From: Erythrobacter sp.
GTDB taxonomy: Bacteria > Pseudomonadota > Alphaproteobacteria > Sphingomonadales > Sphingomonadaceae
NCBI GenBank assembly: GCA_020446625.1
Contig: JAGREI010000001.1
Location: forward strand, 1 to 47,319
Length of the DNA: 47,319 nucleotides
Reading direction: 5' to 3'
Part shown: positions 1 to 47,319 of the stretch, one piece after another
Layout of the letters: each line of letters begins with the position of its first letter
How positions within the stretch are numbered: the first letter of the stretch is position 1
The notes under the pieces: generated by a model
Told to the model about the DNA's origin: nothing
Seen by the model: the letters and a program-made list of their open reading frames with translations, nothing else
Database searches by the model: none
Made by a program: the position numbers and the translations under genes

Positions 1-2
1 AT

Positions 3-1187
3 CACTTCCTGCGCACCAAGATCGCGCCGCTGGTGCTCGATCCGGCGCGGCTGCACGACGATACGTACCTGGCCGATAGCCTGGCCGATTATCGCGCGCT
101 TTATGCCGCCTACTACGAGCGCTGCAAGCGCGGCAATTCGCCCGCCATGCGCGATGCCAACCCGGTGGTGGTGCTGGTGCCTGGCCTGGGTCGGATGACG
201 TTTGCCACCGACAAGGCCACCGCCCGGATCGCGGGCGAGTTTTACCTCAATGCCATCAACGTGATGCGCGGCGCCGAGGCCATCGGCGATTACATCGCGC
301 TCGACGAGCAGGAAGCCTTCGACATCGAATACTGGCTGCTCGAGGAAGCCAAGCTGCAACGGATGCCCGCGCCCAGGCCGATGGTCGGCAAGGTCGCGCT
401 GGTCACCGGCGGGGCTGGCGGCATCGGTGCCGCCACCGCCGCACGGCTGCTGAAGGACGGCGCCTGCGTGATGCTGGCGGACCGCGATGGCGATGTGGTC
501 GAGACAGTCCGCGCCGGGTTCGCCAAGCAGTTCGGCAAGGACGTGGTGCGCGCCGTGACTTGCGACGTAACCGACGAAGCGCAAGTCGCCGCCGCCTTTG
601 CCGAATGCGCGCGCGAGTTCGGCGGGCTGGATATTCTGGTGGCCAACGCCGGGATCGCCTCCAGCGCCCCCATCGAACAGACCACGGTGGAACTGTGGGA
701 TCGCAATTTCGACGTGCTGGCGCAGGGCTATTTCCTCACCGCCAAGCACGCCTGGCCCTTGCTCAAGGTGATGAAGGAACAGGGTGGCACTTCGGTGGTG
801 TTCATCGGCTCGAAGAACGCCGTGGCTGCCGCTGCGGGAGCCTCCGCCTATGCCAGCGCCAAGGCGGCGGCGAACCACCTCGCGCGCTGCCTCGCCCTCG
901 AAGGCGCGCCCGAGGGCATCCGCGTCAACGTGGTCAACCCCGATGCGGTCATCAAGGGCAGCCGCATCTGGGACGGTGACTGGCGCAAGGAACGCGCGGC
1001 ATCGAACAAGATCGACGCCGGTGAAGAACTCGAAGCGCACTACCGCAACCGTTCCATGCTGAAGCGCGACGTGCTGCCCGAGGACATCGCCGAAGCGGCC
1101 TATTGGCTGGCCAGCGAAGCGAGCGCAAAGTCGACCGGGAACATGATCAACGTCGACGCGGGCAACGTCCAGGCGTTCACGCGCTAG
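3..1187 (+). CDS. rhaD: Bifunctional rhamnulose-1-phosphate aldolase / short-chain dehydrogenase (RhaD/RhaEW type), 5'-truncated by window edge
   Basis: Frame is open from base 3 (HFLRTKIAPL). Contains EQEAFDIEYWLLEEAKL, SDR motifs TGGAGGIG, NAG and YASAK, and a C-terminal STGNMINVDAG. Adjacent to a rhamnose isomerase. Confidence 0.88.
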   Translation, partial: HFLRTKIAPLVLDPARLHDDTYLADSLADYRALYAAYYERCKRGNSPAMRDANPVVVLVPGLGRMTFATDKATARIAGEFYLNAINVMRGAEAIGDYIALDEQEAFDIEYWLLEEAKLQRMPAPRPMVGKVALVTGGAGGIGAATAARLLKDGACVMLADRDGDVVETVRAGFAKQFGKDVVRAVTCDVTDEAQVAAAFAECAREFGGLDILVANAGIASSAPIEQTTVELWDRNFDVLAQGYFLTAKHAWPLLKVMKEQGGTSVVFIGSKNAVAAAAGASAYASAKAAANHLARCLALEGAPEGIRVNVVNPDAVIKGSRIWDGDWRKERAASNKIDAGEELEAHYRNRSMLKRDVLPEDIAEAAYWLASEASAKSTGNMINVDAGNVQAFTR

Positions 1188-1206
1188 TCGGATCGGGGAG
1201 AGGACC

Positions 1207-2499
1207 ATGCAAACCACACCGATTTCGACTGACCTGATCGCCGAAAGCAACGCCCGCAACATGGCCGCGCTGGAGGACGATTACGCCGCGCTAGGACGCA
1301 AGCTCGAACGGCGCGGGATTGCCATCGAGGCCGTGACCGACAAGGCCAAGGGCTGGGAAGTCGCCGTTCCCAGCTGGGGCGCGGGCCGGGGTGGCACACG
1401 CTTCGCCAAGTTCCCGCTGGCGGGCGAGCCGACCAATATCCACGAGAAGCTGGAGGATTGTGCGGTCATCCAGCAGTTGGGCCGCACCACGCCCGGCGTC
1501 AGCCCGCACTTCCCGTGGGATTGCGTGGAAGACTACGGCGCGCTGCGTGAAGAGGCCGCAAGCTACGGCCTGCACTTCGACGCGGTCAACTCGAACACCT
1601 TTCAGGATCAGCCGGGCCAGGCGCAGACCTATGCCACCGGATCGCTGTCCAGCACGCTGGAAGCCACGCGACAGCAGGCCGTGGAACACAACATCGACTG
1701 CATCGAAATCGGCAAGCAGCTCGGCTCCAGCCTCCTGACCGTGTGGGTGGGTGACGGCACCAACTTCCCCGGCCAGCAGGACCTTGGCCGCAGCTTCGAT
1801 CGCTATGTCGAGGCCGCCGCGCAGGTCTATGCCGCGTTGCCCGACGACTGGCAGATGATGCTCGAACACAAGATGTTCGAACCCGCCTTCTATTCCAGCG
1901 TGATCTCCGACTGGGGTTCCTCGCTGATGGCGGCGCAGGAACTCGGCGACAAGTGCAAGTGCCTGGTCGACCTTGGCCACCATGCGCCCAACGTCAACAT
2001 CGAGCAGATCGTCGCTCGCCTGCACCGCGCGGGCAAGCTCGGCGGGTTCCACTTCAACGACAGCAAGTACGGCGACGACGACCTCGATTCAGGCTCGATC
2101 AACCCGCACCAGCTGTTCCTGGTGTTCAACGAACTGGCGGAGGCCGAAGCCGATCCGCGGCACGGCTTCGATCCGGCCTACATGATCGACCAGTCGCACA
2201 ACGTCACCGATCCGATCGAATCCATGCTGTCGTCTGCCGAAGCCATCGCCGGATGCCATGTCCGCGCCCAGTTGGTTGACCGGGATGCCTTGCGCGCGGC
2301 GCAGCAGGATAACGACGTGATGCTCGCCTTCCGCACCCTGCGCGCGGCCTATGAAACCGACGTCGGCCCCATCCTGGCCATGGCGCGGCTGGAGCAGGGC
2401 GGGGCGATCGACTGGCTTTCCACCTATCGCGCCAGCAAGTACCGCGAACGCAAGGCGCAGGAACGCAAGGCCGTGGGGCTGGGCGCGGGCATCGTCTAG
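1207..2499 (+). CDS. rhaI: L-rhamnose isomerase (RhaI type)
   Basis: VPSWG..GGTRF, PHFPWD, VNSNTFQD, WVGDGTNFPG, EHKMFEP, VDLGHH, FHFNDSKYGDDDL, IDQSHN; GAGGA RBS. Confidence 0.92.
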   Translation: MQTTPISTDLIAESNARNMAALEDDYAALGRKLERRGIAIEAVTDKAKGWEVAVPSWGAGRGGTRFAKFPLAGEPTNIHEKLEDCAVIQQLGRTTPGVSPHFPWDCVEDYGALREEAASYGLHFDAVNSNTFQDQPGQAQTYATGSLSSTLEATRQQAVEHNIDCIEIGKQLGSSLLTVWVGDGTNFPGQQDLGRSFDRYVEAAAQVYAALPDDWQMMLEHKMFEPAFYSSVISDWGSSLMAAQELGDKCKCLVDLGHHAPNVNIEQIVARLHRAGKLGGFHFNDSKYGDDDLDSGSINPHQLFLVFNELAEAEADPRHGFDPAYMIDQSHNVTDPIESMLSSAEAIAGCHVRAQLVDRDALRAAQQDNDVMLAFRTLRAAYETDVGPILAMARLEQGGAIDWLSTYRASKYRERKAQERKAVGLGAGIV

Positions 2500-4115
2500 A
2501 GCCTGTCCTCCAGGATCAGCTCGGCCGCGCGTTCGGCCACCGCCATTGCCGGGCCGTTGGTATTGCCCGAGATCGGCGTCGGCATGATCGAACAGTCGAC
2601 CACCCGCAGCGCGCCCACGCCATGCACGCGGCAACGCGCATCGGTGACCGAGGTCGCCGGATCGCTGCCCATGGCGCAGGTGCCCACACCGTGCAGGCCG
2701 CCTTCCACCATCTTCGCCAGTTCGGCGGCGATGGCCTGGTCGTCCTGCACCGCGTCACCGGGCATCCGTTCCTTGCCGATGAACATTTCGAGCGGGTCCG
2801 AACGGGCGATCCGGCGGAACAGCTTGAACAGCTCGATGGCCTTGGCCTGGTCGTAGGGATCGGCCCAGATCGCCGCGTCGATGGTGGGCGGCGTGCGGAA
2901 ATCGGGCGAGGTCAGCGTTACCGAGCCGCGGCTGCGCGGGCGCAGGTGATAGCCGGAGAAAGTGAGGCCGGGATTGGGCGTGAGCGGGCTGCCGGGCCGC
3001 GCCGCCATCTCGTTCACCGTGCGCATGGCGAAGGGCGCGGCGGCGACCTGGAAATCGGGCCATGCCGGGTCCACACCTTCGCTGGCGATCAGGCCCGTCA
3101 GCGGCATCCCCACGCGGGCCAGGTGGCCCGTGCCGGTGAGGAAGTATTGCAGCGCATTGCGATAGAGCCGCCAGCCGAAGAATTCGCGGTTGGTGCCGGG
3201 GTGGTTGGTGAGGTCGAACGAGACGCCGAACTTCTGGTGATCGGCCAGGTTCTGGCCCACCGCGCCTGCTTCGTGCAGCACCGGAATGCCTAGCTCCTGC
3301 AAGGCCGCGCCGGGGCCGATTCCCGACAGCTGCAACAGCTGCGGCGTGCCGTAGACGCCCGCGCTCAGGATCACTTCGCGCGCGGCGCTGTAGGTCAGTT
3401 CCTCGCCGTTCGCTTCGCACAGCACGCCGGTGGCGCGGCCATCCGCGAACAGCACCCGCTTCACCGCGGTATGCATGGCGATGGTGAGGTTGGGACGGCC
3501 ACGGATCGGCTTGACGAATGCCTTGTAGGCGCTCTCGCGCTCACCCTTGCGGTCGACGGTGTACTGGCTGCGCCCAACGCCGTGCGCGTTGGGGGTGGTA
3601 ATGTCGTCGAGCCAGGGCATTCCCTGCGTGCCGAAGCCCGCCACCAGCGCATCGAGCACCGGGGACTGGTAGGTGGAATTGGTGACTTGCAGTTCGCCGC
3701 CCTTGCCGCGCCCCGGATGGGCGCCGGGTTCGCGGTAATCCTCGAACTTCTGGTAACAGCGGGCGATCTCGTCCCAGCCCCATCCGGGCAGGCCCAGGTC
3801 GGCCCAGCTGTCGAAGTCCTGCGGCATCCCGGTCAGATACCAGGTGCCGTTGATGGCCGAGGAACCGCCAAGCCCGCGCCCATAGGTGTGGATGCCGGGG
3901 CGCATCCCCTCGCGCGGCTTCAGCGGGAAGACGCGGAAATATTCGGGATTGCCCATGATCTTCACGAAGCCGCCCGCCATGCGGATGAAGGGATGCTGGT
4001 TGTCGCCCCCGTCCTCGATCAGCAGCACGCGCGTGGCCGGATCGGCGCTCAACCGGTTGGCAAGCACGCAGCCAGCCGAGCCTGCGCCCACGATCACGTA
4101 ATCAAAGGTAGCCAT
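2496..4115 (-). CDS. GMC family FAD oxidoreductase (choline/alcohol dehydrogenase-like), cytoplasmic
   Basis: FDYVIVGAGSAGCVLANRLS, GRGLGGSSAING, VGQNLADH, HGVGTCAMG, SGNTNGP. No signal peptide. Start chosen at MATFDY (4115). Confidence 0.9.
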   Translation of the reverse strand: MATFDYVIVGAGSAGCVLANRLSADPATRVLLIEDGGDNQHPFIRMAGGFVKIMGNPEYFRVFPLKPREGMRPGIHTYGRGLGGSSAINGTWYLTGMPQDFDSWADLGLPGWGWDEIARCYQKFEDYREPGAHPGRGKGGELQVTNSTYQSPVLDALVAGFGTQGMPWLDDITTPNAHGVGRSQYTVDRKGERESAYKAFVKPIRGRPNLTIAMHTAVKRVLFADGRATGVLCEANGEELTYSAAREVILSAGVYGTPQLLQLSGIGPGAALQELGIPVLHEAGAVGQNLADHQKFGVSFDLTNHPGTNREFFGWRLYRNALQYFLTGTGHLARVGMPLTGLIASEGVDPAWPDFQVAAAPFAMRTVNEMAARPGSPLTPNPGLTFSGYHLRPRSRGSVTLTSPDFRTPPTIDAAIWADPYDQAKAIELFKLFRRIARSDPLEMFIGKERMPGDAVQDDQAIAAELAKMVEGGLHGVGTCAMGSDPATSVTDARCRVHGVGALRVVDCSIMPTPISGNTNGPAMAVAERAAELILEDRL

Positions 4116-4179
4116 TTCTGCCCCGCCCATTCGTATTTTCAACCACGCCCTTAGCCCGCTTGACGCCGCGCGTAAAGAA

Positions 4180-4201
4180 AATTAGAAGACAAATTCTAAT
4201 T
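4180..4201. promoter_or_regulatory. Palindromic operator, copy 1 (AATTAGAA-N6-TTCTAATT), overlapping a sigma70-type promoter
   Basis: Perfect inverted repeat in an AT-rich divergent intergenic region. TTGACG at 4160-4165 lies 17 nt before TAGAAG. Confidence 0.75.
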
Positions 4202-4242
4202 AATGCGCCGCGCAGATCATGCCGGGCGTAGATGGAGGGGTT

Positions 4243-4626
4243 ATGTTGCCAGTTGAACGGGTTATCGGTGAAGAGGGGCTGCGCGCGGTCGATGGTGACC
4301 TGGTGCTGGCCTGCCGCCTGCCGTGGTACCGCTCGTTGCCGTTCTCGACCGTGGAATTTGCCAGCCTGGCGATCGACGGGCAGCCGGTCGACCTGGCCCA
4401 GGCGCAGGTGGAATTCGACGGCAACCGCTGGCCGATGGGCGACAACGGAGAGAAGGTCGATACCTTCTGGTTCGTGCGCGACAGTGCCTTCCTGATCCTG
4501 CCCGGCGTCGCGCTGGCCCCCGGCAGCGAGCACGAGGTGGCGCTGACGATCAACGTCAATCCGCCCTACATCCCCGGCATGAAGCGAATGAACCCGCAGG
4601 TGGAAAGCCTGCGCGTCGAAGGTTGA
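4243..4626 (+). CDS. C-glycoside deglycosidase beta subunit (DUF6379 family), copy 1
   Basis: CRLPWYRSLPFSTVE..LAIDG signature, 127 aa, GGAGG RBS at 4234, directly upstream of the TIM-barrel alpha subunit. Confidence 0.8.
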   Translation: MLPVERVIGEEGLRAVDGDLVLACRLPWYRSLPFSTVEFASLAIDGQPVDLAQAQVEFDGNRWPMGDNGEKVDTFWFVRDSAFLILPGVALAPGSEHEVALTINVNPPYIPGMKRMNPQVESLRVEG

Positions 4627-4640
4627 GAGAGGACACGACC

Positions 4641-5636
4641 ATGAACACCGCCACCGGCCCGCAGACCGGCGTCACCCTCTATTCCTTCACCAACGAATGG
4701 CTCACCCGCCAGTTCGATCTCGACAGCCTGCTGCGCGAAGTCGCCCGGCGCGGGCTGGGGCCGAACATCGAGGTGATCGGCTTCCAGTCGTTCCGCGAAT
4801 TTCCCGACGTGTCGGACGAATTCGCCGCGCAGTTCCGCGATCTGGTGGCCGAGCTGGGCCTCAATCCCGTGTCCTGCGCAATCAATTCGGACCGTTTCCT
4901 CAAGCCCGGCCAGCAGCCGATCGACGATGCCGCGCTGGTGGAATACCACAAGCGCCAGCTGCGTTCGGCCAAGAAGATGGGCTTTTCGCTGGTGCGCTAC
5001 CAGTTCGCGCTGCCGGTGGAGCTGCTGCCGCAGATCGCGCCCTATGCCGAGGAGCTGGACGTGAAGATGGGCGTGGAAGTCCACGCGCCGATGTGGGCGG
5101 GACACCCGGCGGTGCAGGCCTATGGCGAGATGTACGACAAGCTCGATACGCCCTACCTTGGCTGGATTCCCGATTTCGGCGGCACCGCCAGCCGCATCCC
5201 CGAATCCATGCTGCACGCCGCGCGCAAGGCGGGGGCGGCGGAAAGCCTGCTCGACAAGCTGAAAGAGGTCTGGCTGGAAGACGGGATGAGCCACGAGAAG
5301 GCCGGTCGCCTGCGCGAATGGGCGCTGGCCAACGGCCATGCCCCGCTGCACATCCAGGCCGCCAGCCTGGCCTTCTTCATCCTGGCCAACCACGATCCCA
5401 GGAGCTGGGCCTCGATGGTCGACCGCACCGTCCACATCCACGGCAAGTTCTACGGCGTGGGCGAGGACCTGGTGGAAGAGGCGATCGACTACGACACCAT
5501 CCTGCCGCTGTTCAAGCAGGGGGGCTTCACCGGCACCATGGTGAGCGAGTGGGAAGGCCACGCCTACGACACCCGCGACGCCTTCGTGCAGGTGGAACGC
5601 CACCAGGCCATGGCACGCCGCATCTGGGGTGACTGA
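4641..5636 (+). CDS. C-glycoside deglycosidase alpha subunit (metal-dependent TIM barrel), copy 1
   Basis: GVTLYSFTNEW N-terminus; metal/catalytic motifs EVHAP, IPDFG, HIHGKF, SEWEGH; paired with a DUF6379 gene. Confidence 0.82.
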   Translation: MNTATGPQTGVTLYSFTNEWLTRQFDLDSLLREVARRGLGPNIEVIGFQSFREFPDVSDEFAAQFRDLVAELGLNPVSCAINSDRFLKPGQQPIDDAALVEYHKRQLRSAKKMGFSLVRYQFALPVELLPQIAPYAEELDVKMGVEVHAPMWAGHPAVQAYGEMYDKLDTPYLGWIPDFGGTASRIPESMLHAARKAGAAESLLDKLKEVWLEDGMSHEKAGRLREWALANGHAPLHIQAASLAFFILANHDPRSWASMVDRTVHIHGKFYGVGEDLVEEAIDYDTILPLFKQGGFTGTMVSEWEGHAYDTRDAFVQVERHQAMARRIWGD

Positions 5637-5659
5637 GGCAGGCTCGCACCTGCGGTGAT

Positions 5660-5699
5660 ATCGCCCGGATCGATGGGCTTCCATCAGATCAAAGCAGTT
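5660..5699 (+). promoter_or_regulatory. nod-box-like LysR site, copy 1
   Basis: ATC-N9-GAT-N8-ATCAGATCAAAGCAGTT; aligns without gaps to the sites at 9892, 16651 and 18479. Confidence 0.6.
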
Positions 5700-5788
5700 T
5701 CGCCCTTCTCCGGAATATCCTAGGCCGGAAGCCAATGCGGACGGCCCGGCGCCATGCAGCCTGGGCCGCTGACGGGAGAATGGGGTCG

Positions 5789-6697
5789 ATGAAGCTGGTT
5801 TCGCGCAAGGGTTGCGGCGTGCTGCTGCTGGTGCTGCTGGCGATCCCGCTGGGGTTCGTGGCGGCCAACTGGGACGTGATCCAGCGCGTGTTCCTGGGCG
5901 GGGTGAAAGTCTACGAGACAGAGGCCCCGGCCATCCCCGCAGACTTGCCGCACCCGGCGGTCCTGGTCTTTTCCAAGACTAACGCCTTCCGCCACGAGGA
6001 AGCGATCCCTGCCGCCAACGCCCTGTTCGCGGACTTCGCGCGCGACAACGGCTGGGGCTATTTCCAGACCGAGAACGGCGCGACATTCTCGCCCGAGATC
6101 CTCTCTCGCTTTGATGCCGTGGTGTTCAACAACGTCAGCGGTGACGTGTTCACACCCGAACAGCGCGCTGCCTTCCAGGCGTTTCTGGAAAACGGCGGCG
6201 GTTACGTGGGCATCCATGCCGCCGGCGACAATTCGCACGCGGGCTGGCCGTGGTACGTGTCCGACATCATCGGCACCAGTTTCATCGGCCACCCGATGAG
6301 CCCGCAGTTCCAGCAGGCACAGGTGACGATCGAGGATCACGCCAATCCGGCAACCGCCACGCTGGGCGACACCTGGCTGCACACTGACGAGTGGTATTCG
6401 TTCGACGCTTCCCCGCGTCCGATCCCCGGCCTGCACGTTCTCGCGACAATCGACGAGCAGAGCTACAGCCCGGATGGCATGTTCGGGCAGGACCTGCGCA
6501 TGGGGGCGGATCATCCGGTGGTCTGGTGGCGCTGCGTGGTCCAGGGCCGCGCGCTCTATTCGGCCATTGGCCATACCGCCGAATCCTATGCCGAACCAGA
6601 ATATCGCGCGCTGCTGCTGGGGGCCACGCGCTGGGCAATGGGGCTGGAAGGCGAGGGCTGCGGCACGCCCGCGCCGGTGACGGGAGAGCAGGAATGA
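5789..6697 (+). CDS. ThuA-like domain protein with N-terminal membrane anchor/signal
   Basis: VLVFSKTNAFRHEEAI, GGGYVGIHAAGD, DEWYSF, DHPVVWWR, LYSAIGH; hydrophobic N-terminus. Alternative start at 5780. Confidence 0.85.
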   Translation: MKLVSRKGCGVLLLVLLAIPLGFVAANWDVIQRVFLGGVKVYETEAPAIPADLPHPAVLVFSKTNAFRHEEAIPAANALFADFARDNGWGYFQTENGATFSPEILSRFDAVVFNNVSGDVFTPEQRAAFQAFLENGGGYVGIHAAGDNSHAGWPWYVSDIIGTSFIGHPMSPQFQQAQVTIEDHANPATATLGDTWLHTDEWYSFDASPRPIPGLHVLATIDEQSYSPDGMFGQDLRMGADHPVVWWRCVVQGRALYSAIGHTAESYAEPEYRALLLGATRWAMGLEGEGCGTPAPVTGEQE

Positions 6698-7995
6698 TGG
6701 GCAATGGATCAAAGGCGCCGGGCAACATCCGCGCCATCTTCTGGATCTGCGTGCTGGCGCTGTTTACCGCGGCGATTGCCAATGCCGTGCGCGGTGGCGC
6801 ATCGGAAGCGATGAAGGCAGAGCTGTTCGATCCCTTCGTCGCGACACGCTCGGGCGAGTTCATCGGCACCGCGCTGGGCAATGCCTTCCTGGGGTTTGCC
6901 ATCAGCCTGCTGGTGATCAGCCCGCTGCTCGACCGGATCGGAGCAAGGCGGATCGTGCTGTTTGCCGCCGCCTGTTTCGTGCTGGGTCCGATCCTGATCC
7001 TGCTTGCCCCGCAGGCGGGTGGGTTCGACACGGTCAACTTGGTGCTCAACCTGGGGATGATCGTCACCGGGCTGGGCTGGGGCGCCACCGAAGGGTCGAT
7101 CAACGCCATCACCACCACGCTGTACCCGGAGGACAAGACCGGCAGGCTCAACGTGCTGCACGCCTGGTGGCCCGCCGGGATCATCGTGGGCGGCTTGCTG
7201 TGCGTGTTCCTGTTCGGCGCGGGGCTGGACTGGCGCGTTCCAGTGGCGCTGATCATGCTGCCGGGCGTGGTGCTGGCGGTGTGGGCCATGCGGCACCAGT
7301 TTCCGCAGACCGAAAGCACCGTGGCCGGGATCAGCTTTGGCGAGATGATGCGCGAGCCGTTCCGCCACCTGGGCTTCTGGATCTTCCCCGCGATCATGTT
7401 CCTGACCGCGTCCGCCGAACTGGCTCCCGGCGCCTGGGTGCAGGTCGCCTTGACCGAGACGGTGGGGATGCAGGGCATCCTGCTGCTGGTCTATGTCTCG
7501 GCCATCATGTTCATCATGCGCCACTTTGCCGGGCCGCTGGCGCACCGCTTTTCCGACATGGGGCTGCTGTGGCTCAGCACCGTGCCGGCCGCGCTGGGGC
7601 TGTACCTGCTGTCGACCGCGTCATCGCCCGTTACCGCGCTGCTGGCGGCCACGCTGTGGGCCTTTGGCGTGTGCTTCATGTGGCCCACCATGCTGGCCAG
7701 CGTTGCCCGCCGCTATCCCAGAAGCGGATCGTGGGGGATCGGGCTGGTCAACTTCTCGGGCGCGCTGGCGATCTACCTGGTGCTGCCCGAACTGGGCAAG
7801 ATCTACGACGTGGCCAAGCTGGAACAGGCGGGCGGCGAAGCGGCCTTTGCCGCGCTGGAACCCGGCAGCGAAGCGATGCACGCCGCGCTGGCCCATGCCG
7901 CCGAGGTTTCGTTCAAGACCATCTCGGTAATCCCGGTGGTGCTGTTCTTCATTTTCGGGGCGGTCTGGCTGATCGAGCGCAAGCGCAAGGGCTGA
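6694..7995 (+). CDS. MFS transporter (sugar/glycoside permease-like)
   Basis: About 12 hydrophobic segments, LLDRIGARR motif A, LNVLHAWWPAG; ATGA overlap with the upstream stop. Confidence 0.87.
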   Translation: MMGNGSKAPGNIRAIFWICVLALFTAAIANAVRGGASEAMKAELFDPFVATRSGEFIGTALGNAFLGFAISLLVISPLLDRIGARRIVLFAAACFVLGPILILLAPQAGGFDTVNLVLNLGMIVTGLGWGATEGSINAITTTLYPEDKTGRLNVLHAWWPAGIIVGGLLCVFLFGAGLDWRVPVALIMLPGVVLAVWAMRHQFPQTESTVAGISFGEMMREPFRHLGFWIFPAIMFLTASAELAPGAWVQVALTETVGMQGILLLVYVSAIMFIMRHFAGPLAHRFSDMGLLWLSTVPAALGLYLLSTASSPVTALLAATLWAFGVCFMWPTMLASVARRYPRSGSWGIGLVNFSGALAIYLVLPELGKIYDVAKLEQAGGEAAFAALEPGSEAMHAALAHAAEVSFKTISVIPVVLFFIFGAVWLIERKRKG

Positions 7996-7999
7996 CGCC

Positions 8000-8854
8000 A
8001 TGCCCATCGGCATCAACCTGCTGCTGTGGACGGGGCATGTAACGCGCGAATTGCGCCCGGTGCTGGAGGAGATTGCCGCAACCGGGTTCGACGGGGTCGA
8101 GGTGCCGGTGTTCGATGCCACCGATCCGGGCCACTACCGCGACCTTGCTTCCCTGCTCGACGACCTGGGGCTGCGCCGTACGGTTTCCACCGCCTTCTCC
8201 GACCCCCGGCTGAACCCGGTTTCTCCCGTGCCGGGCGAACGGCAGGCGGCTTTCGACCAGGCGCGGCAGGTGGCGGATTGCGCTGCCGCACTGGGCGGCG
8301 AACTGGTCGTGGGGCCGCTGTTCCAGCCGCTGGGCCATTTTACCGGCACGGGGCCGAGCGAGGCGGAGCTGGACTGCTGCGCTGCCTTCCTGTCGGCATA
8401 TGCCGGGGAGATGCGTGATCGCCAGTTGACCTGCGCGGTCGAGCCGCTCAACCGGTTCGAGGCGCATGTCCTCAACACCGGTGCGCAAGCCGTGGCCATG
8501 ATGGAACGGGTGGCCGATCCCGCCGTGGGCGTGCTGTTCGACACCTTCCACGCGCATATCGAGGAAAAGGATCCGCTGGCCGCGCTGGGCCAGCTGCTCG
8601 ATGCAGGCGTGCTGGCGCATGTCCACGTCTCCGAAAACGATCGCGGCACGCCGGGCAGCGGCCAGGCGCGCATTGCCGAGGCGATCGGGCTGGTCCGCGC
8701 GCGGGATTACCGTGGCTGGCTGACGATCGAGGCATTCGGCCAGGCCGTGCCGGAACTGGCCGCCGCCACGCGCGTGTGGCGGCCGTTCTTCGTAGACCCG
8801 GCGGAAGTGGTCAGCCAGGGTTATCGCTACATTCGCGAATGCATCGCTGGCTGA
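8000..8854 (+). CDS. Sugar phosphate isomerase/epimerase, D-psicose/D-tagatose 3-epimerase family
   Basis: EPLNRFE, FDTFHAHIEE, HVHVSENDRGTPG, IEAF metal ligands. Confidence 0.85.
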   Translation: MPIGINLLLWTGHVTRELRPVLEEIAATGFDGVEVPVFDATDPGHYRDLASLLDDLGLRRTVSTAFSDPRLNPVSPVPGERQAAFDQARQVADCAAALGGELVVGPLFQPLGHFTGTGPSEAELDCCAAFLSAYAGEMRDRQLTCAVEPLNRFEAHVLNTGAQAVAMMERVADPAVGVLFDTFHAHIEEKDPLAALGQLLDAGVLAHVHVSENDRGTPGSGQARIAEAIGLVRARDYRGWLTIEAFGQAVPELAAATRVWRPFFVDPAEVVSQGYRYIRECIAG

Positions 8855-8855
8855 A

Positions 8856-9833
8856 TCAGGCCACCAGGTTGCGCAGGAAGTCCACCGAACGCTGCATGGC
8901 CTCCTCGCGCGGAATGGCAAAGGGCGGTTCCTGCTCGACGAAGTAGTGCGCCACGCCCAGCTCCTCCGCGGCGGGCAGGATGGCGGCCCAGTCGAGCCGT
9001 CCCGCACCCACCTCGGTGGGGGTCGCGCCGAAGTAGAAGCTTTGCGCCCCGCCTTCGGCCACGTCCTTCACATGCAGCGAGGTAACCCGCGACCCCGCCT
9101 CGCGCATCACCGTTTCGGGGTCGAGCCCGGCCTGCGCCACCCAGCCGAGGTCGAGTTGCAGCTTCAGGTGTTCGGGATCGGTTTCGGACAGCAACACTTG
9201 CCAGGCGGTCGTCTCGCCCAGGGGCGCGAATTCGAGGTTGTGGTTGTGATAGGCCACCGTGACACCGCGATCCTTCATCGCCTGCCCGATGGCGTTGAAG
9301 CGTTGCGCAGTCGCTTGCCAGTGCTCCAGCGTCGCACCCGCAAAGGCGCGGGCGATGGCAGAAGGGAAATCCTCGCCTGCGTTCAGGCTGAAACCGTCGG
9401 GCAGCACGGGGAAGGGGATCACCAGCTGGCCTCCCCCCAGGGTGGCGGCAATGGCGGCAACTTCGTCGGGATCGTGCTGGAAGGTGAGGCCGTCGCCCGG
9501 CGCGAAAGGCACGGCGGGAACGTGCAGGCTGGCGATCGGCAGCCCGGCCGCATCGGCGGCAGCCTTCAGCGCGGCGGGTTCCTGACCCAGCAGGTTGGGC
9601 AGTTCGATCTCGCCATATCCCATCGCGGCCACCTGCGCGAACAGGGCGGCAGGGTCCGCCACCGGGTCTTGCCCCACCAGGGCATAGAGTTGCAGGCCGA
9701 TGGGCTTGCCGATGCGTTCGAAGAAGGGCGTGCTGGCCGCTTCGGTCTGCGCTCCGCCGCATCCGCCCAGCAGGCTGCCAAGCCCCGCCGCGCCCAGCGC
9801 CCCCACGAACATCCTGCGATCCAGCGTGATCAT
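8856..9833 (-). CDS. Tat-exported (lipo)protein, sugar phosphate isomerase/epimerase TIM barrel
   Basis: LDRRMFVG twin-arginine signal ending LGGC; GLQLY, YHNHNLEF, QLDLGW, LHVKD, FVEQE. Confidence 0.85.
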   Translation of the reverse strand: MITLDRRMFVGALGAAGLGSLLGGCGGAQTEAASTPFFERIGKPIGLQLYALVGQDPVADPAALFAQVAAMGYGEIELPNLLGQEPAALKAAADAAGLPIASLHVPAVPFAPGDGLTFQHDPDEVAAIAATLGGGQLVIPFPVLPDGFSLNAGEDFPSAIARAFAGATLEHWQATAQRFNAIGQAMKDRGVTVAYHNHNLEFAPLGETTAWQVLLSETDPEHLKLQLDLGWVAQAGLDPETVMREAGSRVTSLHVKDVAEGGAQSFYFGATPTEVGAGRLDWAAILPAAEELGVAHYFVEQEPPFAIPREEAMQRSVDFLRNLVA

Positions 9834-9891
9834 CGACCGTCTCTCCCGGTTTCTCCTGCCAGCGTTCTATCCCATTCCGGGCGAGCCGCGC

Positions 9892-9931
9892 ATCCATTTC
9901 GTCGCTGCCGCCTTATTCGATCCATCTATTT
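9892..9931 (+). promoter_or_regulatory. nod-box-like LysR site, copy 2
   Basis: ATCCATTTCGTCGCTGCCGCCTTATTCGATCCATCTATTT; 25/40 identical without gaps to 16651-16690 (hand count). Confidence 0.62.
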
Positions 9932-9984
9932 GCCGAATGACCGGCAGCGGCCTAGCGTGCCTGCAATTGGGAAGGGACAGATTC

Positions 9985-10599
9985 ATGCTGCAATTGGCCG
10001 ACCTTGATCGCCGCGCCCTGCTGGCGCGCACGCTGGCGCTGGTGGGGGCCAGTGCTGCTGCCAGTGCCTGCCAGACCCTGGATGCCGTCGCGCCGCTGGA
10101 AGCGGGGGCGGATGGTGGCCTGTCCGCCCGGCAGATGGCCACCTTGCGCGCTGCCGCTGGCCGAATCATTCCGCAGACCGATACGGCGGGCGCGATCGAG
10201 GCCGGAGTTCCCGAACGGTTCGCGGGCTTGCTCGCCGCCTGGGCATCGCCTGCCAGCCGTACCGCACTGGTGGCGGTGATCGACCGCATCGATGCCTTGC
10301 CCGGCGGCGGCTTGCCGTTCGCGGTCCTGCCCGCTGCACGCCAGCACGAATTGCTTGCCGCTTTCGACGCCGAAGCCATGCGGCCAAGCGGCACCTTCGT
10401 GCTGGCCTTCCCGTCTACGCGTGAACTGCCGGTCGACCCCGATTATGCCCGGTTCAAGGATCTTGTGGTGGCGCTCTATTACATGTCGCAGCCCGCCATG
10501 ACCGAGGAACTGCGCTACGTCCATGTGCCGGGCCGGTGGGATCCGTCGATCCCCGTCACTCCCGAAACCCGCCCCTGGGGCGAAACGGTCACGATCTGA
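9985..10599 (+). CDS. Gluconate 2-dehydrogenase subunit-3 family Tat small subunit (glycoside 3-dehydrogenase partner), copy 1
   Basis: LDRRALL Tat motif, IIPQTDTAGAIEAGV, KDLVVALYYMS, VPGRWDP; precedes a GMC flavoprotein. Confidence 0.83.
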   Translation: MLQLADLDRRALLARTLALVGASAAASACQTLDAVAPLEAGADGGLSARQMATLRAAAGRIIPQTDTAGAIEAGVPERFAGLLAAWASPASRTALVAVIDRIDALPGGGLPFAVLPAARQHELLAAFDAEAMRPSGTFVLAFPSTRELPVDPDYARFKDLVVALYYMSQPAMTEELRYVHVPGRWDPSIPVTPETRPWGETVTI

Positions 10600-10610
10600 G
10601 CGAAGGACGG

Positions 10611-12310
10611 ATGGAAGCGATGTTCGATGCAATCGTGATCGGTTCGGGCATGAGCGGCGGGATCGCCGCCAAGGAACTGTGCGAACGCGGGCTGAAGGTG
10701 CTGGTGCTGGAACGCGGCAACGAAGTGCGCCACCGGCAGGACTATCAGGACATGGTCATGCCCTGGGACATGCCCAACGCCATGATGGTGAACGAGGAAG
10801 AGCTGGCGCGCGACTATGGTGTGCAGCGCGAATGCTATGCGGTGAACAGCCTGACCAAGCAGTTCTTCGTCAAGGATTCGGAGCATCCCTACACCACGCC
10901 GGAGGACAAGCCCTTTGCCTGGATCAGGGGCTATCACACCGGCGGCAGGTCGCTGATGTGGGGCCGCCAGTCCTATCGCCTGTCGGCCATGGATTTCGAG
11001 GCCAATGCCCGCGACGGCCACGGTTCCGACTGGCCGATCCGCTATGAAGACCTGGCCCCGTGGTACAGCCACGTCGAGAGCTTCATCGGCGTATCCGGCT
11101 CTGCCGAAGGGCTGGACCAGCTGCCCGACGGCGATTTCCTGCCGCCATTCGAATTCAACGATGGCGAGGCCATGTTCGCAGCCGCAGTCGCCGCGCATTT
11201 CGATGGGCGCAAGGTGATCCCCGCGCGCGTCGCCAACCTGCGCGAGGCGCGCGATCATCACCGGGCGATGGGCCGCACCCAGTGCCAGGTGCGCTCCATC
11301 TGCGAGCGCGGGTGCAGCTTTGGCGCCTACCATTCGAGCCTGTCGACTTCGCTGCCCGCCGCCTTTGCCACGGGGAACCTGACGCTGGTCCACGATGCCA
11401 TCGTCGATTCGATCGAGCACGACCCGGCCACCAACCGGGTGACGGGGGTGAAGGTGATCGACCGCGTCACCAAGGCGCGTACCACCTACCAGGCGAACAT
11501 CATTTTCAGTTGCGCCAGCACCATCGGCACGGCGGCGATCCTGCTCAATTCCAGGTCGGAGGCGTTCCCGCGCGGGCTCGCCAATTCGTCCGACCAGGTG
11601 GGCCGCAACCTGATGGATCACCTCTACCAGCTGCTGACCGTGGGCATCTATCCGAACGGACCGGACAGCTATTACTTCGGGCGCAAGCCGGGCAGCATGT
11701 ATATTCCCCGCTATCGCAACCTGCCGGGGCAGGAGCGCGAGGCATTCCTGCGCGGTTTTGGCTTCCAGGGCGGCTTCTTTCGCACCGGCGGGGCGAGCAC
11801 GGCGATCGGGCAGCTAGGTATCGGAGAGGGGCTAAAGGCCGGGCCGCGCCAGCTGGGGCCATGGCTAAGCTATCTCGGCGGCTTTGGCGAAGTGCTGCCC
11901 AATCCCGACAACCGCGTCACCCTGTCGACCACCGAAACCGACCAATGGGGCATCCCCATCCCGCACATCGCGGCGGAATTCGGCCCCAACGAATTCGCCA
12001 TGATCGACCGCATCATGGAGGATGGCCGCGCCATGGTGGAGGCCGCCGGCGGCACGGTGCTGTTCCAGAAGAGCGATCCGGGCAAGTTCGGCCTGGGCAT
12101 CCATGAAATGGGCACCGCACGCATGGGCGTGGATCCGGCCAATTCGGTGCTGGGGCAGTGGAACCAGGCGCACGACGTGCCCAACCTGTTCATCACCGAC
12201 GGCGCGGCCATGGCATCGAGCGGGTGCCAGAACCCATCACTCACCTACATGGCACTGTCCGCCCGCGCAGCCGATGCGGCGGTGAGCATGATGGCCGAGG
12301 GGGTGCTGTG

Positions 12311-12311
<1 letters not shown>
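10611..12311 (+). CDS. GMC flavoprotein, glucoside 3-dehydrogenase type, copy 1
   Basis: AIVIGSGMSGG, GGRSLMWGRQSYR, Cys cluster CQVRSICERGC, NLMDH, IHEMGTARMG, CQNPSLTYMA. Confidence 0.88.
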
Positions 12312-15675
<3,364 letters not shown>

Positions 15676-15679
<4 letters not shown>

Positions 15680-16587
15680 TCGACAGGTCTCGCAATCGCC
15701 TCGATCTGCCTGCGCAGCCAGGTGAGGCCGGCATCTTCCTCGCGTCCGGCGTGATAGCAGAGCATCTGCCGCATCGCGGGAAAGTCGAAGGGCACCGGCA
15801 CCGTGCAGATAGCGAAGCGGCGTTCCAGATCCTTGGCTAGCCTGCCGTGCAGCAGGGCGAGCCGCCCGGTCCCTTCGATGTACCAGGGAACGGCGGAGAA
15901 CAGCGAGGTCGTCACCTCGATCCGGCGGCGTCTGCCCATGATCTCCAGCTGCCGGTCGGCGTAGGAGGTGATGCGCTGTTCGCCCAGCACCACGGCCACG
16001 TGGCCAGCCGCTTCGAATTCGGCTTCGGTGATGAATCCCTTGGCCAGAACGCGGTTGTCGAGCGCGCCGATCACCACCTGCGGTTCGCGGTACAGCTCGT
16101 AAGCCGGGTGGCTGCCGCTGAGGACATATTCGGGCGTGATCATCAGGTCGATCTGCCCTTCATCGAGGTGCTTGGCGGTGGTCAGGTGCGGCAGCTGGCA
16201 TTCGATGGCGATGTCCGGCGCTTCTTGCGCCAGTTGCCGGGTCAGCGGGGCGATGATCGAGGACTGGACATAGTCCGATGCCACCATCCGGAAGGTGCGC
16301 TGCGACGTTTCCGGGTGGAAATTGGGCGACTTGGCCAGCATCACCTCAAGGTTCTGAAGACCCTGCCTGACCTGCGGCATCAGGTCGTCGGCAAAGGCGG
16401 TGGGGTGCATCCGCTTGCCTTGCAGCACCAGCAGGTCATCCCCGAAATAGTCGCGCAGGCGCGCCAGCGCGGCGCTCATTGCGGGCTGGCTCAGGTTCAT
16501 CCGCTCGGCCGCGCGGCTGACGCTGCGCGTGGCCATCAAGGCATCGAATGCCACCAGCAGGTTGAGATCCAGGCCCTTGAAACGCAT
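15676..16587 (-). CDS. LysR-type regulator of the NodD/FdeR subfamily
   Basis: N-terminus MRFKGLDLNLLVAFDALM...NLSQPAMSAALARLRDYF is nearly the canonical NodD start; 303 aa; C-terminal DAGLTWLR. Confidence 0.88.
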
Positions 16588-16650
16588 GGCTGCAATCTAT
16601 GCGTGCAGGGCTGGAGCATTGCAATGCCTGATGCAACCTCGGTGGATGGG

Positions 16651-16696
16651 ATTGATCTGGTCGATGATCGCAAATGGGATCAATCGATTTCACATC
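16651..16696 (+). promoter_or_regulatory. nod-box-like LysR site, copy 3 (divergent lysR/esterase region)
   Basis: ATT-N9-GAT-N8-ATG-N9-GAT (two T-N11-A units) ending CAATCGATTTCACATC, resembling the nod-box distal element CAATCRATTTTACCAATC. Confidence 0.7.
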
Positions 16697-16748
16697 GGCG
16701 GCGGGCGGGGCGATAAGCGATTGTCGAAAGCGCACTGGGAGGATGGGG

Positions 16749-17636
16749 ATGACGTTTCGGGGAATTCTTGTCGGGCTTGCCGCAGCCTTGCTGCTGCCGG
16801 CGTCGGCGCTGGCGCAGTCCGGCGCGCCGGCGTTTCTGGCCGATGAACTGCCACCCATGCCCGGCGCGCAGATCGCCTTGCCCACCGTGGGTGATAACGT
16901 GGCCGATACCGAACAGTGGAACCGCGTGTTCGGGCAGGTGTGGGTGCGCAATGTCAGCCGACCTTCGCTCTATCCCGTGCTGCCGATGAACGGGCGCGGC
17001 AATGGCCGGGCAGTAATCGTGGTGCCGGGCGGCGGCTATGCCTTCGTCTCGATCGAGAGCGAGGGTTTCCGCGTGGCCGAACGGCTGGCGGCGCAGGGCT
17101 ATACCGCCTTCGTGCTGAAGTACCGGCCGCGCGAAACCGCGCGCGATGCGAATGGCTTCATCGCCGGGCTGGCTGCCGACTTCGGCAATCTGGGTCGCGG
17201 CGAGTTGCCCGACCATCCGCCTGCGGTCGACGATCTGGCCGCTGCCGTGGCGCTGGTGCATGGCCGTGCCGCCGAATGGCGTATCGATCCCGAAGCCATC
17301 GGCGTGATCGGCTTTTCCGCCGGTTCCCGCACCACCATCCGCCTGCTGGAACAGCGGCCGGAGGCGGCGCTGCTGGATCACGTCGCCCTGATCTATCCGC
17401 CGATGACGCAGACCGTGGGGGCGGGGCCGCGCCCTGACCTGTTCCTGGCCATCGCGGCGGACGATCCACTGTTCCGGCAGGGCGGGCTGAACCTTGTCGA
17501 ACACTGGCTGGAGCAGAGCCGGGCGGTTGAATTCCACCTCTATTCGGGTGGCAGCCACGGCTTCGGGATGCGCCCGCAAGGCACCACCAGCGACCTGTGG
17601 ATCGAGCAGTACCTGGCCTGGCTGGCGCTACAATAG
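16749..17636 (+). CDS. Secreted alpha/beta hydrolase (esterase-like), copy 1
   Basis: Sec signal (ALA|QS), VVPGGGY oxyanion loop, GFSAG nucleophile, ADDPL, GSHGFG; GGAGG RBS. Confidence 0.83.
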   Translation: MTFRGILVGLAAALLLPASALAQSGAPAFLADELPPMPGAQIALPTVGDNVADTEQWNRVFGQVWVRNVSRPSLYPVLPMNGRGNGRAVIVVPGGGYAFVSIESEGFRVAERLAAQGYTAFVLKYRPRETARDANGFIAGLAADFGNLGRGELPDHPPAVDDLAAAVALVHGRAAEWRIDPEAIGVIGFSAGSRTTIRLLEQRPEAALLDHVALIYPPMTQTVGAGPRPDLFLAIAADDPLFRQGGLNLVEHWLEQSRAVEFHLYSGGSHGFGMRPQGTTSDLWIEQYLAWLALQ

Positions 17637-17637
17637 G

Positions 17638-18303
17638 TCAGCCGTCAAAGCGCAGGTAGGCCAGCGCCATCTGCGCCAGTTCGCCCTTGGTCACGCTCCA
17701 CACGTCGGCATCGCCCGATTCCGCCGTGGCGCCCAGCCCGAACTGGCGGGCCATGGTGGCAAAGATGATCTGGAACACCGCTTCGGCCTTCTTCTTATGG
17801 TCGTGGCCACCGATCTCATCGCGAAAGCTGAGGATGGCATCCACCGACATGGCGGCAGAGCGGCGGGCAGTCTCTCGCCCAGGGCCGGACACCGCCTGGT
17901 CGATCGATGCGCGCTGCATGATCGTGCGCAGCAGCGGGGCGTTGGCGGCCAGGAAGCGGCTGTAGCCGTCGATATAGCGCGGCAGGAATTCCGCGAGGTT
18001 GCTGCTTTGCGCCAGCACCTGGTCGAGCAGGGCCTTCTCGCCCGCGATCACACCGGACAGTTCCTGCGCGATCACCGCGTGCATCAGCCGGTCCTTGCTT
18101 TCGAACCGCAGGTAGATCGACCCGATCGACACGCTGCCCCGCTCGCTCACGTCCTGCAAGGTGAAGTCCTCGCCGCGTTCGAGCATCAGCGACTTGGTGG
18201 CTTCCAGCATCCGTTCGTAGGAAGCGAGGCTGCGACCCTGGCGCGGCTGGCGGCTGGGGGCGTTCTCGGCAAGTGCCGCGGTTTCGGGTCCGATGATTGA
18301 CAT
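17638..18303 (-). CDS. TetR/AcrR family transcriptional regulator
   Basis: PRQGRS..SYERMLEAT, FTLQDVSERGSVSIGSIYLRFESKDRL helix-turn-helix. Confidence 0.9.
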   Translation of the reverse strand: MSIIGPETAALAENAPSRQPRQGRSLASYERMLEATKSLMLERGEDFTLQDVSERGSVSIGSIYLRFESKDRLMHAVIAQELSGVIAGEKALLDQVLAQSSNLAEFLPRYIDGYSRFLAANAPLLRTIMQRASIDQAVSGPGRETARRSAAMSVDAILSFRDEIGGHDHKKKAEAVFQIIFATMARQFGLGATAESGDADVWSVTKGELAQMALAYLRFDG

Positions 18304-18326
18304 AGTCCGAACACTTGCGCAAATAA

Positions 18327-18347
18327 ACAGGAACCGCAATTCTAATT
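18327..18347. promoter_or_regulatory. Palindromic operator, copy 2 (ACAGGAA-N6-TTCTAATT), probable TetR autoregulatory site
   Basis: Right half is a perfect match with the same 6-nt spacer; about 24 nt upstream of the tetR start. Confidence 0.6.
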
Positions 18348-18478
18348 TTGATTCACCCCAGCGCTTTGATTCGCATTGCAGGGGGGTTGCGGCCGGAACC
18401 GCATGGCGGGAGGGCGCAACTGGGCCGGGAAGCGCGCTTTTCGCGATCGGTCAGGCAATTGGGCACATCAATTCAACT

Positions 18479-18518
18479 ATCGATGAAACAGATAGTGATT
18501 GATGGATTCATACAATTT
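18479..18518 (+). promoter_or_regulatory. nod-box-like LysR site, copy 4 (upstream of TonB receptor)
   Basis: ATC-N9-GAT-N8-ATGGATTCATACAATTT; 21/40 identical without gaps to copy 3 (hand count). Confidence 0.6.
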
Positions 18519-18699
18519 GCTTCGATTGTATGCCTGCGCCATCAGCCGCTTCGTGGGAGACAGCTACGCGGACGCGATGATCGCCGCGCGGATGGAGCGA
18601 GGATGACCGCTGGCAGCAGTCCTGCCGGCATCGCTGAAGGATCTTGAAGTCCAATTCATCAGAACAAGCGGCGTCGGAAGCGCCGTCAGGGAGAACGTG

Positions 18700-21093
18700 A
18701 TGACCTATTTTTCGAACAAGTCGTTGCTGCTTGCCGGATGCGGCCTGGCGATCCTCGCCACGCCTGCCATGGCGCAGGAAAGTGCGGACGAGGGTGACAA
18801 CACCATCTACGTTACCGCGCAGAACCGCACCGAAGACGTGCAGGACGTGCCGATCGCGATGGACGTGATCGGCGGCGGCGAACTGGCCGCAGCCGGGTTC
18901 AACAGCGCCAACGACCTGACCGCCATCGCTCCGGCGGTGCAGGTCAACCAGGACCAGGGCACGGTGAAGATCACTCTGCGCGGTATCGGCACCAATTCGA
19001 ACGACGAAGCGCAGGATACCTCGGTGGTCGCCAATATCGACGGCGAATATATCAACCGCCCCAATGTGCTGGGCATTGCCCTGTTCGACCTTGACCGGGT
19101 GGAAGTGCTGCGCGGCCCGCAGGGCACGCTTTACGGGCGCAACTCCACGGCAGGCGCGATCAATTTCATCACCCGCCGCCCCGGCAACGATTTCGGCTTC
19201 AACGCTTCGGCGTCCTACGGCAATTATGATGCCATTCGCCTGGATGCCGGGATCGATATTCCGGTGGGCGACATCGGCGGCCTGCGCTTTGCAGGTTTCT
19301 GGGATCGCCACGATGGCTACGTCAATCACCCCGCAGGCTGGGGCTTCGGCCCGTTCCCGGCCTTTGCCGGTGGCAGTTCGGACACCAACAATTCCTACGG
19401 CGGGCGAACCACGCTGTTTCTGGATACCAACGACGGCCTGACCTTCCAGATCGCCGCCGAATATGCCCAGCGCAAGTTCATCCCGCAGGCGTTCGCCACG
19501 GTCGACCTCAACGCGACGGGCAACGGGCCGACAGGGCCGGGCTGCAACGCCACCGGTTACGAACAGGTCGCTCCGGCCTATTCGCCGCTGGTGCTGTGCG
19601 TGCCTTCGCAGACCACCTTCCTCGAAAACCTCGACCGTTCGCAATATGCCTCGCCGGGCTTCGGCCTGGGCCTGGTGCGCGACGAAACCTGGGCGGTGCG
19701 CGGGCGGCTGGCTTACGAATTCAGCCCCGAAGCCACGCTGAGCTACATCGCCGGTATTCGCGGTTTCTCCGCCAACCCCAATAACTTCGTCACCCTGCCG
19801 GTGGTCTATCGCAGCTTCACCTTCCTCGACGAAGCCGAGACGCAGAGCCATGAGCTGCGGCTGAACGGCGAATTCGACAACGGCATCGTCTACCAGGTGG
19901 GCGGCTTCTACTTCCGCGAAACGCTGGACCGCGAAAACGGCTTCAACGTGCCGCTCAGCCCGAACACCACCTTCCTCAGCTATTTCGGCCGCAACGTGGT
20001 GAGCGACAGCTGGTCGGTATTCGGCCAGGTCGAAGTGCCGTTGACTGAAACGCTGACCGCGGTCGGCGGGATTCGCTATACCGACAACGAGCGCAGCGCA
20101 CTTTACAAGAATGCCTCGCCGTTCGGTGCCGGCCCGCCCGACTGCTTCCTGCTTGGCCCGGACGCCAACTCGACGAACTGCTTGTTCGATACCGGGCCGG
20201 GGCGCAAGGACATCGACAGCCTGCCATACCTTTCGGTGCTCAACCTGGGCAGCAACGACAGCCGCGTGACCTGGCTGGCGGGCCTCAACTACGAACCCAA
20301 CCCCGATACGCTGATCTACGCCAAGGTTTCGACCGGCTTCAAGGGCGGCGGGTTCGATTCGGTCGGCACCTATGCGCCGGAAACCAACACGGCCTATGAA
20401 GTGGGCGGCAAGTTCACCTTCGGTGACCAGGGCCAGTTCCAGTTCAACCCCGGCGTGTTCTACTACGACTATTCGGGCTTGCAGGTTTCCGTGCTGCTCG
20501 ACACCACCGTGGGTGGCCAGACCTTCAACGCCGGTGCGGCGACGATCTGGGGCATCGAGGCGGATTTCCAGGCAGAGCTGACCGAGAACACCGTGTTCGA
20601 CCTGTCGGTGAACTACCTCAACACGCAGTACGACGAGCTGTTCGCGCAGTTCAACGTGTTCTGCGTGGGGTGTGACCTCAACGGCATTGGTGATCTCGAT
20701 CCGAACACTGCCGGGGTGCAGTCGCCCAACTTCGCGGGCAACCGCGCGCCCTTCTCGCCCGAATGGGTGATCCGCGCCGGATTGCGGCACACCTTCGATC
20801 TGGGTGGCTCGGGTTCGCTGACGGCTGCTGCCTCGACGACTTACAAGAGCTCGTACTTCACCAGCTTCTACAACTACTCCGACGGTCGCCAGAGCGGTTA
20901 CACCCAGACCGACCTGTCGCTCGACTGGCGTTCGGCCAACGATACCTTCGGGGTGCAGCTGTTCGCCCGCAACCTGGAGAACGAGCGTCCGCTGACCTAT
21001 GGCGGTTTCACCTCGGCCGGTTCGGACGACGTGTTCAACTGGCAGTTCGGCACGCCGCGTACCTACGGCGTCCGCCTGTCGGTCGATTACTGA
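18700..21093 (+). CDS. TonB-dependent receptor
   Basis: Signal peptide (AMA|QES), TonB box TIYVTAQ, RVEVLRGPQGTLYGRN plug motif, C-terminal PRTYGVRLSVDY. Confidence 0.95.
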   Translation: MTYFSNKSLLLAGCGLAILATPAMAQESADEGDNTIYVTAQNRTEDVQDVPIAMDVIGGGELAAAGFNSANDLTAIAPAVQVNQDQGTVKITLRGIGTNSNDEAQDTSVVANIDGEYINRPNVLGIALFDLDRVEVLRGPQGTLYGRNSTAGAINFITRRPGNDFGFNASASYGNYDAIRLDAGIDIPVGDIGGLRFAGFWDRHDGYVNHPAGWGFGPFPAFAGGSSDTNNSYGGRTTLFLDTNDGLTFQIAAEYAQRKFIPQAFATVDLNATGNGPTGPGCNATGYEQVAPAYSPLVLCVPSQTTFLENLDRSQYASPGFGLGLVRDETWAVRGRLAYEFSPEATLSYIAGIRGFSANPNNFVTLPVVYRSFTFLDEAETQSHELRLNGEFDNGIVYQVGGFYFRETLDRENGFNVPLSPNTTFLSYFGRNVVSDSWSVFGQVEVPLTETLTAVGGIRYTDNERSALYKNASPFGAGPPDCFLLGPDANSTNCLFDTGPGRKDIDSLPYLSVLNLGSNDSRVTWLAGLNYEPNPDTLIYAKVSTGFKGGGFDSVGTYAPETNTAYEVGGKFTFGDQGQFQFNPGVFYYDYSGLQVSVLLDTTVGGQTFNAGAATIWGIEADFQAELTENTVFDLSVNYLNTQYDELFAQFNVFCVGCDLNGIGDLDPNTAGVQSPNFAGNRAPFSPEWVIRAGLRHTFDLGGSGSLTAAASTTYKSSYFTSFYNYSDGRQSGYTQTDLSLDWRSANDTFGVQLFARNLENERPLTYGGFTSAGSDDVFNWQFGTPRTYGVRLSVDY

Positions 21094-21113
21094 GATCGGC
21101 CGATCTGCTACAC

Positions 21114-21147
21114 AAAGGGCGGCCCCATGTGGCCGCCCTTTTTTGTT
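21114..21147 (+). terminator. Rho-independent terminator
   Basis: AAAGGGCGGCC-6 nt loop-GGCCGCCCTTT followed by TTTGTT. Confidence 0.85.
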
Positions 21148-21165
21148 CGAGGGAGGCAGAACACC

Positions 21166-22278
21166 ATGACTGACAAGCGCGCCCTGATCATCGGCGGGGG
21201 GATTGGCGGGCTGACCGCTGCCGTGGCCTTGCGCCAGCGCGGCGTTCCGGTGCTGGTGATCGAACGCGATCCGCAGTGGTCGGTCGAAGGCGTGGGCATC
21301 ACCCAGCAATCGAACGTGGTGCGCGCCGTGGCCGAGCTGGGGATCGTGGCCGACTATGTCGACGCGGGTTTCGGCTATGCTGCGGTAGAAGCCTATGCGC
21401 CCGACGGCGCGCTGGTGGCGCGCGTTCCCTCGCCGCAGCTGGCCCCGCCGTGGCCGCCCAATATCGGCATCGCCCGCCCGGCGCTGAACCGCGTGCTGGG
21501 CGAAGCCGCCCGCTCGCGCGGGGCCGAGGTGCGGCTGGGGGTGACGGCAGAGCGGATCGCTGACGAGGGCGATCAGGTGCGCGTGCGCTTTTCCGACGGG
21601 GCAGAGGAGTGCTTCGCCTTCGTCGTGGGGGCGGACGGCCTGGGATCGCAGGTGCGGCGCCAGTTCTTCCTCGAAGCTCCGCCGCCACGCTATGCCGGGC
21701 AGGTGGTGTGGCGCTACAACCTGCCGCGCCCGGCGGACATGGATTGCCTGCGCACCTACAACGGCCCCACCGGCGTGGGCCTGGCGCCGATGAACGAGCA
21801 GACGATGTACATGTTCCTCGTCACCGTGGAGCCTGAAGGCAAGGTGGCTCAGGAAGGGCTGGCTGCGGCAATGCGTTCACGGCTGGCCAATTGCGCCCCG
21901 GCGATCCGCGCGCTGGGCGACCAGATCACTGACGATGCAGGCGTGGTCTATCGCCCGCTGCACACGGTGCTGGTGGAAGGGACCTGGCACCGGGGCCGGG
22001 TGGTGCTGCTGGGCGATGCCGCCCATGCCACCACGCCGCACCTGGGGCAGGGCGCGGGCATGGCGATCGAGGATTCGCTGGTGCTGGCCGAAGAAGTGGC
22101 CCGCCACGCCGATCCGCGCGATGCCTTTGCCGCCTACCACGCCCGCCGCGCGCCGCGCTGCGGCTATATCGTCGAGAACTCGCTGGCGATCTGTCGCGGG
22201 CAGCAGGGGCTGGGCGAGCCGGTGGACATGGGCCGCGCCGCCGCCGAGATGTTCCAGGTGGTGGCGCAACCGCTGTGA
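21166..22278 (+). CDS. Class A FAD-dependent aromatic monooxygenase (FdeE-like candidate)
   Basis: IGGGIGG, VGADG, LLGDAAHATTPHLGQGAGMAIED; GGAGG RBS. Confidence 0.85.
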   Translation: MTDKRALIIGGGIGGLTAAVALRQRGVPVLVIERDPQWSVEGVGITQQSNVVRAVAELGIVADYVDAGFGYAAVEAYAPDGALVARVPSPQLAPPWPPNIGIARPALNRVLGEAARSRGAEVRLGVTAERIADEGDQVRVRFSDGAEECFAFVVGADGLGSQVRRQFFLEAPPPRYAGQVVWRYNLPRPADMDCLRTYNGPTGVGLAPMNEQTMYMFLVTVEPEGKVAQEGLAAAMRSRLANCAPAIRALGDQITDDAGVVYRPLHTVLVEGTWHRGRVVLLGDAAHATTPHLGQGAGMAIEDSLVLAEEVARHADPRDAFAAYHARRAPRCGYIVENSLAICRGQQGLGEPVDMGRAAAEMFQVVAQPL

Positions 22279-22352
22279 AGCGGTGCCAAGCCGTCCGGCT
22301 GGCGTGGCGCATAGTCTCTCGGACTATTTCCGCTTGACCTGTCGGATCGTAT

Positions 22353-22373
22353 AATAGAATAGAAGTTCTAATT
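22353..22373. promoter_or_regulatory. Palindromic operator, copy 3 (AATAGAA-N6-TTCTAATT)
   Basis: Near-perfect inverted repeat downstream of TTGACC (22334-22339). Confidence 0.75.
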
Positions 22374-22455
22374 ATAAACGCTGAGTCGTGCAAGCCGCGC
22401 GATTCTGGCATTGGTCTGGCGGCGCTTTGACAGTCGCAGTTCGGAGGATCCTGAG

Positions 22456-23463
22456 ATGACCATCAAGCGGGGCGTGAGCCTTTACTCGTTCCAGAACGAG
22501 ACCTTCCAGGGGAAGATGAACCTGGAGGATTGCATCTGTACCTGCGCCGAAATGGGCGCCCGCGGGATCGAGGTGATCGGGGAACAGTCGTTCTGGGGCT
22601 GGCCTGAATACGACGTCGACCCGGCGGCCATCGAAAACTGGCACCAGCTGATCGCCAAGTACGACTGCGTGCCGGTCAGCCACGACTACATGCTCGACTA
22701 CAAGCGGTATAAGGGCCGCATCATGCCCTTCGAGGAGCAGGTTGCCAGCGTGAAGCGCGACATCGAATTCGGCGCGCAGCTGGGCGTTCCCTTCCTTCGC
22801 TCGCTGGTCTCGATCGACCCTGACGTGCTGGTGGCCGCCGCGCCCCATGCCGAAGAACACGGCGTCAAGCTGCTGACTGAAGTTCACGCGCCGCTGCACT
22901 TCGATCACCCGTGGATCATCCGCATTGCCGAAGCCTTCGAGAAGAGCGGGTCGGACGCGCTGGGCTTCCTGCCGGACATGGGCATGTTCGTGCGCCACTA
23001 TCCGCGCGTCTGGCGCGAGAAGTTCGAACGAATGGGCGTGCCGAAGAACATCGCGGACTATATCGAGATGGCATACGAGGACCGCGTGCTGTCCGAGTAC
23101 GTGATCCTTGCCGTGCAGGAGATGGGCGGCACCGGGCCGGCGCTGGCCATGGCCGAAACGCTGCGCCACAACGCTGCCTACGAACCGAAGCGGATGCTCG
23201 ACCACATGGATCGTATCCACAACATCCACGGCAAGTTCTACGAAATCACCGAGGATTACGTGGAGCCGTCGATCCCCTACGACGAGATCGTCTCCATCCT
23301 GCAACAGGGCGGCTACGACGGCTACATCTGCTCCGAATACGAAGGCAACCGCTGGATCGAGGACGCGGAAGAGCCGGACAGCGTGGAGCAGGTGCGCCGC
23401 CAGCAGGTGATGCTGGCACGCCTGCTGGGCGAGCCCGAAGTTCCCGCCCTCAAGGCCGCCTGA
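22456..23463 (+). CDS. C-glycoside deglycosidase alpha subunit, copy 2
   Basis: IKRGVSLYSFQ, EVHAP, LPDMG, NIHGKFY, SEYEG; followed by a DUF6379 gene; GGAGG RBS. Confidence 0.82.
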   Translation: MTIKRGVSLYSFQNETFQGKMNLEDCICTCAEMGARGIEVIGEQSFWGWPEYDVDPAAIENWHQLIAKYDCVPVSHDYMLDYKRYKGRIMPFEEQVASVKRDIEFGAQLGVPFLRSLVSIDPDVLVAAAPHAEEHGVKLLTEVHAPLHFDHPWIIRIAEAFEKSGSDALGFLPDMGMFVRHYPRVWREKFERMGVPKNIADYIEMAYEDRVLSEYVILAVQEMGGTGPALAMAETLRHNAAYEPKRMLDHMDRIHNIHGKFYEITEDYVEPSIPYDEIVSILQQGGYDGYICSEYEGNRWIEDAEEPDSVEQVRRQQVMLARLLGEPEVPALKAA

Positions 23464-23477
23464 AGGAGTACGATCCC

Positions 23478-23870
23478 ATGATGGACAACAAGATGATCGT
23501 CGAGGGCAGCCTCGGCAACTATGTCGATGGCGGCGTGGTGAAGGGCTTCCAGTTCCTTGGCCGCCTGCCTTACTACCGTGGCCTGGGCCTCTCGATGGTG
23601 GAAGACATCGTGATCGAGATCGACGGCGAGACGATCCCCCGCGAGAAGGTGCGCTTCCACGTCCGCGGCAAGACCTACACGCTCGACGAGATGGAAACGG
23701 TTTACGACAACCGCTGGAATTTTGGCGAGCAGGCCACGATCATCGGCCTGCGCGAAGGCGGGCTGGGTGCGGGCAGCCACAAGGTTAGCTTCGCGGTGCG
23801 TTACCGCGTGTCCTACCTGCCCTTCGTGCCGACCACCAAGGATACCAAGGAACTGGCGCTGGCCGCCTGA
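23478..23870 (+). CDS. C-glycoside deglycosidase beta subunit (DUF6379), copy 2
   Basis: GRLPYYRGLGLSMVEDI, RWNFGE, RVSYLP; AAGGAG RBS. Confidence 0.82.
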   Translation: MMDNKMIVEGSLGNYVDGGVVKGFQFLGRLPYYRGLGLSMVEDIVIEIDGETIPREKVRFHVRGKTYTLDEMETVYDNRWNFGEQATIIGLREGGLGAGSHKVSFAVRYRVSYLPFVPTTKDTKELALAA

Positions 23871-23897
23871 TCCACCAGCCTTCCGGGCTGACCTTTT

Positions 23898-23939
23898 GGC
23901 GGCGCGCTTCCAACTCCTCGGGAAGCGCGCCGCCTTTTT
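23898..23939 (+). terminator. Rho-independent terminator
   Basis: 14-bp stem GGCGGCGCGCTTCC / GGAAGCGCGCCGCC followed by TTTTT. Confidence 0.88.
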
Positions 23940-24024
23940 CATGCGCGATCTTGACGCCGCAGCCGTGGATGCCGATGCCCGGCGACAGGCCCTGCCGCTG
24001 CCCTTGACGCCGGGCGCGGCGATA

Positions 24025-24046
24025 AATTAGAACGATCATTACAAAT
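24025..24046. promoter_or_regulatory. Palindromic operator, copy 4 (AATTAGAA-N6-TTACAAAT)
   Basis: Perfect left half and degenerate right half; TTGACG at 24004-24009. Confidence 0.6.
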
Positions 24047-24063
24047 GCATTGGGAGACAGCGA

Positions 24064-25179
24064 ATGCGACGCCTGCGAATGGGCATGATCGGCGGCGGGC
24101 CGGGGGCCTTCATCGGCCCGGTACACCGCTTCGCTGCCGAGCTGGACCGCGAGATCGAACTGGTGGCAGGCGTGTTCTCCTCAAACCCCGATCGGTCGCG
24201 CTCAGCTGCGGATCAGTACCGCATTGACCCGGCGCGGGCTTACGGTTCGCTGGACGAAATGTTCGCCGCCGAAGCGGCACGGGAGGACGGGATCGACTTC
24301 GTCTCGGTAGTCACGCCCAACCACAATCACCTGCCGTCGGCTCGCGCGGCGCTGGCGGCGGGCCTGCCGGTGATGACCGACAAGCCGCTGACCGCGACCC
24401 TGGCAGAGGCGCAGGAACTGGCGGGACTGGTGGCCGCAGCGGGCCTGCCGTTCGGCGTCACCTTCACCTACACCGGCTATCCGCTGGTGCGCGAAATGCG
24501 TGAACGGGTGGCGGCGGGCGCTATCGGCACCTTGCGCAAGGTGGTGGTGGAATACCCGCAAGGCTGGCTGTCGCAGCCCGCCGAGGGGAAACAGGCCGAA
24601 TGGCGTGTCGACCCGGCGCAGGCGGGGGCGGGCGGCTGCATCGGGGACATCGGCGTCCACGCCTTCAACCTGGCCGAATTCGTCACCGGGCAGCGCGTCA
24701 CCCGCCTCTTGGCAGACCTTGCCGCCGTGGTGCCGGGTCGCGCGCTCGACGACGATTGCACCGTGCTGCTGCGGTTCGAGGGCGGCGCGCGCGGGGTATT
24801 GCTGGCGAGCCAGATCGAGGTGGGCGAACTCAACGGCCTGCGCATCCGCTGCTATGGCGACAAGGGCGGGATCAGCTGGCGGCAGGAACAGCCCAACAGC
24901 TTCCTGCTCCATCATGCCGATGGCCGCACCGAACTGGTGCGCGCGGGCGATGCCTCGCTCGGGGCGCTTGCCGCCGGGTTCGCCCGCACGCCGGGCGGCC
25001 ATCCGGAAGGCTATCTGGAAGCCTTCGCCAACATCTACCGCGACTTTGCCGCCACCCTGCGCGGCGAGCCTGCGCCCTGCCTGCCGGGCATAGCTGAAGG
25101 GCTGCGCGGCATGACGTTCATCGATACCGCCGTGCGCGCCAGTGCTGCCGAGGCGGGCTGGGTGGACCTGGTCAACTGA
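24064..25179 (+). CDS. Gfo/Idh/MocA family NAD(P)-dependent oxidoreductase
   Basis: GMIGGGPGAFIGPVHR, VTPNHNH, TDKP, GDIGVH, GHPEGYLEAFANIY. Confidence 0.88.
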   Translation: MRRLRMGMIGGGPGAFIGPVHRFAAELDREIELVAGVFSSNPDRSRSAADQYRIDPARAYGSLDEMFAAEAAREDGIDFVSVVTPNHNHLPSARAALAAGLPVMTDKPLTATLAEAQELAGLVAAAGLPFGVTFTYTGYPLVREMRERVAAGAIGTLRKVVVEYPQGWLSQPAEGKQAEWRVDPAQAGAGGCIGDIGVHAFNLAEFVTGQRVTRLLADLAAVVPGRALDDDCTVLLRFEGGARGVLLASQIEVGELNGLRIRCYGDKGGISWRQEQPNSFLLHHADGRTELVRAGDASLGALAAGFARTPGGHPEGYLEAFANIYRDFAATLRGEPAPCLPGIAEGLRGMTFIDTAVRASAAEAGWVDLVN

Positions 25180-25195
25180 CAACCGGAGAGACAGC

Positions 25196-26251
25196 ATGAA
25201 GACGATCAAGGGACCGGCGATCTTCCTCGCCCAGTTTGCGGGCGATGCGGCCCCGTTCAACTCGCTCGACGCGATCTGCGGCTGGGTGGCGGGCCTGGGA
25301 TACAAGGGCGTGCAGATACCCAGCTGGGACGCGCGGCTGTTCGACCTCGACAAGGCTGCCGCCAGCCAGGACTATTGCGACGAAGTGGCGGGCGTGGTGG
25401 CCAGCCACGGCCTCGCCATCACCGAGCTTTCCACGCACCTGCAAGGCCAGCTGGTGGCGGTCCACCCGGCCTATGATGCGCAGTTCGACGGGTTTGCCGC
25501 ACCGCATGTGCGCGGCAATCCGCAGGCGCGGCAGGAATGGGCGGTGGACCAGGTGAAGAAGGCCGGCACCGCCAGCCAGCGGCTGGGCCTGACCGCACAT
25601 GCCACCTTCTCCGGCGCGCTGGCCTGGCCTTACCTCTACCCCTGGCCGCAGCGCCCGGCGGGACTGGTGGAGGATGCCTTCGACGAACTGGCGCGTCGGT
25701 GGACGCCGATTCTCGACCATTTCGACCAGTGCGGCGTCGACGTGGCCTATGAAATCCATCCCGGCGAAGACCTGCACGACGGCGTGACTTTCGAGATGTT
25801 CCTCGAACGGGTGAACAACCACCCGCGCGCCAACATTCTCTACGATCCCAGCCACTTCGTGCTGCAATGCCTCGACTATCTCGATTACATCGACATCTAC
25901 CACGAGCGTATCAAGTGCTTCCACGTGAAGGATGCCGAGTTCAACCCCACCGGGCGGCAGGGCGTTTACGGCGGCTTCCAGTCGTGGGTCGATCGCGCGG
26001 GGCGGTTCCGTTCGCTGGGTGACGGGCAGGTCGATTTTTCCGCGATCTTCAGCAAGATGGCGCAGTACGATTTTCCCGGCTGGGCGGTGCTGGAATGGGA
26101 ATGCGCGCTGAAGCATCCCGAACAGGGCGCGGCCGAAGGGGCGCCGTTCATCGCCAATCACATCATCACGGTGACCGAACATGCGTTTGACGATTTCGCC
26201 GCCGGCAGCGCCGATCGCGAACTCAACCGGCGGCTGATGGGGATCGGCTAG
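25196..26251 (+). CDS. Sugar phosphate isomerase/epimerase TIM barrel (IolE-like; candidate hydratase/lyase)
   Basis: IKGPAIFLAQF, YEIHPGEDLHDG, YDPSHF, FHVKDAEF, LEWEC. Confidence 0.87.
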   Translation: MKTIKGPAIFLAQFAGDAAPFNSLDAICGWVAGLGYKGVQIPSWDARLFDLDKAAASQDYCDEVAGVVASHGLAITELSTHLQGQLVAVHPAYDAQFDGFAAPHVRGNPQARQEWAVDQVKKAGTASQRLGLTAHATFSGALAWPYLYPWPQRPAGLVEDAFDELARRWTPILDHFDQCGVDVAYEIHPGEDLHDGVTFEMFLERVNNHPRANILYDPSHFVLQCLDYLDYIDIYHERIKCFHVKDAEFNPTGRQGVYGGFQSWVDRAGRFRSLGDGQVDFSAIFSKMAQYDFPGWAVLEWECALKHPEQGAAEGAPFIANHIITVTEHAFDDFAAGSADRELNRRLMGIG

Positions 26252-26254
26252 GGG

Positions 26255-26878
26255 TCAACCCCAGCCGGGCGCCTTGCCGGGCTTCCACTCGATCGAGCAA
26301 CCCGCGCTTGGCACCTGCGGCTGCGGCGCGGGCTGGTCTGCCAGCACGGCATCGGCGGCGCGGCGCAGGTCTACGCCGGTGACCGGCAGGCTGCGACGGT
26401 ACATTTCTGTTCCTGGCAGCGGCGGATGCGGCAAGGGCGGGCGGCTGGGATCGAACTGCCCGCAATAGGCCAGCTGCATCGCGCCATCCGCTCCCCTGGC
26501 GTAGAGGAAGAAATCGGGCGTGCAGATCGCACCATAGGCCAGCGCCACCTCTTGCGTTTCGTCGTGCAGGTAAGGGAAGGGGAAGTGCCTTTCCGCCGCC
26601 AGGATGGCCATGTGCCGTGGGCTGTCCTCGGGAAACTGCACCGCGTCGTTCGCGGAGATGGCCACGACTTGCAGCCCTTGCGGCGTGTATTCGTTCGCAA
26701 ATTCGATCAGCCCGTCGAGCAGGTGCAGCACGAAGGGGCAATGGTTGCAGATGAACGTCACCAGCAGCCCCTTGCCATGGATGAACTCGTCCAGGCTGCG
26801 CAGGGTGCCGGTGGTGTCGGGCAAGGCGAACGGGTGAGGTGCGGCGCCGTAATCGACCTGGCGCGACAGCTTGAGCAT
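26255..26878 (-). CDS. Thioredoxin-fold redoxin (AhpC/TSA-like)
   Basis: FICNHCPFV, AISAND, FPYLHDETQEVA.AYGAICTPDFF, GCSIEWK. GGAGG lies 6 nt before ATG 26878; alternative start at 26884. Confidence 0.87.
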   Translation of the reverse strand: MLKLSRQVDYGAAPHPFALPDTTGTLRSLDEFIHGKGLLVTFICNHCPFVLHLLDGLIEFANEYTPQGLQVVAISANDAVQFPEDSPRHMAILAAERHFPFPYLHDETQEVALAYGAICTPDFFLYARGADGAMQLAYCGQFDPSRPPLPHPPLPGTEMYRRSLPVTGVDLRRAADAVLADQPAPQPQVPSAGCSIEWKPGKAPGWG

Positions 26879-26892
26879 GGACATCCTCCAGG

Positions 26893-26914
26893 TATTAGAA
26901 TATCCATTCTGATA
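26893..26914. promoter_or_regulatory. Palindromic operator, copy 5 (TATTAGAA-N6-TTCTGATA)
   Basis: Lies between divergent genes. A minus-strand TTGACT (26934-26929) plus 17 nt reaches CAGAAT inside the palindrome. Confidence 0.72.
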
Positions 26915-26947
26915 TGCTTGCATGAGCGAGTCAATCGGGAGTGAGTG

Positions 26948-27535
26948 ATGGAAGGCACGGGCTGGAACCGCCGCGAATTCGTCCGCGCGGCAGCATTGCT
27001 GGGGACGGCCCTGGGCCTGCCCGGCTGTGTGACCGCCACCGCGCTCGATCCCGCGCTGGCCCCGACGATCGACGAGCTGGCTCTGGCGAACACGGTGGCC
27101 GACCTTGTCATCCCCGCCACTGAGACTCCCGGCGCGGCAGAGGCCGATGTGGGCGCCTTCGTGCTGCTGGCGCTGGCGCATGGCCTGGAAGGCGCGCGCG
27201 ACCCGCTGGCTGCCGGGGCGATTACCGCCGCGATCCGTCCGCACCTGCGTGCCGATGGCAGCCTCGATCACATGCGCTGGCTGGCATCCGCGTTGCCCGC
27301 ACCATCACCCTCCAGTCTTGCCGCGCTTGACGCCGCCGCCTTCGCCAACCAGCCCGACGCCCAGCCGTGGCGGCTGCTCAAGCGGCTGATCCTGACCGGC
27401 TACTACACCTCGCAGATCGGCGGATCGCAGGAGCTGCAATATGCCGCCGCCCCCGGTCGCTTCGATCCGATGGTGCCGCTGACGCCGGAAACGCGCGCCT
27501 ATTCGAATGAGTGGAACGGGGTGGAGTTCGGCTGA
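26948..27535 (+). CDS. Gluconate 2-dehydrogenase subunit-3 family Tat small subunit, copy 2
   Basis: NRREFV Tat motif followed by LPGC, VIPATETPGA, KRLILTGYYTSQIG, PGRFDP. Confidence 0.83.
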   Translation: MEGTGWNRREFVRAAALLGTALGLPGCVTATALDPALAPTIDELALANTVADLVIPATETPGAAEADVGAFVLLALAHGLEGARDPLAAGAITAAIRPHLRADGSLDHMRWLASALPAPSPSSLAALDAAAFANQPDAQPWRLLKRLILTGYYTSQIGGSQELQYAAAPGRFDPMVPLTPETRAYSNEWNGVEFG

Positions 27536-29223
27536 TGGAAGAGGACTTCGATTTCGACGCCATCGTGGTCGGTTCGGGCATCACCGGCGGCTGGTCGGCC
27601 AAGCAGCTGACCGAGGCGGGGCTGAAGGTGCTGATGCTGGAACGCGGGCCGGATATTCCGCACCGTTCGGGCTATACCACCGAGATGAAGGCGCCGTGGG
27701 ACATGCCGTTCCGCGGCAAGGGCGACGCCCAGCTCTATGCCGAACAGTACCCGGTCCAGCGGCTGAACCGCCACTTCACCGAATTCACGCAGGATCACTT
27801 CGTCAACGATGCCGAAAACCCCTACCAGCAGGGCGAAGGCGCGTTCGACTGGTTCCGCAGCTACCAGCTGGGCGGGCGCTCGCTGACCTGGGGGCGGCAA
27901 AGCTATCGCTGGTCGGACTATGACTTCGGCGCCAACGCGCGCGATGGCCACGGCACCGACTGGCCGATCCGCTATGCCGACCTTGCCCCGTGGTACGATC
28001 TGGTGGAGGACTTCATCGGCGTATCCGGTTCGCTGGAGGGCCTGCCGCAGCTGCCCGACGGGCATTTCCAGCCGCCGATGGCGCTGAACCCGGTGGAAAG
28101 CGCCGTGCGCGAACGGATTTCCGCGCGCTGGCCCGAACGCCGCCTGATGATCGGGCGCACCGCCAACCTGACGCAGGCCAAGGAAGGGCGCGTACCGTGC
28201 CAGTATCGCTCGATCTGCGCGCGCGGCTGTTCGTTCGGGGCCTATTTCTCCACCCAGTCGAGCACGCTGCCCGCCGCCCAGGCGACCGGCAACCTGACGC
28301 TGGTGACCGATGCCGTGGTGGAGAAGGTGGACTATGATCCGGTGGCAGGCCGCGTCACCGGCGTGCGCTGGATCGACCGCAGCGACATGAGCCGCAAGAG
28401 CGCCTCTGCGCGCATGGTGTTCCTCAATGCGGGCAGCTTCAACTCGGTTCACCTGCTGCTGAATTCGGCCAGCGAAGACCAGCCGCACGGCCTCGCCAAC
28501 CGTTCGGGCGTACTGGGGCAATACATCATGGATCACGCCAGCACCCTGTCGGTGGCGGCGCTGATCCCCGGCTTCGAGCAGGTGACCACCTTCGGCAACC
28601 GCCCCACCGGCACCGTCATCGCGCGCTATCGCAACATGGACGTGATGGACGGCGTGGGCCACACGCGCGGCTATTCGTTTCAGGGCGGGGCGCTACAATC
28701 GGCCTGGGTGCGCGGAATGCGCGAGCCGGGCGTGGGGGCCGATTTCAAGCAGGGCCTGCGCGGTCCCGGCCCCTGGCGCATGGTGCTGGTGGCCTTTGCC
28801 GACTGTATGCCGCGCGCCAGTAATCGCCTGACGCTGGACCGCGCGAACGTGGATGCCAACGGCTTGCCGCAGCTGAAGATCGACTTCGCCTTCGGGGCGG
28901 AGGAACTGGCCGCGCTGGCGCAGGCCAAGGCCGATGCGGCGGAGATGATGGCGCATGTCGGCGGGCAGGTGCTGATGGGCTTCGACCGGCCCGGCACGGC
29001 AGGCAGCGCGATCCACGAGATGGGTGGCGCGCGCATGGGCCACGATCCGGCCACCAGCGTGCTCAACCGCTGGAGCCAGGCGCATGACATTCCCAACCTG
29101 TTCGTCACCGACGGCGCGCAGATGGCGTCAAGCGCCTGCCAGAACCCCTCGCTCACCTACATGGCACTGACCGCGCGGGCGGCAGAGCACGCGGTGGAAC
29201 TTTTGCGCGAAGGGCAGCTGTAA
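27535..29223 (+). CDS. GMC flavoprotein, glucoside 3-dehydrogenase type, copy 2
   Basis: AIVVGSGITGG, GGRSLTWGRQSYR, CQYRSICARGC, YIMDH, IHEMGGARMG, CQNPSLTYMA; TGATG coupling. Confidence 0.88.
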   Translation: MEEDFDFDAIVVGSGITGGWSAKQLTEAGLKVLMLERGPDIPHRSGYTTEMKAPWDMPFRGKGDAQLYAEQYPVQRLNRHFTEFTQDHFVNDAENPYQQGEGAFDWFRSYQLGGRSLTWGRQSYRWSDYDFGANARDGHGTDWPIRYADLAPWYDLVEDFIGVSGSLEGLPQLPDGHFQPPMALNPVESAVRERISARWPERRLMIGRTANLTQAKEGRVPCQYRSICARGCSFGAYFSTQSSTLPAAQATGNLTLVTDAVVEKVDYDPVAGRVTGVRWIDRSDMSRKSASARMVFLNAGSFNSVHLLLNSASEDQPHGLANRSGVLGQYIMDHASTLSVAALIPGFEQVTTFGNRPTGTVIARYRNMDVMDGVGHTRGYSFQGGALQSAWVRGMREPGVGADFKQGLRGPGPWRMVLVAFADCMPRASNRLTLDRANVDANGLPQLKIDFAFGAEELAALAQAKADAAEMMAHVGGQVLMGFDRPGTAGSAIHEMGGARMGHDPATSVLNRWSQAHDIPNLFVTDGAQMASSACQNPSLTYMALTARAAEHAVELLREGQL

Positions 29224-29245
29224 CCGGGCGCACGCGGCGCGAAGG

Positions 29246-30157
29246 TCAATCGCGGTCTTCCAGCACGCCGCTGTTGCGCATCCATTGCAGCATCACTTCG
29301 GCCCAGCCTTCTGTCGGCGTGCCGGGATAGCCCATGCCGAAGCCGTGACCGCCGCTGGGCAGCAGGTGGAATTCGATCGGGCGGCCGGCAGCGCGATAGC
29401 TGTCCACCAGCGGGAAACCCTGGTGCGGGGCCAGCAGGAAGTCATCCGCCGCGATGGTGACGAACATCGGCGGGGCATTTGCCGGCACGTCCATTGCCGC
29501 CATGTTGGGATAGATCGGCGCGGCGAAGTCGGGTGCGTCGTCACCGCCGTGCTCGATCACGCTGCGGGTGAGGAAGCCGCCGGCCGAAAAGCCCATGAAG
29601 CCCACGCGGTGCGGGTCCACGCCGTAGTCGGCAGCGTGCTGGCGCACATAGCGCAGCGCGGCGAGGCCATCCTCCAGCGACTGCGGCGGAGTATCGCTGG
29701 GCGGGCGGAAGCGGCCGGGGCCGCCAGCCCTCATGCTGGCCATTTCCGCGGCGAAGGTCGGCTGGTCCACCGGAGTGGGCACCATGCGGTACTTGAGCAC
29801 GAAGGCGGTAATGCCGTGCTCGGAAAGGAAGCGGGCGACGTCCCACCCTTCGCGCTCGATGGCGAGGCCAAGGAAGCCGCCGCCGGGCGCCACGATCATC
29901 GCCGCACCGGCGTTTTCGCCCTGCGCGGGATAGGCCACCAGCGTCGGCACGGTGACATTGCGCACCTGCCAGGCCGGGCCGAGCGGGTTGCCCTGGTGGA
30001 ACCAGTATTCCTCGTTCGCGGTGTCGGCGGGAACCGACAGCACGATGGCATCCGGCTGGGCCGGGGCGGGCTCCTCCTGTGTCGACCAGGTGGGCATCTG
30101 CGCTGCCGCCGGAGCAGCGAGCAAGGCGAGGGCGGCGAGTGTGAACTTGCGCAGCAT
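29246..30157 (-). CDS. Secreted alpha/beta hydrolase (esterase-like), copy 2
   Basis: Signal MLRKFTLAALALLAAPAAA|Q, VAPGGGF, GFSAG, AADDFL, GGHGFG. Confidence 0.83.
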   Translation of the reverse strand: MLRKFTLAALALLAAPAAAQMPTWSTQEEPAPAQPDAIVLSVPADTANEEYWFHQGNPLGPAWQVRNVTVPTLVAYPAQGENAGAAMIVAPGGGFLGLAIEREGWDVARFLSEHGITAFVLKYRMVPTPVDQPTFAAEMASMRAGGPGRFRPPSDTPPQSLEDGLAALRYVRQHAADYGVDPHRVGFMGFSAGGFLTRSVIEHGGDDAPDFAAPIYPNMAAMDVPANAPPMFVTIAADDFLLAPHQGFPLVDSYRAAGRPIEFHLLPSGGHGFGMGYPGTPTEGWAEVMLQWMRNSGVLEDRD

Positions 30158-30162
30158 GGTCC

Positions 30163-31380
30163 CTAAGCCTCCTTGATTGCAGCCCGGCTGCGCATGAACA
30201 GCGCGATCAGCACGCCGCCGATTACCGCCGCCACGCCGACCACCAGGAAGGCCCCCTGGTTGGTGCCGCTTTCGCTGCGGATAGCGCTCAGCACCCAGGG
30301 CGAGGCGAACTGGCCGAAGAAGAAGGTGGCCGTCCACACGCCCATGCCGCGCCCGCGATGGGCGGCGGGCAGCGTGTTCTGCGCCCAGGCCACCAGCACC
30401 GGCACCGCCATGCCCGCGCCGGTCTGTTGCAGCACCATCCCGGCGATCATGCCCTGCCAGTTGGGCGTCAGCCCCATTAGCGCCAGGCCCGTACCCAGGA
30501 AGCCGAGCATGGCGGCAACCTGCCAGCGCGCGCCCAGGCCCTTGCGCCCCATCAGCCAGAACAGCGCCGCCCCGGCGAGGATGAACAGGCTGGGCAGGGC
30601 GGTGATGCGGCCGATGCTTTCGGGATCGGCAATGCCCAGCTCCTGCCACACCAGCGATCCGTTCACGATGAACACGTAGTAGATCAGCGAGGTGAACAGC
30701 GTCAGCCCGCCGATGCCCAGCATCAGCAGCCAGGGAAAGCCGCCCGTCGATACGCCTTCCTCGTCCATGCCCAGGTTGCGGCGCACGGTGGCGTCGCTTT
30801 CCGGTTCGAACATGCACTTCAGCATGGCGAAGAAGATCGGCAGCGCCATCAGGTAGAGCAGGAAGATGCCGTTCCAGCGCCAGGCCGTCAGCGTTCCGGC
30901 GAAGAAGATCATCACCGACGACAGGAACGGTCCCACCATGCCTTGCAGGGTGAGCCAGGTGCGGCGGTCCTTCTCGCCCCAGTAGTCCGCGATCAAGGTG
31001 TTGATCGTGGTCAGGATCGCCGCCTCGCTGACGCCCAGCAGCAGGCGCGAGGCATAGATCGCGTCGAGATTTTCGAGGAAGAACGGGATCACCCCGATGA
31101 AACCGTAACTGAAGGTGGATACCAGCAGCAGCTTGCGCCGCCCGAACTTGTCCACCAGCACGCCCGCGAACAGCGCGATCACCGCGATGGCCAGCCCCGG
31201 CGCGGTCACCATCGACGGCACCTTGGTGGCGGCATTGGGATCGCTGGGCGCGAAATGGCCGATCATCGCCCCCACGGCGGGGAACATCGAAACGATTGCC
31301 AGGATGGGCAGGAACGCGGTGAGGATCACCGTCAATCCCTGCGGAATGCCGGCCTTTCGCGGCGTGGTTACCTCAGTCAT
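30163..31380 (-). CDS. MFS transporter (12-TMS)
   Basis: GVLVDKFGRRK motif A, RLLLG, LIADYW, HRGRGMG. Confidence 0.87.
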   Translation of the reverse strand: MTEVTTPRKAGIPQGLTVILTAFLPILAIVSMFPAVGAMIGHFAPSDPNAATKVPSMVTAPGLAIAVIALFAGVLVDKFGRRKLLLVSTFSYGFIGVIPFFLENLDAIYASRLLLGVSEAAILTTINTLIADYWGEKDRRTWLTLQGMVGPFLSSVMIFFAGTLTAWRWNGIFLLYLMALPIFFAMLKCMFEPESDATVRRNLGMDEEGVSTGGFPWLLMLGIGGLTLFTSLIYYVFIVNGSLVWQELGIADPESIGRITALPSLFILAGAALFWLMGRKGLGARWQVAAMLGFLGTGLALMGLTPNWQGMIAGMVLQQTGAGMAVPVLVAWAQNTLPAAHRGRGMGVWTATFFFGQFASPWVLSAIRSESGTNQGAFLVVGVAAVIGGVLIALFMRSRAAIKEA

Positions 31381-31476
31381 CAATCCCGCTCCCGTGAGGC
31401 TCGAATCGCCGTTCTTGTGCGCCGTGAAATTGCACCACGGCACCGTGTCGGATTGACGCTAGGCGATTTCACCGCA

Positions 31477-31498
31477 TAATAGAAGCAGCATTTTAATT
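31477..31498. promoter_or_regulatory. Palindromic operator, copy 6 (TAATAGAA-N6-TTTTAATT)
   Basis: Lies between two divergent MFS genes; TTGACG at 31453-31458 and CATAAT at 31475-31480. Confidence 0.68.
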
Positions 31499-31544
31499 TG
31501 CTGCGCCGGAAAGCTCCGGAAGGTCGCAGCGGGCGGGGGCAGGC

Positions 31545-32990
31545 ATGACTGGCGACACGGCACAGACGGATGCGGTACCCAGCGCGGCATTGAGCGAGGG
31601 CAAGCGCACGGCAGCCTTCTTCACGGTCTTGATCGCGGTGGTGCTGGAAGTGGTCGATTCGACTATCGTCAACACCGCGCTGCCGGTGATCCGCCAGTCG
31701 CTGGATGCGTCCCCGGCGGAAATGCAGTGGATCGTGGCGGGATACCTGCTGCTGCTGGGATCGCTGCTGCTGCTGGGCGGGCGGCTGGGTGATGCACTGG
31801 GCCATTCGCGGATGTTCCTGGCCGGGGTAGCAGCCTTCGTCGTCGCTTCGGTGCTGTGCGGCCTGGCCCGCAATCCGGAGGAACTGATCGCCGCGCGCAT
31901 GTTGCAGGGCGCGGCGGGGGCGATCATGGCGCCGCAGTCGATGGCCGTGGTGCAATTGCTCTATTCCCCGCTCGAACGGGTGAAGCAGCTGGCCTATTTC
32001 GGGCTGGTGCTGGGCCTGGCGGCGATCCTGGGGCCGATCCTGGGCGGCGCGCTGATCGACCTGGATGTGCTGGGCCTGGGCTGGCCGGTGATCTTCCTCA
32101 TCAACCTGCCGATCGGGCTGCTCGCGCTGGTGCTTGGCTGGTTCGTGCTGCCCACGGCGGAGGACAAGGCAGAGCTGCGTGTAGACCCGCTGGGCGCGCT
32201 GGTGTTCAGCCTGGGGCTGGGCGGCGTGCTCTATGCCCTGATCGAAGGCAACGAGAAGGGCTGGACCCTGAACCTCGGTGCGCTGCTGGTGCTGGCCGTC
32301 GCGCTGCTGGCCTGGGGCTGGTGGCGCGCCCGGAGGCGGGAGGCGGCACATCTGCCCACGATCATCCGGCCCACGCTGTTCGCCATTCCCACCTTCTGCT
32401 GGGCGACCACGGCATCCTTCGCCTTTGCCGCCGCCTCGATCGGCTTCCTGCTGGTGTTCGCGGTTGCCCTGCAAAGCGGCCTGGGCCTGTCGCCGCTGGA
32501 TACTGCGCTGGTGCATATCCCCTTTGGCATCGGGGTGATGGTGGCGGTGGGAGTCTTCGTGCCGCGATTGTTGCCGCGGCTGGGCAAGCTGGTGCCGCTG
32601 GCGGGCGGGTTGCTGATGCTGGCGGGTGCCGTCGCATCCATGCTGCTGATCGCCGGGGGCGACGGCGGCAATGCGCCGCTGCTGGTGATCCTGGCCTTTA
32701 CCGGGGTGGGCATGGGGCTGCTCAACGGCCCGCTCGGCCCGATCGTGGTGGCGGACGTTTCGCGCGAACATGCCGGTACGGCCAGTGCCACTTTCCGCAC
32801 CGCGCAGCAGATCGGCGGCGCGGCGGGGATCGCGCTTGTGGGCGGTGCCTATTTCGCCCGCGCGGCGGCTACCGGCACGCCGCTGGCGGGGATGCTTCCC
32901 GCCGCCGTGGTGGTGGCCGTGCTGCTGGCCGTTACGGTTGCCTGCGTGTGGATGCTGCCGCGCCGCCTGTTCGCCGGGGATGCGGACTGA
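31545..32990 (+). CDS. MFS DHA2 (EmrB/QacA-like) efflux transporter
   Basis: DSTIVNTALP, WIVAGYLL, GGRLGD, ARMLQGAAGA, GPILGG, W.VIFLINLPIG. Confidence 0.88.
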   Translation: MTGDTAQTDAVPSAALSEGKRTAAFFTVLIAVVLEVVDSTIVNTALPVIRQSLDASPAEMQWIVAGYLLLLGSLLLLGGRLGDALGHSRMFLAGVAAFVVASVLCGLARNPEELIAARMLQGAAGAIMAPQSMAVVQLLYSPLERVKQLAYFGLVLGLAAILGPILGGALIDLDVLGLGWPVIFLINLPIGLLALVLGWFVLPTAEDKAELRVDPLGALVFSLGLGGVLYALIEGNEKGWTLNLGALLVLAVALLAWGWWRARRREAAHLPTIIRPTLFAIPTFCWATTASFAFAAASIGFLLVFAVALQSGLGLSPLDTALVHIPFGIGVMVAVGVFVPRLLPRLGKLVPLAGGLLMLAGAVASMLLIAGGDGGNAPLLVILAFTGVGMGLLNGPLGPIVVADVSREHAGTASATFRTAQQIGGAAGIALVGGAYFARAAATGTPLAGMLPAAVVVAVLLAVTVACVWMLPRRLFAGDAD

Positions 32991-34112
32991 TCAGGCGGAT
33001 TCGCCTGCGATCCGCACCTGGTTCCGGCCATGCTCCTTGGCCTGGTACAGGGCCTCGTCAGCGGCCGCCAGCGCCTCGCGCGCGCCGGGATAGGCGAACA
33101 CGTCGGCCAGCCCGCCGGAAAAGGTGATCTGGCCAAACGGCTGTTCGGTCCGGCGGTTGACCAGCTTGCGTTCGGCCAGCTGCGCCCGTGCCCCGTCGAG
33201 CAGCGTGCGGGCTTCTTCCAGCGGCAGGCCGCGAAACAGCACCACGAATTCCTCCCCGCCGTGGCGGGCAATGTGGCAACGTTCGCCCGAAATGGCGGCC
33301 AGTGCCTTGCCGACCACACAGATGATCCGGTCGCCCGCCTCGTGGCCGTGGGTATCGTTGACCCGCTTGAAGTGGTCGATGTCGCAGAAGGCCACGACCA
33401 GCGACTCCCCGGATTCGCGCGCTGCGGCGTATTCGGTTTCCAGCGTGGCTTCGAAGGCGCGCCGATTGGGCAGGCCGGTGAGGAAATCGTACTCCGCATC
33501 GCGCCGCGCCAGTTCCAGGTTCCTGCGCAGGGCCGCGGCTTCCTGCTCGCTCTCCTTCAGCTCCGCTTCCGCCCGGCGCGAGCGATCGAGCATGGCGCGG
33601 GCATAGGCGGCGAGATCGGAAATCACCTTTCCCGCATCGGGCTGCGCGTCCAGCTGGTCCATGTGGACGGCCAGCGCGTCGCCATAGTTGCGCGTGGCGC
33701 TGCGGGCATGTTCGGTGCTGCGCGAGAAGTCGTCGATCCCCTGTTCCAGCCGCTCGGCCAGCAGGTCGATCGCGTGTTCGCCATGGTTCCGGCTGGCGGC
33801 GGCCCGCTGGAGCCAGTCCTGCGTGATCCGCTGGCCGTCGGCGCACCGCTTGTTGATCTGCCTTGCAAGGCCGGGATTGAGGCCGGAGACTACACCATGG
33901 GCGATGGCCAGGTTGCCGGGGGTCACTTCCAGGTCGTGCTCGGCCAGGAAGGCGCCCACCCGCTCTACCAGTTCGCGCCGGGCCTGCCGCAGGAAATCGC
34001 GCGAAGGATTGCGCGGCGCGGGGGCGGTGTCGTGGGCCTGGCGGCCAAGCCCCAGCCAGCCAAGCAGGCCGGAGGGCGAATGGCCGGGATCGGATGCAGG
34101 ATCGTTACGCAT
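32991..34112 (-). CDS. GGDEF diguanylate cyclase (soluble, coiled-coil N-terminus)
   Basis: DFLTGLPNRR, DIDHFKRVNDTHGHEAGD, ARHGGEEF, ADEALYQAKEHGRN. Confidence 0.92.
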   Translation of the reverse strand: MRNDPASDPGHSPSGLLGWLGLGRQAHDTAPAPRNPSRDFLRQARRELVERVGAFLAEHDLEVTPGNLAIAHGVVSGLNPGLARQINKRCADGQRITQDWLQRAAASRNHGEHAIDLLAERLEQGIDDFSRSTEHARSATRNYGDALAVHMDQLDAQPDAGKVISDLAAYARAMLDRSRRAEAELKESEQEAAALRRNLELARRDAEYDFLTGLPNRRAFEATLETEYAAARESGESLVVAFCDIDHFKRVNDTHGHEAGDRIICVVGKALAAISGERCHIARHGGEEFVVLFRGLPLEEARTLLDGARAQLAERKLVNRRTEQPFGQITFSGGLADVFAYPGAREALAAADEALYQAKEHGRNQVRIAGESA

Positions 34113-34119
34113 GGCAGGC

Positions 34120-34145
34120 AGGACGGCCAGCGCGGCGCGATTTAA
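34120..34145 (-). promoter_or_regulatory. Putative sigma28 promoter of GGDEF gene
   Basis: TTAAA-N13-GCCGTCCT on the minus strand; same boxes as upstream of flgM. Confidence 0.55.
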
Positions 34146-34177
34146 GCTCGGGTCGATTACCTAGCGGCGCGGCAAGA

Positions 34178-34906
34178 TCAGCCATCGTCGTGCTCCATCA
34201 ATGCGCGCAGCTTCAGCAGCGCTTGCGCCTTCAGCTGGTGGACGCGCGGCACGCTCACCTCCAGCACCTCGGCAATTTCGGTAAGGTTCAGCTCCTCGAC
34301 GAAGTAGAGCTGGAGCACCAGTTGCAGCCGTTCGGGCAGGTCTGCCATCGCCTGGTGCAGCCGGGCGCTGTCATCCAGTTCGCTGAGGATGGCAAAGGGA
34401 TCGGGCAGGTCGCTGGCGAAGGCGGCATTGCTGTCGTCGTAGCTTTCATCCATCGGGACCAGCTGGGTCTCTGCGCCAAGATATCCGTCGAGATCGGCGG
34501 GAGCCAGGCCCATGGCCGCAGCCAGTTCGGCGCGGGTGGGTTCGCGCCCGTCGCGCTGGTACAGTTGCCGCGCCACTTGCTCTGCCCGCCGCCGCCGCTT
34601 CACCGCGTTGCGGCTGTCGGGCATCTGCTTGCGGACAAGATCGAACATGGCGCCGCGCACGCGGATCTTGGCATAGGCGGCAAAGCCGTCCTCGCCCGGC
34701 CCATCGTGGTTGCGCGCACATTCGGTCAGCGCGATGAAGCCGGCCTGCATCAGGTCTTCCACGTCCAGCCCGTCGCGCCCGGCGCCGTGGATGTGCCAGG
34801 CGGCCTTGCGCACCATGGGGACAAAGCGGCGCACGCGATCGGCCACCACGTCGTGTTCGCGGTAGGCGCTGGCGGCGGCGGAGAATTGCGCGTGGTGGTG
34901 TTTCAT
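34178..34906 (-). CDS. fliA: Flagellar sigma factor sigma28
   Basis: EDLMQAGFIAL, YAKIRVRGAMFD.VRK, LYFVEELNLTEIAEVLEVSVPRVHQL; follows flhA. Confidence 0.9.
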   Translation of the reverse strand: MKHHHAQFSAAASAYREHDVVADRVRRFVPMVRKAAWHIHGAGRDGLDVEDLMQAGFIALTECARNHDGPGEDGFAAYAKIRVRGAMFDLVRKQMPDSRNAVKRRRRAEQVARQLYQRDGREPTRAELAAAMGLAPADLDGYLGAETQLVPMDESYDDSNAAFASDLPDPFAILSELDDSARLHQAMADLPERLQLVLQLYFVEELNLTEIAEVLEVSVPRVHQLKAQALLKLRALMEHDDG

Positions 34907-37005
34907 GCGGCAAGCGCCTCCATCGGGGCCGGGGCGGGATTTGGTGCCGGTTGCTCAGCGCCGCCGATCACGGCGAGCACTTCCACCGGCTGGCTGGCGG
35001 GCAGTTCGGCAATCGACAGGACCAGGCAGCCCGGCGCGCGCTGCCGCAGCAAGGCGGCCAGGGCGCGGCGGGCGGGCGGCTGGACGATCAGGGCCAGGCC
35101 GCGCGCGCCGTTTTCGGTCACCAGCGCACCGATCCGTTCACCGATCATCCGCGCGCAGTCAGGCTCGATCACCGGCTGGCCGGTCATGGGGTCTTTCAGG
35201 CCGCCAAGGATTGCCGATTCCAGCCCGGCGTCCAGCGTCACCACGCCCAGCGGATCGCCCGGCGGGCAGACCTGCCCCACCAGCCAACCGCCCAGGTCGG
35301 CGCGGACATGGTCCACCAGCGCGTCGAAGTCCTTGGTCGCCTGCAAGCCCAGCGCCAGGCTGGCGAGGATCGGCAGCGGGTGGGCCAGGCTGATGCCATC
35401 GGCCAGCAAGGCGCGCAGCAAGCGGGTGATCGCCGCCAGCGACAGCGGATCGGGATGGATCGCCTTGACCAGCTCGGGCGCCTTGCCGCGCAGGGCATCC
35501 AGCATGGCGCGCACTTCCTCCGGCCCCAGCAATTGCTCGCCGCAAGCCGTCAGCAGCTGGTTGAGATGGGTCGCGATAACCGTGCCCGGATCGACCGTGA
35601 GATAGCCCTCGGCAATCGCCAGCTCGCGCTCATGCGGGGCGATCCACAGCGCCGGGCAACCGAAGCTGGGGTCTCTTGTCTCCTCCCCCGCAAGGCTCGC
35701 GCCAGGGGCGACATCGCCGGTATCGATGGCGAGCACGCGGTCGGGCCGGACCTCGCCCGCACCAAGCACCACCCCGCCCAACGTCACGCGATAGGCATTG
35801 GGTGCCAGCTCCAGCACATCGCGCACACGGAACTGCGGCAAGACGAAACCGAAGGCGCGCGACAGCTGCTTGCGGATGCCGGTGATCCGCGCGACCAGCG
35901 GCGAGCCTTTGGCCTCATCGACAAAGTGGACCAGCCCGTAGCCAAGCTCGAGAGAGACCAGCACCTGGTCGGTCACATCCTCGACCCCGAAGCGGTCAGG
36001 TGGAACCTCCTCCACCACCACCTGCGGCACCGCGGCCGCTGCGGCCTTCTTGCGCATGGCATACCACACCGCGAAGGCAATGGCGGCAGCGGGCAGGAAC
36101 AGGCTCTGCGGCATGGCCGGGATCAGGCCGATCGCCCCCAGCACCAGCGCCACCGGCAACCACCCGCGCGGATCGGCAAACTGTCCGCCGATCTGCCCGA
36201 ACAGGTCGCTGGAGTCGGAGACGCGGGTGACGATCACTGCCGCCGCAATCGACAGCAGCAGCGCCGGCACCTGCGCCACCAGCGCATCGCCAACCGCCAT
36301 GGTGATATAGGTTTCCGCCGCCTCGCCCGCGCTAAGACCGTGACTGATCATGCCCAGCGCGAAACCGGCGAGGACATTGACCGCCAGGATCAGCAGCGCG
36401 GCGATGGCATCGCCCTTCACAAATTTGGAGGCACCGTCCATCGCGCCGTAGAAATCGGCCTCCACCGCCACTTCGACCCGGCGCTTCCGTGCTTCCTCGG
36501 CGGTCATCAGACCGGCGGCGATATCGGCGTCGATCGCCATCTGCTTGCCGGGCAAGGCATCCAGAGTAAAGCGGGCGGAAACCTCGGACACGCGGCCCGC
36601 GCCCTTGGTGATCACCACCATGTTGATGATCAGCAGGATGATGAAGACAAACAGCCCGACGGCGAAATTGCCTCCCACCAGGAATTCGCCAAAGCTCTCG
36701 ATCACCTGCCCCGCGGCAGAACCGCCCTCGTGGCCGTTCACCAGCACGATGCGGGTGGAAGCGACGTTGAGCGACAGCCGCAGCAGCGTGGCGAACAGCA
36801 GCACGGTGGGAAAGGCGGAGAAGTCGAGCGGCTTCTTCGCATTGAGCGCGGCCATCAGCACCGCGATCGACAGGGCGATGTTGAACACGAAGAACATGTC
36901 CAGCATCACCGTGGGGATGGGCAGCACCATCATGGCGATCAGCGCCAGGATCCCGGCGGGCAGGGCGAGCGGCGCGAAGCCGGAGGGAAGAAGCTTGCGG
37001 ATCAC
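34903..37005 (-). CDS. flhA: Flagellar export gate protein FlhA
   Basis: FPTVLLFATLLRLSLNVASTR, RVSEVSARFTLDALPGKQMAIDAD, FYGAMDGASKFVKGDA. Confidence 0.97.
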   Translation of the reverse strand: MIRKLLPSGFAPLALPAGILALIAMMVLPIPTVMLDMFFVFNIALSIAVLMAALNAKKPLDFSAFPTVLLFATLLRLSLNVASTRIVLVNGHEGGSAAGQVIESFGEFLVGGNFAVGLFVFIILLIINMVVITKGAGRVSEVSARFTLDALPGKQMAIDADIAAGLMTAEEARKRRVEVAVEADFYGAMDGASKFVKGDAIAALLILAVNVLAGFALGMISHGLSAGEAAETYITMAVGDALVAQVPALLLSIAAAVIVTRVSDSSDLFGQIGGQFADPRGWLPVALVLGAIGLIPAMPQSLFLPAAAIAFAVWYAMRKKAAAAAVPQVVVEEVPPDRFGVEDVTDQVLVSLELGYGLVHFVDEAKGSPLVARITGIRKQLSRAFGFVLPQFRVRDVLELAPNAYRVTLGGVVLGAGEVRPDRVLAIDTGDVAPGASLAGEETRDPSFGCPALWIAPHERELAIAEGYLTVDPGTVIATHLNQLLTACGEQLLGPEEVRAMLDALRGKAPELVKAIHPDPLSLAAITRLLRALLADGISLAHPLPILASLALGLQATKDFDALVDHVRADLGGWLVGQVCPPGDPLGVVTLDAGLESAILGGLKDPMTGQPVIEPDCARMIGERIGALVTENGARGLALIVQPPARRALAALLRQRAPGCLVLSIAELPASQPVEVLAVIGGAEQPAPNPAPAPMEALAA

Positions 37006-37892
37006 AGACCGAACGCCTCCAGCCGGGCATAGGCGCTGCGCACATGGCGCTGGCCGGGCAAGTCAGCGCCGCTGGCATCGGCCAGGCCGAAGCTCTGCCG
37101 CAGCGTGTCGGCCATGGATGGGCGGGCGGTCTGGGTGATGCCGGAGGCGAAAGTGGGCAGGGCAGGCGCGGCCATGCCCGCCGCCGCAGCAGCAGCAGCG
37201 AAATGCGCGGCGGGGGACTGAGCGGCAAAGGCCGGGGCTTCGCCGCCGCTGGCCATGGCCCGTTCCACCCGGCCACGGATCACGCCCATCACCTCGCTCA
37301 CCGAACGCGGGGCGCCGGACGGATCGCGGAAGATCGCCCGGTTGGCCGCCGCCGCACGCGGCAACAGCGCCACCGCCGAACCATCGGGATTGCTCGCCAG
37401 TTCGGACAGGAAGCGGCTGGCGCCCGAGGTGCCGAGGAAATGGGCGAGATAGAGCTCGCTGGCGTCGGGCGCGCGGCCCAGCACGTCTTGCAGCGCGGCA
37501 CTGTTGTCGGAAGCCAATGCACCCGCCATCAGCGAGGAGGCGGCGGGATCGAGGCGCAGCCCCATGATCGCCTGCCGCATGGCCGGATCGGTGATCCGCG
37601 CCTGCCCGTCGCCGCCGGTCTCGATGGCGTCAGCGAAAGCGCCCAGGCCCAGCCGCTCGCCGTGCTGGTCGAGCACGTTGAGCCAGGTCTGGTCGATGAA
37701 CTGGAACAGCCCGGTGGCACTGGAACTGTCGGCCTCTGCGCGCGGGTTCAGGCCGGATTCGATCTGCGCCTGCGCCAGCAGGAAACGGAAATCGACGCCG
37801 GTCTGCTCGGCCGCGCGGGCGATGGCCTCGCGCGCCTGAGCGGTGTCGCGCTCGGGACGCGTCAGCGATAGTCCTGCGATGGGATCGGTCAT
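37002..37892 (-). CDS. Lytic transglycosylase (SLT domain), flagellum-associated
   Basis: AQIESGLNP, SATGLFQFIDQTW, ELYLAHFLG. Confidence 0.85.
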   Translation of the reverse strand: MTDPIAGLSLTRPERDTAQAREAIARAAEQTGVDFRFLLAQAQIESGLNPRAEADSSSATGLFQFIDQTWLNVLDQHGERLGLGAFADAIETGGDGQARITDPAMRQAIMGLRLDPAASSLMAGALASDNSAALQDVLGRAPDASELYLAHFLGTSGASRFLSELASNPDGSAVALLPRAAAANRAIFRDPSGAPRSVSEVMGVIRGRVERAMASGGEAPAFAAQSPAAHFAAAAAAAGMAAPALPTFASGITQTARPSMADTLRQSFGLADASGADLPGQRHVRSAYARLEAFGL

Positions 37893-37934
37893 CCGCCCCT
37901 GTCCTTGCCGGTTGCTTCTTCTGCGAAGCGTTCA

Positions 37935-37949
37935 GCAAGAGCCGTGCCA
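37935..37949 (-). promoter_or_regulatory. sigma54 promoter of slt-flhA-fliA
   Basis: TGGCAC-GGCTC-TTGC on the minus strand. Confidence 0.85.
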
Positions 37950-37956
37950 GTTGCGG

Positions 37957-38283
37957 CTAGCGCGCCTGCGCCAGGGGCGCGGAATAGAGGCCGGGCGACA
38001 GCGTCAGCCTGTCCAGCCGCGCAGCGACATTGGCGGCCAGCAGGTTGCGCACCTTGCGGTTGATCTCGTTCTGCCGCCGGGCCGCCTCCAGCATGGCGGC
38101 GCATTCGGCGTCAACCGGGGGCTGGGCCTGGGCTTCCAGCACGGCGCACAGCGCCTGCTTTTCGGCAGTGCTCGCCAGCAGCGCGCCAAGGTCCAGCGCG
38201 GCAAGCGCTTGCCGCTCGGCATCGAGGACGGCAAGCATTTGCCGCAATTGCGCGGTCATGGGCTTATCCGCCAGCTCGCTCAT
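37957..38283 (-). CDS. flgN: Flagellar chaperone FlgN
   Basis: 108 aa, helical, L..ERQAL...D..AL...TAEK, coupled to flgM. Confidence 0.72.
   Translation of the reverse strand: MSELADKPMTAQLRQMLAVLDAERQALAALDLGALLASTAEKQALCAVLEAQAQPPVDAECAAMLEAARRQNEINRKVRNLLAANVAARLDRLTLSPGLYSAPLAQAR
38198..38244. promoter_or_regulatory. Tandem CGGCA-N6-TGCCG palindromes inside flgN (candidate sigma54 enhancer)
   Basis: GCGGCAAGCGCTTGCCGC at 38198-38215 and CGGCAAGCATTTGCCG at 38229-38244; same motif as upstream of flgB. Confidence 0.5.
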
Positions 38284-38570
38284 TGGCCGTCGCTCAGCAT
38301 GATGCGGGCGGCGATCATGGCATCCGCGATCTTCGCGGGCACGATGGGATAGCTGCCATCACGCAAGGCGGCGCGGATCTGGGCCACGCGGTTATCGTCG
38401 GTGGGCACTGGCCCGGCGGACACGCGCGTGCCGGTCTGTACTGCCACGCCCTTGTCTGAGGGTGCGTCGACAGTTTCGGCATGGCTGGCGGAACGCTCGC
38501 CAGTCAGTTCGCGGGTGGTGCCGCGCACGGGCAGGACACCGGATAGTTTCGATACGTCGTAGAGGGACAT
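38280..38570 (-). CDS. flgM: Anti-sigma28 factor FlgM
   Basis: DDNRVAQIRAALRDGSYPIVPAKIADAM C-terminal motif. Confidence 0.9.
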   Translation of the reverse strand: MSLYDVSKLSGVLPVRGTTRELTGERSASHAETVDAPSDKGVAVQTGTRVSAGPVPTDDNRVAQIRAALRDGSYPIVPAKIADAMIAARIMLSDGQ

Positions 38571-38601
38571 GGTGGTCGCTCCTGTGAAGTTCCTGATAGG
38601 T

Positions 38602-38628
38602 AGGACGGCCTGCGCAGGGGGTCTTTAA
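38602..38628 (-). promoter_or_regulatory. Putative sigma28 promoter of flgM
   Basis: TTAAA-N14-GCCGTCCT. Confidence 0.65.
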
Positions 38629-38648
38629 GCCCCCGGCAACCAAAAAGG

Positions 38649-39173
38649 TCAGCTGACCGGGATGACCACGCGCTGCGGTGTCTCGATGCGCGCGCGCACG
38701 GTATCGCGCCCGCCTTCGGGTCGCACGCGGATCCAGGCGCCGATGGCACCTTCCTCCAGCGCCTCGCCCTGCTGGCTGACCGAGAACCCGCGCCCGGCGA
38801 CCACGATGTTCAGCACCTGCCCGCGTTCCACCACCACCTGCGCGGAGGCGGCCTGCGGGCCTGCGCTGGCACCCTGCACGGCGATCACCGGCACGAAGAT
38901 GCGCCACGGCGTACCTGCGGTGCATTCCACCCGCACCATCTCCTGCGCGCGGCCCTGCCAGGCCAGTTGCAGCGCGGCGGGACATTGCGCCAGGCGCAAC
39001 CGCCGGTCGACCGGCTGGCGCGCCCCGCCGGGACTGCCGATGGCCGCGCCGGTGAAGGCGGCAACTTCGGCATCGATGGCGCCGGGATCGGCAAAGCCGG
39101 CCTGCTGTGCCAGCGCGGGTGCGGCACTGGCAGCAAGGCTGGCGGCGAGCAGTAGGGTGTTACGGCGGACCAT
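38649..39173 (-). CDS. flgA: P-ring assembly chaperone FlgA
   Basis: Signal peptide, RLRLAQCP, VECTAGTPWRIFV, VVERGQ, QGEALEEGAIG..IRVR. Confidence 0.87.
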   Translation of the reverse strand: MVRRNTLLLAASLAASAAPALAQQAGFADPGAIDAEVAAFTGAAIGSPGGARQPVDRRLRLAQCPAALQLAWQGRAQEMVRVECTAGTPWRIFVPVIAVQGASAGPQAASAQVVVERGQVLNIVVAGRGFSVSQQGEALEEGAIGAWIRVRPEGGRDTVRARIETPQRVVIPVS

Positions 39174-39186
39174 GCGGCAAACTCCT

Positions 39187-39669
39187 TCAGGGGCCGGATT
39201 GCTGTTCCGCATTACGCAAGCCTTGTGCCAGTTGCGGATCGCCATCGTGCGCGAACAGCACCACCACGCCCGATTGCGCGGCCGGTTGCACGATCACGCG
39301 CGGTTCGATGCCCGCTGCGCTGGCCTCTGCCGCCAGTGCCTCCACCCGCTGCACCACGGCTTGCCGTGCGCCGGGGGCAAAGGTGCCGGTAATGGTCAGC
39401 TGCTCGCCCCCGGCGGGCTGGTGCTGGGCAAGGAACATGGCCAGCGGCGGCCCGCCCGGACCGTCGATATAAACCTGATCGGCCACCCCCATTGCAGGCG
39501 CGCCCGGCTCCTGCTCAGCCTCGGCGGGGTTCTCGCCGGGATTGGCCGCGATTGCGCCGCCGGTGACGATGAACAGGATCAGCGAAAGGTCCGCCAGCGA
39601 GACGAGCCAGCTCGCCGTGCCTGGACCATTTGCGGGGCTGCCTCCTGGTCCGGAACCGGCGCGGATCAT
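39187..39669 (-). CDS. motB: Short MotB-like stator protein (160 aa)
   Basis: SWLVSLADLSLILFI transmembrane helix with the conserved Asp; ATGA-coupled to motA; degenerate periplasmic domain. Confidence 0.62.
   Translation of the reverse strand: MIRAGSGPGGSPANGPGTASWLVSLADLSLILFIVTGGAIAANPGENPAEAEQEPGAPAMGVADQVYIDGPGGPPLAMFLAQHQPAGGEQLTITGTFAPGARQAVVQRVEALAAEASAAGIEPRVIVQPAAQSGVVVLFAHDGDPQLAQGLRNAEQQSGP
39216..39230 (-). promoter_or_regulatory. sigma54 promoter of flgA (inside 3' end of motB-like ORF)
   Basis: TGGCAC-AAGGC-TTGC on the minus strand. Confidence 0.82.
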
Positions 39670-40337
39670 GCCACCTGTTCCAGCCTGGCCCTTGCCGAAC
39701 CTTGCTTGTCGCGCGGCGGGCAGGAACCCGCCAGCCGCTCGGCCAGCCAGTCGATCAGACGCTGGCGCTGGGCTTCCTCCTGCGCGTGCCGCCGCTCGAT
39801 CGCGCGCGCCAGCGGCGACAGCGCCAGGTTGGCCAGCAACAGGCCGTAAAGCGTGGTGACGATGGCCATGGCCACGCTGGAAACCAGCACCACGTTGGAC
39901 TCCGCTTCCAGCCGCATCTGGCTGAGCGAGAACAAGGTGCCGGCCATGCCGAACACCGGCGCCAGTTCGGTGGCCAGCCAGACCGGGCGCAAGGCGGCGG
40001 CGTGCTGCTGGGCGCGTTCGGCGCGGCAATGTTCGTGTTCGGCCAGCAGCGCCTGCAAGCTGCGCGAATGCACCAGCGCGGCGGTGACGCGGGCGATCTC
40101 GCTGTCCGACGTGCGGCAGGTCTGCCCGCGCAGCACGCCGTCGTGGCGCATGTCCTCCACGCACCCGGCAATCTCAGACCGCACGGCCTGGTAATCGAAG
40201 GGCGGCGCGAACAGGCGGGCCACGGCGGCCAGCGCGGCGCGCAGTTCGGCCCAGCCGCTGCCCAGCACGGTGGCCAGCAGCGTGCCGCCCAGCACGATCG
40301 CCGCGCCGGTGCCATCCCACAATGCTCCAGGGTCCAT
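39666..40337 (-). CDS. motA: MotA-like stator protein
   Basis: IVLGGT, APVFGMAGT, TTLYGLLLAN..LSPLA. AAGGAG RBS favours ATG 40337; alternative start at 40343. Confidence 0.78.
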   Translation of the reverse strand: MDPGALWDGTGAAIVLGGTLLATVLGSGWAELRAALAAVARLFAPPFDYQAVRSEIAGCVEDMRHDGVLRGQTCRTSDSEIARVTAALVHSRSLQALLAEHEHCRAERAQQHAAALRPVWLATELAPVFGMAGTLFSLSQMRLEAESNVVLVSSVAMAIVTTLYGLLLANLALSPLARAIERRHAQEEAQRQRLIDWLAERLAGSCPPRDKQGSARARLEQVA

Positions 40338-40361
40338 CACCATGCTCCTTCACTGGCTGGG

Positions 40362-40388
40362 AGGACGGCCCCCGTTGCAGGTTTTTCA
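40362..40388 (-). promoter_or_regulatory. Putative sigma28 promoter of motAB
   Basis: TGAAA-N14-GCCGTCCT. Confidence 0.55.
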
Positions 40389-40392
40389 GGGG

Positions 40393-40430
40393 CGGCAGCC
40401 GCTTGCCGGTCAGCGGCAGACATTTGCCGC
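40393..40430. promoter_or_regulatory. Tandem CGGCA-N6-TGCCG palindromes (candidate sigma54 enhancer for flgB)
   Basis: Copies at 40393-40408 and 40413-40430, centres 21 bp apart, upstream of the -24 box at 40474. Confidence 0.6.
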
Positions 40431-40473
40431 TCGCCGCGCCGGAACGGGCGGTTTTCGCCTTGGCAGGGCAAAC

Positions 40474-40488
40474 TGGCACGGCGCTTGC
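40474..40488 (+). promoter_or_regulatory. sigma54 promoter of flgB operon
   Basis: TGGCAC-GGCGC-TTGC. Confidence 0.87.
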
Positions 40489-40543
40489 TGAATGCCATGG
40501 GCGAAGGACGGCACACCCGTCCGGCTGATTAAGGACAAGGCCC

Positions 40544-40891
40544 ATGAGCGAAGGACTGTTCGGCATCCACGGCGCGGCGCTGGAATTGCGCTCGCAGCGC
40601 ATGGGGCTCATCACCTCGAACATCGCCAATGCCGCCACCCCCGGCTACCGCGCGCGGGATATCGACTTCAACGCCGCCTTGCAGGCGCGCCTGAACGGGG
40701 CAGAGCAGAGCCAGGCGGTGGACATGGCCACTCGCTATCGCGTGCCGACCATGGCCAGCATGGATGGCAACACGGTGGAACTGGCCAACGAACAGCTGGC
40801 CTTCGCGCAGAACGCGGTCGCCTATTCCGCCACGCTCAGCTTCATCGGCGCACGGGTGCAGACCGTGACGCGCGCGCTTCAGGGTGAATAG
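40544..40891 (+). CDS. flgB: Basal-body rod protein FlgB
   Basis: SNIANAATPGYRARDIDF, DGNTVE. Confidence 0.93.
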   Translation: MSEGLFGIHGAALELRSQRMGLITSNIANAATPGYRARDIDFNAALQARLNGAEQSQAVDMATRYRVPTMASMDGNTVELANEQLAFAQNAVAYSATLSFIGARVQTVTRALQGE

Positions 40892-40928
40892 CCATGTCCT
40901 CAAGTAGCGAAGCGATAGGACAAACAAG

Positions 40929-41333
40929 ATGAGCGCGCCTGTCTCCCTGTTCGACGTCGTCCAGCGCGGCATGTCCGCGCAGATGGTGCGGATGAATGCT
41001 GCCGCATCGAACCTTGCCAACGCGGGTTCGGTCGCCAGCAGCGAGGGCGAGGCATACCGGCCGCTGCGCCCGGTATTCCAGCAGGAGCTGGACAGCGCCA
41101 CCGGCCTGTCCTCGGTCCGCGTGGCCGAAGTGCGCCAGTCCGATGTCGCCGCCGTGCGCCGCCACGATCCCGATCACCCGCTGGCCGATGCCAATGGCGA
41201 CGTGTGGGAAAGCGGCGTCGATGAGAACACCGAGATGGTCGAGATCATGGAAAGCGCCCGCCAGTACCAGAACCTGGTGGAGGCGATGAACACCGCCAAG
41301 CAGCTGATGCTCGACACGATCAGGAGCAAGTGA
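40929..41333 (+). CDS. flgC: Basal-body rod protein FlgC
   Basis: SAQMVRMNAAASNLANA, HDPDHPLADANG, EMVEIMESARQYQ. Confidence 0.93.
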   Translation: MSAPVSLFDVVQRGMSAQMVRMNAAASNLANAGSVASSEGEAYRPLRPVFQQELDSATGLSSVRVAEVRQSDVAAVRRHDPDHPLADANGDVWESGVDENTEMVEIMESARQYQNLVEAMNTAKQLMLDTIRSK

Positions 41334-41659
41334 TGACCGTTAGTTCCACCACTGGCCTGGCCAGCAACCTGCAAGCCCTCAACGCTGGCGACAGCGTTTC
41401 CTCCGCCTCCAAGCAGGGCGGCCTCTCGGGGCTGGACCAGGGCGATTTCCTGCGCCTGCTGCTCACCCAGTTGCAGCAGCAGGATCCGCTGGAGCCGGTC
41501 GATAACAAGGAGATGCTGGCGCAGATGGCGCAGTTCACCGCGCTCGCCGGATCGACCGAGACCAACCAGACCTTGTCCGACATTTCGGCCAAGCTCGATG
41601 CGCTGATTGCGGTCCAGCAGACCGCGCAGACTTCCACCGATGATCAGCCCACTTCGTAA
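41333..41659 (+). CDS. flgD: Hook cap protein FlgD (N-terminal domain only)
   Basis: DFLRLLLTQLQQQDPLEPVDNKEMLAQMAQFT. Confidence 0.9.
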   Translation: MTVSSTTGLASNLQALNAGDSVSSASKQGGLSGLDQGDFLRLLLTQLQQQDPLEPVDNKEMLAQMAQFTALAGSTETNQTLSDISAKLDALIAVQQTAQTSTDDQPTS

Positions 41660-41671
41660 GGAGCAAGCCCG

Positions 41672-42490
41672 ATGACGTCCTTCTATACCTCGCTGAACGG
41701 CCTCAAGAACTCGCAGACCGACCTCAGCACCATCGCTCACAACATCGCCAACGCCGAAACCACCGGCTTCAAGAAGAGCAATGTCGAATTCTCCGATATC
41801 GTGGCCAACGGTTCGGCGGCCAACCCGCGCATGGCGCAGGGCATCGGTGCCACGGTGGCGGGGATCAACCAGAACTTCAGCCTCGGCGCGATCGAGCAGA
41901 CCGGGCGCAGCCTGGATATCGCCATCGACGGCGACGGCTTCTTCGCCACGCGCAACCCGGAAAACGGGCAGGTACTCTACACCCGCAACGGCAGCTTCCA
42001 GATCGATTCCGCTGGCAACGTCACTGATTTCGCCGCCAAGAGCCTGCAAATGTTCGAAATCGACGGCACTGGCGCGGTGGTGAATCCCGGCACCACGATC
42101 GACGCGGTGATCCCCACCACCAACGGGGCGGGATCGGACCTGGCCAGCATCACCATCGAGAAGAACGGCCTGATCAACGCCGCCTATGCCGATGGCACCA
42201 CCCAGTCCATCGGGCGCGTGGCGCTGGCCACCTTCACCGCACCCACGGGCCTGCGCGCAGTCGGCTCCACCAACTGGGAAGCCACCGGCTATTCGGGCAG
42301 TGCCACCTACGAGCTGCCGGGCAATGGCCGCAACGGCCAGCTGCTGGCGGGCGCGCTGGAACGATCCAACGTCGACCTGGCCGAGGAAATGGTGGGCCTG
42401 ATCACCGCGCAGCGCAATTTCCAGGCCAATGCCAAGGCCATCGATACCGCCACCCAGTTCTCGCAGACGATCATCAACCTGCGCAGCTGA
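41672..42490 (+). CDS. flgE: Hook protein FlgE (short, 272 aa)
   Basis: NIANAETTGFKKS, LYTRNGSF, LERSNVDLAEEMVGLITAQRNFQANAK; located after flgD. Confidence 0.87.
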   Translation: MTSFYTSLNGLKNSQTDLSTIAHNIANAETTGFKKSNVEFSDIVANGSAANPRMAQGIGATVAGINQNFSLGAIEQTGRSLDIAIDGDGFFATRNPENGQVLYTRNGSFQIDSAGNVTDFAAKSLQMFEIDGTGAVVNPGTTIDAVIPTTNGAGSDLASITIEKNGLINAAYADGTTQSIGRVALATFTAPTGLRAVGSTNWEATGYSGSATYELPGNGRNGQLLAGALERSNVDLAEEMVGLITAQRNFQANAKAIDTATQFSQTIINLRS

Positions 42491-42518
42491 TCCGGCTGAC
42501 TAGCGAGGAGTCCCGGCG

Positions 42519-43259
42519 ATGGACCGCATGATCTACACCGCCTTGACCGGCATGGACGCAGCGATGACGCGCCAGCGCGCCATCGCCAGCAACCTGGCCA
42601 ATGCCAATACGCCGGGCTTCCGCGCCGAGACTTTCGCCACCTTGCCGCTGCATCTGCAAGGCCAGTCGCTCGATGTGCGCGGGTTCGCGCAAGGGGCGGT
42701 GCGCGGGGTAGACTTTGCGCAAGGCACCACGGTGCAGACCGGGCGCGCGCTCGATATCGCGGTGGCCGGAGACGCGCTGATCGCCTTCCAGGGCGAGAAC
42801 GGCGAGGAAGTCTATTCGCGCCGCGGCGACCTCTCCATCGATCCTGCCGGACGGCTGGTGAACGGCGAGGGGTTGCAGGTGATGGGTTTGTCCGGCCCCT
42901 TGGCCGTGCCACCCGGCTGGCAGGTCAGCTTCGGCAACGATGGCAAGGTCTACGCCGCCGATCCCGCCGCGCCCGATGCGCCGCCCACCGAGGTGGGGCA
43001 GATCAAGCTGGCCAGTCCCGCCGGATCGTCGGTGGTGAAGGGCCTCGACAACCAGTTGCGCGTGCGTGGCGGCGGGGTGCTGCCCGCCGATCCTACTGCC
43101 GAGATCACCAGCGGCGCGCTGGAAGGCAGCAATGTCGATGCCAGCGGCACCCTGGTCGAGATGATCGAGGCGCAGCGCAGTTTCGAACAGCGCGTGCGGG
43201 TGATCTCCACCGCCGAACAGCTCGACCAGGCATCCTCGCGCCTGATGTCGCTCAGCTAA
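42519..43259 (+). CDS. flgF: Rod protein FlgF
   Basis: MDRMIYTALTG, NLANANTPGFR, TGRALDIA, LEGSNV. Confidence 0.92.
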   Translation: MDRMIYTALTGMDAAMTRQRAIASNLANANTPGFRAETFATLPLHLQGQSLDVRGFAQGAVRGVDFAQGTTVQTGRALDIAVAGDALIAFQGENGEEVYSRRGDLSIDPAGRLVNGEGLQVMGLSGPLAVPPGWQVSFGNDGKVYAADPAAPDAPPTEVGQIKLASPAGSSVVKGLDNQLRVRGGGVLPADPTAEITSGALEGSNVDASGTLVEMIEAQRSFEQRVRVISTAEQLDQASSRLMSLS

Positions 43260-43277
43260 CCCGAAAAGGACCAAGCC

Positions 43278-44066
43278 ATGCCTACTTCCGCCCTCCACGT
43301 CGCCCGCACGGGCCTCGAAGCGCAGGACACCCGGATGCGGGTGATCGCGCACAACCTCGCCAATATCGGCACCACCGGCTTCAAGCGCGACCGCGCCAAT
43401 TTCGAGACTCTGTCCTACGACGATGCGCGGGTGGCGGGGCAGCGTTCCAGCGGCGAGACCGCCTATGCCATCGGCCTGAACCTGGGCACCGGCGTTTCGG
43501 TGCAGGGCACCACGCGGATCGACACGCAGGGTACGCTCAGCACCACCGGCAACGCGCTGGACCTGGCGCTGGACGGCGACGGGTTCTTCCAGGTCGAACT
43601 GCCCGGCGGGCAGACCGCCTATACCCGCGCGGGCAACTTCACCCTCAGCGCCGAAGGCACGCTGGTGACCGCGCAAGGCTATGCCGTGCAGCCCGCGATC
43701 CAGGTGCCTGCGGGCGCACAGTCGATCACCGTGGGGTCTGACGGCACGGTTACCGCGATTGTCGACGGCGATGCCACGCCCGCCGAGCTGGGCCAGCTGA
43801 CCATTGCCAGCTTCGTCAATCCCGCAGGCTTGCAGGCCGCGGGCGACAACCTGCTGCTGGAAACCGCCGCCAGCGGGGCCGCCGACGCGGGGATCGCGGG
43901 GCAGAACGGGCGCGGCCAGATCCGCCAGGGGATGCTCGAAGCGAGCAACGTCAACGTGGTGGAAGAACTGGTCGAGATGATCGAGGCGCAGCGCGCCTAC
44001 GAAATCAATTCCAAGATGGTGAGCGCGGTCGACGAGATGCTGCGCAACGCCAACCAGACGCTGTGA
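43278..44066 (+). CDS. flgG: Distal rod protein FlgG
   Basis: NLANIGTTGFKRDRANF, YTRAGNF, LEASNVNVVEELVEMIEAQRAYEINSK. Confidence 0.95.
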   Translation: MPTSALHVARTGLEAQDTRMRVIAHNLANIGTTGFKRDRANFETLSYDDARVAGQRSSGETAYAIGLNLGTGVSVQGTTRIDTQGTLSTTGNALDLALDGDGFFQVELPGGQTAYTRAGNFTLSAEGTLVTAQGYAVQPAIQVPAGAQSITVGSDGTVTAIVDGDATPAELGQLTIASFVNPAGLQAAGDNLLLETAASGAADAGIAGQNGRGQIRQGMLEASNVNVVEELVEMIEAQRAYEINSKMVSAVDEMLRNANQTL

Positions 44067-44074
44067 GGCCCCCG

Positions 44075-44734
44075 ATGAAACACGCCATCCTGATCCCGCT
44101 CGCCGCGCTTGCCCTGTCGGGCTGCGCCATGGAAGGCGGCAATCCGCGCCCCGGCTTTGCCGCCGCGCTGCCGCCGCCACCGCCGCAATACGCGCCGCAG
44201 AACGGGGCCATCTTCCAGGCCAGCCAGGGCTATGCCGCCTTGCACGAAGGCACCCGCGCACGCCACGTGGGCGACCTTGTCACCGTGCTGCTGGTGGAAA
44301 ACCTCAACGCCGGCAAGACCACCAGCGCCACCACCGGGCGCAACGGATCGGCGTCGCTGACCCCGCCCAGCGCCGGGCTGTTCTCGTTCCTCAACCCCGA
44401 TGCCCTTAATGCCGAGGCGCAATCGTCGTTCAATGGGCAGGGCAGTGCATCGCAGCGCAGCACGCTCAGCGGGACGATCGCGGTCACCATCGCGGAAGTG
44501 CGCCCCAACGGAACCGCGCGGGTGGTCGGAGAACGGCAGATGAATTTGAGCCAGGGCGACGAATGGATCCAGTTCTCCGGCATCCTGCGGCTGGCCGATA
44601 TCGATAGCGACAACCGCGTGGTTTCCAGCCGCATTGCCGATGCCGAGATCATCTACGGCGGGCAGGGCGCGATCCAGCAGGCCAGCCGTCCGGGTTGGCT
44701 GGGCCGCTTCTTCAACATGGTCAGCCCGTTTTGA
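44075..44734 (+). CDS. flgH: L-ring lipoprotein FlgH
   Basis: Lipobox LSGC, ARHVGDLVTV, SSRIADAEI.YGG.G, GWLGRFF. Confidence 0.93.
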   Translation: MKHAILIPLAALALSGCAMEGGNPRPGFAAALPPPPPQYAPQNGAIFQASQGYAALHEGTRARHVGDLVTVLLVENLNAGKTTSATTGRNGSASLTPPSAGLFSFLNPDALNAEAQSSFNGQGSASQRSTLSGTIAVTIAEVRPNGTARVVGERQMNLSQGDEWIQFSGILRLADIDSDNRVVSSRIADAEIIYGGQGAIQQASRPGWLGRFFNMVSPF

Positions 44735-44745
44735 GGGGAATGGCG

Positions 44746-45963
44746 ATGCAGATGCTGAAAGCCATCTTCAGGAACCTCCCCTCCCGCTTGCGGGAGGGGC
44801 CGTGGGAGGGCGTGTCCGAAGTGCCGCGCTGCGACATTCCCCCTCCCGGCCTACCCCGCAAGCGGGGGAGGAGCTGGTTGGCAGGATCGCTTTGCTTGCT
44901 GGCCATGCTTTTCGCTGCGCCCGCCCATGCCGAACGCGTGCGCGATCTGGGCATGTTCGACGGCGTGCGGCCCAACCAGCTGACCGGCTATGGCGTGGTG
45001 GTGGGGCTGGATGGCACCGGCGATGACAACTTCGAATATGTGACAGAGGCCATGCGCGGCGTCTCCGGCCGCCTGGGGCTGACCTTGCCGCCCGGCGTTT
45101 CGCCCGGCCTGCGCAATGCCGCCGCCGTCATCATCACCGCCGAACTGCCCGCCTTCGCCAAGCCGGGGCAGACCATCGACGTGACCGTCTCCACCATCGG
45201 CCGCGCGCGCAGCCTGCGCGGTGGCTCGCTGGTGCTTTCGCCGCTCTACGGCGCGGACGGGCAGATCTACGGCATGGCGCAGGGCAACCTGGCCGTGGGT
45301 GGGCTGGGCGTATCGGGCCGCGATGGCTCGCAGGTGACAGTCAACGTACCCACCGTCGGCCGCATTGCCGACGGAGCCACGGTCGAACAATCGGTGGCCA
45401 CCGGCTTCGACAGCGAGGGCGAACTGCGCTTCAACCTCCACAACGCTGATTTCCAGACCGCCGCGCGGGTGCGCGATGCCATCAACATGCTCTATCCCGG
45501 CGCCGCGCGGGTGATCGACGGGGTGACGCTGTCCATCGCCATGCCCTTTGGCAGCGACGTGCGGGCAGAAATGATCGCGCAGATCGAGATGATCGAGGTG
45601 CAGCCCGCCGAAACCCCCGCGCGGGTGATCGTCAACGCCCGCACGGGCACGGTCGTCATCAATTCCGCCGTGCGCCTGATGCCCGCCGCGATCAGCCACG
45701 GACGGCTGGTGGTGCGCATCGACGAAGCGCCCGCGGTGATCCAGCCCGCGCCGTTCAGCCAGGGCCAGACTGCTGTCGAGCAGTCGAGCCAGATCACGCT
45801 GGAACAGGCCGAAGAACGCGTGGCCTTGATGCCGGGCGGGGCGAACCTGTCCGAAGTGGTGGATGCGCTCAACATGCTGGGCGTGGGGGCGGGCGACCTG
45901 GTCGTCATCCTCGAAGCCTTGAAGCAGGCCGGGGCCTTGCAGGCCGAGATGGTGATCCTGTGA
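44746..45963 (+). CDS. flgI: P-ring protein FlgI (signal peptide carries an in-frame repeat insertion)
   Basis: AHA|ERVRD, NQLTGYGVVVGLDGTGD, SLRGGSL, LEALKQAGALQAE. Confidence 0.95.
   Translation: MQMLKAIFRNLPSRLREGPWEGVSEVPRCDIPPPGLPRKRGRSWLAGSLCLLAMLFAAPAHAERVRDLGMFDGVRPNQLTGYGVVVGLDGTGDDNFEYVTEAMRGVSGRLGLTLPPGVSPGLRNAAAVIITAELPAFAKPGQTIDVTVSTIGRARSLRGGSLVLSPLYGADGQIYGMAQGNLAVGGLGVSGRDGSQVTVNVPTVGRIADGATVEQSVATGFDSEGELRFNLHNADFQTAARVRDAINMLYPGAARVIDGVTLSIAMPFGSDVRAEMIAQIEMIEVQPAETPARVIVNARTGTVVINSAVRLMPAAISHGRLVVRIDEAPAVIQPAPFSQGQTAVEQSSQITLEQAEERVALMPGGANLSEVVDALNMLGVGAGDLVVILEALKQAGALQAEMVIL
44776..44874. repeat. About 99-bp palindromic REP/RPE-like element
   Basis: Left arm CTCCCCTCCCGCTTGCGGGAGGGGCCGTGGGAGGG and right arm CCCTCCCGGCCTACCCCGCAAGCGGGGGAGGAG are imperfect reverse complements of each other, and each forms its own hairpin. 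Confidence 0.82.
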
Positions 45964-46256
45964 CCGCAATCTCCGCCACTTCCGGCCCGTTCAGCCTGAC
46001 GCCGCAGGCCGCCAGCCCGCGCGAGCAGTTGCGCGGCGCGGCGCAGGCGTTCGAGGCGATCTTCCTGCGCCAGCTGCTGGCCAGCGCGCGCGCCAGCGAT
46101 TTCGGCGGGGACGACCTGCTGGGCGGCCCCGGCATCGAACAGTTCGAGGCCATGCGCGACGAACAGTTCGCGGACATCGCCTCGCAGCAGGGGATGTTCG
46201 GCCTGGCCGAAGCCATCGAGCGGCAGCTGGCCGCCTTTGTCGGAGATTCCACATGA
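45960..46256 (+). CDS. flgJ: FlgJ rod-binding domain only (no muramidase)
   Basis: QLRGAAQAFEAIFLRQLL..AR, MRDEQFAD, GLAEAIERQL; 98 aa. Confidence 0.87.
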   Translation: MTAISATSGPFSLTPQAASPREQLRGAAQAFEAIFLRQLLASARASDFGGDDLLGGPGIEQFEAMRDEQFADIASQQGMFGLAEAIERQLAAFVGDST

Positions 46257-47319
46257 CCGCCAACCTCCTCCTGATCGGCAAGAGCGGGGCCATGGCCGCG
46301 CGCGCCGCGCTAGACCTGACCGCGCAGAACATCGCCAATGCGGGCAACGCCGACTATGCCCGGCGCACGCTTTCCATGGCGGAAGTGGCCGCCAAGGGCG
46401 GCATCACCATGCAACAGGACGTGGGCCTTTCGGGCGTGCGGCCCGACCGGGTGCTGCGATCGGATTCGCTGTTCCTCCACAACGAAGCGCGCCGCACATC
46501 GGGCGACCTCGCCCGTGCCGACGCCGAACTGGCGGGCCTTTCCAATGCCGAGACCGCGATCGAGCAGGCGGGCATCTACACCGCCATTGTCGATTTCGAA
46601 TCCAGCCTGTCGCGGCTGGCGTCGGACCCGCTGGGCGGCGCCTTGCGCAGCGCGGTGGTCGAAAGCGCCGACCGCCTGGCGCAGACCTTCCACATTGCGG
46701 GCAACGGCCTCGACATTGCCGAGGCGGACCTGCGCTTTGGCGCGGATGCCGGGGTCGAACAGGTCAACCTGCTGGCAGGCGAACTGGCGCGCACCAATGC
46801 CGGGATCGCCCGCGCGCGGCCCGGCAGCAGCAACATGGCGGCCCTGTTCGACCAGCGCGATGCCTTGCTGCGCGACATGTCGCAATATGCCGCCGTCACC
46901 ACCTCGCTTGACGCCATGGGCCGCGTGGCGGTGAGCGTGGACGGGCAGCCGCTGGTGGCGGGCGTGGACAGCTTCACGCTTGCCATGGCGGCCAATCCCG
47001 ATGGCAGCCTGGACTTCAGCGTCGGCGGCAATGCGGTGAACCTGCCTGCGGGCAGCCTGCTGGGCACCTCGCAGGCGCTGCACGGCATTGCCGACCTGCG
47101 CGGCCAGCTGGATGATCTCGCCGCGCAGGTGATCGACGTGGCCAACACCGCCCAGGCCAATGGCGCCGCGCCCGATGGCACGCCGGGCCAGCCGTTCTTT
47201 GCCGGCAGCGGCGCGGCGGACATTGCCGTGGCGCTGACCAGCGGCAGCCAGATCGCCACCGCGCCCGCCGGGTCGGCGGCGGACAGCCGCGATATCGGCA
47301 ATTTGCAGGCGCTGCGCGA
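46253..47319 (+). CDS. flgK: Hook-associated protein FlgK, 3'-truncated by window edge
   Basis: Not in the ORF track. ATG 46253 reads MTANLLLIGKSGAMAARAALDLTAQNIANAGNADYARR, later LFDQRDALL; follows flgJ. Confidence 0.9.
   Translation, partial: MTANLLLIGKSGAMAARAALDLTAQNIANAGNADYARRTLSMAEVAAKGGITMQQDVGLSGVRPDRVLRSDSLFLHNEARRTSGDLARADAELAGLSNAETAIEQAGIYTAIVDFESSLSRLASDPLGGALRSAVVESADRLAQTFHIAGNGLDIAEADLRFGADAGVEQVNLLAGELARTNAGIARARPGSSNMAALFDQRDALLRDMSQYAAVTTSLDAMGRVAVSVDGQPLVAGVDSFTLAMAANPDGSLDFSVGGNAVNLPAGSLLGTSQALHGIADLRGQLDDLAAQVIDVANTAQANGAAPDGTPGQPFFAGSGAADIAVALTSGSQIATAPAGSAADSRDIGNLQALR

What the first reader, a model, noticed from the sequence alone, without database searches (positions are those of the whole stretch)
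1..32990. Candidate integrated flavonoid O-/C-glycoside utilisation locus in a sphingomonad-like bacterium
Seen: one contiguous locus has a TonB receptor, GH106 rhamnosidase plus rhamnose catabolism, two glucoside 3-dehydrogenase-type pairs, two C-deglycosidase alpha/beta pairs, several TIM-barrel enzymes, Gfo/Idh/MocA, ThuA, esterases, an aromatic monooxygenase, MFS transporters and a NodD-like regulator. Known: C-deglycosidases (DgpBC/CarBC type) cleave 3''-oxo C-glycosides after sugar C3 oxidation, GH106 enzymes remove rhamnose from flavonoid glycosides, and NodD/FdeR sense flavonoids. Inference: this is a PUL-like pipeline of import, deacylation, derhamnosylation, C3 oxidation, C-C/C-O elimination, sugar recovery and aglycone hydroxylation or export. 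I do not recall this full architecture being described, but cannot verify novelty.
Basis: partly seen in the sequence, partly recalled or inferred. Interest (0 to 1): 0.85.

Follow-up and report, generated by a model that had tools for sequence, protein, structure and literature searches.

The report
Sphingomonad plant C-glycoside cleavage regulon
A sewage-sludge sphingomonad carries a 33-kb gene cluster that likely strips sugars, including carbon-linked ones, off plant polyphenols by a known oxidise-then-cut chemistry, and its most novel part is an unstudied flavoenzyme, found almost only beside the sugar-cutting genes, that is predicted to be a new kind of sugar-oxidising starter enzyme.

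Summary
The gene inventory is real. Positions 1-32990 hold 27 genes: two C-deglycosidase alpha/beta pairs with all catalytic residues kept, two periplasmic glycoside 3-dehydrogenase-type pairs, an O-eliminase, a hydratase, a Gfo reductase, GH106, a TonB receptor, esterases, transporters and two regulators. A same-genus genome keeps 25 of the 27 in order. The cluster is a mosaic rather than one indivisible pipeline. It has a C-glycoside core, an O-rhamnoglucoside module that also occurs without deglycosidases, and the tail of a rhamnose operon; ring-cleavage genes sit on another contig. A palindrome, ATTAGAA-N6-TTCTAAT, marks the core: 4 of its 5 genome sites are here, and it recurs in relatives; it is likely the TetR operator. 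It lay beside a deglycosidase in 7 of 7 sampled genomes that have it, carries the palindrome in 17 of 17 relatives, and fills the oxidase slot where no GlycDH was found. It may be a third flavoenzyme type of C3-oxidase (about 45%). Substrates are untested. Verdict: new variant of a known pathway.

The parts
3..1187 (+). 3' part of bifunctional rhamnulose-1-phosphate aldolase/dehydrogenase (RhaAD), cut by the contig start
   Evidence: TIGR02632 541 bits on a partial protein; 5' part, RhaB and DeoR on contig C384
1207..2499 (+). L-rhamnose isomerase
   Evidence: TIGR02629 630 bits, cut-off 647; 81% to the gene beside GH106 in Novosphingobium PP1Y
2496..4115 (-). GMC0: GMC flavoenzyme of the choline/alcohol oxidase clade, no signal peptide seen; candidate cytoplasmic C-glycoside C3-oxidase/dehydrogenase
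   Evidence: fold; His475/Asn518 invariant in 56 homologues; linkage
4181..4200 (.). Perfect palindrome ATTAGAA-N6-TTCTAAT between GMC0 and deglycosidase pair 1; likely TetR operator
4219..4626 (+). C-deglycosidase beta subunit 1 (DUF6379), LPWYR motif as in AgCarC2, Tyr39 equivalent kept
   Evidence: PF19906 38 bits
4641..5636 (+). C-deglycosidase alpha subunit 1; best PDB match AgCGD2 (7DNM)
   Evidence: 164 bits, E 4.5e-47; Glu147, His149, Asp179, His269, Lys271, Glu305, Glu307 equivalents kept
5789..6697 (+). ThuA-family protein with a hydrophobic N-terminus
   Evidence: PF06283 197 bits
6694..7995 (+). MFS transporter 1
   Evidence: PF07690; 80% to the one in the deglycosidase-free module of G097
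8000..8854 (+). TIM-barrel keto-sugar epimerase-like protein, role unassigned
   Evidence: PF01261 125 bits; psicose epimerase/IolO models far below cut-off
8856..9833 (-). Predicted Tat lipoprotein 3-keto-O-glycoside eliminase (AtOGE-like)
   Evidence: best PDB 8BVK, E 1.9e-18; His134 and His189 equivalents kept; RR and lipobox
9985..10599 (+). Glycoside 3-dehydrogenase-type small (Tat) subunit 1
   Evidence: PF13618 66 bits; RR signal
10611..12311 (+). Glycoside 3-dehydrogenase-type large subunit 1
   Evidence: GMC domains; 49% to subunit 2
12311..15679 (+). GH106 alpha-L-rhamnosidase, predicted lipoprotein
   Evidence: PF17132 947 bits; 51.5% to the only GH106 match on the PP1Y megaplasmid
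15676..16587 (-). NodD/FdeR-like LysR regulator
   Evidence: 39% to NodD1; closest plasmid homologues (50-55%) lie beside orthologues of the monooxygenase
16749..17636 (+). Secreted alpha/beta-hydrolase esterase 1
   Evidence: PF20434 BD-FAE, PF07859
17638..18303 (-). TetR-family repressor, likely binder of the palindrome
   Evidence: PF00440; near pair 2 in 50 of 80 related loci; weak palindrome 18327-18346 before its own start
18479..18493 (.). ATC-N9-GAT (nod-box-like LysR motif) upstream of the TonB receptor
   Evidence: 19 of 36 receptor upstream regions versus 2.3 shuffled; the nod-box label is recalled
18697..21093 (+). TonB-dependent receptor
   Evidence: PF00593, PF07715; homologue in 57 of 80 related loci
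21166..22278 (+). FAD monooxygenase, PRK06847 family; likely aglycone ring hydroxylase
   Evidence: NF005313 above cut-off; 57-62% homologues sit beside ring-cleavage genes
22353..22372 (.). Palindrome copy before deglycosidase pair 2
   Evidence: present upstream of 56 of 79 orthologues
22456..23463 (+). C-deglycosidase alpha subunit 2; best PDB match 8QVC
   Evidence: 366 bits, E 1.9e-108; metal ligands and catalytic His kept
23478..23870 (+). C-deglycosidase beta subunit 2, LPYYR motif, Tyr39 equivalent kept
   Evidence: PF19906 131 bits
24026..24045 (.). Weak palindrome copy (3 mismatches) before Gfo-HYD
24064..25179 (+). Gfo/Idh/MocA oxidoreductase, likely 3-keto-sugar reductase
25196..26251 (+). 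2-hydroxy-3-keto-glucal hydratase (HYD)
   Evidence: PDB 8RO4, 608 bits, E 5e-182
26255..26878 (-). Thioredoxin-fold (AhpC/TSA) protein with CxxC
   Evidence: PF00578 53 bits; palindrome upstream in 8 of 13 orthologues
26894..26913 (.). Palindrome copy between the thioredoxin-fold gene and G3DH pair 2
26948..27535 (+). Glycoside 3-dehydrogenase-type small (Tat lipoprotein) subunit 2
   Evidence: PF13618 59 bits; RR and lipobox
27535..29223 (+). Glycoside 3-dehydrogenase-type large subunit 2, a clade confined to deglycosidase-bearing genomes in the sample
   Evidence: 15 of 15 genomes with a match of 69% or more have PF19906
29246..30157 (-). Secreted alpha/beta-hydrolase esterase 2
30163..31380 (-). 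MFS transporter 2
   Evidence: homologue in 39 of 80 related loci
31478..31497 (.). Palindrome copy between MFS2 and MFS3
31545..32990 (+). DHA2-type efflux MFS transporter, possible aglycone exporter
   Evidence: TIGR00711 203 bits, cut-off 230

Best explanation
The cluster encodes two C-deglycosidase pairs and the other enzymes of the oxidise-eliminate-hydrate-reduce route, and it likely lets the cell take sugars off plant aryl C- and O-glycosides such as flavone C-glucosides and rutinosides. Inferred order: the TonB receptor imports the glycoside. Periplasmic esterases and GH106 remove acyl and rhamnosyl groups. Tat-exported GlycDH-type enzymes oxidise sugar C3, and the exported eliminase cuts O-glycosides. 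C-glycosides enter through MFS carriers, oxidised outside by G3DH-2 or inside by GMC0, and are cut by one of two cytoplasmic deglycosidases, possibly one for C6- and one for C8-linked sugars. HYD and Gfo recover glucose; the rha genes use rhamnose. The monooxygenase likely hydroxylates the aglycone for the ring-cleavage genes on contig C335, or the DHA2 pump exports it. A TetR repressor likely controls the C-glycoside core through the palindrome, and the NodD-like LysR likely controls the receptor. Shown: genes, residues, linkage, motifs. Inferred: substrates, order, localisation, regulation.
For: Both alpha subunits keep the metal ligands and catalytic His and both beta subunits keep the Tyr that is needed for C-C cleavage (roles from PMC8563793 and PMC10628242). 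HYD matches 8RO4 at E 5e-182; the eliminase matches 8BVK with both key His. Rhizobium GlycDH oxidises vitexin, orientin, isovitexin and puerarin at C3 (PMC10628242 passages). All 18 deglycosidase-bearing genomes of 250 have HYD, and 15 have the G3DH-2 clade, which occurs in no other sampled genome. Around pair 2 in 80 related loci: beta 79, receptor 57, TetR 50, Gfo 40, HYD 39, G3DH-2 39. Palindrome: 14 strand-matches versus 0.32 expected; 4 of 5 genome sites in the cluster; 76 of 80 related loci carry one; reversed-pattern control 0 in 5 genomes. Novosphingobium P6W has receptor, GH106, GH1, deglycosidase, GH43, Gfo, HYD, MFS, GMC0-like, LysR, monooxygenase, VOC, hydrolase, cyclase and FAH in one run. 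A PP1Y rhamnosidase hydrolyses naringin and rutin (PMC6710449 passage).
Against: No activity, growth or expression data. The aglycone class is not fixed by sequence: characterised deglycosidases also cut carminic acid and mangiferin. Identity of the G3DH subunits to Rhizobium GlycDH and of the monooxygenase to FdeE was not measured directly. The C8 assignment of pair 1 is weak (164 versus 143 bits; beta subunit ties 36.8 versus 36.9). GH106 and rha genes are unlinked from the deglycosidase in most relatives (0 of 80 loci within 10 kb of pair 2; 2 of 7 genomes within 25 kb). The monooxygenase is near pair 2 in only 11 of 80 loci and the LysR in 4. Signal peptides were read by simple pattern only. 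The organism was found in activated sludge and wastewater, not on plants.
Confidence: 0.78

Rival explanations
1. The chemistry is right but the natural substrates are not mainly flavonoids: anthrone, chromone, xanthone or microbial aryl C-glycosides, with the rhamnose and O-glycoside genes serving saponins or polysaccharide fragments.
For: Characterised deglycosidases accept carminic acid and mangiferin. Close GH106 homologues occur in tomato-root Sphingobium plasmids. HYD and GlycDH-like genes occur in 46 and 45 of 250 genomes, most without a deglycosidase. The host is from sludge.
Against: NodD-like regulator with a nod-box-like motif. Monooxygenase relatives sit in operons whose gene families match the fde/ifc flavonoid ring-cleavage sets, and such a set is in this genome. 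GH1, GH3, GH43 and GH106 accessories fit decorated flavone C-glycosides (inference).
Confidence: 0.13
2. The region is a landing site where separately regulated modules (rhamnose operon, O-glycoside module, C-glycoside regulon, LysR-monooxygenase) accumulated; they act on unrelated substrates and do not form one pathway.
For: Each module occurs alone elsewhere: O-glycoside module in G097; rha plus GH106 about 250 kb from the deglycosidases in PP1Y; the palindrome is absent from rha, GH106, G3DH-1, eliminase and esterase 1. G011 lacks the adjacent rha genes and carries xylose isomerase and xylulokinase inside the cluster instead.
Against: Rhamnosidase-deglycosidase linkage recurs in different arrangements and lineages: P6W, RAC03, G103, G011 and Arthrobacter NicSoilB11. 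The O-module here has no HYD or Gfo of its own, and the genome has a single HYD, so its products would need the core.
Confidence: 0.07
3. On GMC0 alone (an alternative within the best explanation): it is not the C3 oxidant. The Gfo enzyme oxidises the glycoside with NAD as DgpA does, and GMC0 oxidises a primary alcohol, such as sugar C6 or an aglycone side chain, or rescues a dead-end 2-keto isomer.
For: Its nearest solved relatives oxidise primary alcohols: chloramphenicol oxidoreductase, alcohol oxidase, choline oxidase. Gfo is present in the GlycDH-free loci. G084 has Gfo (in two pieces) and HYD with no flavo-oxidase in the 16 kb read. G193 has a distant (31%) GlycDH-like large subunit elsewhere. 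Two loci have pair-1 alpha without GMC0 (L036, L089). This genome already has two GlycDH-type enzymes.
Against: 42 of 46 HYD-bearing genomes have a GlycDH-type enzyme. Of the three deglycosidase-bearing genomes without one, two have a GMC0-like gene in the deglycosidase-Gfo-HYD run and the third has another GMC next to the deglycosidase. In Deinococcus and Arthrobacter a different GMC occupies the same adjacent slot. The Agrobacterium Gfo is proposed as the reductase.
Confidence: 0.5

Closest known systems
Deinococcus aerius C-glycoside deglycosylation cluster (Furlanetto 2024, PMID 38508304; not held, title seen in reference lists only; link to PDB 8QVC and its C6 substrates recalled)
   Same: Pair 2 is a close relative (366 bits). 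The D. aetherius locus also joins TetR (34% to ours, with a palindrome-like site), GH3, transporter, deglycosidase, GMC, VOC, cyclase, FAH, hydrolase and monooxygenase.
   Different: ABC import and one pyranose-oxidase-type GMC there; here a TonB receptor, periplasmic GlycDH pairs, an eliminase, HYD, GH106, a second deglycosidase clade and GMC0, which aligns with the Deinococcus GMC over only 64 residues.
Agrobacterium tumefaciens GlycDH-OGE-HYD-Gfo operon (PMC10628242, passages)
   Same: All four functions have candidates here: HYD E 5e-182, OGE with His134/His189 kept, Tat-partnered GMC, Gfo.
   Different: AtOGE cannot cut C-glycosides and that operon has no deglycosidase; here two deglycosidases are added to the same route.
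Actinobacterial CarA-CarBC / PurABC / AgCGD1-2 / PsG3Ox clusters (PMC8563793, PMC12724307, PMC10646112)
   Same: Alpha/beta heteromer with the same active site; P. siccitolerans also has two pairs in one cluster; pair 1 is nearest AgCGD2.
   Different: Their oxidase is of the pyranose oxidase family; no such enzyme was found here (TIGR02462 best 51 bits, cut-off 545).
Gut dgpABC / dfg clusters
   Same: Homologous alpha and beta subunits (7BVR, 7BVS) and a Gfo oxidoreductase.
   Different: NAD-dependent DgpA oxidation in anaerobic Bacillota; no outer-membrane receptor or flavoenzyme.
RHA-P rhamnosidase of Novosphingobium sp. PP1Y (PMC6710449, passage)
   Same: 51.5% identical GH106 on the PP1Y megaplasmid, next to rhaAD (84%) and rhaI (81%); that this gene is RHA-P is inferred from its being the only match on that record.
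   Different: In PP1Y it lies about 250 kb from the deglycosidase genes.
fde (Herbaspirillum) and ifc (Variovorax) flavonoid A-ring cleavage clusters (PMC11069340, PMC11303751, passages)
   Same: FAD monooxygenase plus NodD-like LysR here; VOC dioxygenase, hydrolase, cupin, FAH, cyclase and Rieske genes on contig C335.
   Different: The ring-cleavage genes are outside this locus; sequence identity to FdeE or IfcA was not measured.

Membership tests
C-glycoside deglycosidase (DgpBC/CarBC) | TIM-barrel alpha subunit homologous to solved CGDs | tested here: met
   all 8 PDB matches of each alpha subunit are of this group; E 1.9e-108 and 4.5e-47
C-glycoside deglycosidase (DgpBC/CarBC) | Adjacent DUF6379 beta subunit | tested here: met
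   PF19906 over cut-off for both, 14 bases from the alpha gene in each pair
C-glycoside deglycosidase (DgpBC/CarBC) | Metal ligands and catalytic His/Glu (AgCGD2 E147, H149, D179, H269, K271, E305, E307) | tested here: met
   read from the alignments against residues named
C-glycoside deglycosidase (DgpBC/CarBC) | Beta-subunit Tyr39 needed for C-C cleavage | tested here: met
   YYR and WYR motifs align with DgpB Tyr39
C-glycoside deglycosidase (DgpBC/CarBC) | Heteromer formation | not tested
   no complex prediction was obtained
C-glycoside deglycosidase (DgpBC/CarBC) | Cleavage of 3''-oxo C-glycosides; C6 versus C8 preference | not testable with these tools
   needs assay
Four-step 3-keto-glycoside pathway | Hydratase of the AtHYD type | tested here: met
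   8RO4, 608 bits over residues 1-350
Four-step 3-keto-glycoside pathway | O-eliminase with catalytic His134 and metal His189 | tested here: met
   8BVK best hit, residues kept, but only 70 bits
Four-step 3-keto-glycoside pathway | GlycDH: GMC large subunit plus Tat small subunit, C3-specific | tested here: inconclusive
   architecture met; no GlycDH sequence appeared in PDB or plasmid searches for direct comparison
Four-step 3-keto-glycoside pathway | Gfo 3-keto-sugar reductase | tested here: inconclusive
   Gfo family, adjacent to HYD; best PDB matches are named only 'oxidoreductase'
Pyranose-oxidase-type C-glycoside oxidase (CarA, PurA, G3Ox), for GMC0 | Membership of the POx/CGOx sequence space | tested here: not met
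   TIGR02462 22 bits; only 64-67 aligned residues with the GMCs beside Deinococcus and Arthrobacter CGDs; fold nearest alcohol/choline oxidases
Choline dehydrogenase BetA, for GMC0 | Score over the equivalog cut-off | tested here: not met
   TIGR01810 312 versus 732 bits; NF002550 398 versus 605
GH106 alpha-L-rhamnosidase | Full-length PF17132 domain | tested here: met
   947 bits, model positions 2-742 of 743
NodD/FdeR regulators | Sequence clade of NodD | tested here: inconclusive
   39% to NodD1 over 292 residues; closer (50-55%) to uncharacterised sphingomonad LysRs; FdeR not compared
NodD/FdeR regulators | Flavonoid-dependent activation | not testable with these tools
   needs reporter assay
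FdeE/IfcA flavonoid 8-hydroxylases | Orthology to FdeE or IfcA | not tested
   no stored FdeE sequence; only gene-neighbourhood support
TonB-fed carbohydrate utilisation locus (PUL/CUT-like) | Receptor, inner-membrane carriers, enzymes and regulator clustered and conserved | tested here: met
TonB-fed carbohydrate utilisation locus (PUL/CUT-like) | Co-induction by the substrate | not testable with these tools
   no RNA holder listed

The most novel reading that the evidence does not exclude
GMC0 defines a third flavoenzyme family of C-glycoside 3-oxidases/dehydrogenases, drawn from the choline/alcohol oxidase clade and working in the cytoplasm beside the deglycosidase. It replaces the periplasmic GlycDH in some sphingomonads and supplements it in this one. 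With two deglycosidases split between C6- and C8-linked sugars under one TetR operator, sphingomonads would be broad aerobic Gram-negative degraders of plant C-glycosides in fresh water, soil and sludge.
Probability: 0.4. Interest if true: 0.7.

Novelty: new variant of a known kind. Interest (0 to 1): 0.52.

Why it matters
Flavonoid C-glycoside breakdown has been shown in gut anaerobes and in Gram-positive soil bacteria; PMC12724307 (2025) calls its Paenarthrobacter the first soil bacterium shown to catabolise a C-glycosylated flavonoid. This cluster points to a widespread Gram-negative version (18 of 250 sampled Sphingomonadaceae genomes; 147 GTDB stretches related to pair 2) and gives three cheap tests: a candidate new C3-oxidase family, a 20-base operator that could serve as a C-glycoside biosensor, and two deglycosidases of possibly complementary regiospecificity that would be useful as biocatalysts. 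Novosphingobium aromaticivorans DSM 12444 carries both pairs, GMC0 and the palindrome on pNL2 (SARO_RS18730-18765), so it can be tested in a cultured strain.

Tried and rejected
Ten full-text searches listed no paper describing a sphingomonad C-deglycosidase locus, this palindrome or a choline-oxidase-clade C-glycoside oxidase. Text searches of the supplements of PMC8563793 (2 files) and PMC12724307 (1 file) found no sphingomonad names; their figures were not visible and may show such homologues. Subscription papers (Furlanetto 2024; Kastner 2024 and Nasseri 2024, recalled) could not be read. C-mannosyl-tryptophan as substrate (recalled lead): none of the 10 listed papers held the term; left open, no support. 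No RNA holder listed. Contigs of four runs confirm presence only; none spans the locus. Sigma-70 scan of 15500-24200: 1 site versus 1.2 expected, uninformative. A join of contigs C403 and C335, or C384 and C174, by end overlap: none found. The 3-mismatch palindrome inside rhaI (1875) is treated as chance. No complex prediction and no protein-atlas result were obtained, so heteromer formation and the role of the 8000-8854 TIM barrel stay open. The alpha-subunit tree (51 of 125 rows, most pair-2 rows left out) separates the two pairs but has long-branch warnings and holds no characterised enzyme, so it was not used for specificity. GMC0 homologue names were generic, as were monooxygenase names.

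Full report
Setting. The window is the whole of contig C174 of a 74%-complete genome. Its relatives by protein search are mostly Sphingomonadales: Novosphingobium, Sphingomonas, Sphingobium, Blastomonas, Alteraurantiacibacter. Nine runs from five studies hold a fifth or more of the sampled words, all activated sludge or wastewater; near-identical pieces cover 29-30 of 30 bins in four laid runs. After base 32990 come a diguanylate cyclase and flagellar genes, so the right boundary is real. The left boundary is an assembly break inside rhaAD; rhaB, DeoR and the 5' part of rhaAD are on C384.

Observation. The two alpha subunits are 30% identical to each other and fall in separate clades. Alpha 2 matches PDB 8QVC at 366 bits. 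Alpha 1 matches AgCGD2 (7DNM) at 164 bits, ahead of 8QVC at 143. Reading those alignments against the residues named by Mori et al. (PMC8563793, passages), both keep the equivalents of Glu147, His149, Asp179, His269, Lys271, Glu305 and Glu307. Both beta subunits keep the tyrosine that aligns with DgpB Tyr39, whose loss removes over 99% of C-glycoside cleavage (PMC10628242). AgCGD2 accepts only the C8-linked compound, and the Deinococcus enzyme is recalled as C6-preferring, which suggests a C8/C6 split. The margin is small and the beta subunit ties, so I put this at about 40%.

The rest of the route. The TIM barrel at 25196-26251 is a close relative of the 2-hydroxy-3-keto-glucal hydratase 8RO4. 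The one at 8856-9833 has a twin-arginine lipoprotein signal and matches the O-eliminase 8BVK with His134 and His189 kept. The two GMC pairs have Tat small subunits, as Rhizobium GlycDH does; that enzyme oxidises vitexin, orientin, isovitexin and puerarin at C3, and its Agrobacterium operon encodes oxidation, elimination, hydration and reduction. Direct identity to GlycDH was not measured. By simple pattern, GH106, both esterases, the eliminase and both G3DH pairs are exported, whereas both deglycosidases, HYD, Gfo, the monooxygenase and GMC0 are not.

Conservation and modularity. G011 has 25 of the 27 genes in the same order at 46-90% identity, lacks the adjacent rha genes, and adds several genes. 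G014 and G016 have reduced versions. In a 250-genome family draw, PF19906 occurs in 18, HYD in 46, GlycDH-like genes in 45 and GH106 in 13. All 18 deglycosidase genomes have HYD. The 15 genomes with a G3DH-2 match of 69% or more are all deglycosidase-positive. Only 7 of the 13 GH106 genomes are, and 2 of those 7 have the genes within 25 kb (for the set counts; three of the seven are on different contigs and cannot be judged). G097 has eliminase, ThuA, Gfo, HYD, MFS1, G3DH-1, esterase and GH106 with no deglycosidase. So the locus joins a C-glycoside core, an O-rhamnoglucoside module and a rhamnose operon. The join recurs in other forms (P6W, RAC03, G103, Arthrobacter), which argues for shared substrates such as rhamnosylated C-glycosyl flavones (inference). 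Kin are not independent, so these counts are descriptive.

A regulon signature. Intergenic DNA holds the palindrome ATTAGAA-N6-TTCTAAT at 4181, 22353, 26894 and 31478, with weaker copies at 18327 and 24026: 14 strand-matches against 0.32 expected. The whole 2.92-Mb assembly has 5 sites within two mismatches, 4 here and one on C403 between a receptor and a TetR paralogue. The motif was found in the window and then tested on the 80 related loci: 76 carry it; it lies upstream of GMC0 in 17 of 17, alpha 2 in 56 of 79, and internal operon genes such as beta 2 and HYD in 0 of 79 and 0 of 39. In five other genomes most sites fall in the cluster and the reversed pattern gives none. A two-mismatch copy follows the TetR gene in the D. 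aetherius cluster. TetR binding is inferred from the palindrome form, the copy before tetR itself and TetR linkage (50 of 80 loci). The P6W, RAC03, G193, G299 and PP1Y stretches read have no site within two mismatches. Separately, ATC-N9-GAT lies upstream of 19 of 36 receptor genes versus 2.3 shuffled (the set includes the window and one duplicate), fitting control by the NodD-like LysR (39% to NodD1). An earlier AI note on another sphingomonad also saw a repressor-controlled deglycosidase set with a periplasmic flavoenzyme partner; it is a lead, not support.

GMC0, the missed gene. The GMC at 2496-4115 scores below the BetA cut-offs, is nearest chloramphenicol oxidoreductase, alcohol and choline oxidases by sequence and fold (pLDDT 87), and keeps an invariant His475/Asn518 pair. 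It is not of the pyranose-oxidase type that partners actinobacterial and Deinococcus deglycosidases. In the family draw it occurs in 7 of 250 genomes, each time beside a deglycosidase: five within about 200 bases of a pair-1 beta gene, two at 1.3 and 6.9 kb. On plasmids, 7 of 7 matches above 60% sit head to head with pair 1, and the next two (48-50%) lie in deglycosidase loci. Six of six metagenome matches above 60% have the beta gene beside them. From the other side, 17 of 21 loci with alpha 1 have GMC0, two are cut off and two lack it. G299 (100% complete) has HYD, Gfo, GMC0-like, MFS and deglycosidase in one run, with no GlycDH large subunit, small subunit or pyranose oxidase found. G193 is similar but has one distant large-subunit-like gene elsewhere. 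Since the pathway needs a C3 oxidant and 42 of 46 HYD genomes have a GlycDH-type one, GMC0 fills the empty slot. Against this, its relatives oxidise primary alcohols, Gfo could act as DgpA does, and G084 has HYD with no oxidase nearby. I put C3 oxidation at about 45%.

The aglycone. The monooxygenase passes NF005313. Its 57-62% homologues typically follow a LysR and precede a VOC dioxygenase, an FrsA-like hydrolase, a cyclase and an FAH, the gene families of the fde and ifc clusters that hydroxylate C8 and open the A ring (PMC11069340; PMC11303751). Here those partners are on contig C335 at 59-67% identity. Orthology to FdeE was not measured.

Comparison and novelty. Each reaction has a characterised precedent. 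Clusters with import, deglycosylation and ring cleavage exist in Deinococcus, and two pairs in one cluster are published. I found no description of the sphingomonad TonB-fed form, the palindrome or GMC0 in ten searches, with the limits given under Tried and rejected. The pairs are members of the C-deglycosidase family by every sequence test; the locus works like a union of the Agrobacterium four-step operon and the actinobacterial/Deinococcus C-deglycosylation cluster. Verdict: new variant of a known kind, interest 0.52; the GMC0 reading would merit about 0.7.

Noticed in passing
G000:C335 (L019 1-12018; L107 1-13985): Large aromatic cluster: TonB receptor, sulfatase, second NodD-like LysR (36%), second PRK06847 monooxygenase (40%), several VOC dioxygenases, Rieske O-demethylase, cyclase, P450, HisD-like dehydrogenase, FAH, cupin, FrsA-like hydrolase; likely aglycone ring cleavage.
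   Followed up: partly
G000:C403 487-506 (L022): Fifth palindrome (perfect) between a TonB receptor and a TetR paralogue followed by a metallo-beta-lactamase-fold gene and a formylglycine-generating enzyme; may tie sulfatase use to the regulon.
   Followed up: partly
G000:C35 (L021 5668-14026): Second glycosidase cluster: GH3, a distant GH106 (29%), a GH78-like rhamnosidase and a TetR, with an old-yellow-enzyme gene nearby.
   Followed up: no
L011, L014, L017 and many of L024-L103: Genes common around pair 2 in relatives but not found at this locus: GPH-family symporter (61 of 80), GH3 (37), luciferase-like monooxygenase (32), Rieske demethylase (29), SnoaL-like protein (27), DUF1080 (9). The luciferase-like gene often carries the palindrome (15 of 30) and is also in the Deinococcus cluster.
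   Followed up: partly
L126 (G247) and L130 (G092): Another deglycosidase clade sits next to a GMC only 34% like the G3DH large subunits; no PF13618 small subunit was found in G247. Possibly a further oxidase type.
   Followed up: partly
window 26255-26878: Thioredoxin-fold CxxC protein shares a palindrome with G3DH-2; it might protect against peroxide or reactive keto-glycosides (speculation).
   Followed up: no
L011 492-2198 and L010 19443-20000 (G011): Xylose isomerase and xylulokinase inserted inside the cluster, also in two other loci; suggests xylosylated or C-xylosyl substrates.
   Followed up: partly
window 32991-47319: GGDEF protein and a flagellar cluster (fliA, flhA, flgA, motA-like, flgB-K); the FlgE-like hook gene at 41672-42490 is short (272 aa).
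   Followed up: no
L113 7118-7131: GMC0 orthologue in a metagenome contig aligns in two frames (frameshift or assembly error).
   Followed up: no
L137 3-89 (G000:C384): The contig with the upstream rha genes begins with the C-terminal 29 residues of another GMC oxidoreductase.
   Followed up: no
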